The translations under genes were made by a program, and so were the position numbers. Below, piece by piece: positions 1 through 64,000 of a stretch of DNA of 64,000 nt. Source of the stretch: Octopus vulgaris (lineage: Eukaryota); the NCBI GenBank assembly GCA_951406725.2, contig OX597820.1:2542001-2606000 (forward strand), given 5' to 3'. How positions within the stretch are numbered: position 1 is the stretch's first letter; every line of letters begins with the position of its first letter. The notes under the pieces were generated by a model. That model was not told the DNA's origin. It did no database searches and was given only the letters and a program-made list of their open reading frames with translations.

Positions 1-240
1 ACATGGAATTAATATCTGCACACTATCCATTTGAAACAGCAACATATGAACTCCTGATGGAATTTACACCCCATGGACAAGAAGCCTCTTTACCCATTCT
101 ACACTGCATATTCCTTGGATAACAAAACACCAACTTTAACATCCAACATATATTTTCATTTTCCTATTTCCCTTTATACTTTTCGTATCTTTCCCTTTCC
201 CAAATAATTTCTTATATAATGAACTCTACTAATTCCTTCT

Positions 241-297
241 GTTGAAGCTCTGATGATGGAATATCATTTATTTCCCTGAAACAGCTGTAAGACCAAC
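241..297 (+). ncRNA. Hammerhead ribozyme-like motif (type I, Penelope pLTR type), partly degenerate
   Basis: CTGATGA (250-256), stem II ggaata/tatttcc, GAAA (278-281), palindromic stem III ACAGCTGT, GTA triplet (287-289). Stem I is imperfect (gttg..ct / ag..caac). Confidence 0.65.
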
Positions 298-1461
298 TTT
301 CTATTTATAAATGTTCCAGAAATATCACATTGCCTTGGCCTTGTCTCATTTTATTTAACCTATACACGCTCACACATGACCTATCTTAGACTCCTCACTC
401 ATGCTATTATTGAACCAGGAGTTTAACAGTGGTCCTTCTGTAGCACTTACATAGCCTCATCTGCCTTTTGGCTCTTCTGGATACCAAAACCTCTCATACT
501 ATATATATATATATACAAACACACACACAATTTTGACAAATAATGAGAACAGCTATTCGACCCCCACCACCACCACCATATCTGGTGGATAAATATTCTT
601 TCACCATTTAACATCCGCCTTCCATGCTGGCATGTGTGGATTAACAATACTATCATTGGTGTCATGTATAAAGTTTGTATTTATGAAGCACTTTACTAAA
701 GAATGTTAGCAATTGCCTCCATGCCTGTCTGAAGATAGTTAACTGGTTTCATGCTTGAAGGACTTTAACGGTGTATATATATTTAGTATTGGTACATTTA
801 TTGGTTGTTTTTGTATGCATACAGCTGATATTATACTTGCTCCACTCCTGATTGATCAAAACCATTCCGACCATGACCATCTCATCTATTATTGTTGCTT
901 TTTAACATTCATGTATCTTATACTATATTCCCTAATCTGGTGTTAGAGATAATCTTGTGTTTAAACCTTTAGCATTCAGATGACTCTTTCAAACTTAATC
1001 CTTATTGAATTGCATTGTTTTGAACTAATCCTGGATTATCTTCTAGCCTCACGATTTTATTTTCAGAATGACATTGTAGAGTAGGTGTGAAAGGCTAGAT
1101 CTGGCCAGTTTGAACAGAAAACAGGTCAGTTGTTTGGATCTAATACAACCAGTTTAAGTACTAAAATGTTTGATTACCAAATATCTATTCAAAACAGCCA
1201 GATTAAAATTCCAGGCAACAATCAATATTTAATCAGTCAACGAACACTGAGAAAGGCATGAAAAAATTCAATAAATTCTATTGAAAAGAAGGGCAAAACC
1301 CATGTTTGCATGGGGTGTGTCAGTGCAGGATTCAGATTTAGTGAAAAGATTTTAAGTTACACAAGGTTTGGTGGCCCCTTAATAAAAAAAAAAATGGCAC
1401 CAGAATGTTCCAAGAAAGGATAACAATTTTGAGGAACCGGCAGATTATAAAGTGCCTTAAT

Positions 1462-2291
1462 CAGTGGTTCTCAACTAGGGACCGCATAAACAGTAAATTG
1501 GGGATCTACAGTAGTATTTTAAGGATTCATAAAAAAAATTTCATCTCACAGGATATCTTTATTGCAAAAAACGTATTTCTTTTACATAGATTAACCCTTT
1601 TGTTACTGTATTTATTTTGAGATGCTCTGTGTTTTTTTTTTTTTTCAATTGCTTTGCTTTAAACATAACAAAAAATTTAGTAAAATAACTTAGTAATAAT
1701 TAAGCTGGTGTTAGGAACATAAATTGTGACTAAGGTTTGGTGGAAGATTTTAATTCAGAACTTTTGAAAACAAGACATTTGTAATACAGAACCAGAACTG
1801 GTTTCAGCTGGGTTGGTATCGAAAGGGTTAAGAATTGTTTCTCTATTATATATTTTAACCCTTTCATTACAGTATTTATTTTGAGATGCTCTGAGTTTCT
1901 TTCAATTATTTTTAGATATAACAAAGAATTTAGTAAAATAACTTAGTAATAATTAAGCTAGTGTTAGGAACATAAATTGTGACTAAGGTTTGGTGGAAGA
2001 TTTTAATTCAAAACTTACGGAAACAAGACATTTGTAATACAGAACCAGAACTGGTTTCAGCTGGGTTGGTATCAAAAAGGTTAACTTGTTTCCGGCCACT
2101 GAAACGTGTTCTCCCAGAGAGTGCTAATGCCAACCTACGTAAATGAATGGGTGAAAACCAAATAGGAAATTTTGAAAGAAGTCACTGTAAAACTAGTTTC
2201 TAAACACCAAATGGCTCTGGGGCAGTGGGGCCCAGCAGAGTAAAAAAGTACCCAAAGGGGTTCATAAATAAAAACTGGTGGAGAAACACTG
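1462..2291. mobile_element. hAT (Charlie-like) MITE interrupted by two piggyBac-type MITEs
   Basis: Imperfect TIRs cagtggttctcaac ... gtggagaaacactg. No recognisable TSD. Confidence 0.45.
1595..2080 (+). mobile_element. Two adjacent copies of a piggyBac-type MITE (1595-1827 and 1859-2080)
   Basis: TTAA|CCCTTT ... AAAGGG|TTAA ends (second copy ends AAAAGG|TTAA); near-identical interiors. A third copy lies inverted at 18977-19185. Confidence 0.75.
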
Positions 2292-2769
2292 GTACAGATA
2301 ATTTGTTTTATCGTGACTTTTTTGCTTGTACTTCTTCTAGTGGCTGATTGGGAATCACCAACGCTTTTCTTGCCTCTAAAGTTTTTGACATACTTGAGGT
2401 TGAGTCTGGCTGTTTTTCAAAGCTGGCATAAATAGTCAAGGAGTCTCCAAGAATTGCTGCAAAATTAAGAAGTTGTTATCAATAATGCTTCATGTAAATT
2501 GCTAAACAACTCAGTTAAATTCTCATCCATGTGTCACATCACTGCAAAAGTATCTCCTTCCAAGACAATGATGGAGCAACTTCTCTATGGTCACTTGATC
2601 TGCTAGAAGTAGCAGTTAATTCTCTTACATTACACTCTACTGTCAAAGGAAATTAAAAAAAAAAAAAGTACACATTGGTTTATGAATTTACTGAGTACAT
2701 AAAAAGGCCAGAGGGTCATGGGTGGAACCATAGATCTCTTCAAGCAGGGATGATCTGGTTTTAACAAAT

Positions 2770-4355
2770 GCAGCTTAATCTGTTATTTCTCACTGCTTAA
2801 TCTGCTTAATCACACAGCTTAATCTGTTATTTCTCACTGCTTAATCTGCTTAATCACACAGCTTAATCTGTTATTTCTCACTGCTTAATCTGCTTAATCA
2901 CACAGCTTAATCTGTTATGTCTCACTGCTTAATCTGCTTAATCACACAGCTTAATCTGTTATTTCTCACTGCTTAATCTGCTTAATCACACAGCTTAATC
3001 TGTTATGTCTCACTGCTTAATCTGCTTAATCACACAGCTTAATCTGTTATGTTAATCTGCTTAATCACATGCTTAATCTGTTATTCTCACTGCTTTAATC
3101 TTAATCTGCTTAATCTTAATCTGCTTACACACAGCTTAATCTGTTATGTCTCACTGCTTAATCTGCTTAATCACACAGCTTAATCTGTTATGTCTCACTG
3201 CTTAATCTGCTTAATCACACAGCTTAATCTGTTATGTCTCACTGCTTAATCTGCTTAATCACACAGCTTAATCTGTTATGTCTCACTGCTTAATCTGCTT
3301 AATCACACAGCTTAATCTGTTATGTCTCACTGCTTAATCTGCTTAATCACACAGCTTAATCTGTTATGTCTCACTGCTTAATCTGCTTAATCACACAGCT
3401 TAATCTGTTATGTCTCACTGCTTAATCTGCTTAATCACACAGCTTAATCTGTTATGTCTCACTGCTTAATCTGCTTAATCACACAGTTAATCTGTTATGT
3501 CTCACTGCTTAATCTGCTTAATCACACAGCTTAATCTGTTATGTCTCACTGCTTAATCTGCTTAATCACACAGCTTAATCTGTTATGTCTCACTGCTTAA
3601 TCTGCTTAATCACACAGCTTAATCTGTTATGTCTCACTGCTTAATCTGCTTAATCACACAGCTTAATCTGTTATGTCTCACTGCTTAATCTGCTTAATCA
3701 CACAGCTTAATCTGTTATGTCTCACTGCTTAATCTGCTTAATCTGTTACACTGCTTAGCTTAATCTGTTATGTCTCACTGCTTAATCTGCTTAATCACAC
3801 AGCTTAATCTGTTATGTCTCACTGCTTAATCTGCTTAATCACACAGCTTAATCTGTTATGTCTCACTGCTTAATCTGCTTAATCACACAGCTTAATCTGT
3901 TATGTCTCACTGCTTAATCTGCTTAATCACACAGCTTAATCTGTTATGTCTCACTGCTTAATCTGCTTAATCACAATCTGTATGCTTAATCTGTTATCAC
4001 TCACTGCTTAATCTGCTTAATCACACAGCTTAATCTGTTATGTCTCACTGCTTAATCTGCTTAATCACACAGCTTAATCTGTTATGTCTCACTGCTTAAT
4101 CTGCTTAATCACACAGCTTAATCTGTTATGTCTCACTGCTTAATCTGCTTAATCACACAGCTTAATCTGTTATGTCTCACTGCTTAATCTGCTTAATCAC
4201 AAGCTTAATCTGTTATTACTGCTTAATCTGCTTAATCACAAGCTTAATCTGTTATGTCTCACTGCTTAATCTGCTTAATCACACAGCTTAATCTGTTATT
4301 TCTTACTGCTTAATCTGCTTAATCACACAGCTTAATCTGTTATTTCTCACTGCTT
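2770..4355. repeat. Minisatellite, 44-bp unit, about 36 copies
   Basis: Unit gcttaatctgttatgtctcactgcttaatctgcttaatcacaca; period 44 measured directly (3181 to 3225). Three GCTTAATC subrepeats per unit. Confidence 0.95.
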
Positions 4356-4912
4356 GCTGACATTGGCAGGATCATTATGGTGCCAGACGAAATGCTTGGT
4401 AGCATTTCCTCCAGCCTTTTATGTTCTGGTTTCAAATCCTGCTGAGGTCGGATTTGTCTATCATCCTTTCAATAACAAAAGGACCTTGTGCCTAGAGTTG
4501 TTAGTCTAGTCATCTCTTTTACCAAGCAACTGAGTTACAAGGACATAAACAAACCAACATCAGCTACCAAGCAGCAAAGGGACAAATGCATATATATACA
4601 TACATATGCCAGTTCCGCCTGACTGGCTCCCATGCCAGTGGCACATAAAAAGCAGCATCCGAATGTGGCCGATGCCAGTACTTCCTGACTGGCTCCTGTG
4701 CTGGTGGCATGTAAAAAACCCTATCCAAACGTGACAAATGCCAGGGTTGCCTGACTGGCTCCTGTACCAGTGGCATGTAAAAGTACCCACTACACTCTCA
4801 GAGTCAGGCAGCATTGGCATCGGCTACGATTAGATGGTGCTTTTTACATGCCACCAGCATAGAAGCCAATCGGGACTGGGTGGGGGTGGGGGATCTGTAG
4901 AAATATTGGGCA

Positions 4913-4944
4913 TCAAATTGACAAAGAAATCATATCAAAAGACC
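4913..4944 (-). CDS. Tentative terminal exon of the PAN-domain gene (GSFDMISLSI*)
   Basis: tttcag acceptor; phase 1 matches the donor at 7488; short hydrophobic end then TGA. Other candidate acceptors exist, so this is weak. Confidence 0.3.
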
Positions 4945-6164
4945 CTGAAACTCCAGATTATAAAATTCATCAAGAACATTGGTTTCGAAATTCGACACAA
5001 GGCAGACAATTTTGGGGAGGAGATAAGTCAATAACATCAACCCCAGTGCATAACTGGTACTTATTTTATCGACTGTTAAAAGATGAAAGGCAAAGTCAAC
5101 CTCAACAGAACTTGAACTCAGAACACAGACACAGATGAAATACTGCTAAGCATTTTGCGCGGCATGCTAACAATTCTGCTCACACACACACATTTAATCA
5201 TCATTTAACATCTGTTTTCCATGGTAGCAATGGTTGGGTAGTTCACCAGCAGCTGGCAAGGCCGAAGAGCAGCACCAGGCTACATTTGGCTGTTTTGGTG
5301 GTTTCTAAAGCTGGATGCCCTTCATAATGCCAACCACTTTACAGAGTGTGTTGGGTGGTTAAAACTTTAACATATTGCCAGGAATGGAATCATCATCATC
5401 ATTATCATCGTTTATCGTCTGCTTTCCATGCTGGCATGGGTTGGATGGTTTGACTGAGGACTGGCAAGCCAGTAGGCTGCACCAGGCTCCAATCTGATCT
5501 GGCAATGTTTCTACAGCTGGATGCCCTTCCTAATGCCAACCACTCCAAGAGTGTAGTGGGTGCTTTTTATGTGCCACCAGCACAGGTGCCAGTCAGACAG
5601 CACTAGCATTGGCCATGACAACAAATTCACTTGACTCAATTGGTCTTCTCAAGCACCGCATGTTGCCCGATGACCGAAAGGAACTTTTAAATGGGCTGGT
5701 TACGTGACACTGGCATCAGGCACGGCTACGATCTCATTTGGCTTGCTGGGTCTTCTCAAGCACAGCATTTTGTCAAAGGTCTCAGTCGCTTGTCGAAATC
5801 ATTGATATAAGAGCAGAAGAGCAAAGTGTCAAAATTACAATTATCAGGAGATAAAAAACAGCTGAAAAATGTTCTTTAAGGATTTACAATCTCAAAGGAC
5901 CGTAACTAGAATATAGAGACTGTGAACGCAATACGCAAGGGCCGTGGTCTTTCATAAACACCTGCATGTAAAGAGATATGCAAGTACATCCACATGAACA
6001 TGGATACACACACACACGCACACACATACGCACACACACACACGTGCATGTGCACACATACATACACACGCACACACATGCATGCACACACACACACACA
6101 AGCACACACATACATACACACAAACACACATACACACACATGTACACACACACATGCATAAGCG

Positions 6165-6770
6165 AACTTTAGGTCTCACCGAGGAAATGACTAGAGACAG
6201 AGACCTTTGGAAGTATGCTGTGCGTGAGAAGACCTGGCAAGATTAGTGAGACCATCACCCATGGCCTCAGTCCACTTATGCATACCTTTCCTTCTTGGGA
6301 CACAAAACCCCTACTTGTGAAGACCTGTTGAGGCAAGTGAAAATCAAAATCAAAATCGAAATCAATCAACATCAATGGGAATTGTAGCTGTGATACCAGT
6401 GCCAGTGGCACATAAGAGAACCATCCGAATGTGGTTGTTGCCAGTGCCGCCCCGACTTGCCTCCGTGCCAGTGGCACGTAAAAAGCACCATCCGATCGTA
6501 GCTGTTGCCAGCCTCGCCTGGCCTCCGTACCGGTGGCACATAAAAAGCACCATCCGATCGTGGCCGTTTGCCAGCCTCGTCTGGCATGTAAAAAGCACCC
6601 ACTACACTCGTGGAGTGGTTGGCGTTAGGAAGGGCATCCAGCCATAGAAACATTGCCAGATCAGACTGGGCCTGGTGCAGCCTTCTGGCTTTCCAGACCC
6701 CAGTGGAACTGTCCAACCCATGCCAGCATGGAAAGCGGACGCTAAACGATGATGATGATGATGATGATAA
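6165..6770 (+). mobile_element. RTE-like LINE 3' end followed by a SINE/LINE tail with (GAT)n
   Basis: Peptide [22 protein letters not shown], then the ggcgttaggaagggcatccagc...gatgatgat tail that recurs many times in the window. Confidence 0.6.
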
Positions 6771-6863
6771 GCACACACATGCACACACAGACACATGTGC
6801 ATGCACACAAACACACACACACATAAACACACACACACATAAACACACGCACATGCACACACA

Positions 6864-7366
6864 TATGGTACGACCACACTTGGAATTCGCATCATCAGTT
6901 TGGAATCCCTATCTTGCTCAGAACATTGACCTCCTGGAATCTGTCCAGAGACGTGCAACCAAACGCATACCCTCCATCAGACACCTACCATACTCTGAGC
7001 ACCTTGTTTCCCTGGGCATGGATTCACTGAAGCTCCGGCTTCTGGTGATGGACTTGGTAAACACCCACAAAGTTATCAACCACCTCACCACCAACAACAA
7101 CACTGAACACCTTTTTGATCTCCATGTGTCTAACACACATGGACATGCCTACAAAGTCAGAAAACAGCACAGCTCCCATGACTTTCGGAAACATTTCTTC
7201 ACGCTCAGAGTTGCTGAAGCGTGGAATAAACTGCCTGCGTCAGTTGTTGACTGCCATGACACTGCATCCTTTAAGGCCCTCATGCTTTCCGAAATCCGCC
7301 GAAACTACACCTGATTATATATGCACTTTAGATGAGTTGTAGTGCACCTGAGCACTGTACACAATG

Positions 7367-7400
<34 letters not shown>
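6864..7400 (+). mobile_element. 5'-truncated CR1-like LINE (RT C-terminus, 3'UTR, (ATT)n tail)
   Basis: VRPHLEFASSVWNPY..LESVQRRATK..FFTLRVAEAWNKLP are typical of CR1/L2 ORF2 C-termini. Ends in (att)n. Confidence 0.85.
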
Positions 7401-7402
<2 letters not shown>

Positions 7403-7487
7403 AACACATGCACCCACACAAACACACACACACATACATATTTACATTGGTTATTCTTATATAAATGGAGTAAAAGATTGCCATTAC

Positions 7488-7627
7488 CGTCAGAAGAATG
7501 GTTAAACGCTGTTGTGTTTGCAAACTGAATAACTGGTGAAAGTAATTTCAGCTCTTGGTGGACACTTGAAATGGTCATCCAAAACACTTTACCATTTTCT
7601 ATCTTTGTTACAAAAGCAAATGAGTGT
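7488..7627 (-). CDS. PAN-domain secreted protein, coding exon 4 (IHSFAFVTKIENGKVFWMTISS...NHSSD)
   Basis: ttctag acceptor, G|gtaatg donor, 140 nt. Phase 2 entry matches the end of exon 3. Confidence 0.7.
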
Positions 7628-8529
7628 CTAGAATTCAAAGAGAAACGGTTTATAGAAGAGGCAAGCATGAATCACCATCATCATCATCATCATCATCATC
7701 ATCATAATTTAGTATATTTTCCATGCTGGCATGGGTTGGACGGTTTGACAGGAGCTGGCCAAATTCCAATTGTTTATTTTGGCCTGGTTTCTACAGCTGG
7801 ATGCCCTTCCTGATGCCAACCACTTCACAGAGTGTACTGGATGCTTTCTATGTGGCACCAGCATCAGTGCTCTTACATGGCACCAGCACAGGTATTTGTA
7901 TGTGGTACTGTCACAAGCGCCACCTCACAGACCAGCTCGACCCTACTGACATGATCCAGAGACAAACCAGGGCAAGATATTCAGTGCTAATGTGGGTCGC
8001 AGGGTTAAGAATGTGGAACACCATGATTTCAAGCACAAGCAACAGATGTCCAAAATATTCAATGCCAATCCCAGCACATCTAGTTCTATATCAAAGTGAC
8101 TTTCTCCTAGAAACATGTTTTAACAAAGTCTAAGAGGTACCTCACTCCCAGAGATCTTCCAGCACACCAGACTCCAACCTAGAATTCCTGAGGTCCCATA
8201 CTTTTGCTAGACAGTCGTTTGACCTAGGTTCACCCATCCTTTTGACAGGTTTTCTTTTTAGTCCTTCTAGGTTTTCTTGCATAGACCAAGTACCAAGCTT
8301 AAAAACTAAGTACTAGGGTGGATTTGTTTGACTGAAACCTTTCGAGGCAGTGCCCCAGCATGGCCACAGTCTAATGACTGAAACAAGTAAAAGATAAAAG
8401 ATAGTCTCAGTTGGCTACTCTTGAGAATCAGTCCAGAATGTCTAATGACAGTTGCTTCTGATAGGACCCTCTGGGGGAGGGGCCTGAAGATTCTACCCTA
8501 ACAACGCTCCCAATAAATAGAATTATTCT

Positions 8530-8728
8530 TTTACTCTTTTACTTGTTTCAGTCATTTGACATGGCCATGCTGGAGCAGCACCTTAAGTTGAGCAAACTGA
8601 CCCCAGGACTTATTCTTTGCAAGCCTAGTACTTATTCTATCGGTCCCTTATGCTGAACCACTATGTTACGGAGACGTAGACACACCAGCATTGGTTGTCA
8701 AGCGATGGTGGGGGAGGGACAAACACAG

Positions 8729-8763
<35 letters not shown>

Positions 8764-8928
8764 CGTATATATATACAACGGGCTTCTTTCAGTTTCTGTC
8801 TACCAAATCCACTTACAAGGCTTTGGTCAGCCTGAGGCTATAGTAGAAGACACTTACCCAAGGTGCCATGCAGTGGGACTGAACCTGGACCCATGTGGTT
8901 GGTAAGCAAGCTACTTTCCACACAGCCA
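8530..8928 (-). mobile_element. tRNA-derived SINE (abundant family in this window)
   Basis: Reverse complement of tggctgtgtgg..ggttcagtcccactg..ccttgggtaagtgtcttctactatagcc, central microsatellite, tail gactgaaacaagtaaaagag. Confidence 0.8.
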
Positions 8929-8978
8929 CAATAACTTTTTAAAGTTATCTCTGCAGACTTTCTACAAAAATTAGAGCT

Positions 8979-9638
8979 GAGTCTCGGACATTTACTCCCC
9001 AGAGACAATAATCCCTGAGGACAAACCACCCCCTAGGAAAATTACCCCTAAGCACTTAACTCCTGATGTGTACCATATTTTCTGGTGTATAAACCGCTTT
9101 TTTTTACCTGGAAAATTTAGTGTAGAGGCTATTGTGGAGAGGTGCACTTAATAATGTGTGTATTTTTTATAAGTTTCAGGAGGAAAATAATTTGTGTCTG
9201 GAGATTGAATGATTTCACTGATTTTTCCAGAGGAAAAGTTGGTCGGAGAACAACATGAAAGACTACGGCTATAGGACATTGGTGCCAGGAAGAAAACAAA
9301 GCATATTTGTTTTGCCTTCATGTTTTGATAATGTTATTTTTAATCTAATAAAGACTTTTATATTGACGAAGTGTATTTGTTGTTGATTATTTCTAGAAAG
9401 GACTATTTCGATGTTTCAGTCCGTATTAATGCCGTAGTTAGCAATTATGAAAACATGTGATACAATATTTGCAAGGAATTGTGTATAATTTGCACTTTTA
9501 GATGGTGATTTAAAGCTTCTTAATATATTGGAGAAGAGGTAATTAACTAAGCAGGGTGTAATTGTACTACGGGGTAGTTGTCATTGGAGGAATGGTCCTA
9601 GGGGGGTAATTGTCCTAGGGGGGTAATTGTCCTGATAC
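8979..9638. mobile_element. MULE-like MITE with 9-bp TSD, nested in an older fold-back element (about 8940-10000)
   Basis: TSD attagagct/attagagcc. Subterminal GGACAATTACCCC-like repeats are inverted at the two ends. Outer arms 8940-8978 plus 9639-9722 are complementary to about 9888-10000. Confidence 0.55.
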
Positions 9639-10180
9639 ATTAGAGCCAGCAGTGAAAGTCATGATGTTTCATATATGAATACATCTAATGTAAACAATGT
9701 GATCAAAGATAGAAAAAACAGGTAGTGGGTGTACATGCACATTTCAGGAGTTATTGCTGTTTCTTCAGTACCACATCCAACCCATTAATCATCCACGAAC
9801 ACATTGCTTAAATAACAATTAAATTTAATGATATATCTTAAATAAATAGACCAATTTTACATATTAATCAAATTCCTGGCAACTGACACCTATTTTTCTA
9901 TCTTTGGTCACATTGTTTACACAGACATAGTCATATGGGAAACATTATGACTTTCAACGCTGGCCCTAATTTCTATAGAAAATCTGTAGAGATAACACTA
10001 TAAATTTGATTGGATTGCACTGCTAACACAGGCAGGACACAGTATTGACTTATAAGCCTTTAATACACTTGGTAATATATTTTGGTTGCTAAATGAAATA
10101 GTGTCCCTTCCAGCCATTAATAGAATTATAATAAAAAAGAAAAACTTAATTAAGAGACAAAAATTAAGTATGGAACATAC

Positions 10181-10338
10181 ATATTCATAGCAACATGGAG
10201 ATGTGTGGTGTTAGCCTCAAAAGGCCATGGACACTCAAGGATTTTACTGACATCAAACCAGGACTCCTTTGTTGAACCACGTCCATCAAATACTAATGAT
10301 ACAGCCACTTCTGAATCTTTCTTTATAACCAGTTTTAC
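10181..10338 (-). CDS. PAN-domain secreted protein, coding exon 3 (VKLVIKKDSEVAVSLVFDGRGSTKESWFDVSKILECPWP...)
   Basis: tttttcag acceptor, AT|gtatgt donor, 158 nt, phase 0 to 2. Confidence 0.8.
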
Positions 10339-10385
10339 CTGAAAAATGTGGTAAATAGAAAAACAAATACAATTTACAATATTCA

Positions 10386-11622
10386 CAGGGGTTGGACAAA
10401 ATAATAGAAACACCTTAAAATTTCAAGCAAATTTATTTTAATCTGGGGCAGGACTGTCTTTGGCAGTAATTACAGCTTCAATTCTACAAGGTATGAACTT
10501 GTACAAAGTTTGGATTATTTTCAAAGGAATTTTTGTCCATTCCCCAGCTAGAGCAGTCTCCAGATCTTGTAGTGATGATGGTGGAGGATATCAACTCCTG
10601 ACTTGTTTTTCTAAAATGCACCATAAATGTTCAATAATATTGAGATCTGGGGACTGTGCTGGCCAGATAAGATGTTCAACTTCACTAGAATGTTCCTCAT
10701 GCCATTCAGTAACAACTTTAGCTGTGTGAATTGGTGCATTATTATCCTGAAAGATTGCATTTTCCTCCAGAAATAGTTCTGCAAGCATAGGATGAATTTG
10801 ATCAAATAAAATGCTTGAATAGTCTTGACTATTAATTCTGCCATGAAGGGAAACCATTGGGCCTGCGGATTTCCAAGATATAGCCCTCCAGACCATCACA
10901 GTTCCTCCTCCATATTTAACAGTTGGGAGAAGGCAGTCTAGGTCAAATGCTTCTTTTGGCTGATGGTTTGAAATAAGGTAAAGGATGACTTGTCTGAGAA
11001 ATTAACATTCTTCCACTGCTGCAGGGACCAATTCTATAGGATTTTACTCCAATGTAAACGCTTTGCACTGTTTGTGTTTGAAAGTAGTGGTTTTCTGATT
11101 GCAGCCTTCCCATGAAATCTGGCTTTGTGCAGCTCATCTTCATCATCATCTTCATCATCATCATCATCTTCATCATCATCATCTTCATCATCATCTTCAT
11201 CATCATCATCCTCGTTTAACATCCGTTTTCCGTGCTAGCATGTGTTCCAGCAAACAATTTTTGGAGAAACTAGGTACTCGAGGTGGTCATTAAGCTCTGC
11301 AGTAATTTGGGGAGCTGTACTTCTGTGATCTTTTCTCACAATTCGCATAAGACTCCATCGGTCCCTATCTGAAAGTTTTGGTTTTCTTCTAGAGTTTTGT
11401 TTCGACAAGGAGGTTTTTCCCTCTTTCTCAAAGGCTGTCATTACTTTCAAGACAGTACTTCTTGATACACCAAACATTTCAGTTGTTTCCGTTACGCTAG
11501 CACCTGCCATACGAGCACAAATCAAAAAACATAAAAATAAACAAGCTTTTGATGGTTTTATAGATATTTCAAAATTATGATGCTCTGATGCTTGGTGTTT
11601 CCATTATTTTGTCCAACCCCTG
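10386..11622 (-). mobile_element. Tc1 (DD34E-type) transposon with decayed transposase
   Basis: TIRs of about 29 bp (caggggttggacaaaataat[a/g]gaaacacc); TA at the right end. Motifs GASVTETTEMFGVSRSTV (HTH), IFQDNNAPIH and WPAQSPDLNIIEHLW. Frameshifts, and a (TCA)n/SINE-tail insertion at about 11134-11243. Confidence 0.92.
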
Positions 11623-11629
11623 TATAAGC

Positions 11630-12105
11630 ACAGGTGTGGTTGGGTGGTAAGAAGTTTGGTTCCCAACCATATGGTCCCCAGTTCAGTCCCTCTGCATGGC
11701 ATCTTGAGCGAGTATCTTTTACTATAGCCTCAGGCTTACCAAAGCCTGGTGAGTGGATTTGGTAGACAGAAACTGTAAAAAGCTCATCATATGTGTGTGT
11801 GTGTGTGCGTATGTGCGTGTGTGTGTGTATGTGTGTGTGTGTGTATGTGTGTGTGCGTGTGTGTGCATGTGCTTGTGTGTTTGCGTGTGTGTGTGCATGT
11901 GTCTTTGAGTTTGTTTTTGTCCCCCACAACCACTTGACAAGCGGTGTTGGTGTGGTTATATCCCCATGACTTAGCAGCTCAGCAAAACAGACTGATAGAA
12001 TAAGCACCCAGCTTAGAGTACTGGGGTCAATTCATTTGACTGAAAATTCTTCAAGCCAGTGCCCCAGCATGGCCACAGTCTAATGGCTAAATCAAGTAAA
12101 AGATA
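11630..12105 (+). mobile_element. tRNA-derived SINE with internal (GT)n
   Basis: Same family as 8530-8928, opposite strand. Confidence 0.8.
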
Positions 12106-12263
12106 AAGGATTAAAGATACACAGGGAAAACTTTATTTAACAGAAAGTAAGAATAAAGGACAAAAACAGGTCTGCAGCAGTTTGTATGGTGAGAATTTGG
12201 AAAGTCTGAGAGACGTGAAATTAGACATTTTTAATTGTGGAACTTGAAGATAAAAAAAAGATT

Positions 12264-14672
12264 CCCCTTCGGTCATGAATGACCATGGGGTTGCACCCAG
12301 AAAGTTCCCCTCCGAGGCACAAGTCCAAGCAAGGTTGTTAATGGAAGACCAGCAGTAACCCATGCACACCAACCTCCCCTCTCCATGTCATTATATCTAC
12401 ATAGGGTAAAGGGTAAAGATCCCCTTCGGTCATGAATGACCATGGGGTTGCACCCAGAAAGTTCCCCTCCGAGGCACAAGTCCAAGCAACATTGTTTATG
12501 GAAGACCAGCAGTCACCCATGGATATCAGCTTCTTCTCTCCAGGCCATTATATCTACATAGGGTAAAGGGCAAATACCCCCATCGGTCATGAATGACCAT
12601 GGGGTTGCACCTGGAAAGTTCCCCTCCGAGGCACAAGTCCAAGCAAGGTTGTTTATGGAAGACCAGCAGTCACCCATGGATATCAGCCTCTTCTCTCCAG
12701 GCCATTATATCTACATAGGGTAAAGGGCAAATACCCCCTTCGGTCATGAATGACCATGGGGTTGCACCTAGAAAGTTCCCCTCCGAGGCACAAGTCCAAG
12801 CAACGTTGTTTATGGAAGACCAGCAGTCACCTATGGATATCAGCCTCTTCTCTCCAGGCCATTATATCTACATAGGGTAAAGGGCAAATACCCCCTTCGG
12901 TCATGAATGACCATGGGGTTGCACCTAGAAAGTTCCCCTCCGAGGCACAAGTCCAAGCAAGGTTGTTTATGGAAGACCAGCAGTCACCCATGGATATCAG
13001 CCTCTTCTCTCCAGGCCATTATATCTACATAGGGTAAAGGGCAAATACCCCCTTCGGTCATGAATGACCATGGGGTTGCACCTAGAAAGTTCCCCTCCGA
13101 GGCACAAGTCCAAGCAAGGTTGTTTATGGAAGACCAGCAGTCACCCATGGATATCAGCCTCTTCTCTCCAGGCCATTATATCTACATAGGGTAAAGGGCA
13201 AATACCCCCTTCGGTCATGAATGACCATGGGGTTGCACCTAGAAAGTTCCCCTCCGAGGCACAAGTCCAAGCAAGGTTGTTTATGGAAGACCAGCAGTCA
13301 CCCATGGATATCAGCCTCTTCTCTCCATGCCATCATATCTACATAGGGTAAAGGGCAAATACCCCTTCGGTCATGAATGACCATGGGGTTGCACCTAGAA
13401 AGTTCCCCTCCGAGGCACAAGTCCAAGCAACGTTGTTTATGGAAGACCAGCAGTCGCCCATGGATACCAGCCTCTTCTCTCCATGCCTTTATACGTATAT
13501 AGGGTAAAGGGCAAAGACCCCTTTCGGTCATGAATAACCATGGGGTTGCACCTAGAAAGTTCCCCTCCGAGGCACAAGTCCAAGCAACGTTGTTTATGGA
13601 AGACCAGCAGTCACCCATGGATACCAGCCTCTTCTCTCCATGCCTTTATACGTATATAGGGTAAAGGGCAAATACCCCCTTCGGTCATGAATGACCATGG
13701 GGTTGCACCTAGAAAGTTCCCCTCCGAGGCACAAGTCCAAGCAAGGTTGTTTATGGAAGACCAGCAGTCACCCATGGATACCAGCCTCTTCTCTCTATGC
13801 CATTATATCTACATAGGGTAAAGGGCAAATACCCCCTTCGGTCATGAATGACCATGGGGTTGCACCTAGAAAGTTCCCCTCCGAGGCACAAGTCCAAGCA
13901 AGGTTGTTTATGGAAGACCAGCAGTCACCCATGGATACCAGCCTCTTCTCTCTATGCCATTATATCTACATAGGGTAAAGGGCAAATACCCACTTCGGTC
14001 ATGAATGACCATTGGGTTGCACCTAGAAAGTTCCCCTCCGAGGCACAAGTCCAAGCAAGGTTGTTTATGGAAGACCAGCAGTCACCCATGGATATCAGCC
14101 TCTTCTCTCCATGCCATTATATCTACATAGGGTAAAGGGCAAAGACCTACGTCGGTCATGAATGACCATGGGGTTGCACCTAGAAAGTTCCCCTCCGAGG
14201 CACAAGTCCAAGCAGGGTTGTTTATGGAAAACCAGCAGTCACCCATGGATATCAGCCTCTTCTCTTCATGCCATTATATGTACATAGTGTAAAGGGCAAA
14301 GACCCCCTTCGGTCATGAATGACCATGGGGTTGCACCTAGAAAGTTCCCCTCCGAGGCACAAGTCCAAGCAAGGTTGTTTATGGAAGACCAGCAGTCACC
14401 CATGGATACCAGCCTCTTCTCTCCATGCCATTATATGTACATAGTGTAAAGGGCAAAGACCCCCTTTGGTCATGAATGACCATGGGGTTGCACCTAGAAA
14501 GTTCCCCTCCGAGGCACAAGTCCAAGCAAGGTTGTTTATGGGAGACCAACCTATGCATACCTGTCTCCCCTTTCGACACCATTACATTTGCATAGGGTAA
14601 AGAGTAAGAACCCCTTCGGTCATGAATGACCATAGGAATGCATCTAGGAAGTTACTCTCCGAGGCACAAGTC
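12264..14672. repeat. Tandem array, 157-bp unit, 15 full copies plus one partial
   Basis: ccccttcggtcatgaatgaccatggggttgcacctagaaagttcccctccgaggcacaagtcc... recurs at 12264, 12421, 12578 and so on to 14461 and 14611. Terminal units are more diverged. Confidence 0.95.
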
Positions 14673-14813
14673 CCAGTTGATGAGACATTAGGCAATGAAT
14701 GGAGTCTTGTATTCTCCTAAAACACAGAATGTAACTCATTCTGTCCCTGAAAAAAAACAAAAAAACATTCAAAGCTTTCTCTTTGTGGCACCAAACTTGT
14801 AAATTTCATTCAT

Positions 14814-14854
<41 letters not shown>

Positions 14855-15187
14855 ACTTTAATGTCCATGGCTGGTGAGCCTGGAAGGCTGCACCAGACTC
14901 CAGTCTCATTTGGCATGGTTTTCTACAGCTGGATGCCCTTCCTAATGCCAACCACTCCAAGAGTGCAATGGGAGCTCTTACATGCCACCGGCACAGGTAC
15001 CATTTGTGTGACACCACTATCTGCCATGATTGCGATTTTACTCAGCTTGATGGGTTTTCTTTTCCAGTATGACATAATGCCAAAGGACCCAGTCATTGCC
15101 TCTGTGAGGCCCAATGCCCTGAAGGAACTCAGCCAGTTTGCCTCCATGAAGCCCATTGCTTGAAAGGAACTCAAAGCAAGAAATTAC

Positions 15188-15399
15188 CTTCGCAATAGGC
15201 AGGTTGTTCCAAATGTCAATCAGGTTGCTTCTATAGTAGTTCAAACATTTATCATTTTCTTCTGTGGTTTCTGATACCATTTTCTCCTTTGTCACAACAA
15301 CTGGAGACTGACAACCAGATATTCCACCTTCAGAATAAGTTGCACTTACGTTGACATCCACACCGCTTTTTACAAAGTAAATCATGTTCCAGATGTTAC
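15188..15399 (-). CDS. PAN-domain secreted protein, coding exon 2 (GNIWNMIYFVKSGVDVNV...CLNYYRSNLIDIWNNLPIAK)
   Basis: tgtttag acceptor, AAG|gtaatt donor, 212 nt, phase 1 to 0. Confidence 0.8.
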
Positions 15400-17257
15400 C
15401 TAAACACAAAGAATGGTAAGAGGGAAAGTAAAGCAACATCAAATTCTAAAGAAACTGAAGAAAATATATGACATGTTGTTGTTTTCTTTAATATTGTGAA
15501 GAATAAAAGAGATTAAAAATCAGTCTAAATTAATTAACCAATTTCCTAATTCTGGAGAATTGATACCAAAGAAATGATAGTTTTAAAGGAGAGGACTTAA
15601 TTGTATCAGATTAAATTGTATACACAACGAAAATTTGTTATGAGCAACAGAAGCAGTAGGAGTCTAAAATAGCAATCTCCATATCATATTTAAAGCAGAG
15701 ACATAATGAACTGCCTAATTAACTACAATATTAACCGTTTTACTATGTCAGTAACAGTGGCTTCTGTCCCAGAAAACTTTTTGCACTGGATACAGTTTCT
15801 TGTGATTGCTCTATGAATCAGCCAATCTGCATAAAACTATGGTGAGACATGGTTTCTTGAATGTTCTCAAAATTCATACCCTTTTACCCTAGTTCAACAG
15901 TTTGGCATCTAACTCATAGAAGACCACTGCTAGTATTCAACCAAGACCGGGCACAGCAGATCAAAACTTGCTTTCCATAACACACAGAACTGTTTTCTCC
16001 GAGCTTCCACAATGTGTATTGTATCTACATTTTCCTCTTCCAGATAGCAAATGTTGAAACCAACTCAGTAAATCATTTATCCTTTCTATTCTGACGACCA
16101 ATAAATTGGTGATGATCTCTGGTAGTTTGTGTATTTATATGTGCTTCCTGCCCAACAATGACAGGGGGCTCCGAAAGGGATCTCAGGGAGTAGAGTCCCT
16201 GCCTTCCAGAGCTAGTTTTCATCACATTTCTTAAAAATCGTGGTAGAGGCCTTGGTCTTGGGACCACTCATGTCTAGAAACTGAGGTTGAGGGTAAGCAA
16301 GGGCATGCTCCCCGTAGAAAATCCAGCTCCAAAAAAGCCCCATGATAGCAAAGGAGAAAGGGCACCAGCGCCAGCCCAAAGGTTGGGGTGGGCTGCACCT
16401 GCCTACCTCAGTTGCTATGGAATTGAGGTAGATCCAGCCACCCCCATTAACAAGGAGAAAACCCAGATTTAAAATGCTGGATTATGAACATTTGCAAGTT
16501 TGACTTTATTTGTAATACAAGCAGCCAGTCAGATCTTACATAAGGCTACAGCATCATTAGTTCTAAAACCAACCCAACATCTGGTTGCACAACAACGGCA
16601 GCTGCCTCTATATATTACTCTTGCTTTAACCTTTGCCAGTCTAAAACATTTTCATGAGTTCTTCCTAAACCCCCATGCTTCTTTTCAGATTTTTAGTGGG
16701 TCCTCGTTTCATACGTTTTCAGCAATATAAAGCTTTCTATACATAAGTCCCAACTTACTCTTCTGGTTGAAAAAAAGATTGGGAATGTGTATCATATACG
16801 ATGCAAAGAAACCAGGAAAATGTGTCCTGCATCAAAGAGTTAAGATTAATTTAACCATTTAGTGTTTAAACTGGGCATATCCACACTAGTGTAGCACTGG
16901 GCACCTTGGGTGGCACTTTTAAAGGGGGTACCACTTTTGGGTCTGCTGAGGGCAATATGTGTTTTTTGTGGAGTCCAAGGGTGACAAATGGAAGGTCCAC
17001 CCCAGGTGGCACACACTCTAGCTATGCTAATGCATGTCCAGTCTAAATATTCCACCTGTTTTATCATCAAACTGGTCAAATATGGTCTTTCGTGGGTACC
17101 TTGCAGTGTCACTTTAAAAGTAAACAATCAAATCATTGAAATCTCAAAGCCATGAAGTAATGCAGGATTAATTTAAAATGGTGTGAGTACATAAGCCTTA
17201 GATTTGACAGAATAATCTGAGTGTTAAAGGGTTAACATCATGGAACTTATGTCTTAC

Positions 17258-17573
17258 CTTCATCAACAGAATAATAAGTTTGGGAATCATCCAAAGATTG
17301 AAGACCAAGAATATCATTCCAGGAATGGAGCAAAGAACATTTTGAATTGCTTCTTTCGTATGTAAAATATCTGCAGAAATTCTTTCTGGCGCAAAGTGCA
17401 CTACATTGGATCCTGCTGCTTGCTGACTGACTTGGATAAGCTGGGTCTTTCGACGCAAGGCATTTGTCGAAAGGCATCCGTTTAAATAAGTTTTGAAGGA
17501 TTGTATTTGATGCCATTGTCAAAGAAAGCAGCCAAAAGCATAACAGGGTAAAATGAAATATTGAATTCATCAT
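17258..17573 (-). CDS. PAN/Apple-domain secreted protein, first coding exon
   Basis: MMNSIFHFTLLCFWLLSLTMA looks like a signal peptide. SRIQCSALCARKNFCRYFTYERSNSKCSL fits the PAN C-x3-C-x5-C..F.Y..C pattern. G|gtaaga donor. A ttttcag acceptor 2 nt before the ATG implies an upstream UTR exon. Confidence 0.85.
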
Positions 17574-18189
17574 AGCTGAAAAAGAAAACTTGGCTATTAA
17601 TCATTCAGAAACAGAATTCATAATGGGACGATATTTAAAACTTTTTGTGGCAAATAAAAGTGAAACAACCGACAACAACTCAAAGTGAAAGCTAAACAGA
17701 TAATTGTTAAACATGAGTAAAAGTCAATCAGTAATAAAGGTACTAAAAGCAAAATTCAATTCAGTGGTATGTAAAAAGTAGGATCCGATCATGGCCAATG
17801 CCAGTACCCCCTGACTGGCCCCTGTGCAGGTGGCATGTAAAAAGCACCATCTGAACATGGCTGAAGCCAGTACCCCCTGACTGGCCCCTGTGCAGGTGGC
17901 ATGTAAAAAAGTACCATCCAAACGTGGCCAATGCCAGTACCCTGTGACTGGCTCCCATGCTGGTGGCATGTAAAAACCACCCACTACATCCAGTTGTAGA
18001 AACATTGCTAGATCAGACTGGAGCCTGGTGCAGCCTCCTGGCTTTCCAGACCTCAGTCAAACCATCCAACCCATGCCAGCATGGAAAACGGATATTAAAC
18101 AGTGATGATGATGGTGATGATGATGGTGATGATGATGAAGAAGAAGAATTGATTTATTTTCTTTCAATTATTTTGGAAACTTCAGCTTC

Positions 18190-18782
18190 TGCTATGAAAC
18201 CGCTGAAATTTAGAATGCAAATAATCACCAAGATTATTGAAAAATATAGACCCTTATTGGCTCCCATGAAACCAAGAAGACCATCATCAATCCCACATCC
18301 AACAAGATTTGCCCCAGCTGGCCACTTTCCCATGGAAATACCACCAAGTGATAAGAAAAAGAACCCTACAAGACAGTGTGCAAAATGCACAGAGAATGGA
18401 GACGCTAAAGGAAGAAGATTTGAAGAGAAAGCAGATACATGTGTAATGTCTGCAAGATAACTTTGTGTGTAACTCCTTGTTTTCAAAATTATCATTCTAA
18501 ATAAACTGTCGCATTAAAAAAAAACATTTCCTTTCATTTAAAAGCAATACATCTTATAAAAAATCGAAGATAGTTATATGTATTTTTTCAATGTCCGAGT
18601 TAAATCATTTAAATCCAAATGAGTGAAAGTACATTTTAATTTCTTTAATAAAAAATAAAGGAAACAAGATATAAAACTTTTTCTTTGTAATTAACACAGT
18701 GCATATAATTAAAAAAGGAAATTAAAAAAAATGCTCTGAAATGAAACGCCATGTCAAAATAATCGATCCATCAAGGGATTAA
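18190..18782 (+). mobile_element. piggyBac (PGBD4-like) transposase C-terminal relic with right end
   Basis: KPLKFRMQII..HFPMEIPPSDKKKNPTRQCAKC..LCVTPCFQNYH cysteine-rich domain, frameshifted. Ends aaggga-ttaa. Confidence 0.75.
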
Positions 18783-18976
18783 TTCTTTGTTATATCTAAA
18801 ATTAATTGAAAGAAACACAGAGCATCTCAACAGAAATATGGTAACAAAAGGGTTCATCTTTTTCGCTCTGTGGAATTTCCACAGGTCCCATTAGTATTGA
18901 TGGTGAAGATATGAAAGATGAAGATGACCTCAGCAGCAATAAAATCATTCTTTCTTTCTTAAATAGCTTCTCTTAA

Positions 18977-19185
18977 CCCTTTTGATACCAACCCGGCTGA
19001 AACCGCCTCTGGCTCTGAGTACAAATGTATTGCTTTCATAAGTTTTGAATTAAAAATCTTCCACCAAACCTTAGTCACAATTTATGTTCTTAACACTAGC
19101 TTAGAGATAATGAAGTTATTTTACTAAATTCTTTGTAAATGAAAGAAACCCAGAGCATCTCAACAAAAATACAATAACGAAAGGG
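18977..19185 (-). mobile_element. piggyBac-type MITE (same family as 1595-2080)
   Basis: TTAA|CCCTTT...AAAGGG|TTAA; reverse complement of the 1.6-2.1 kb copies. Confidence 0.75.
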
Positions 19186-20079
19186 TTAATGGATTTCAGA
19201 CAAAATCACAGCATATCACCAACACCTCTTCACCATTTATGGTAAGTCTGATTTTAAATTTAAAATGTTGAATTTCCTGTATTATAGAATATATTTACAG
19301 AGTACAGGTATTTTACACTGTCAGATTGGATAGTGTGCTTGACTAAAAGTACAGTACTCTATTTATTCCTCTGTCTTTCATAATGTAATTATTAACATTA
19401 GCCACTCTTAACGTAACCTAACCTCGGTGTCGGTCCTTACAGGCAATCAGCTTCATCGGATCAATGTTCCCCTCTTTTAGTCCGTAGAACCAAGGAATTA
19501 GTGCATTTGGTAGAGAGCTTCTTAATAAAAAGCAAGAGACCAGAATAAATGGCTGCAACTTGAGAGGAGGAAGAACTTGCAGGCTGAGCAATGTATGGAA
19601 GCATTTTTCACTTTTCTTACAGATCTCTCGTCAGTATTATTGTGGTGATGGGTAAAAGAGAAAACCATCCAGAAGGTGGAAGTGAGTTTCTCCAGGGCCA
19701 AGCATTTTAAACAGCTTTCTTGATCTACTTTGTTGTGATGTAGTTGTGGTGAATAACTTAGGAGAATTAGGGTCAAGGAGGTTTTGTGGTGGGTGTGATG
19801 TAAAAATAAGGGCTTAGAAAAAGGGGTTTCAGGAATGTGCTTGGGTAAACAAAATCGTCCTTTTTATGAGTGGATATGATACAGCATGATTCAAAATCCA
19901 AGGACCTTAGTATGAATAAGGGCCATTGTCTCAGATTGTGGGTTAGGGGTTTGAAGAAAGACGAAAATAAAATTCTCTACTTACATAAAGATATCTCAAA
20001 TATTCTGAAACGGAACTGCTAATGTGACTGCAGATCTTCAAATGCTGGAATGACAAGTTTTCTCCTGGAATACTGTTTT

Positions 20080-20284
20080 TATATGTATGCATGGATGGAT
20101 GGATGGATGGGTGGATGGGTGGGTGGGTGGGTGGATGGATGAGTGGATGTGTGGGTGTTTGTATGTATAAATTGATATATTGATATATGAGTACAACTGA
20201 TTCTGCATGTATGCTTCAGAATCATCATATATGGTGTGAATTTTAAATATATATATATAATATGTATATACACATTATATACAT

Positions 20285-20343
<59 letters not shown>

Positions 20344-20820
20344 AATTTATATACATACAAATATATACACATACACATTATATATATATATCCATTATAT
20401 ATATATATATATATATAAATACACACATATATATAAATACATATATGTACGTACATATCTATATATACATACATATATATATGCATATATATACATACAT
20501 ACATATACATACATACATATATATATATACATACATATATATAAGTACATACATATATATATACATACATACATATATATATAAGTACATACATATATAT
20601 ATACATACGTACATATATATACATACATACATATAACTACATACATACATATACATACATATATACATATATATACATAAATATACATACACACACACAC
20701 ATATATATATGTATACACACACACACACACACATGAACTCATTCATATACATATTTGTGTGTGTGTGTGAGAGAGAGAAAGAGCAAGAATATAAATGTGT
20801 GTGTTGTGTGTGTTGTGTAT
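20080..20820. repeat. Compound microsatellite (TGGA, TA, CA, TACA)
   Basis: Direct inspection. Confidence 0.95.
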
Positions 20821-21425
20821 GCTTTAAAAAGGTAATCACAATCTAATTTTCTGCTTCGGTTCAACCGTGTCACGATATCCAGTAATTAAGATACAGTTTT
20901 ATTCACGAACCTCATCGATAATCTTTTCAGAATTTTCTTCAAAGAACAAACTGCACGGCTTATTTGTGTGCAGCAGACAAACCAGAAGCAACGCTCCATT
21001 GTTCATAGAAGGTGCTTCATAAGTCAACAAACAACAACAAAAATATCAACAAACAATAAACAACAAACAATAACACCAACAACAGCAACAAATACTTTCC
21101 AAGTGATAAACCTACCCTGGGTGGCTGGTTGTTGCTGGGCAAGTATTTGTTGTCTAGCTGATATCAAAGAAGAAATAATAATAATAGTAGTAGTAGTAGT
21201 AGTAGTAATCCTTCCTACTAAAGGCAAAAGGCCTCAAATTTTGAGGGAGGGGGACTAGTTGATTATATCGACCTCAGTATACCACTGGTACTTAATCTAT
21301 TGATCCCAAAACGATGAAAGCCAAAGTCGAACCTCGGCAGAATTTGAACTCAGAATGTACCAATGGGCGAAATAACGCTAAGCATTTCACCCAGTGTGCT
21401 AACGATTCTGCCAGCTCACCACCTC

Positions 21426-21472
<47 letters not shown>

Positions 21473-21511
21473 GTAATAGTAATAGTAATAATAATAATAA
21501 TAGTAATAGTA

Positions 21512-21561
<50 letters not shown>

Positions 21562-21995
21562 CAGAAAGTGATAAGTGCAGAATCTGTGGACAAAACGGTG
21601 AAACCGTATGGCATATTACCAGCCAAATTCACGCCACTAGCTCAGAAGGAATATAAGAGATGCCACGACAATATAGCCAGGCTTGTCCATTGGACACTTA
21701 GCAACAAGTTTGGACTTGACAGAGCAAAAGATTGGTACGACCACAAATCCGAAGGCATTATTGAAAATAGAAATGCAAAGATCCTATGGGATTTTATGAT
21801 TCAGTGCGATCATGAGATAGAGAATAGGAAGCCGGACATAGTCTTAGTTGCGAAAGAAAACAAACTATGCTGGATCATAGATATAGCATACCCAGCTGAC
21901 AACAAGGTATGTGATAAGGTGGAAAGAAAAGTTGAGAGATATGACAGGTTAGCTTGGGAAGTTAAGTAGTTGTGGTCGATGGAAAAGATAGTCAT
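21562..21995 (+). mobile_element. R4/Dong-clade LINE fragment (zinc finger plus restriction-like endonuclease) next to (TAA)n
   Basis: DKCRICGQNGETVWHI; YKRCHDNIARLVHW; KILWDFMIQCDHEIENRKPDIVLV..IIDIAYP. Directly abuts a long TAA repeat. Confidence 0.85.
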
Positions 21996-22000
21996 CACGA

Positions 22001-22480
22001 TCATTGTTCAACCGTGGTCGAGACAATGGAATTTACCATGCTACGCCAGACTTCACGGTCCATCATAGCATTACGGAGGTCCTGTTGCTGGATGCCTGTA
22101 TCCCTGGAGATTACATCAGGGAAGGAGAGTGTGCGCCCTCTGGCATTGCGAGTAGATGGCTTCCAGAGGAGGAGAGTAGAAATTACCTCTTTTTCAGCTC
22201 TACAACAATGTCCAGCAAACTGGACTCTCCTACCTTTCACAAGAGATGACACAGGTGGTAGTTTCCCATATATTTGCATTTTGGTTGGATGACGCTTCCA
22301 CGAGAGATTTTGAGCTCTCATAAGGAGTCAAGTGTAGGTTCCATCCAACCGCCTCTCAAGCTTCTTTGATAATGTCCAGGTTTTGAGCCATATAGTAGAA
22401 TTGGTTTGACTGTGGCTTTGAAGATTTCAAGTTTGAAGTCTCTACTTAGATTTGATGACCAGATCTTATGCATATCATTA
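22001..22480 (-). mobile_element. RTE-like LINE 3' fragment
   Basis: IYGKLPPVSSLVKGRRVQFAGHCCRA..GRTLSFPDVISRDTG..AMMDREVWRSMV. Confidence 0.8.
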
Positions 22481-22531
22481 AAGATAGCAACAAGAACAAC
22501 AATAAAAATAATAATGATAATTGTAATGATG

Positions 22532-22562
<31 letters not shown>

Positions 22563-22564
<2 letters not shown>

Positions 22565-23353
22565 GACCTTTTGAGCAGGATGGGCTACTCGACCAGAAGA
22601 AAATTCTAACTGGGCCCCACCTGCAAGGTCATGTGCTGTTTATCTTGATATGAGATCACCATGTCGCGCACATATGGTTGTGATGCATGTGCCAGGTGTA
22701 CCCTTATCAGACGGGTAGTCCGGATGGGTATATTGGGCTTCGTATATTTTACCTCAGTGTCACTTTGATGGCATGCACTGCTCTCTCACTCAATAATAAT
22801 AATAATAATGCAGTACCAGGCAGTGGCTCTCATGGCTTCTGATCTTAACTGATTGGAAGTGTTATCATGTACATTGTTTTGTCTTGGTATAAAAGATGGG
22901 CCACAGCAAATATTCTGCTCAATACCACAGATTTGCTTGTCAGTTGTTTGACCTTAACCAGTTGAGGTTGTCCCTTAGTGGCTGACGATATGTGCATCTC
23001 TGATCACGAGCAGAAGTAGTGGGGGAGCATCATAGCCATATGTTGAGAGGGATTCTTTGGGGTTTGAATAGTTCACCTCTGGAAACATGGGTGGTTCTTT
23101 CAACATCCTTAAGCAACCCTTATTCAGGGACCGTTTGAGCGGGATGGGCTACTCAACCTGAAGAAAATTCTAACTGGGCCCCACCTGCAAGGTCATGTGC
23201 TGTTTAAATGGATATGAGATCACCATGTCGCGCACATATGGTTGTGATGCATGTGCCTGGTGTACCTTTATCAGACGGGTAGTCATGATGGGTATATTGG
23301 GCTTCGTATATTTTACCCCAGTGTCACTTTGATGGCATGAACTGCTCTCTCAC

Positions 23354-23355
<2 letters not shown>
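22563..23355. repeat. Non-autonomous repeat embedded in TAA tracts, with a partial duplication
   Basis: 22565-22790 is near-identical to about 23128-23353. All junctions are (TAA)n. Confidence 0.7.
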
Positions 23356-23420
<65 letters not shown>

Positions 23421-23428
23421 TGATGATG

Positions 23429-23465
<37 letters not shown>

Positions 23466-23829
23466 CAACAAGAAGAGTTAAATCAATCTCTATAAATTAA
23501 TAATAACAATAGTAGTAGTAGTCACATGAACAACAATAAAGATAATAATAATGATAATGATATTCATTTGTTTCTTGTGTGCAATGGCCTTACAGGAATA
23601 CAATGTGTCTTCTATACAAAAGGGATTCTAACAATCGGCTGAGAATTCCTATTGAGACCCTGGTGTTCTGTCAATAAATCATTTATTGAGATGGGATTCG
23701 TGAGGGAAGTATTGTATTATTAAAAATATTGGCAGGTTTCAACAGGAATTATTTTACATGAATTATATTCCATGGATTGTGGACATGCTGGAGCAATTCC
23801 TTTGAAAATATTATTCAACTCTTATCAAC

Positions 23830-24140
23830 TTCGCTCATCATCATCACCCCCACCACCACCACCACCACCACCATTATTATCATCATCACCAGCACCACCA
23901 TTATCGTCATCACTGTCGTCATCACCACCATTATCACAGCCACTGTTGTCATCGGCATTATGGTCATCATGGTCATCATCATCATCATCATCATTGTCAT
24001 CATTGTCGTCACTGCCACCACCACCACAATCGTCATCATCACTGACATCATCATCATCGTCGTCGTCATCACCATCACCACCACCATCATCATCATCATC
24101 ACCACGACTATCAGCATCATTATCATCATCATCGTCATCA
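23830..24140. repeat. (CAT/CAC/CGT)n trinucleotide tract at a SINE tail
   Basis: Direct inspection; it explains the poly-S/P/D/I/M ORFs here. Confidence 0.9.
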
Positions 24141-24663
24141 TTTAACATCCACTTTTCCATGCTCGTATCAGTAGGGCAGAATTTTTGGCTGAGGGAGATT
24201 TTCTATGGTTGGATGCTCTTCCTGTTGCCAACACTCCCATCACTAAGTCATATTTTCATAGAAGATTGCAAAGAAAGGGTACTGCTTGCATTGCTAGTGG
24301 CACTTGTTTACTACTATTATGTAAGGAGAAAGCACACACACACACACACACTCACATGATTAGCTTCTTTCAGTTTCTGCCTACCAAATCCACTCACAAG
24401 GCTTTGGTATGTCTGGGGCTATAGTAGAAGACACTTGCCCAAGGTACTTATTTCAGTTTGATGCTGGTTTTAGTGATCTCCATTTGTCAAGCAGCTAAGT
24501 TAATTTTTAACACGATTTTGGTTTTTAACTGACAGTGGTGTTTCACACACTTAAGCTCAAATATGTCATTTGCTATCACCTTGGGCCAACCAAAGCTTGG
24601 CCAAAGGTGATAGCAAATGACATAGGTGATAGCTTGTGAGTGGATTAAACAATGATGATATAT

Positions 24664-25740
24664 ACAGTGCGTCCCAAAATTAAGACAACCAAAATTTCAG
24701 GCTTTAATAATTATCAATAAATGCGATATGAAAATTATTCATCCTTATAAAAGCTTAGTGTCTTCTTTTGGTTTCAGACTAAATAAATTCAGACCGAAAT
24801 ACAATCATAACCCTCCACAAATGAGGCGAAAGTAATTCAGTTTTTGTGAAGATGCTTAGATTTAAATGAACAACAGTCTGGAAAATTGTTGAGAAATTTC
24901 CACAGCTAATTGACCTGAATATGGCCGGAAAAGAAGTGTGCAGACCCCCTCAGCTCATCAAAAGAACCAGAGAAAAGATCTAGTGAAATCCTCGTCATTC
25001 CATCAGAAAATTGGCTGCTACAGCAAAAATAAGCAAGACATCGATGTGATCAAGTGCTGAAGGAGGATCTCAGGACACCCCCCACCCCGCACACAAGATG
25101 ATCCATGGTCATTAGCTCATGCAAGTTTATAATGCCATGAGACTGGAGAGAAGTCGTTGTCTTGTCCTGGTTCAGATTGCGGAAGTGAAGCTACCCAACC
25201 TGGTGTTCAGTGACAAAAAGTAATTTGATATCGAACAGACAATAAACCACCAGAATGACCGATTCAGGAGTATCTGGCTCCGTCAAGAGTATACTCATAA
25301 ATCGATGTTAAAATCCACTGTCAGTTATGGTTTGAGTGGCTGTGACAACCATTAGTTTTCCCCTCGTTTTTGTGCCGTTTTGTGCTAAAATTAATGCCCA
25401 GCAATACATTAATGAACTGCTTCCATGGACGATTGAGCACTTTCAAGGCACATCTTGAAGCTTTAACAGGACTCAGCACCATCCCACAGCTCCAAACAGA
25501 CAACACCACTGGATTCAGAAAACCAGTCCATCATTCATAGGCAAGGATGTATGACCCTCAACCAGCCCCAATCTCAACCCATTGAATTTTTCTGTTTGAT
25601 CCATTTTGAAGACAGGGGTCTTGAGCACACCTCATGCTTCGCTTAACACTCTGAAGGCTAAGGCAAAGCTGCACCAGAAACGGGCTTCGATTCCACAAGA
25701 ACAGCTGCATGCCACATGGAAGGCATTTGCACTAGCCTTA
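24664..25740 (+). mobile_element. Decayed Tc1/mariner (D-type third catalytic residue) transposon
   Basis: ta|cagtgcgtcccaaaatt terminus. Fragments SIRKLAATAKISKTS, LVFSDKK*F and *PSTSPNLNPLNFSV*SILK. Confidence 0.65.
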
Positions 25741-26267
25741 CAGTAAGGTCTGATTTGAGGGAGATTTGGCTGCTATTTCTACCATGTTACCAGGTCTAGC
25801 TACCATGTAGAGGTCCCTCTCATTGGCTCATATATATATACATACATAAGACAGTAAGGTGTGATTTGAGGGAGATTTGGCTGCTGTTTCTACCAGGTCT
25901 GTTAGGCCTTCTCATGTAAACTCAAGCTTTCTCATGCCTTGAACATAAGACCAAAGCAGAGAATGTATTCTTTTATTCTTCTGCTTTTTCCAGCCATTGG
26001 TCTGTGGCCATGCTGGGGCAATGCCTTGAAGAATTGTAGTTTAATGAATCAACTCCAGTTTTATTTTTGTAAGCATTGTACTTATTCTATCTGTTTCCTT
26101 TGTCAAACCACTAGGTGACAGGGATGTAAACAAACCAACATTCGTTGTCAAGCAGTGGTGGAGGACAATCACAAGCACAGACACGCACACACACACACAT
26201 ACATGCATACACATATACACACATACATACATACATACATATATATATATGTGTGTGTATATATATA

Positions 26268-26526
26268 TTGCAGCGTGGAAGGTGTTTGTAAGCCATTTAA
26301 GAAACACACAAAAACCGTTACATTCACTTCAACATTTAAATTTAATTTGCCAAAATATTTTCATCGCTTTGAGACCGCGACCTGTTCACTGACAAAAATA
26401 TCGTGCTAACAGGTCGCGGTCTCAAAGCGACGAAAATATTTTGACAAATTAAATTTAAATGTTGAAGTGAATCTAACGGTTTTTGTGTGTTTCTTAAATG
26501 GCTTATAAACACCTTCAACGCTGCAA
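26268..26526. repeat. Near-perfect inverted repeat, 119-bp arms, 21-nt spacer
   Basis: 26268-26386 is the reverse complement of 26408-26526 with few mismatches. Confidence 0.92.
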
Positions 26527-26598
26527 CTGTTTTCGTTCCAGCACACGATCTCAGATCAAGTCACTTGCTATGCAAGTACATCTCTGTAACTATATATA

Positions 26599-26637
<39 letters not shown>

Positions 26638-26700
26638 TGGTAAAAACAGTAAGATAACAAAAGAAAGAAAGAGACCTCAAAATTATGTAAATAGAGGAAA

Positions 26701-27072
26701 TCTTTATATATAAAAGTGAGGTTGTGTGTCTGTCTCCTACGATTTAGATTCCTAACTACTCCCACATTTTGCGGTGCAGTTTAACGTGATTCATATCGAG
26801 ACCGTCTGGGTATTAGTGCGCGTCTACGATGAGTCTACGATTTAAAAAAAAATTTACCATCAATTTTTCCCATTTTTAATCCATTTTTGACATATATAAG
26901 GGAAGTAACTCTCTAAAATTTATTATTAAATCTCAGAACGTAAAAAGCTACAGTAACACCCACCCCCTTTGTGGTTAGCCATATTGAGATGGCTATTATA
27001 CTTTACATCTCTAAAAATGCTTATATAATTATTTCCCTTACAAACCCGAGCAACGCCGGGCGATACTGCTAG
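26701..27072 (+). mobile_element. Non-autonomous Helitron
   Basis: A|TC start, subterminal hairpin cccgagcaacgccggg (27045-27060), CTAG|T end. Confidence 0.75.
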
Positions 27073-27855
27073 TATATATATAAACGGCAAAATGTCTGTG
27101 TGTGTGTGTGCATGTCCTTTATACAAATCTACAATTTTTCAGTTAGAGGGCTCACACTTTCTATGGTCATTCAAAACCCTCCAAGGGTGGTCGTGCACAT
27201 CTTTACATTTCCCCAGTCACCCTGCAAAGCCATTAAAAAATCAATACTCTTTACTCTTTTTACTCTTTTACTTGTTTCAGTCATTTGACTGCGGCCATGC
27301 TGGAGCACCGCCTTTTAATCGAGCAACTCGACCCTGGGACTTATTCTTTTTGTAAGCCCAGTACTTATTCTATCGGTCTCTTTTGCCGAACCGCTAAGTA
27401 ACGGGGACATAAACACACCAGCATTGGTTGTCAAGCAATGCTAGGGGGACAAACACAGACACACAAAGACACACACGCATATATATATATACGACGGGCT
27501 TCTTTCAGTTTCCGTCTACCAAATCCACTCACAAGGCCTTGGTCGGCCCGAGGCTATAGTAGAAGACACTTGCCCAAGGTGCCACGCAGTGGGACTGAAC
27601 CCGGAACCATGTGGTTGGTAAACAAGCTACTTACCATACAGCCACTCCTACGCCTCACTTAGAAGTGACTTTTTTGTGAATTTTCTATCCAAAACCCAAT
27701 CAAAATGCCCGAAACTTGATACGCCAATTGAATGCCAGCTAACTGTATGTGATTGGTCGGAGATTTGGACAGTACTCGCGTGTATGTGTGCACGCGCGCA
27801 GCTGTACATGCATGCACTAGCACTATGACGCGGCAACGCCGGGTCATAGTGCTAG
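27073..27855 (+). mobile_element. Second non-autonomous Helitron, interrupted by a SINE
   Basis: 3' hairpin ctatgacgcggcaacgccgggtcatag followed by tgCTAG|T. SINE inserted at about 27246-27655. Confidence 0.7.
27246..27655 (-). mobile_element. Young tRNA-derived SINE copy
   Basis: Same family as 8530-8928, with CpGs largely retained. Further copies at about 38160-38490(-), 39290-39700(+), 47490-47870(-), 51960-52305(+), 55865-56220(+), 56925-57270(-) and 57350-57830(+). Confidence 0.85.
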
Positions 27856-27857
27856 TA

Positions 27858-27896
<39 letters not shown>

Positions 27897-27976
27897 TTCA
27901 AAATGTAATCACATGTGAATTGCTGGTGATTTTTTCCTCCGTCTTCCTTTTCTCTTGGACTTTTCCTCTATCTCCT

Positions 27977-28011
27977 GTTTCTGAAGAAGAGTTTTGCTTG
28001 AAACGTAAAAC
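27977..28011 (+). ncRNA. Minimal type-I hammerhead ribozyme motif
   Basis: gttt-CTGAAGA-a-gagt/ttt/gctt-GAAA-c-GTA-aaac. Perfect 4-bp stem I, wobble-rich stem II, minimal palindromic ACGT stem III. Confidence 0.7.
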
Positions 28012-28793
28012 CACATTTCTTTCCTTCCCTGAGTGTCTGCTAATACTTTACATGTACCACATCCTCAAATTGTTTTTTGTGTTTGTTCTTATTTTGTATT
28101 TACTATATATATATATATACACACACACATATACAGACACATACACACAAACAACAACCTCAACAATCGTTTCACTAGGTCAGACCACACTCCTCACTGC
28201 AACACTCAACTTTTACGTCACTGGCATTGAAAGGACCTCAATGCATTGAAAAGTTACTGGCTTTTAAACTGTACACCTAACGGAAGAGGTATCATAATAG
28301 CATCATAGCTAAACACCCTTTATATCTTAAACAATCCACATCAAGTCATCTAAAACAGCTTTTCCTCAGACTCCAACTACCACAGCTGCCTGATGGACAG
28401 TTCCCTAACTTTCCTCAGACCACATCCATCCATTTTCACCGGCAATTATTCCTGAGAAGGTTAGGGATGAGGGTAGAGTCCTCAGACACACCCTGCATAA
28501 GATCTAGAAGAAGCAAGCATCATTACACTTTCTAGTTCAATTCCTAAGCACAACCAACTGTGGAATAAATGGCAGAAAAAAAATAATTGTTGGAATGGTC
28601 TTTATTTTGCCGTTACAATGGATAAACAACTGCTTCGAGTTGTTGCTTAAAGAATAGTAGTTCTGCAGTCCATTTCATAGGTAGTTATGCTCATCTGTGA
28701 GGTGACTGCTAGGAGACTGATGGCAAAAAGGGAAGAGAAGAAGTAAGAGAATTTAATTCTCTATGTTGGCGAGTAGAGAGTTGTATAGTCCTT

Positions 28794-29243
28794 GGATCTT
28801 TACCTTTTGACCGACAGATTTAAAAAATAATTTTTTGTAACTAAACACTTTCAAACTTCGGACATTGGTAGAATGTGTCATATAAAACATCTTTTACTCT
28901 TAGCATTTTTGAGAAAAACTTCCGGCGGTGTATATTTCGTTTGTCACTGTTATTTATGACAACCCTAACCCTAAAACCTTAAAACCAGTACAAACGCACG
29001 AACGATGTCATAAATAACAGTGACAAACAACAGCAGTAATTTTATTCAGCTGAATACACGTCATTGATTGGTTGAAATTACCGAAATACGAGAACTTTAA
29101 CTTGAAATAACTTCGTAAATATAAGTTTTTCTCAAAAATGCTAAGAGTAAAACATGTTTTATATGACACATTCTACTAGTGTCTGAAGTTTGAAAGTGTT
29201 TAGTTACAAAAAATTATTTTCGTCGGTCAAAAGGTAAAGATCC
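28794..29243. mobile_element. MITE with TIRs of about 125 bp and 8-bp TSD (Merlin-like GG termini)
   Basis: GGATCTTTACCTTTTGACCGAC...GTCGGTCAAAAGGTAAAGATCC. Exact TSD tagtcctt at 28786-28793 and 29244-29251. Confidence 0.88.
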
Positions 29244-29379
29244 TAGTCCTTTATTGGCGAGGGACAACGTGGACATTCTACAGAATGTGGTAGAACTCCG
29301 TGTTCACGAAAGAAAAAAATGTATAGATACATTGTCATTCATTGGAAAACGTTGAATGGCCCCGTATAGGCTGACTAAA

Positions 29380-29565
29380 CAATAATTACAGCTTGCCATA
29401 ACTCGAAATAACGGCAACCTTAAATACATTAGGCTCAATCCTAACTTCAAACTGAACGGCAATCCTGAATGAAGCTTTTTGATTGGTCATTAAGCGATAA
29501 ATAACAAAATCTACCGCTTTAATAACCAATGAAATCGCTCGATAGGATTCGCCGTTCAAATATCA
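29380..29565. promoter_or_regulatory. Possible promoter (CCAAT boxes, AACGG Myb-like sites, TTCAAA/CHR-like sites)
   Basis: ATTGG 29482 and CCAAT 29526; TAACGG 29409, GAACGG 29454 and CCGTT 29552; TTCAAA 29446 and 29555. Locally CpG-rich non-repeat DNA. Confidence 0.3.
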
Positions 29566-29699
29566 TGAAACCTATTTCACTTATTCCAAACATGGATTCC
29601 AGCAAACTCTGTGAGAAACCATCTAAACAGCAAATTGTGCTTGGAACCCTCTTAAAATGGGAATATCTCTGAAATGGTTAGTTTGCCCTATTTTTTAAT

Positions 29700-30430
29700 G
29701 CGTCCATTTTACCCTAGAGGACTGTTTTTGTTTTTTTTTAATTTGTCGTTGGGAAAGATTCTTCATGTTTCCCGAAACCAGTTTTTTCTTCAAAGATGTT
29801 TTGTAAGACCGTTCGGAATGAGATGCTGGACTGCCTTCTACAAATATACAACGAGGAAAAGAAAGACCGAAATAGGAGAAGCTTCGTTTGTAGTCACAAT
29901 GGCTGATGACAGAAGAGATGTTTTGGGACACACTCAAATGGACATTGTTCTGCGGTACGTGTTGAATGAAGAAATATTTGAGCGTTTTGGGGGATTCTTT
30001 ATTCCAGAAAATCAAGCTGCAGTTGGCAGAAAAGCTTCACTAGTTTTAAGAATGAACTGCCTACAGAAGAGACCACTGAAGCATATTCCATGACTGACAA
30101 AAGCTTGCAACTGAACTGGAAGTATTCTGTTGTAAGATCCGATAAGCATGAAAATTGCAAATTAATTGAGTCGCTGAAATTTATCTTGGAAAATAATCTA
30201 AATGAAACTACGAAACTGATAAAAGTCCTTTTGACAAATGCCATGATAACATCAGAGGCAGAATGCTGCTTTTCGACACTTAAAAGAATAAAAGCTTTTC
30301 TAAGAGCAACTGGGAAATCTGAAAGACGAAATGCATTGGCAGTGCTTTGAATGGAGAAAACTTTGCTCAACAGTCATCCAGGGATCAAGGAGAAAACGAT
30401 TAACCTTTTCGCTCAGTAAAACGAGTGGAT
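29700..30430 (+). mobile_element. Internally deleted hAT (ZMYM1/Tip100-like) transposase relic
   Basis: FVVTMADDRRDVLGHTQMDIVLRYV..IFERFGGF (DUF4371-like) and KLIKVLLTNAMITSEAECCFSTLKRIKAFLRAT (hAT dimerisation motif). Confidence 0.8.
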
Positions 30431-33184
30431 TTCATTTTTAAGTGAATGGATGAGGCTAATGGTGTTTCTTTAATTTAAATTATTGTTTACTATTATTTAA
30501 GGCAAACACAAGTAAAACGCAAATTCTCTTCACTTTAATGTTGTTGTCCGTATTTAATTTCGATTTGCATAGGTTCGTCAGTTCACTACGATCTCTTTAA
30601 ACCAAATCGAAAATTTAAATTGGGGGAAACAGACACACCAGGATATCCAAAACTCCCGTCCCGTTGATAATTGTTACGTATGGATGATGGCAGAAGAGGA
30701 ACTGCTTAAGAAGGTAACACAATGGAAAACGGCTAAATTTGTTGATGTCGAAGGTCGGACAAATATTGTAGGACGGCACAGAGAGCCGGAAGGAAGAAAT
30801 AGCGAAATTCAAGAAAGGATATATGTGTTGGAGGGTGATTGCGGACTTAGAAACGATACCAGACAATGTGAGATACGGAGATCTAACACAGAGAAAATAT
30901 GGTGTAGATGTTTTGAAAGACTCTCAATTCAAAAGCTAGAAGAAGGAAGTGATGCTGCTTGAGTTGGGGCAAGTAGGACATTTTCATTGAGTCATGTTAT
31001 CATACGTTTAATTTAATTTTTCATTTTATTTATTTTTTTCGTGTTTATGTGTCCCCACATGTGTTTTGTATTGTCCCCTCTATGTTAGCCCCTTGTGGGC
31101 AATAAAAAAAAAAGGGGAAAAATGCATTTTTCAAGGTGAGGTGCGAAACTGCTTTTAGCCCCGAATGGATCTAGCTTGGACCGTGACAACTTTTTAGTAA
31201 GTAAAAAAAAATCATTTTTTCCTTTGGAATTTTGTCAAGTTTATGTATAAATTTTATCCACGAGCTGCCTTTGCGCGGGACTCTGGGGAGAGTCTGGGGT
31301 AACAAGAGGAACATTAAGAGTTAGGATTTTACCACTTTAGAAAGTATATCAACCACTACACAATAACTCATTGAATAGTTTAGATTTCTTAATAAACCAC
31401 CTTGATGTTTATTAAGAAATTAACTCATGTCTCGCTAGACAAGCATTCGAGTTTCCTGAAGATTTGGGGCCATCAAAGCCCTTCTCGGTTTGCAAATCAT
31501 GGCGGGGTAAAGAATACGCACACCACCCGTTTTCGGCCTAGTCTTAACCCTAAACACCGAACGTGCCTATTGTTTACCTTCGCCCCAAATTATGGGGTAT
31601 TTGACAGTATTGGTGCAAGTAGGATTATTTTGAATTTCTAGATTTCCCTCTGACATTTTGGTTGTCTGGTGGAAAGGAAGAATTACAGGTCAACCTCTCT
31701 ATTAAAATGTGCGTAGTACTGAGAAAAACCTGACATTCGGTCGATAATTATGTATTCCGTTGTCGTTCGATCGATGTTCAATGAATTTCAATGGTGCGTT
31801 CAAAAGGAAAAGAAAACAAACAAACTATAAAGTCTAAAGGTGGTGCTCCAGCATGACCGCGGTGCTATGACTGAAACAAGTAAATGATGAAATATATCTA
31901 AAGGCGAAATAAAAGTGAATGGCTGAGATGTGAAGAGACAACGAACGACACAATTACAAAAGCTGACATGATAAAGCTTGTTTGCCTGGAGTCGGAAACT
32001 GATTTTTTCAAATTGTTATTTCACACGAACGATGTCAGATATTTTTTATCGATTCGTTTACAAACTAAAAACCCGAAGCAAAAATACAGAAACCAGAATG
32101 CATTTCTCTACGTGTTGTGGTTTAACCCATTAAGTCCCACTGTCCTATAAATAGGACACTAAATGAGAACCTTAAAATAAGCTGTAATCACATTGTCCCA
32201 GTGTCCTATTTATAGGACACCGAGTATTTCCATTTCTACTTGAAGTAAAGGAGTTTTAATAATTATTTTTTTTCATTTTAACCTATTTTCAATCATCTGT
32301 AAAAAATTTAAAATGATATTCAGAAATTCAAGTAGTCTTGGATCTTCGGCCAGGTAGACTGGTGATTGCTTGACAAACTTTCAGAGTAGCTGTCCCGGAT
32401 TTCCCCTCCATTTTATTGTATCCCACATTTAAAATTTTTAAGATGTCCTCTCCACTGACATCTAAATAAAAATGTTTTTAATCCATCTTTGCCAAATGTC
32501 TCACCTTACATACCTTCACTCATCCTGCTTTCGGATGTGGGTCCCCCCCCTTTTTTCATTATTTAAAATTTTTTTCATCATTTTAGATTCTGAAACCCCG
32601 TCTCCCTTTATCCCTCTCCGTGGCGTGACTTTCAGAGGGTCCCCTGCAACTTTTTGTTTCGAGGCCTCTTCCCTTCAATCAAAATTCCTAATCTACACAC
32701 CTTTTATTCATAGCTACGTTTTAGTTTATTCTGTCTGAAGTTCAATATTTCATGTTATCCTAAAGAACATCTTTAAAACTACAAGTTAGATTTATTTAGG
32801 TCTGTTACAAATTTCAATAAGGAAAACTTCCAGACATGAATAAAAGAGTATTTTTATAATCCAGGCAACTTTCAAAGACAAACGTGGCGCACTTTCCGCT
32901 TCGCATAATCATCGATCTGTTCAGAATAATCAAGCTGAGAGCCACGTTCGTGTTCAATAGATATCACAGACAATCCACAAGTCTTGTACATAATATTTTT
33001 CGAAAACGTTCGTGGTACAATGTAATATTTTTACAAAAACTTTTACAGATACAATGTTATTTCCATTTTATTTCTTGAAATTTTCAGTTAACATAATTCT
33101 TGTCCAAATAGGTAACTCGGATCTTTTCCCTTTGAACGACACTTTGTAACATAATTTCTAGGTAACTAAAAAGTTTTAACCTTC

Positions 33185-36100
33185 GAAGGTAGGTGTCTTA
33201 CTTCAAATCTCCCACATGCACCATAAGCTATTTCGGCACTCCACATAAGACGTCACCACGATGGCAGCTAAAATCAGGATTGCCAGCGACGTTATCAGAC
33301 ACTTTAATGGTGAGGGCGATGTAGTGGCCTGGATGCATAAAATCAGGCTTGTGGCGAGATTGCAAGGCATTAGCGATGTGGCGAGCCTTATGGCACTATA
33401 TTTGGGAACGCATTGACTCTATAAAGAAGGTCTGAGCGAGAAGATTGAGTGACGTTTGAGAGAGGCTTACACTGAGTGTGAGTATACAGCCTGTGTTAAG
33501 CTGGGCACGATTAAATGGACGAGAGAGCAGGTGGAGGTGCGTAGGCTGGTCACACTGGCTGGGTTTACAGGAGAAGGCCTGGACAGAGCAGCGAGACTGG
33601 CATTTGTAAGTGGGTTCCCTGACGATGTAGGGATTCGACTGCAGCAATTGCCAGGGGGCAAATAGATGGTGCTGAGTGAACGTGTGACTCAAGCCCGTAT
33701 GTTGACGCGAAAAACTGGATGGCAGTAATGGAGGCGCATAAAGACAGCCGACAGCCAGAGAAAGACACGAAGTCTACCGTGCAATGACAGCAGCCGTTCT
33801 CAGACCGGTGTTTTAAATGTCAGGGGCCGCACATGGTGAGGGAGTGTATGCAACCGGGGCCTGTCTGCTATCGATGCAGGCAGACAGGGCACATCGCCCA
33901 TGATTGCGACCAGGGAAACGACCGTGGGGAAGTTGCTGCCTCTCGAACTTTCCCCACAAATGAGTAGAGGCGCTTTTGGAGATGCCGCCCTTAATTGATG
34001 TCGAGGCCAAGGGAAAGACGTTCAAGGCCCTTGTGGATACGGGTTGCACGACCACCCTTGTGACTTCAAGGGTGACGAAAAAATGGAATGGGGCAAGTAG
34101 CGTCCGGGCAGTAGATGGCAGCGAAATCTGTTGCAGAGGCAGCAGCAAGGTAGAGATAGTGGTGCAAGGTGTGATGCTAAGGCTGCAGGTAATTGTGGTT
34201 GAACACGTGATAGATGGGGTTGATGTGATGGGGATGGACGCCATCGACAGCCTCGGTGGTGTCAGTATTGTAGGAGATGAGGTCATGTTCGGAAGCATGG
34301 GGGTGTCGTGAACTGAGTCAGGATAGCCAGAAAGGGCAGGGCCCCATGAGGGACTGCACTGGTTACACCATTGAGGACAAGGATTTTCAGGCAGCATTCG
34401 ATGGTCAGCCGTGAACGATAGAGTGGCGATGGAAGGACGAGCCCCCGATGCTGAGAAACAGAGTGAGCTGCTACCAGCGAACCCTGAAAGGTCACGCCAG
34501 GGTCGAGTTTGAAGACGAGGTAGAGAGGTGGATCAGGGAAGGAGTCCTTGTCCCATGAGAAGAGGAGGTAGTGGGCAGAGTGCTACCTCTGATGGCTGTG
34601 GTGCAGCTGACGAAGGGATAAGTCAGACCGACACTGGACTTTAGAGAGCTAAATGAGCATATATCGTGCCACACAGGAGGTGAGGTGACGGACGTTTGTG
34701 GCGAGACATTACGTGTGTGGAGATTGTCGACTTGAAATCGGTATACTTGCAGCTCCATGTGAGCAACAAACTGTGGCGATATCAGCTTGTGCAGTACAAG
34801 GGCCAGACGTACTGTTTAAGCAGACTGGATTTCGGACTGAATTCTGCTCCAAAGATCATGTTGGAGGTGCTTAAGTCTGTACTAGGAAAAGAGAACAAGA
34901 AAGGCCACCAGTTCTTACATAGACGACATTTTGGTGGACGAAACTGTAGTGCCAGCCAACGAGGTAGTGAGACATCTGGAGAAGTTCGAACTGATTGCAA
35001 AGCCACCAGAGTCGATGGAAGGGGAAGCTGCACTGGGGCTGAAGCTGCAAAGAGATAGATCGGGTGTGTTGGTGTTCCGGAGAGGAAATGAAATCCCAGA
35101 GCTAAGTTCGAGCGTCAGCAGGAGAGAGCTGTTCTCGGTGTGTGGGAAGCTGGTCGGTCACTACCAAATCGCTGGATGGCTGCGCACAGCGTGCATTTAC
35201 ACCAAGAGATGAGCGGTAGGGGAGAGCTGGGGCGACAAGGTGGGAGAAGGGACGGTGGCGATGATGCAGGAAATCCTAGAGAGGATGAGAGCGGAAGACC
35301 CGGTCAGGGGGAACTGGTATGTGCCCAAGACGGAATGCGGGGCCGTCTGGTGTGATACTAGCAGTATAACGACAGGGGTTGTGTTGGAGATGGAAGGTGC
35401 TGAGGTGGAGGATGTGACCTGGCTTCAGAAAGCAGATGACTTCAACTACATCAATGTCGCCGAATTAGATGTGGTGCTGAAGGCGGTGAACTTGGCTCCG
35501 AAATGGGGGCTGTGCTCAATCAAAATCTGGACAGATTCGGCCACTGTGCTTGGCTGGGTAGGATCGATGATCACCAGTGAGAGAAGAGTTCGGATGAAAG
35601 GTGCCGCAGAGATGTTGGTGAAGCGCCATCTAGGGAGTTCTAGGAGAATTGATTGCCGAGTTCGGACTGAAACTGAACATGATTTTTGTGCCTTCAGAGA
35701 GAAACAGGGCAGACGAACTGATCTGAGTGAAAAGAGTGTGGATGGAGGAGCCGGAGGAGGCACAGAAAGGAAAAGCTGCAGCATGTCGGTTGGATGACTC
35801 CGAACTGAAGAGACTGCAGGCTACGCATCACTTGGGTGTGGACAGGACCCTGTATCTGGCGAAAAAGATTGATGCTGATATTACTTGGAGAAGCATCCGG
35901 AAAGTGGTTGGGAGCAGCGACAGGTGTCAGTCCATTGACCCTGCTCCATGAGCAAGGAAACCTTTTGGTGGAGCACAACTGGAAGAGGCTAGCTGTGGAT
36001 GTGACGCACTACCATCAGGGAATGTATCTCTCCATGGTCGACTGCTGACCATTTGCAGGGAGTTGAGGACGGGCATTACTGACGAGATTGCGCAGATTTT

Positions 36101-36987
36101 GAACGGGATATTTTTAGAGAAGGGTCCCATGGAAGAACTGCTAATGGACAATGGAGCAGAGTTTCGTTCGGAAGCATTGAGGAATATGCTCGGATGGTGG
36201 AAAGTGCGTTGCTTGTTCAGAGCACCGTATAGTCCAAACGGTAACGGAATCATAGAGCGGTACCATCAGACAGTCAGGGCCATAGCGGAAAGAGCGCACA
36301 ATTCGCCGCTGGAAGCAGTTTTCTGGTACAACATGTCTCTCCGATCCGGAAAAGCTGAAGAATCTGTGCTACACAGAGTGCTATTTAAATACGAATGGAG
36401 GCATCCAAGTAAAGCACCGGAGTGTCACAAGGAAGAGAAGGGACCCACCTGCGTGAAAATAGGGGAGGAAGTCTGGGTTAAGTCACTGAAGGCACGCTGT
36501 ACGTCTCAATGGAGTAGAGGAACGGTGACGGCGGTCAATTCCAGAAACAACGTCTCCGTGGATGGAATGTTGTGACGCATCTTGGACCTTCGCAGGATTG
36601 TCGCTTAGTCGGATGATGATTGTGAAGAGGAGGAGAACGAGGTGCTTAGCCTGAGAAGATCTCAACGTGCAAGGCTCCCTCCCGGTTTGATGGTGGACTT
36701 CGACATGGAGTAGAGAGAATGTGATCTTTAAGGTCAGGGTGGCGTGTGGGATGACATCAGCAGCTGGGGAGCTGACCAGTAGAGGAAGGGCGCAAGAGTG
36801 ATGTGCATGCAGGCAGGGGATGATTGGGCCTTTTCGATCGGGGTAGCAGACAGTGCTGGACGCATGAGCGCTTCAACAAGGTGAGGGAAAAGCAGCTATT
36901 TTTAGCGTTTGGGTTGGGCCACATGGAAAGGTGTGTTACCACCGGAGAGGTCTGCATTGACGAAGAGAAGGTAGGTGTCTTACTTCA
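33185..36987 (+). mobile_element. LTR retrotransposon relic with Gypsy-like order gag-PR-RT-RH-INT
   Basis: gag from 33261 with knuckles CFKCQGPHMVREC and CYRCRQTGHIAHDC. PR KALVDTG; RT DLKSVYLQL, FGLNSAPKI, SYIDDILV; RH WCDTSS, INVAELD, WTDSAT; INT HHLGVDRT, LAVDVTHY, MDNGAEF, NGIIERYH. Many stops and frameshifts. Confidence 0.92.
36745..36987 (+). repeat. 3' LTR (TG...CA)
   Basis: Begins TGTGGG after a G-rich tract and ends acttCA. The last 21 nt are identical to 33185-33205. Confidence 0.7.
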
Positions 36988-37038
36988 ATTCGAACCTGTG
37001 TTCTTATTCCTAAGGTATTTTTTGATGTTATTATTATT

Positions 37039-37112
37039 CAGGTCACTGGGTGGAATCGAACTCAGAATCTTGGGGTTAGTAGCCTGTGCTCTTAACCACT
37101 ACGCCATATGCC
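37039..37112 (-). mobile_element. tRNA-derived SINE head with (AAT)n tail
   Basis: gggcatatggcgtagtggttaagagc (A box) ... gagttcgattcc (B box); acceptor stem does not pair. Confidence 0.7.
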
Positions 37113-37327
37113 CCATGGGCAGTTATGGAATGGAGTGAATTTTAGGGTTTATAAATCTAATATTTTCCTATCCCTCCTTAATACCAATTCCCATATGCTA
37201 TTCTGTTGTGTCCTAGAATATGTGCTGCTTCTTTTAGTTTTCGTATTTTCCAGTGGTGTTCTCTGTCTATTATTTTAACTTCATCCCATAGGGGGAGGTG
37301 GTCTCCATTTTTTCATACCTGATAAAG

Positions 37328-37370
37328 ACACCTGATGAAAGCTGGAAAGTATATCAGCTAAAACGTGTTG
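37328..37370 (+). ncRNA. Degenerate hammerhead motif (probably inactive)
   Basis: acac-CTGATGA-a-agctg/loop/cagct-AAAA-c-gtgt. GAAA is changed to AAAA and the cleavage triplet is disrupted. Confidence 0.5.
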
Positions 37371-39430
37371 ACAACAAACAAGATGAGAAATATCCGTCAG
37401 ATGTCTATAATGTAAATAATTCCTCATCTCTTAACTATAGAACTTTGACAAAATTGTCCATCACTTATTTTTCACTTAAAGACACCAAGGCACGAGCGAT
37501 CAACTGCTGTCCTTCAGTTCAGGGTATCAATATTTCTTGATAAGAATCTTCTTCAACATACTTCAGGAGGAGAGATGTTCTTTCAGTGGTAAGGCAAAAT
37601 ACTTTTATGAAGTGGATTTGTGAAAAACAAAGTTTGAACTTTGAAAGATGTATCAAAACGATAATTCCAGTTGTTTTATAATGTAAAGAATACACTACCA
37701 GCTTGTGTTACTGAGACTGCCAAATTAAATGATTTTGTCTAGAGGTGTGGAAATTGTGATGACATTTGGTTGAAATCTGATGAAGGATTGTGTTTGTCTG
37801 TGTGTATGCACACGTATTTTGTTTTCTTGTAAATTTCTTTGTCACCTCTCCGTGTGCCACCCCACCCCGCCCGACTTTGTTTCATCATAGCTTTCAGAAA
37901 AATGGATATTTTTATAAAGAAATCTTTTACAAATACGTATCAGATGGAGCAGATTCTGATTACATTGGAATTTAATGTGAACAAACTGGTGGGTGTGCAC
38001 ACATACATAACTGACACACAGCACTTGTATATCTACAAAATGAAATTTGAAATTTTGTAAAAAAATTCACGATGTGTGTCAGTAGGTATCTGTTCATCAT
38101 TTTTTCTCATTAAATTCCAATCAGAATCTACACCAAATGAGAGTTCTTGGTTCTTTTGTTCTTTTACTTGTTTCAGTCATTTGACTGGCCATGCTGGAGT
38201 ACTGCCTTTAGTTGGACAAATCAACCTCATGACTTATTCTTTGTATGCCTAATACTTATTCTAACGGTATCTTTTGCTGTACTGCTAAGTTACGGGGACA
38301 TAAACACACCAACATCAGTTGTCAAGCGATGGTGGGGGACAAACACAGACACACATACACGACGGGCTTCTTTCAGTTTCTGTCTACCAAATCCACTCAC
38401 AAGGCTTTGGTTGGCCTGAGGTTATAGAAGACACTAGCCCAAGGTGCCACGCAGTGGGACTGAACCTGGAACCATGTGGTTGGGAAGCAGAAGATTATTT
38501 CATTAAAAAATACCAATTTTCTGAAAGTTATGAGGCAACAGTCAACTCATGTGAATTAACCAAAACTTTATTCTCCTTCTCCTGGAAAATTTTTCACAAA
38601 TTACAACATAATTGGAATCTAAACCATCTGAAAGGTATTTGCAGAAAATTTCATTAGAAAGATGTCCATTCTTCTAAAAGTCATGAGGGAATAAATCATG
38701 GTGGTGGTGGTGGGGTGTCACTTGTATAGATATGTTTCCTTTTTCATTGTCATTTATCGTAATGGATGGTCACTAATGGTAGAAATGCATATCCCCCACC
38801 ACAACTACCAGTTGTTTCCTGGTCATGCCACCACTTTTCTTTCAACCTTTCCTTCTTTTTTCGTCCACCTGTCTCTCTCCCTACCTTTCTGTCATTAACT
38901 CTCTCTACCTACGTTTCTAATGCTTCTGTTTACCTGACTTTCCAACGTTTTTCTGTCTTTATTCACCTTTGTGCTACTCTACAGAGTTGCTACAGCATAG
39001 TCAACAGGGACAATGTACTAATCGGGAAGAGTTTGTTGTCGGTCAAAGAGTGGGATGGAAAGAATTTTGGTGATAGGAACCAGCCAAATTCATCATCACC
39101 ATCAGCATGGAAGGCAGACGTTAACTGATGATGATTATCATCATCAGGCTTTCGCTAGTCTAAATGATAACTCTGTCATTTCTATACAGCCACCCCTCTC
39201 TACCACCACCACCCCCTTCCACCACATAAATTCATTCAAATCTTTTTTTTTTTTGTTAAGTAGAAATAAAACTAGTGGTTCAAAAATTCAAGAGGAGTGG
39301 CTGTGTGGTAAGTAGCTTGCTTACCAACCACACGATTATGGGTTCAGTCCCACTGTGTGGCATAGTGGGTGTCTTTTACTATAGCCTCCGGTCAACCAAA
39401 GCCTTGTGAGTGGAAACTGAAAGAAGCTCG

Positions 39431-39492
<62 letters not shown>

Positions 39493-41869
39493 GTGTTTGT
39501 GTGTCTGTGTTTGTCCCCCCCAACATCACTTGACAACCGATGCCGGTGTGTCTACGTCCCCATAACTTAGCAGTTTGGCAAAAAAGACCGATAGAACAAG
39601 TACTAGGCTTACAAAGAATAAGTCCTGGGGTCGATTTGCTTGACTAAAGGCAGTGCTCCAGCATGGCTGCAGTCAAATGACTGAAACAAGAAAAAGAATA
39701 TTTCAAATTTGTTGAGGTTGTTTCCTGCTATGTTTCCAAGTTTCCACTTTGGTTTTATTCGATTCTTTAATCCAAATATCTTTTATTCTTTTATGTAGAA
39801 TTAATAACATTTTTACAATAAGTGTCTGGATTTGTCTGTGAATAGGATTTTGGAAGGTTTTCATTGTTTATAAATCAATGTTTGGTGTGTGTGGAATGAA
39901 GTCAAACTAGCAGGACTCGAAGGTGTGATCAGTCAATAGATTAATTAATAAATTCGTTCATTCCTCAATAGATAATTGGATGCAAGCGTACAACATACAG
40001 CTAGACAGTGACTTCTGCTAGTTTCATTGATTATAGATCTTTAAAGTAGTCGAGTAATTATGTATGTGTGGAAGTGCATGCGCTTATATAATTACGAAGT
40101 TATTTTACAGTATTTAATTTATGTATGTTTGATTAATCAAACTATTGGAAAGAGGGTAATTTTGATGATCAGCAGTTGTCTAATACCATATCAAGCAGAG
40201 ACAATGTAGGAGAGAGAGAGGTGGGGGGGGGCAGTGTGGACACTTTAGTTTCATTGGTGACAGCCTGTCTAATTCCAGTGGTCTAGCAAAACAGGCCCAG
40301 CCCACACTGTTAAGGGGTTGACGTGATTCCAGTTGCAAAGCTGTTTGAAAAATAATCTGACACACGGACAGAGGTGGCTGTTTTTCTTTTCTTTGCTACT
40401 CCATTTGTCAGATGACAAAGAACAATGACAGTTGGTGAGAAACTGTGAGACTCCTCTAACCCATGCAAACATAGAAATACGGATGTAAAATGATGACGGT
40501 GATGTATCTGGTTAGTTTTGGAATATGTATAGTAATGACTACAGTTAGCCAAAACTTTGACCCGTAGCACAAAAGTTAGAACAACAGATTTATCAGGAGG
40601 AGATGCTAACAATTACGATTTAAGAGATTACCACAATAGGCTTAGATTAAGCAGAGAGGCTGAAAGAGGATATTCTTCGATTAGGTAGATAGACTTAGTT
40701 TAACTAAATAGGCTTCACTGAAATAGTCTCTGATTAGTTAGTCTTAGTTTCAGTAGAGACGCTTAGTTTAAGAGTTTGTCTTTGAAGGTGGTGGACAGAG
40801 ATTTGTATTGATGTTTTATGGCAACAGAAATATATGGATGATGCTTTTGCTGCTAGAAACAACAGCCACATCTATCGATTCATACCCTGCTGCCTTAAAG
40901 AATATTTCAGACAATGTTGTCTTTTGCTTTGTGGGTGGTGAAGTGGCCAAATTGTTGAAGCATCAGGTGAAATATCTCACAATATTTGTTTTGATTCTCT
41001 GCATTTTGAGTTCAAATCGCACAAAAGTCGGCTTTGTCTTTCATTCTTTCAGTGCTAACAAAAAAAGTACCATTCTCATGACAATCGGTTGACCCATTAC
41101 TGCGTTGGAAGAGACACTTTGAGGTAGCTGTTCCAACTTTTTGTATTCCAATGGCAATGTCTGCAACTGCATTGCTATCAGAACACTGCATCCAAATAGC
41201 CAGTGGGTTTATTAAAAAGGATAATTAATAGCAAAAGAAGCAGATTCTCATCTGTCAACAATGTAATTACTTGTGCTTTTACGCAACAGGATTACTTATG
41301 GGAGATCCTCTCGAGGTAAATAACACAGTATTTCGTGTTCTAACACAACGTCCACATTAACTTGGAGATCAAGATATCTTTTGGTATTCATACTGCTTCT
41401 GTCATTATTATTTTTTAATAAGCCCACCAGTTATTTGCCAACACCAGTGTCTGAATGGACAGCGAGGTTCTGTATATTGTTGATGGCAGATTTGGACATC
41501 TGTCACTGAGGAAACCCATAGCAGGGTGAAATCAGGTGATCTGGCAGTTCTGTTGGCCATAGAAGACAATTCTCATCTGCCAACAATATAATTGTGAGTG
41601 CTTTTGTGCACCAACAAGTTCTTTTGAGAGATCTTCAAGGTGAATATTGCAGTATTTTGTACTTTGATACAACCTCAACGTTAAGTTGGAGATAAAGATT
41701 GCCTTTTGGGGTAAATATTTCTTGTGTCAATATTAATTATATATATATAATTTAAAAAATAGGATAAAATCTTTATAAGAATTTATCAAGTAGTTAGCGT
41801 GAAAAACCTCATAAGAGAAAAAAAAAACATCAATTTTTTCTTTTAAATGTATTCATATTTATTTTATAG

Positions 41870-42016
41870 AGGGCATTCTTACACATAAATACCTCACGCT
41901 AGGAGGGACTTTCAAAGTCAAAATTACTAAAATAAGCATATCGGTACGATATGTTTATTTTAGTAGTTTTGACTTTGAAAGTCCCTCCTAGCATGAGGTA
42001 TTTATGTGTAATAATG

Positions 42017-42020
<4 letters not shown>
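41870..42020. repeat. Fold-back inverted repeat, arms of about 74 bp, 3-nt spacer
   Basis: agggcatt...aagcatatcg GTA cgatatgttt...aatgccct. Confidence 0.9.
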
Positions 42021-42068
<48 letters not shown>

Positions 42069-44019
42069 TCATCATCATCATTTAAAATCTGTTTTCTAAG
42101 CTGGCATGGGTTGGACTGTTTGATGGGATTCAGCATGCAAGGCTGTATGGAGTTCCAAAGTCTGCTTTGGCATGGTTTTTATAGCTGGATGCCTTTCCAA
42201 ATGCCAACCCCTTCACAGTGTATACTGAGTGCTTATTTCATGTGACCAGCACTAGTGAGGTTGCAGTGTAACTCACAAGAAAGAAAAAGAACGGAGAAAG
42301 AGTAAGGCTCCCACCACTGAGAGGGAAGTAGTTGAGAAGGGATGTGGTTTTATACCAGGTATTGAAAAGCTGAAGGTATGAGAGAGGGTCAAAGCATATG
42401 TGTTTTGTTGTAGAAGAGATACATGGCCACTCCACATGATATATAGGGGTTGGAGTGGTTGAGAAGGTGCAAGGTGAGCATAAGAAAGGATACAAACACT
42501 GGGTCACAAGAGAGGAAAAGAGAAGGGTTCCTTTCATAAGAATGCAAAAAGGGAATAACAGGTGGTCAGGGGTGGGAGTAGAGGTGATGAATAAGGGTGG
42601 AGGGGTGATTGAAGAGAAATACCAGCATGGAGGGGGGACAAGGTGGGAGTGGCTGAGGAAGGAGGAGAGATCAGAAGGTAGAAGAATTTTGTGCAAGGCA
42701 TAGGAGCAGTGGAGATGCATAAGGGGCATGATGATAGATATAAGGGGACATTGGAAATGAGAACAGATAAGAGAGGTGTAAAGGATAGCAGAAGGGAGAG
42801 AGCAGTGACTGAAGGCACCCAGAGGAAGTGATTGGTAGAAATAGAGAAACAGCATGGGCTGAGATGATAAGAAATGGGATCAGTTTCAGCAGGGATGGGA
42901 TGGAGGGGGGGTGGCCAGAAAGGAGGGGATGTAATATGTGCTGCTTCTGCTCTTGGGTGATTACAGTAGCTAAGTAGTACCATAGATAGGTGTTAAGGGA
43001 TGATAATCAAGGGAGATGCTTGATGCATCCGAGAGAGAATAAAAGTAGGGCTCCCACACGTACAAGCATAACCGAATGGTTTTGGGATATCATTTTTGCT
43101 GCAATGGATGGGTCTTCTTGAGCAGAGCAAAATGCCAATCACCTCAGTGCATTGCCATCAGCCTTCAATACTTCATCTCATCTCAGGTTTCCCTCTTCCA
43201 CAAGTTTCCTTCACCTTAAGCATCTGGCACTTGTCCTCATCCGAATGCATCACACAACCATACCAGCATACTCTTCTTCTCTCTCTCTTGCTCGTTACAT
43301 CTGATTCCTCTTCTGCCTAACTCTCCCTCTCAATATCTTAGCACTTTACTGCATATGCACACTGCCATTGCACACCCAGCACAGCATACTCACTTCATTC
43401 TTCTTTAGTCTTTGCATTCAAGATTCACGTCTCACCACTATGTAGCATTGCTCTTCATACACAAAGCATCCTAGGATCTGCTTTTCACTTGGACAGAAAG
43501 ACATTTTGTTGCCATCATTTTCTTAGACTTTCAAAAAATCCTCCTCCACACCTTAATTGGGTTGTCCAGCCAACAGAAACTATCTGCTACTTCTAGGGAG
43601 CCTCCAGGGCATTTGAGAAAATCAATTTCCTACGTCTCTTTGGTCTTTATGGCACATGTGCCTCTTCCACATACAAACACCACTTTCTCTGTTAACCTTC
43701 TTGTGATTCCACTGCCCCTCTTGTATATTTATACACCATATGGAATTCCTGACTCTACCTTCTCTACATATTGTGCAGGGGTAGAGCCCTGTCTGTTTTT
43801 CTACTTAGTGGAACTTTGCTAAATTAACTTTAAGGTCTTTCTTTTAGATAACCCCACTAGGCACCCCAACAATAGACTCCCTGTCCTTGATACAGAACTT
43901 TGGTTAGAGACTATGAACAACAGAGTGCAGCTCCTCCACTCCTATTACATGAAACCCATAGCTTCAAAATATGTTGTTCACAAGAACTCAGCTTTGTCAC
44001 ACAACATGAAAATCAACAT

Positions 44020-44790
44020 TCTGATAGCAGACTTAGGATAATGAACAACCTGTCCCCACTATGCGAACCCTATGAAACAAAGAAACATGTACAGAACTAC
44101 ATGCACCGTATGCAGCTCTCTGGATATTAGAAAGATAAGGTTCAGGTATACAGGTGTGCTAGAAAGAAGTTAGATAACATATGTGATGAAACCAGTGGTA
44201 CCCACCCTAGATATAGAAGTAAAGACTGGAATAGAATACAAAGAATTTATGACAAAGCAAACAGAGTGGACACTTGGTACAAGACTGACAAATATGAAAG
44301 AGTGATGTTTGTAGAGGCCTCAGCCTATGGAGAACTAGCCTGTAGATTTAGGAAAGCACTGAAGGAGGCCAAACTCAACATTGAGATCTTTGAAAAGCCA
44401 GGGAGCTCCATCAGATCACAACTATGTAGGATGCACCCCTTTTGAGAATACCATATGCACCAATGATAACTGCATGGTATGTAGGATTAACCCTGGCATT
44501 AACTGTAGAACTAGAAATGTAGTCTACAGCATAAGGTGTGCAGAAGGTACTTGTGAAAACAAGAAGACGATATACATAAGATATCTAGGAGCATTGTAGA
44601 AAGACTAAATGAACATGTGAGACTATATGACGACAAAAAACAGTCCTCCATACTCTACCAACATGGAGGCAACCTGGGTCCACTTGACATCTGCATTTTA
44701 TCCAAGCACCCGAAGGACCCAACAATCAGACAAATACAGGGGTACGTCCTTATAAATGGAACATCCCCAGTGCTAAATAGGAAATGTAGT
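44020..44790 (+). mobile_element. Penelope-like element (Neptune-type) ORF relic: RT thumb, Cys linker and GIY-YIG endonuclease
   Basis: RMQLSGY..HPRYRSKDWNR..VMFVEASAYGELA..FEKPGSSIRSQL; CTNDNCMVC..NCRTRNVVYSIRC..IYI..SIVERLNEH..SILYQH..RQIQ..LNRK. Confidence 0.8.
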
Positions 44791-44896
44791 AGTAGGTAGT
44801 CATACTCGTATATCCACAGTTTATATATATATATATATATATTTAGTGTAGGAAGAAATGGAGCTGAACGAAGATTTAACAAAATTCCTTTTTATT

Positions 44897-44982
44897 ATTT
44901 TCTACATATGTTTCAAAGGCTGCAAAGTCCCTAATTCGGATTGAATAAGGAGACCATTTTGCAGCCTTCTCTTCAGGAAAAT
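44897..44982 (-). ncRNA. Type-I hammerhead ribozyme, apparently intact core
   Basis: attttc-CTGAAGA-gaaggctgcaaa...tttgcagccttt-GAAA-catat-GTA-gaaaat. 6-bp stem I, 12-bp or longer stem II, palindromic ACATATGT stem III. Confidence 0.85.
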
Positions 44983-45519
44983 CCAGGAACTTAATTCTCC
45001 AACAAAATGCGCATCAAACTTTTCGACAAACGCTCGCGAGGAGCCCATGGGATAAATGGCACAGAACTGTCTCTCAATATGCGTTGACGCTAGGCTGGGT
45101 GAAAGCAGACGAAAAAGTCCGTTGAGATAAATCAAGGTCAAAATCTGGCTAACAGGGGGGGTTGCAGGAAAATCAAAGAGTGTGAATGTATTCTGTATGA
45201 CTGGTGTCAATATTCGAATTGTTTTAAGAATGAGTGCTATAGTGCTTGGATGTGAGAAATTGCGTTCATGTATGTGTGTGTGCGTCTATGTATGTGTGGC
45301 AGTGTGTTTAGAAGGCTGCTAGGAAGAGAGATATAGCAGCTATTAATGGTCAAGCAGCTGAAAAAAACTGTGTCTGTGTGTTCGTCTGTAACCAGTTGGG
45401 TTTGAGACCTCATGGTCGTAACCTCAACCGTGATTTTTCTGTTGTGATTTTTGCTACCCAGGTATCGGTTATCTTTTGAATAATCTGTAACAAGATAATT
45501 CATTTATCCATTTCAATAA

Positions 45520-45550
<31 letters not shown>

Positions 45551-46009
45551 TACAGGTAGAATTGTTAGTGGGCTATGTAGATGTGTGTGTGTGTGTGCGC
45601 GTGTGTATATGTGTATATATGTAGGTAAATGGATATGAATGTAAACAGATAGACATACATATAGATAGGTACATAGGTAATATGAACAGACATGCACACA
45701 TACATACGCAAATGAAGACTGAAACATGACCATATACACACTTCACACGACGACACGTGGAGACACACATCCATACATAAAAGACGCAGTACATAGTCAC
45801 ACAAACCCATACAGACACACTCAGACACAAACATGAATATGCAGAATACATATATACAAATGTACACGCATATATGTGCATCTACACACACATGCATACA
45901 TCATCATCGTTTAGCGTCCGCTTTCCATGCTGGCATGGGTTGGATGGTGCAACTGGGGTCTGGGAAGCCAGAAGGCTGCACCAGGCTCCTGTCTGATCTG
46001 GCAATGTTT

Positions 46010-46230
46010 CTACGGCTGTTTCTACACTGTCTTGCAACGCGAAATACCTCAAGTCTTTGGTCCTCACGGCAAAGAACATTGGAAAATTTTTTCTTATCTG
46101 CTTCCGCTCTGGTTAAATAAACCTGTCTCCTAGCTTCTCTTTTGGCAGTCTGATACAATTCCCTGCTACCCCCATTTTTCCAGTCCTTCCAAGCCTGTCT
46201 CTTTTCTCTAATAGCCCTGTCTACAACATC
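46010..46230 (-). mobile_element. RTE-like LINE internal fragment
   Basis: VVDRAIREKRQAWKDWKNGGSRELYQTAKREARRQVYL. Confidence 0.65.
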
Positions 46231-47001
46231 TCAGTTTTTGCCTAATCCACTCTCAAGGTCACATACACACAATAAGTCAAAATATAAATGTAGAATAAGT
46301 TTCAGAAAGGAACTCTTTCTTCTTGTCATTGAAAAGATATTTAGATGCCATACAAGTCTGAGATCTTAGAACTCTAAACTCAACTTCATTTTCCCCCCCC
46401 AATCTTGTGTTCTTCAATTAACAAACACCAACTCAACATAAATGTTGAATTTACTCACAATTTATTTTTTGTGATGCATAAACTCTGTTCTTTATTTCTG
46501 ATTAAATTCCATAAAATGTAACCTAAATTATGCTTGGCTTTTGTTTATTTCTCTTTTATTTATTTCAAACATTCAAAGCTTTGAAAATATTAGAATTGCA
46601 CAAAGGGAAATTCATCTTCCTAATATTAGTTTCATTTCTATCCTTTACTTATTTCAGTCATTGGACTGCGGCCATGCTGGGGCACTGCCTTCGGTTTGTG
46701 GAGCAGTTCTGACTAATGTGACTTATCGTTTATATTTTTCAAACTAATTTTTTTAATTTCTCATTCTTTGTATCTCATAAGTTGCATTAAAAAGCAAACA
46801 AAGTTTTAAACTGAAAAGAAAATTAATGAAACCAAAAAAAAAAAATCAAATACAATAAATACAGGACAAAATATTAGTAAGAGACAACTAATTAAAACAT
46901 TGTTTAATTGGTTCTGAAATAATAAAAAAACAAAAAATGTCCTCAAGAGATCAGTTGCAATGTGTACGAAAATTCCATATACGTATACATAATATATATA
47001 A

Positions 47002-47046
<45 letters not shown>

Positions 47047-47322
47047 GCATATATAAATGTATGCACGTGTGTGTATAGGAATTGCTCCAGTTTGGTAACT
47101 ACTGAACTAGAATGTTCCCTAGTTTCATCCAAGGAGTTCAGTGCTCGCTTGGCACTTGCAGTTAAGGTTTTGAAATAATTTAGTTGTCACTAAATGAAAA
47201 ATGATTGAGAGCCTTCGTCGTCGTGTGTCGTGATTGTTGGTGGCAGAATATAAATAAGGTGGCAGGGTGGGGGTGGGGTGGGGGGTACAGAGGTGAAAGG
47301 TAAGCCAGCCATCTTGGGGTCT

Positions 47323-47334
47323 TCATACATGAGG
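47323..47334 (-). CDS. TTC17: Probable terminal coding exon of TTC17 (PHV*) followed by an AT-rich 3'UTR
   Basis: Strong cttttcttttcttttcag acceptor; phase 0 matches the donor at 49283; stop after 3 codons. AATAAA hexamers lie downstream at about 46460-46560. Confidence 0.45.
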   Translation of the reverse strand, partial: PHV

Positions 47335-47885
47335 CTGAAAAGAAAAGAAAAGCTGTTTAGATTTTTAATGGATTCAGAAAGAGAAATGCATTTATGTAAT
47401 TGAGGGAGGCAGGCTTCTATGTAGAGAGGCTTGACTTGTGAGAGAAATAGCAGCTAAATCCTCTGCAAATAATTTTTTCTTTTGCTCCTTTCACTTATTG
47501 GAATGTGGCCATACTACAGCACTGCCTTGAAAGATTTTAGTCAAACAGATTGTTTACCCACTCAGTACTTATATTTCTGTTTTGGAGTCTGATACTTATT
47601 CTATTGGCCTCATTTTGCTGGACTGCTAAGTCATGGAAATGTAAGCAAACTAACATTTGGGGTCAAGTGGTGGAGGTGGACAAATACAGGCACAAAAACA
47701 CTCACACAGACACAAAGGCTTCCATACAGTTCCTGTCTACCAAATCCACTCGTTAGGCATTGGTCAATCTGGGGCTGTAGTAGAGGACCTTTGGTCAACA
47801 TGCCACACAGTGGGGCTGAACCCAAAACCATGTTGTTGCAAAGTGATCTTCTTAACCAAACAGCCATGCCTATATATATATACAT

Positions 47886-47926
<41 letters not shown>

Positions 47927-48210
47927 GTCATCATCAACAACATTTAACGTCCGTTGTCCGTGCTGGCATGGGTTGAATTGGTTTGACCAGGGCTGGCAAG
48001 CTGGAAGGCTGCACCAGACCCCTACCTGATTTGGCATGGTTTCTATGGCTGGATACTCTTCCTAATGTTAACCACTCTGAGAATGTAATGGGTGCTGGTT
48101 TTATGTGCCACCGGCATGGGTGCCATTTGCGTGACACCAGTATCTGCCACAACTGCTGTGTTACTTGATGGGTCTTCTTCTCAAGCATGACTTTCACGGG
48201 TCTTATATAC

Positions 48211-48415
48211 GAGCTGGCAGAATCATTAGCATGCCGGGCAAAATGTTTAGTAGTATTTCATCTGCGACTATGTTCTGAGTTCAAATTCCACCAAGGTGGA
48301 CTTTGCCTTTCATTCTTTTGGGGTCGAAAAATTAAGTACCAGTTGTGTACTGGAGGACGGTCTAATCGAATGCCCCCCCCAAAAAAAAATTTCAGGCCTT
48401 GTGCCTATAGTAGAA
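48211..48415 (+). mobile_element. CORE-like SINE (other copies at about 5000-5180, 21205-21420 and 54480-54605, all minus)
   Basis: gagctggcagaatcattagc..gagttcaaattcc..gactttgcctttcat..aagtaccag. Confidence 0.65.
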
Positions 48416-49282
48416 AGAATGTGTGTGTGTGTGTGTATAAAACTACAATTTTTAAAAAAGAGGATATACAGGACAATGTAGTTCTTATGTCTGAAGAAAG
48501 AAATAAAAGACAGAACAGCCTTTGATTGGGACAGCTTCAGTCACAGGTCTGTATGGTCAGCACTGACTTCATTTGATGAGTGTGTGTTCAAGTGGTGATG
48601 TTTGTTTCTAGCACATAAATATGTCCAGGCTGTCTATTGTTCAAATGAAAAGGGGAGATTATTATTGCCTTCATTCAATACCCATCAACAGGCACCCTCA
48701 TCATTTTTATCCTGTATATCAAGGTAGCTCAAAGTCACCAGGGCAGATGAAGGCCTTCAGCACTTTAGCTGCTCACCTAAGAGAACATAACCCCATACGA
48801 ATCCTCAATCCTGATAACTACTGGGGACATAGCACATGTTGCACCAGACCAACACATGTTTGAAGGATGGGAGTGTGACTGGTTTTGCACAAACCATGCC
48901 AAGAAATCCCTGGTGCCTTTTGGAATGATTTATTAAGTGTTTAAAAAAGGGTAAGAGAGTAAACCTTACAGAAAATCTGGAGGGAGGGACCCTACAGCAA
49001 AAATGTACCAATAGCTGGCATCCCCTGCAGGTCCATGGATGCTTCCTTTGTGGCACATCCATGAGTGGGGAAGTGGTAAGTGCACATGCTTCTAGAAACA
49101 GCCCAGGCACAGCAGAGGTGCTTAACTTACCATCTCTGCAACACACTCAACAACAAAAAAGAGGCCAACTACTTCAGGTGATGAACTTTTGTTCAGCCTA
49201 TCACTCTAATATTACAAATCCCTCCAACAATCACAGCAGGCTGGTATTCTTTCCACTTCAATGATTTTATAGTCTTCCTTAC

Positions 49283-49371
49283 CTGAACATTAATTTGATG
49301 ACATTTTTCCTCTTTACAAGAGTCTTTATTCCCTGGGCAATCAGCATCATGGTCACAGATACCATTGTTAA
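49283..49371 (-). CDS. TTC17: TTC17 exon (FNNGICDHDADCPGNKDSCKEEKCHQINVQ)
   Basis: ttttgcag acceptor, CAG|gtaagg donor, 89 nt, phase 1 to 0. Confidence 0.7.
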
Positions 49372-50069
49372 CTGCAAAAGAGATAAAGTAGAGTTTAAGG
49401 AATTGTCTAGACAGATGCATTACCCAAACCCTTTACTCTAAATACCTTCGTCTCCATTTGTCCAACTTGCTGATTGTTTAACGTTGCAGTCAACATGTCT
49501 GTCTGAACGGCTGCATGTGTGTCCATTGTTTCGCCTGACTGGATTTGGTTTCAGTATTTATTTATCTGTTGAATTGTGTGCAAATACGTTTAGTTGCATT
49601 CTACAGATATGTTGTATATATACCTGTCTGCTTAGTTAGATGTATAACAATGTTGAGTTGCTTCTGTCTAGTCCTGTGTGTTTAGTCAGATGTCCAGTTG
49701 CATCTGTATATGTTCAACCACATGTGCACTTACCAGTTTAATTGTATGCACATCGGTTTAGTTGCATGTATACCTATCTGTTCAATTTCATGTTTAGTTA
49801 GATGCGCACCTATCTGTTATCTGTTGGTCACAAGTGTATTTAGCTGTGTATCCATGTGTTAGTCTTATATGCACCTATCTCATCTTATTGTGTGATCACG
49901 TGTATGGCTGCCCTTCTTTTAAACTCATTTCTTCCTCATGTCTTTATATGACAGAGTCCAGCTATTGTTTAGATGTCTTTCAGGCTTTCAACATTTGTAT
50001 TTGAGAATGTGTGTGAAAGACAGAGAGATAGAGAGAAATAAGGAGAGTTGTCCTGGAAGAGACCCTTAC

Positions 50070-50241
50070 ATTCTGTAGCAGCCATTACTGCAGCTCCAAG
50101 ACCTCCTTGTGATGACATGGCTGAAGCACAAGATTCCAGTTTGATCGGAATAATTGTGCAGGTTTGAGTACAATGACCATCACAGTTGGAAGATTTGGAA
50201 TGGCTTCGTGTTTCAATGACACACTTTTCAGCTCCGTTCTC
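50070..50241 (-). CDS. TTC17: TTC17 exon (ENGAEKCVIETRSHSKSSNCDGHCTQTC...AATE)
   Basis: ttcttatag acceptor, T|gtaagg donor, 172 nt, phase 0 to 1. Not in the ORF track. Confidence 0.75.
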
Positions 50242-51495
50242 CTATAAGAAATAAAAAAAATTAATTTAAAAAATAAAAATCAATCTGAAAAATTTATTGA
50301 CTATTTATTGATTATATGTCAGCATAGGATTTAACTTGACACATTTAATCAGACAACATCCATCCACTTCCAGTGAATCTGGTCCCCCATAATAAGGTAT
50401 GAGACATTTCAGCACAGCTGTTTGGCATCATTGATTCGACTCTGACTCATGTGACATCAGATGTTTTAATGCTTCTCTTGTTTTCCCCAATCACTCTCTC
50501 TATGTATGTAGGTATATTTCTATTTATGTGTCTGAGGAGAGTGAAAAGTGCTGATGTCAATCGTGTTCAGTTAGAAAATTGTAATGTCACTCTTTCTTAC
50601 TCTGCTCTCTCTCTCTCTCTATATATATGTTTATTTCTGCACTTAGTAGTCCTGGATACATTCATCAGCATCATCATGGTTCTCACTTGCTTTTGTCTGG
50701 TCCATGCTTGCTGTTATAATGTAGATCCTCGTCCACTTGTATGTTGTTGTCGGGACTGCAATATTCTTGTTGCCACTGTTATATTGTGGTGGTATTCCAT
50801 GTCCTACTATCTCTGACTCCTCTATCGTGCTTTCACTGATAATTCCACAGGACAATGACTTTGAAATGTCTACCTTGACAGTAACTTAAACTCATATATA
50901 TCACGTAACTGAGAAACTCATACAACTACTACTACTACTGACCGACTCTGGCTTTATAATGGCTGGATCATACCACTTTGCCACATGGGAAAGGAAGTAC
51001 CATTTTCACTATAACACTTGCAAGGATCAGACAAGACTACATTTGAGCAAAGTTTCTAGGGCCAGATGCCTTTGCTGGTGCCAACCCTTACCTGTTTCAA
51101 AACGAGGTAATAATTCTGCCCCCACCCCCAGTTTACTGAACAATAAACAGCCCAGATATGGTTACACAGAAACAAATAACACTACAAAGGAGTCTTTTGT
51201 TTACTGAGACCACGCAACATGTCCGTGTGGTAGACTGCAAAGCAAAGCACACAATCACTACAATAACTGATGCTTTTGTTTACAATCAGCAAACCTGAAG
51301 ATGAGGGGAAGTAAGAAGGAATTCACTCCCACAAATGCACACATTTAAGCTCAAAATTTACGAACCCACAACCAGTGGTTGATATAATTTATCCAATCGC
51401 ATAAAGTCATTTACCAGTTCAATAACATGTCCGAAGTCAAAGGAAAATATAAGAAAATAACAAAAAAACAGCAAAGGTTATTTTGGTTGCCTTAC

Positions 51496-51792
51496 AGTTT
51501 GACATATGACCCTGCTCTCTCCTTGAGGAATGTTGGTAGAATACATTATTTTCTGTTGACAATTCGGACTTGTAGTGGAAGAATCGGTCATGCCATTTGT
51601 ATCACTCAGATGGTGCGAGGCCTCACTCTGCGCCGGTTTGTGAAACTTCTGTTGACATTTCACTGCCCGCAGTGCACTGTAAGCTTCTTTCAGACCGTAT
51701 GGTTCTACAAGAGCTTGTTCGTAATGCCACACAGCACCTGTATAGTTTTGGGTGGCAACAAGTAAATTGCCCAAAAAATAGTTGGTCAAAGG
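51496..51792 (-). CDS. TTC17: TTC17 exon (PLTNYFLGNLLVATQNYTGAVWHYEQAL...ESRVICQT), TPR
   Basis: Resembles human TTC17 PLTFLSLGNAYLALKNISGALEAFRQAL as recalled. 297 nt, canonical sites. Confidence 0.88.
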
Positions 51793-54062
51793 CTGGAAAT
51801 AAACAAAAAAGTAAGGAATGAAAGGTTTAACATACTCCAAGCATTCAAAACTGGGAAAAAAGCCCCCATAATTATTATAAAACTAGATTTTCTTTACTCT
51901 ATAAAACTCTAAAGCTTAGAGTCTGCTTAAATAATTTCTTTTTTTTTTTTTTTTTTCATAAGTGTGGTAAGTTTGCTTTCCAGTGACATGGTTCCAGGTT
52001 CAGTCCCACTGTATGGCACCTTGGACAACAGCCTTCTATTAGACTCGGGTCAACTAAAGCCATGTGAGTGGATTTGATAGATGGAAACTGAAAGAAGCCT
52101 GTTGTATATATGTGTGTGTGTTCTCTCACCAACACTTAATAACCAGTGTTGGTATGTTTACATCCTGCACCTTAGTTTGGTAAAAGAGACCAATAGAATA
52201 AGTACCGGGCTTAAAAATAACTACTGGGATCAATTCGTTTGACTAAAATTTTTCAAGGTGGTGCCCCAGCATGGCCACAATCTAATGACTGAAACAAGTA
52301 AAAGATGTTCTCCAACAGCATCTTCCTTATCCACTCCTTCATCCATGCTTGGAAATCAAGTTTGTTTTTACCTTCAATCATCCTATTTCACTGCCTGTTA
52401 CTCTTTTTTTTTTTCTGGATCCAGTCATTGGATTGTGTCCTGCTGGACTATCACCTTCCACGATTTTCTTTGACCATATCAATGCCAGTTTTGCTAGAGA
52501 TAAGAGCAAAATCAAAGTTGATGTTGAAGGTCAAATGGCAAAAACTGTCACATTTTGTCCACCTTATCAGGACTGAGAACTTTGGTGCCCACCTCCTCCA
52601 AGGCTGGATGGACAGAAGCAAAAGCACGAATGGAGCATCTCCAAAATGTGGCTTAGAAAACCATCCTCGTCATCATTTAACATCCATGTTCCATGCTGGT
52701 ATAAGTTGGATGGTTTAACAAGGATTCAATGGGTGGAAGGACTACATCGTACTCCAGTGTCTGCTCTGGCCTGGTTTCTACAGCTGGATGCCCTTCCAAA
52801 TACTTTACAGTGTCTACTGGGTATTTTCCCCATGCAGCTGGCACTAACGAAGGTCACCACACAGCTTGCAAGAGTGTGAGCCATAAATGTGTGTGGGGGG
52901 AGACATCGTTATGCTTGGAAAATAAGGAGGAGAGAAGGTTAAGTTATGAGAATAAAAAAGGGGGTGGAGCCGAATAGGTTTCTTGCTGTGGATGAATTAC
53001 ATAGGTTTTACACATTTTAGAAGAGAGAATGAGGGTAACTGGGTGAAGCTGGAAAGTGGGGTCTTTATATGTGGTAATGGCAAAAAATATAAGAAATTCT
53101 AGACAAACCAATATGAGTATGAGCAGTTGGTTAGTGGGTTGTAATGTTGTCGTTTGTCTGCTTTCCATGCTGGCATGGGTTGGACGGTTTGACTTAGAAC
53201 TGGCAAGCCAGGAGGTTGCATCGGGCTCCAGTCTGATTTGGCCTGGTTTCTACAGCTGGGTGCCCTTCTTAATGCCAACCACCCTAAGAGTGTAGTGGTT
53301 GCTTTTTATGTGCAACTGGCACGGGAGCCAGTCAGGTGGCACTGGCATCGGCCACGCTCAAATGGTGCTTTTTTTACATAAATCTTCGATGACAATGATG
53401 CAATAAGGAGAGAAAGAGCTGCACTACTGCTATGACAGAGTACCACAAATGTTCATAAGGGGTCAACATGCTTAGAAATAATTCCTGGAGAATTGAGGAA
53501 TTAAATATCTGGACTAAAATTAGGAATTAGGAAGCAATATTTTCATTGTATAATAATTAATGTCCTAAACACTAATCACATGAAGAAAGTGAGACACTGA
53601 AGCTCTTGAAAATTATGTTGAACTGTTTGAAGCCATTGTTGTTCACCTCTTTAGCAAAGACACCTGCTCCTACTCCTCTATCATGTTTTCATAGCCCTCA
53701 ATACTCTACCCCACCCAGTCGAGGGGGCCTTGTCTTGTGTATATTTGGTGGTCTCACCAGGTGCTGGTGCTATGGAAAATGCCCCCACCCCCACCCCGTA
53801 CACTTTGTGTGAAGTGGTTGGCATTAAGAAGGCCATGCAAAAGCAGACACTGGAATTTGGTACAGCCATCTGGTTCACCAGGGCCTGTCAAGCCATCCAA
53901 CTGATACTAGCATAGAAAAGGGGACATTAAATGATGATGATGATGTTTGAATCGAGATTCCCTCATCCATAAATACTCTGTTTCAAGATTGAAGAGGAAA
54001 AAGAAAACAAATAAACAATATCCAACAAACAAAATAAGCAAAACCATTGAATTCTTTCTCAC

Positions 54063-54287
54063 CTCTACACTGTTAATCATAAGAGCATCTTTTATGACAA
54101 CAATTGCATCGTCATAGCGACCAACTCTATATAGAATGCTGCCAAGATTGATGAGAGGGACATCTCGGTAGAGTTCAGGAACTGTGTACAGGGCCCGTCT
54201 TATACATTCAATTCCATAGAAAGCATTGCCCAATATTCTCCAATAGAGTCCAGCTAGGTTGAAAAGAATCCAGTTTGGACTAATACT
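54063..54287 (-). CDS. TTC17: TTC17 exon (PNWILFNLAGLYWRILGNAFYGIECIRRAL...DVPLINLGSILYR...INSVE), TPRs
   Basis: Matches the TTC17 signature WLILNEAGLYWRAVGN..CLQRAL..DVPLVNLANLL..AINSSE as recalled. 225 nt, canonical sites. Confidence 0.92.
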
Positions 54288-55595
54288 CTAAAATAGACAA
54301 ATAGTTGTGTTTATAATTATGAAGGAAATGAATAGAAAATGAAAGGACAAATTTGTTTTATAAGACTGTCTAGAATTAACATTAACATCCTTGTTATCAA
54401 CAGATCATAGTTGTTGCTCAAATTACTGTGATTTTTTATAAGCCATAATATTTGAATATAAGAGTCATGCCCCACATAATGGTCCCTTTATTAAGGCACA
54501 AAGCCAGCAATTTTGAGGGAAGCAGGTCAGTTGATTCATTGAGCTAATATTAAACTGGTACTTGATGTTATTGACTACGAAAGGATGAAAGGCAAAGTTT
54601 GACGATGATGGGAAGTGAATTCCTAGTATAAAAAGCCAGAAGAAAAACCATAGCTCCAATGATTCTGAGCTTTGTGGCTTTCTTCTTTAGTGACATCTGC
54701 TGAGATTGTTGAGGGCTGTGTGGATGGTCACTGGAATGTACTTTGGTGGTCCAAACAGAATCTTTGACTGATTGTTGACCCACGTTATCACAGATTAATC
54801 CAGGATAAGCATAACAGTTTACAATTGATTGCCGTATGTTATACTGAGTCATTGATAAATGAGGATAGATTCATTAGGTTTTTGGCCAAAGGAACTGCCA
54901 GGCATTAGTCTGAATGTCACGGTATATTCCACCATGGAATATTTGATTATGAAAGCGGCACTGAGGCAGAGAAAGCAATTAGCTCTCTACATGATCTATT
55001 CAGAATACATTTTTATCAGCTTGTGTGAAACCCTGTAGCTGAGTGGTTAGTGTGTCTGGCTCATGACATGATTGTGAGTTCAATTCCCAGGTGGCACATT
55101 GTGTCCTTAGGGCAAGTCACTTTATTTCATGTTGCTCCAGTCCACTCAGCTGGCAAAACTGAATAGTACCAGTAATTCAAAGGGAGCCAACCCTGTCACA
55201 CTGAATCTCCCTGAGAACTATTTTTATGGGTACACAGGTGTCTGTAACAAGTGTTCCAGTTGATGCGCTCGTGAAATTCACAGACACGCATACCCTTAGG
55301 ATAGTCCTCAGGGAGAGTCAGCATGACAAAGGATGTGTCAAGTCTGGCCCTTTGAAATACAGGTACTACTAATTTTGGTCAGCTGAGTGGACTGGAGCAA
55401 TGTGGAATAAAGTGCCTTGCAGAACTGAACTTAACAACCTTACAGTTGTGAGCCAGATACTCTTAACTCTGTACCTTCACAATTCATGCACCTTGACTAA
55501 TACAAGTAGAATTCAAGACATTACTGACAGCAAGGATGGCAATGGTGTTTTTTCTTTGTTAGGATTACTTTAAAGAAAGCATCAACCTTACTAAC

Positions 55596-55673
55596 CTGTT
55601 TTAAAGCAGTAAGAATCCTCTGTCCAACCTCTTCTTTGGTGACAATTCCGTTGTTTACGTGGTCCAGGAGAAT
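55596..55673 (-). CDS. TTC17: TTC17 exon (ILLDHVNNGIVTKEEVGQRILTALKQ)
   Basis: Resembles human ILLSRINNYTIPEEEIGSFLFHAINK. cttgcag acceptor, gttagt donor, 78 nt. Confidence 0.85.
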
Positions 55674-56660
55674 CTGCAAGAAATACACAACAAACAACAC
55701 AGTTCACCAAACACCTTCCTCTGCACCTTTAAAAATATATAAAGTAAACAGGGTTGGACTGTTATGATTCTTTCGTTATTGCTGTTATCAGAATGGGGTC
55801 GGGGGATGTGAAGCAGATTTGCTAACGAATATGTAATCAAGAAAAAATAGCCATAATAAATGCAAGCATGGCTAGGTGGTCAAAAAACTCACTTTGCAAC
55901 CACGTGGTTTTTGGTTCAGTCCCACTGTGTAGCAGGTGTCTTCTACAAGAGCCTAGGGCCAGCCAATGTCTTGTGAGTGAATTTGGTAGACAGAAACTGT
56001 GTGGAAACCTGTTGTGTGTGTACGAGTGCTCTCTATGTCTTTGCATCTGTTTGTCCTCATCATTGCATAACTGATGTTGGCTTGTTTATATCCCTGTAAT
56101 TTTAGCAGTTTGGCAAAATAAGTACCAGATTTACAAATGAGTACTGGGGTCGATCTATTCGACCCCAGAAGGCAGTGTCCCTAGCATGGCTACAGTCCAG
56201 TGACTGAAGCAAGTAGAAGATGGTACTGCAGCCTCACTTCTCTGAACGGGATACATGGAATTTATTGAGGCATATTTGATATGGCTGGATGCCCTTCCTG
56301 TCGCCAACCCTTATTTGTTTGCAACCAAGATAATGCAAGACCAGACATGTTTTCATGGAAGACTGGAAGCAAATGACCCTGCTTGTATGACTGATACTCA
56401 GTCACAGCTATTACATGATGTCAAAACCAGAAGATACCTACATACACACATGATGAGCTTCTTTCAGTTTCCTTATCCCAAAATCAATTCAGAAGTTTTT
56501 GGTCAGCTTAAGGCTGTAGGAGAAGACCTTTACCCAAGGTGCCATGCAATGGGACTACCTGAAACCACACAGTTTAGGAATCAAACTTCTCAACCAAACA
56601 GCCATGTGTGTGTGTGTGTGTGTGTGTGTGTAGTTAGTATCCGTTAGTTACAGAACTTAC

Positions 56661-56850
56661 CTGTCTCATGGCTGGCTCAGGAAACTTCAAAGCAAAGTTA
56701 GCCCGGTCAGCCACAGACCGGATGTGATCATAAGTGAGAACACTACCATCAGTGATATCCAAAAGTGGGGTACAAATGGGTGGATACCATGGAAGGGGAT
56801 GTTCATCTCCAGCATAAAGACTCTGAGCTTCCGAAAGTAAAGCACGAACT
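56661..56850 (-). CDS. TTC17: TTC17 exon (VRALLSEAQSL...PWYPPICTP...YDHIRSVADRANFALKFPEPAMRQ)
   Basis: ctttcag acceptor, CAG|gtaagt donor, 190 nt, phase 2 to 0, consistent with neighbouring exons. Confidence 0.85.
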
Positions 56851-57862
56851 CTGAAAGGATAAAATGCAAACAGTAAAGACAGGTGAGATTATTGACAACA
56901 ACTACCATATCAGCAATATATATATCTTTTAGCCGTCACTAGACTGTGGCCATGCTGCAGCACTGCTCTGATGAATTTTAGTCGAAGAATGCAATACTTT
57001 TGCATTTTCTCAAGCCTGGTGCTTATTCTACTGGTTTGTTTTACCAAACTACTGTTACAGGGATGTAAACACACCAACACTGGTTGTCAAGAGACAAACA
57101 TAGACACACACATACAGGATGGGCTTCTTTAAGTCTTGTCTACCAAATCTACTCAAAAGGCTTTGGTTGGCCTGATGCTTCAGTAGAAGACACTTGCCCA
57201 AGGTGCCATGCAATGGAATTGAACCCAGGACTATGTGGTTGGGAAGCAAGCTTCTTGCCCCCATCATGTCTATATATGTATATTGACAACTTCTGTGTAA
57301 GCAATGTATATGGTTATGAAAAAAAAAAGGTTTTAATTTCGAATAGGTGCTCACTTTGCAACTACTTGGTTCTAGGTTCAGTCCCACTGCATGGCACCTT
57401 GGGCAAGTATCTTCTACTATAGCCCTTGGGCTGAACAATGCCCTGTGAGTAAATTTGCTAGATAGAGACTGTGCGGAAGCCTATCATGTGTGTTTGTGTT
57501 TGTTCCTTTATATACCACATGTCAACCTGTATTGGTTTGTTTGCATCCCTGTTATTTCATAACTTAGAGGTTGGCAAAAGAGACCAACATAACTACCAGA
57601 CTTATATACGTGTATGTGTGTGTGTTTGTCCCCCACTCTCTGACCACTGCCTGACAACCAGTGTTGGTGTATTTATGTCCCCTGTAACTTAGTGGTTTCA
57701 GTAAAAGAGACTGACAGAGTAAGTACCTGGGGCTTAAGAAGGGAATAAGTCGATTCATGTGACTAAAACACCTTGAAGGCAATGCCCCAGCATGGCCGCA
57801 GTCTAATGACTGCAACAAGTAAAAGAATGGAAGAAAGATGAATGACATCACTTTCTACTTAC

Positions 57863-57990
57863 TCAAATCCTTTGTTTTCAGGGGACAGGTAAACAGTCGA
57901 CATATTCTGAGGATCAGGAAACTTTTGAACATACATATCACATTCTTCCTTTGATGGCCAGTCTACGGGCATTTCCTTGTGATGATGGCT
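57863..57990 (-). CDS. TTC17: TTC17 exon (…DWPSKEECDMYVQKFPDPQNMSTVYLSPENKGF)
   Basis: Resembles human WPKRADC..PTYFLPPENKGL. tttttcag acceptor, GA|gtaagt donor, 128 nt. No upstream exons were found in the window. Confidence 0.88.
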
Positions 57991-60564
57991 CTGAAAAAGC
58001 AGAGGAGACGTACATACATACACACACGCACACACACACATGTATATATATTTAATCTTGATATAAAAAGACAGCAAACAGAAAATATGACCTGCCTACC
58101 TCTCTCTATATATATATACATGTATATATATATATATATGTATATATATAATTTTAAAAAATGTGTTGTAAATGAACAAACGATTATATACTAAATCCAC
58201 AGCCAGACAGAAAACATGGGTCACCAACTGCTGGTCAGTTATTGGCCAGAGTGGTCAAATGCAATTTCAGCCATTCTTGACAATATTGCTTCCACTCTGG
58301 AGGTTCCGACAAGAAACTTGCCAGGAATGGGACCTAAACATTACAGAACGAGACGAGGGACAAAACAAGAAACAGAGTAAAGGCACTGGGCCATACAAAG
58401 ATGACAATAATAATAATAATAATAATACGTGTACAACAAAAAGCCTTGGGGTTAAGAAATAATTAAGATTCAGCTGAATTTGGTACTTAAGTTGAGGCAC
58501 CGAGTCAGTCTGGGATTATCCTCACTGCTTTGAAGTAAGGTGAAAAAAAGGCAAATGAGTAAGAAGAATGTCCAGGTATCAGTGCCTTACGGCAGTTCCA
58601 GGTGGATCCATTTAATTGATCAATTGAAGCAGTACATCAATTTGGAATACAACCGCCTTCCTCGGATGTATACAACTATTATCGCTTTCCAACATACAGG
58701 ATACTCCATCATTATCATTTGATGTCCGTTTTCCATGCTGGCATGGGTTGGATGGTTTGACTGGGGTTTGGGAAGCCAGGAGGCTGCACCAGGCCCCAAT
58801 CTGATCTGGCAGAGTTTCTACAGCTGGATGCCCTTCCTAATGCCAACCACTCTGAAAGTGTAGTGGGTGCTTTTTACATGCCACCAGCACGGAAGCCAAA
58901 GTGTCATTTTAGCAAATTTTACATCAGAACTATTATTGTAGCAGAATGAAGTTAGGGAGAAAACACCCCAACTTTAATTTGGAGAGGTAGAAGAAAGTAA
59001 GAACGGGAGTCAGGAGATGGTCATATAGCTACATTTATCTCCTTCGCCTTGTCACAATGCAAAGATCTAATGCCTTTTTGCTTTATATATATATAAACAA
59101 TTGAATAAGGTGGAGTTAACAAGAAAGAGCCCAGTTGGAGATTTATTTGTAATCACTACAATTGTTTCTGCGCAACACAGCTCTCCGGGCCTGCAGGTAT
59201 TTGGATCTGTAACCATTTCTCTGTAGTACTACTTGATAGCACCAGGTGAAATCTGCAGGACAAGCTTTATACTGTACTCTATTACGTTCCTAACAGAATA
59301 TAACAGAACTACACACACACACATATATAGGCCGGGATGCAGACATCTAAAATTGCTCTAGTTTTTTTGTTTTTGTGACCACCACATGGCAACAACATGA
59401 TATTTTGCACAACGGTAGAGAAAAATATGCATAACAACCACACAAACTCGTCAAGCGTGGAAAGTGCACATTAATGAGTTATCATACTTTTAATATTTTG
59501 CAATTATGTCTGTTGGATTCTTGAGTCCTCAGTTGGAAACCAGGCCAATGGCGTTGTGTGTTGGACTGGTTTTTTGTTGTGAAGGAAAGATTGTGATGTA
59601 CAGAATGTCGAAACAAATCTAATTTCAGAATAAGATTGCAAACTTAAATTTACATCCTATTAGAAATATTTCCACTTACTGAAGCACATTTGCAAACCAT
59701 TAAAATTAAATGGGGGAGGGGTGTTGTGAAGAGTAAATTTTGTCTGACCCCTGAAGCATGTCAAATCTTAAAAAAATACATTTAATCTTTAAAAATGATG
59801 ATATGATGATAATAACAATAATACTTGTAATATTAACAAGACCAAAGAAACTCATCATTTTTCTCTTGTCTTCCTCATCCTTGTCTTACACTCTTCTGCC
59901 CTCAACCTCTTCTCTCATGCCTGTACCTCTGTCTCTCATGCTCGCTCTCACTCTCTCTATTTCTTGCATGTATGCACACACACACACACACACACACATA
60001 TGCGTACATGCACAGACATCCTCCTCTCTCTCTCTCTCTCCCACTCCACATCTCTTCATTCCAAACAGAAAATCTTGAGAAACGATAAAAGTATCCTCCC
60101 ACATAATATTGATTCCAATCTGCTTTACTATAACTAACTCAGACATTTGACACACGTGGCATAAAACAGTTATTGATGTCCATTTTCAGCTTGTTTTCAT
60201 TAATAACACTCCATGTTGGTAGCTTATTAATGACTGCATAAATTGAATCAAATAAATTCAAAGGTCCCAAAGCAGTTTCTTATATGATCAGGTTGCATTG
60301 TCCATGTACGGCATGACAAATACCTCATCTGGCCATCGTTTCAAAGCTGTGTCTAACATCCTATACATTTTCAGTTAATGCAGGATGAAAACTTTACCAC
60401 AGAGGTAAATGTCTGTAAAATAACATTTGTGGCTTTAAATATGGGAATTCAGTAACTCACTGGAGAAGTGACAAACTATGCTTCCAATGAATTACTGTTG
60501 AATTTGATGCATGAAGATGCATGCAGGTAAAATTGAACTTTACAGGTAATCCAAGTCACCTTTC

Positions 60565-61010
60565 TCATTTGAGGTGACCTCTCGCACACCTCTCCTCTTC
60601 TACCTCATTGTCTGCATCATCTTCATCACCTTCCACATCATTTTCTGCTTGAGCTAAATTTTGGCAATGAATGCATCTACACAGGTCTGTGCAGGTTCCC
60701 TTGTGCTGTCGACACAAGCACCGACCCCTTTCCTTCACCTTTGGGTTCCTCACAGCTATTCTTCTTGCAACTGCAAAAAGTAATCTCAAGCAAAGAACTT
60801 GGTGCAGGTGGAAGATCGCCACTCCCCCCCCTCCACTACCTCTGTAGTGGTATCTTACTTCCCATCCGTGGTTGTGTGGGCTGGGGAAACTGTACAAGAC
60901 ATTTGCTATGTACTCCTTCCTGCTAGGTAGTTTGCCCTCGTCAGGTTTTTCACCATGGCATCATGTGTGGGGGGCATAGTCATCTCTGCTTTAGTGCCCA
61001 TCAACAACTC
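60565..61010 (-). mobile_element. Academ-like DNA transposon C-terminal relic (XPG-end motif plus Cys-rich finger)
   Basis: MPPTHDAMVKNLTRANYLA..PSPHNHGW..RCLCRQHKGTCTDLCRCIHCQN followed by an acidic tail; frameshifted. Confidence 0.6.
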
Positions 61011-61550
61011 ATCACTACAAGATGCACGTGTACCTTGGCCTTCCGCTTCCGGGTTTGTTTTGCTCACATCATCCAATTAGAGCAAGTCGTTCTGCTTTTT
61101 CCGTGAGGACCCTTTCCAGACGATTTTTTAAAATTCTTTCAACACTATAGCACATTCTTTGACCTTATTGAAACTTTTCTCTGACAATGGGTCTTAATCA
61201 CATGCATGTAACAAAATGCCAAAGACTTCCCCTCAGAAGCGTCCACATCAGAAGACAAGAAAGACGACGTGTGCCATGTGCGCTGAATGCAACGAGGCAT
61301 ATGATTGGTCAACTTAGGAGTTGTCTTCCAAAATGCAAATTAAACAACCATGCTGGTTGGTTTACGATTATTCTGAAAAGTTATTTTTCACACATTTTCT
61401 CAATTTTTTATAAAAAAGTGCAACTTTTACGCCTGTCAGGTTTGAGGGATGACTTTTATTATATTTCTAAATAATGTGAGAATTTGAGATAGTTGCCTGA
61501 TGGTGGCCACAAAAAGTCGATGTTTGGGATTTTGCATATCAACATACATA

Positions 61551-61958
61551 TATAATTATTTTATGTATGAGAAAAGAAAACGGAGAAACTGACATATAAA
61601 CATCAATTTATTAGAACTTAATACAATTCTGAACAATACCCAACTCAATTTCACCTACAGCTGTTTCCATGCCCAATTGAATTAAATCAAATTTCCATAT
61701 CGAATATGGGGAAGAATTTGATAGAAAGGAGCTACATTCTGATGGGTTGTTTGACCCCTGATAGACTCCCCTGATGAAATACCTAATTAACGATATTCAA
61801 TATGGAAATTTAATTTAATTTCTTAGATTGATTCAATTGGGCATGGAAACAGTTGTAGGTGAAACTGAGTTGGATATTGTTCAGAATATTTATTATGTTC
61901 TAATAAATTGATGTCAACTTCTCTGTTTTCTTTTCTCATTCATAAAAAAAATTATAAT
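61551..61958. repeat. Inverted pair of Penelope-like pLTR segments
   Basis: About 61551-61707 is the reverse complement of about 61793-61958. Both arms carry the GAAAcag[c/t]tGTAggtga hammerhead half. Confidence 0.85.
61766..61862 (+). ncRNA. Hammerhead motif with long stem II, decayed
   Basis: ctccc-CTGATGA (61771-61777), atacctaattaa...ttcaattgggcatg, GAAA (61846-61849), cagtt-GTA-ggtga. The minus-arm copy keeps the ACAGCTGT palindrome. Confidence 0.65.
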
Positions 61959-62434
61959 AATCTACCCAGATCTATCAATGTGATAGATCTGGGTAGATCT
62001 TTGGTTTTTTCACTGATACACTGGATATAACCAGGAAACTCCAATTGCTGATATCCCTTTGATAGGATTTATATCCTTGATTTAGTTGTATGTATGTATA
62101 TTTATTGAGTATTATCTGAGCGATAACCTCATAATTTCCATTTAAAAGCTTCTATTCTGTTATTGGCTGCCATATGCCATCATAGAGCAGGTTAATTCCT
62201 TGAACTGGATTAGCTAATTAGGCTGAAGCATTTAAAAAATGGGGAACTGGATGGGATCCAGCTGTGCTTTAAAAGCAACCAACCTGATGGAGGACCAGTA
62301 CACAGATGCTGCAGCTGGGCTTATTTATGTAATTTATATAAAGGTATGAGGCTGAAAAACTCAGCAACTTGCAGCCATTACCATTGCAAAGAAACAAATG
62401 TTGTAATTAAACCATGTTTATTCCATTCACTTGT

Positions 62435-62469
<35 letters not shown>

Positions 62470-64000
62470 TCCAACCCATGCTATTATGGAAAGCGGACGT
62501 TAAACGATGATGATGATGATGATGATTATATATGTCATCATCATCATTGTTTAATGTCCATCTTCCATGCATGCATGGGTAGGATGGCTGACATGAGCCA
62601 GCCAGGTAGGAAACTACCCAAGGCTATTGTATCTGCTTTGGCAGGGTTTTGTATATATTGTCATCACCATCATACTTTCAATGTCCATGTTTCTATGCTT
62701 GCATGGGTTGGCAGATTTTCTCTGGCTGGGTACCCTTCTGGTTAACAATCCTCACCTGATTCTTCACAGATTGGAAAACTAAAATTTGAAAAAACAATTT
62801 GTGAACTTTTAAATCATCCAGCAACAGCAACGAAACTGCTAAACCCAGGTTTCTGCTTCCTTGAGTAGAAATCTAGACTCAGCAGTCCTACCACCACTGT
62901 TGGATGCTTTTTCTACTGATATGCTTCTCTGCATTTTAGGCCTATACAAGATGTTTTCTTGAGACCATTACCACAGTTTTCTGGCTTTCTACTGTATATC
63001 CATGTTGAATAGGATATATATCTTCATCATCCTCATTTAATGTCCATTTTTCCATGTAGGCATTGGATAATTCGACAAGGGCTGACTGCTTCAAGCTCTG
63101 ATTGTCTTTTTGGGTCTGGTTTCTACACCTGGATCCCCTTCCCTAATGCCAACCACTTTGCAGAATGTATTTGGTGCTTCTTACGTGGCACCAGCCCCAG
63201 TATGGTCACCAAGTAACTCGTGTGTGTATTTTTATATATACACACACACACACACATGCACACAAATATACATACATAACACACACACATACCCATAGAA
63301 GCATACACACAAGCACAATCCCCTACATACACTTTTATGCACACATACACACATTCTACACAAACATGTGTACATGAGTACCATGTTATAGAATGAATAT
63401 AACAGATTGAAATATAATTATACATTGTGTAATACATACATACGCGTGTATGGACGAATGTATGAGTGTGTGTATAGCAAGAGAATATAACAAATGAAAA
63501 ATACGTATTACAAAATGTGATAAAATATTTAATAACAAATACAACAGAAAATGTGTAGTGTAAAATGAACGATTATAAAATATAACATATGCAACATAAA
63601 TTGTGCAGTATACAACATATAATAAAATATAAAAATATGTGATAGATGTGTATGTATATATTTTTAAATACGTATGTGATGATCTATACAGTATATATAT
63701 ATTATGCATAAAGAAAAAAATTTACATTAATATACATAATACACATAAAATGGAAAAGGAAAGAATATAAGAACATATACAAGGGTATATAAATTATATA
63801 AAAATAAAGAACATTATGAAAAAAATATATAAAGAACATTATAACAAAAATATATAATGAAATATAAATATAATAATAAACAATATGAAACTACAGAAAC
63901 TTAAGATGTATTGTGTGTGTGTGTGTGTATTGTTGATAATGTAGTTCTATATTTAAGAGATGAGGAATTATGTACACTGTTTACATTTAACGGATATTTA

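What the first reader, a model, noticed from the sequence alone, without database searches (positions are those of the whole stretch)
241..61862. Five hammerhead motifs from several repeat families in 64 kb: a possible large cephalopod ribozyme mobilome
Seen: hammerhead-core motifs at 241-297(+), 27977-28011(+), 37328-37370(+), 44897-44982(-) and 61766-61862(+). Their stems II differ, but all have palindromic stem III seeds (ACAGCTGT, ACGT, ACATATGT). Most are not attached to a coding ORF. Inference: several non-autonomous Penelope-derived or retrozyme-like families may be mobilised in trans. At this density the genome would hold very many copies, many inside introns.
Basis: partly seen in the sequence, partly recalled or inferred. 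Interest (0 to 1): 0.75.

Follow-up and report, generated by a model that had tools for sequence, protein, structure and literature searches.

The report
Hammerhead tails of octopus Penelope retrotransposons
The five self-cutting-RNA motifs are present, but four are damaged, and they are tail ends of five repeat families that are, or likely derive from, Penelope-like jumping genes, with about 150,000 such tails estimated in this octopus genome; the unusual one carries a tRNA-like start signal and was likely read by RNA polymerase III.

Summary
All five motifs exist and each belongs to a dispersed repeat family, but only 44897 is intact in the window. They are 3' ends (pseudo-LTRs) of 5'-truncated Penelope-like elements (PLEs), not stand-alone retrozymes. 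44897 and 61766 lead upstream into Hydra-type RT/endonuclease, 37328 into Poseidon-type, and 27977 is related to a young Neptune element; no ORF was found for 241. A 1-Mb genome sample gives 52 copies/Mb (about 146,000; 98,000-199,000), 11 of 52 with an intact core, so the window is typical. Stems covary in the 44897 lineage, which has intact ORFs in head-to-tail arrays. PLE hammerheads, also in Octopus, are published. Least ordinary is the Poseidon family: a tRNA-like head precedes the start codon and hammerhead, 31 of 34 head-bearing copy arms begin at that head, and a near-full-length copy has no TTTT. This suggests Pol III transcription and SINE-like spread. A true 359-bp tandem retrozyme exists elsewhere in the genome. 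Cleavage and circles are untested. The scan noted the same picture earlier on other DNA of this genome.

The parts
1..515 (+). Family A: 3' end of a PLE-like repeat ending at (TA)n. Decayed hammerhead at about 246-293 (core 250-256, GAAA 278-281, palindrome ACAGCTGT, U.U at the base of stem II). An inverted partner lies about 430 bp before the window start. Coding parent not found.
27894..28100 (+). Family B1: about 210-bp repeat between (TA)n tracts with a minimal hammerhead at 27977-28011 (extra A before stem II, palindrome ACGT). Related to the 3' end of a full-length Neptune PLE; its own ORF was not found.
36989..37324 (-). Family C, inverted arm: C-terminus of a Poseidon-type GIY-YIG endonuclease (37324-37178), then a tRNA-like head (starts 37113; A box 37106-37096, B box 37063-37052), then the spacer before the hammerhead.
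37325..37444 (+). Family C, sense arm: dead hammerhead at 37328-37370 (G12A; 3-nt in-frame deletion at the cut site) and 3' tail.
44822..45399 (-). Family D: 578-bp 3' UTR end of a young Hydra-like PLE with an intact hammerhead at 44897-44982 (6-bp stem I, 12-bp stem II, palindrome ACATATGT; predicted cut between 44903 and 44902).
45398..45536 (+). Inverted terminal piece of the family D insertion.
61536..61766 (-). Family E, inverted arm with half a hammerhead (61621-61725; CUGAUGA missing).
61767..62105 (+). Family E, sense arm: decayed hammerhead (core 61771-61777, GAAA 61846-61849) and tail of an old Hydra-type PLE; in a TTC17 intron, antisense.
49265..57993 (-). Context: seven coding exons of the host gene TTC17; further exons lie beyond the window's end.

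Best explanation
The five motifs are minimal type I hammerheads at the 3' ends of five repeat families; three lead into Penelope-like coding sequence, two likely derive from such elements, and four of the five window copies are likely unable to cut. Shown: families D, E and C continue upstream into RT/GIY-YIG coding sequence, and a relative of B sits at both ends of an intact Neptune ORF. Full-length D-lineage units lie head to tail with one hammerhead per unit. Inferred mechanism: a tandem or pLTR-ORF-pLTR locus is transcribed. Two hammerheads would pair through their palindromic stem III and could cut out a unit-length RNA. The element's own RT and endonuclease copy RNA from the 3' tail into AT-rich targets and usually stop early or invert, leaving short hammerhead-bearing ends that then decay, much of it at CpG. 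Because whole hammerheads are kept in the copies, the template was uncut or re-ligated RNA. Family C adds a tRNA-derived A/B-box head upstream of its start codon and hammerhead. This head likely recruited Pol III, so that short copies were re-transcribed and spread in trans like a SINE.
For: D: 29 other loci 97-100% identical over the query. Longer copies run into RT and endonuclease. About 30 of 136 scored RT matches lie in open frames of 880 aa or more. Arrays of 3.6-kb units carry a hammerhead per unit. Nine of 22 pairs change on both sides, 0 of 500 shuffles reach that, slid controls give 0-2, and the palindrome is kept through a UA-to-CG change (10 hand-picked sequences). E: endonuclease and hammerhead are collinear in 4 of 5 long loci compared, the fifth covering only the UTR. 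C: 19 of 19 other loci fetched with the endonuclease end were aligned; of 25 fetched with the protein, all extend into the endonuclease-end/head model and 23 show a downstream hammerhead. B: aligns to the Neptune 3' end with score 93 against a shuffle maximum of 67 in 300; three loci show hammerhead-ORF-hammerhead. Pol III case: 31 of 34 head-bearing arms (24 of 27 insertions) start between -24 and +9 of the A box. The best match among 27 distinct tRNA sequences from this genome is tRNA-Arg(TCT), 50-51 identical positions of about 74. A 2,571-nt copy has 23 TTT runs and no TTTT, against 28 and 35 runs of TTTT or longer in Hydra and Neptune units.
Against: No coding parent was found for A: about 850 nt of shared upstream sequence has no PLE protein match, and an apparent link to an endonuclease was a nested insertion. 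None was found for B1 either; its longest copies start at nearly one point next to (TA)n. Copy 5' ends do not pile up at the predicted cut sites in five families, so there is no genomic footprint of cleavage. B stems are conserved rather than covarying (1 of 10 pairs). Rfam and ARAGORN did not call the C head a tRNA. The TTTT depletion is not significant under synonymous shuffling of the open parts alone (P=0.07), and copies share ancestry. Eleven of the 31 clustered starts lie inside the A box (+1 to +9), some at palindromic junctions. D lacks the CxCX5C linker of Hydra elements.
Confidence: 0.85

Rival explanations
1. The motifs are independent non-autonomous retrozyme families that amplify through small circular RNAs and borrow PLE enzymes.
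For: B1 copies are short, flanked by (TA)n and start at nearly one point. A has no ORF within about 850 nt. A genuine 359-bp tandem hammerhead array family exists in the genome. A 2026 preprint derives animal retrozymes from pLTRs.
Against: None of the five is a tandem array in the window. C, D and E continue into coding sequence. The 359-bp family is absent from the window.
Confidence: 0.1
2. The pile-up of family C 5' ends at the tRNA-like head reflects RT stalling or template switching at a structured insert (an old SINE in the 3' UTR), with transcription by Pol II as described for other PLEs.
For: Several starts sit at palindromic junctions inside the A box. A similar head occurs on another repeat (L165). 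The strand is A-rich (38% A), which lowers the expected number of T runs.
Against: Ends cluster at the 5' edge of the head, with the longest at -15/-14 (6 of 34), not at its 3' edge where a stalled RT would stop; no start falls between +10 and +30. C and G runs of four are present while T runs stop at three.
Confidence: 0.3
3. The hammerhead fold is kept as a protein-binding or priming structure, and cleavage is dispensable for spread.
For: A very young Neptune family has a CUGUUGA core (A6U) in all 15 loci read. A C subfamily without the cut site amplified (6 of 42 copies not selected for it). In the anole PLE, ribozyme mutants still insert in vitro and no RNA ends map to the cut (PMC11167929).
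Against: The D lineage keeps the full core while stems covary across subfamilies.
Confidence: 0.35
4. Chance matches to a short motif.
For: Very relaxed patterns are common in shuffles (9 hits against a mean of 3.1), and four window copies fail the strict descriptor.
Against: Every motif is part of a family with 179-4,117 first-look candidates and, in many copies, a complete hammerhead anatomy.
Confidence: 0.01

Closest known systems
Minimal type I hammerheads of metazoan PLEs (Cervera and de la Pena 2014, PMC4209133; parts 1-2 of 4 of the text read)
   Same: Short stem I, extra nucleotide before stem II (B, C), palindromic stem III, mostly single motifs from truncated PLEs, close pairs on opposite strands, many families per genome.
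   Different: Counts there were about 2,000-9,000 descriptor hits per genome; here about 146,000 family copies by profile search, about a fifth with an intact core. Cephalopods do not appear in the parts read.
Hydra clade of PLEs, including Hydra-1_oBim of Octopus bimaculoides (Craig et al. 2021, PMC8557442; passages, section 11 and supplement part 2 read)
   Same: C-terminal GIY-YIG without CCHH, DKT motif, CxxC and CxH motifs, (TA)n targets, hammerhead near the 3' end. The U.U closing of stem II seen in family A is common in their table.
   Different: D has another hammerhead than Hydra-1_oBim, a 3.6-kb unit, an Asn/Ser-rich insert and no CxCX5C linker, and it has intact tandem copies.
Poseidon_Ac of the green anole (Frangieh et al. 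2024, PMC11167929; passages read)
   Same: Penelope/Poseidon protein type, hammerhead overlapping the ORF start, 3' tail.
   Different: Family C has a tRNA-like A/B-box head upstream and lacks TTTT on its sense strand; no such promoter appears in the passages read.
Schistosoma Sm-alpha/Sj-alpha SINE-like elements (as reviewed in PMC6765202; passages read)
   Same: Pol III promoter followed by a hammerhead in a short high-copy repeat.
   Different: Those occur as tandem non-coding repeats; family C's head-hammerhead unit is the end repeat of a protein-coding PLE.
Animal non-LTR retrozymes (PMC7229834, passages read; bioRxiv 10.64898/2026.07.22.740005, abstract and discussion read)
   Same: The 359-bp array family outside the window fits: tandem, non-coding, one type I hammerhead per unit.
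   Different: None of the five window motifs is in such an array.

Membership tests
Minimal type I hammerhead of PLEs | CUGANGA and GAAA core, stems I and II, NUH cut site | tested here: met
   Met by window copy D and by many family copies: core pattern in 21/28 A, 14/22 B, 17/30 C, 17/22 D and 6/21 E distinct copies (loci chosen by similarity). Window copy C fails (G12A).
Minimal type I hammerhead of PLEs | Palindromic stem III allowing a dimer | tested here: met
   A, B and D in the window; kept by a compensatory change in the D lineage. The window copy of E is not palindromic.
Minimal type I hammerhead of PLEs | Stem covariation | tested here: met
   D lineage: 9 of 22 pairs. B: 1 of 10, inconclusive. 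A, C and E not counted.
Minimal type I hammerhead of PLEs | Self-cleavage | not testable with these tools
   Needs RNA assays; no pile-up of copy ends at the cut sites.
PLE (any clade) | RT plus GIY-YIG ORF upstream of the repeat | tested here: met
   C, D, E.
PLE (any clade) | RT plus GIY-YIG ORF for families A and B1 | tested here: inconclusive
   None found within the fetched flanks; B1 is homologous to a Neptune 3' end.
PLE (any clade) | 5' truncation with tandem or inverted partial copies | tested here: met
   Inverted arms at A, C, D and E in or beside the window and in many loci; tandem units.
Hydra clade (family D) | DKT motif, no CCHH, CxxC and CxH at the endonuclease end | tested here: met
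   Of 109 homologues, 85 have DKT/S and none has ADKG.
Hydra clade (family D) | CxCX5C linker; RWK motif; length under 3 kb | tested here: not met
   Linker absent, RWL for RWK, 3.6-kb unit, whereas 85 of 93 homologues with a complete end have the linker. D is therefore called Hydra-like, not filed as a member.
Hydra clade (family E) | CxCX5C linker and CxxC motif | tested here: met
   Both are seen in the decayed frame of L110; other motifs could not be read.
Penelope/Poseidon clade (family C) | DKG motif, C-terminal endonuclease with CCHH, no linker zinc finger | tested here: met
   read by eye in broken copies; no tree was built.
Neptune clade (relative B3) | CX2-5CxxC linker, CCHH, DKG, (TA)n at the 3' end | tested here: met
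   Loci L330-L332.
Non-LTR retrozyme | Tandem non-coding monomers of about 170-400 nt, each with a hammerhead | tested here: not met
   Not met by the five window motifs; met by the 359-bp family at L124.
Non-LTR retrozyme | Circular RNA in vivo | not testable with these tools
   Only contigs of runs guessed to be RNA were available.
SINE (short family C copies) | tRNA-derived head with A and B boxes at the copy's 5' end | tested here: met
   box consensus recalled, and Rfam did not call a tRNA.
SINE (short family C copies) | Separate non-autonomous lineage | tested here: not met
   The same head lies in the 3' UTR of endonuclease-bearing copies, so it is part of the autonomous element.
SINE (short family C copies) | Transcription by Pol III | not testable with these tools
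   Indirect only: start clustering and lack of TTTT.

The most novel reading that the evidence does not exclude
Family C was a protein-coding Penelope/Poseidon retrotransposon transcribed end to end by RNA polymerase III from a captured tRNA-Arg head. Its end repeat (head, start codon, hammerhead, tail) doubled as a SINE that the PLE machinery copied to tens of thousands of sites, while its 2.5-kb body was purged of TTTT terminators. This would be a SINE-PLE partnership inside one element and a Pol III-made mRNA.
Probability: 0.45. Interest if true: 0.72.

Novelty: new variant of a known kind. Interest (0 to 1): 0.45.

Why it matters
The bulk finding extends a known rule (PLE ends carry hammerheads) to a genome with roughly 1.5 x 10^5 copies, mostly dead. 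The useful parts are three. First, young intact Hydra-like and Neptune elements in tandem make the open question of what PLE hammerheads do directly testable, since one family keeps a canonical core and another thrives with A6U. Second, family C points to Pol III transcription of a coding retroelement and to SINE-like spread by PLE enzymes; my paper searches did not turn up such a case. Third, autonomous PLEs, their truncated ends and a tandem retrozyme coexist in one genome, which suits tests of the proposed PLE origin of retrozymes.

Tried and rejected
Rfam: no hammerhead hit in the window and no tRNA hit on C heads in five loci or a 141-nt piece. ARAGORN listed 22 weak tRNA calls; one overlapped a C head (L077) and none the window's. 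Pfam did not recognise the D proteins. An apparent Hydra endonuclease upstream of family A was rejected, because A is a separate inverted insertion behind another element that has its own hammerhead. A search with an upstream extension of one B1 copy found only 3 places. No pile-up of 5' ends at cut sites in C, D, B1, B3 or A (samples biased towards hammerhead-bearing copies). Sequencing runs: no RNA holder listed for D. The 359-bp unit was laid on four contig sets guessed to be RNA; contigs cross the unit junction in three of them, but cannot show strand, ends, circles or even RNA origin, so this is not used as evidence. Expression and splicing around the window motifs remain unexamined. No similarity was found between the 359-bp unit and eight PLE loci. 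Four short motifs from families A-D were absent from the text of the Craig et al. supplement. Lunse et al. 2016 on PLE hammerhead variants is not held (title seen in a reference list only), so A6U and U4C variants may already be described there. Two further descriptor hits in the window (41506+, 50668-) were not followed. No phylogenetic tree was built. Supplements of the bioRxiv preprint and of the octopus repeat annotation (PMC13282606) were not seen and may bear on novelty.
Full report
Setting. The window lies in a 2.8-Gb genome (G000). One exon is 100% identical to TTC17 of Octopus bimaculoides and O. sinensis, so the host is an octopus. I call the motifs A (241), B (27977), C (37328), D (44897) and E (61766).

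Observation. All five exist as stated. Only D passes a strict descriptor, with 0 of 100 shuffles giving a hit. A, B and D pass a looser one (3 hits against a mean of 0.12). Rfam finds none of them. Each motif belongs to a dispersed family, with first-look candidates of 550 (A), 4,117 (B), 3,049 (C), 1,519 (D) and 179 (E); these are lower bounds. Family copies show the complete anatomy more often than the window copies do.

Density. I took 100 stretches of 10 kb at round coordinates on 28 contigs. Profiles of the five families and their relatives gave 5, 21, 21, 5 and 0 hits, or 52 per Mb, which extrapolates to about 146,000 (bootstrap 98,000-199,000). Eleven of the 52 keep an intact core. Five or more hits in 64 kb are expected 27% of the time, so the window is ordinary for this genome. 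A sequence-independent descriptor gave 13 hits in the first 600 kb, 7 of them in one array, against one hit in ten shuffles.

Family D. The window holds 578 bp of 3' end plus a 139-bp inverted piece. [quoted passage not shown] About 30 of 136 scored RT matches lie in open frames of 880 aa or more. Fetched loci show hammerhead-ORF-hammerhead and head-to-tail 3.6-kb units with identical hammerheads. In ten hand-picked lineage members, 9 of 22 pairs change on both sides and the stem III palindrome is preserved. The protein has DKT, CxxC and CxH and no CCHH, as defined for the Hydra clade, but it lacks the CxCX5C linker found in 85 of 93 complete homologues. I call it Hydra-like. A different Hydra family with a hammerhead is already published for Octopus. 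The window copy lies 4.3 kb downstream of the last TTC17 coding exon found, on the same strand; whether it is transcribed is unknown.

Families E, A and B. E is old (73-91% identity). In four of five long loci compared, a decayed Hydra-type endonuclease is collinear with a 1.2-kb UTR and the hammerhead. It lies antisense in a TTC17 intron. A has PLE anatomy (inverted partner, graded 5' ends, (TA)n at the 3' end), but about 850 nt of shared upstream sequence holds no recognisable ORF, and a first apparent link to an endonuclease was a nested insertion. B1 copies are about 210 bp between (TA)n tracts, and their own ORF was not found. They are homologous to the end of a very young family B3 (score 93, shuffle maximum 67). 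The upstream flank of B3 has at least 40 identical copies, and its full form is a 4.5-kb hammerhead-ORF-hammerhead Neptune element. All 15 B3 loci read have CUGUUGA, that is A6U.

Family C. The window's inverted arm encodes the end of a GIY-YIG endonuclease, and other loci give the order RT, endonuclease, tRNA-like head, (AAT)n, hammerhead, tail. The motifs fit Penelope/Poseidon. The family is extinct: 150 scored copies are 78-92% identical to the query copy and the longest open frame is 569 aa. In two natural copies a start codon upstream of the hammerhead reads in frame through it into the RT ORF, and the 3-nt deletion that removes the cut site keeps that frame. The head has A and B boxes (consensus recalled) and best matches the genome's tRNA-Arg(TCT) among 27 distinct tRNA sequences compared; Rfam does not call it a tRNA. 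In loci not chosen for the endonuclease, 31 of 34 head-bearing arms (24 of 27 insertions) start between -24 and +9 of the A box, six of them at -15 or -14, and three extend further; two loci selected partly by the endonuclease end were left out of that count. The window copy is one of the extended kind. A 2,571-nt copy has 23 TTT runs and no TTTT, a second has one TTTT in 2,170 nt, and Hydra and Neptune units have 28 and 35 runs of four or more. By hand, with the observed continuation rate of 0.25, none in 23 has a probability near 0.001. Synonymous shuffling of the open parts gives only P=0.07, and 16 partial copies give 4 observed against 12.8 expected. Oligo-T ends Pol III transcripts. Together this suggests Pol III transcription of the whole element and SINE-like re-amplification of its end repeat. 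Both are inferred.

Mechanism. Published work proposes that PLE hammerheads act as dimers through the palindrome and cut weakly. In the anole PLE they cut only with protein and are dispensable for insertion in vitro. My data fit this: copies keep the whole motif, 5' ends do not pile up at cut sites, and families with altered cores still spread. None of the window motifs has a same-strand intact partner nearby, so none is expected to cut.

Retrozymes. One of the 100 random stretches holds 5.6 tandem copies of a 359-bp hammerhead unit plus an inverted part, in (TA)n, with 2,169 candidates genome-wide. It is absent from the window. It fits published non-LTR retrozymes and the proposed PLE dependence.

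Verdict. The system is known; the tRNA-headed Poseidon family, the A6U Neptune family and the linker-less Hydra-like family are variants. A recent octopus repeat annotation reports recently active PLE families and has no mention of ribozymes in its main text (passages). Earlier notes of this scan reached the same overall picture and the same reading of family C on other DNA.

Noticed in passing
L124:2100-4763 (G000:C1): Young 359-bp tandem hammerhead array (5.6 copies plus an inverted part) in (TA)n; retrozyme-like family with 2,169 candidates.
   Followed up: partly
L330-L332: Very young full-length Neptune PLE (4.5 kb, ORF over 1,000 codons) whose hammerheads have A6U and U at the cut site.
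   Followed up: partly
L304-L305, L310: Head-to-tail arrays of intact 3.6-kb Hydra-like elements with 836-899-codon frames and identical hammerheads.
   Followed up: partly
L128, L238, L246; L150, L249, L258: A-related and B-related subfamilies with CCGANGA (U4C) cores in several copies.
   Followed up: no
L043 (minus strand, about 150-250 nt behind the endonuclease stop): A further Hydra-type element with a CxCX5C linker and its own hammerhead-like motif, interrupted by a family A insertion.
   Followed up: no
L180, L063, L133, L151, L153: Other hammerhead-like motifs outside the five families, so the genome total is higher than estimated.
   Followed up: no
window 43700-44800 (+): Decayed frames that by eye resemble another PLE's RT end and endonuclease, directly before the family D insertion; not matched by my PLE queries.
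   Followed up: no
window 41506 (+) and 50668 (-): Two further descriptor hits with non-palindromic stem III.
   Followed up: no
window 34886-36575 (+): Remains of an LTR-type retrotransposon (DUF7047; weak RNase H and integrase hits).
   Followed up: no
window 10591-11001 (-): DDE_3 transposase fragment.
   Followed up: no
window 12264-14600 and from 2640: 157-bp tandem array (about 15 units, mostly 91-100% alike) and a 22/44-bp minisatellite.
   Followed up: no
window 26268-26526 and 28824-29220: Near-perfect inverted repeats (96%), MITE-like.
   Followed up: no
window 49265-57993 (-): TTC17 exons; no exons for the last 400 or so residues of gastropod and bivalve TTC17 were found in 69 kb downstream, in line with the 869-aa octopus protein.
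   Followed up: partly
L165:5913-5995: A different repeat with a similar tRNA-like head but another body, a possible source of family C's head.
   Followed up: no
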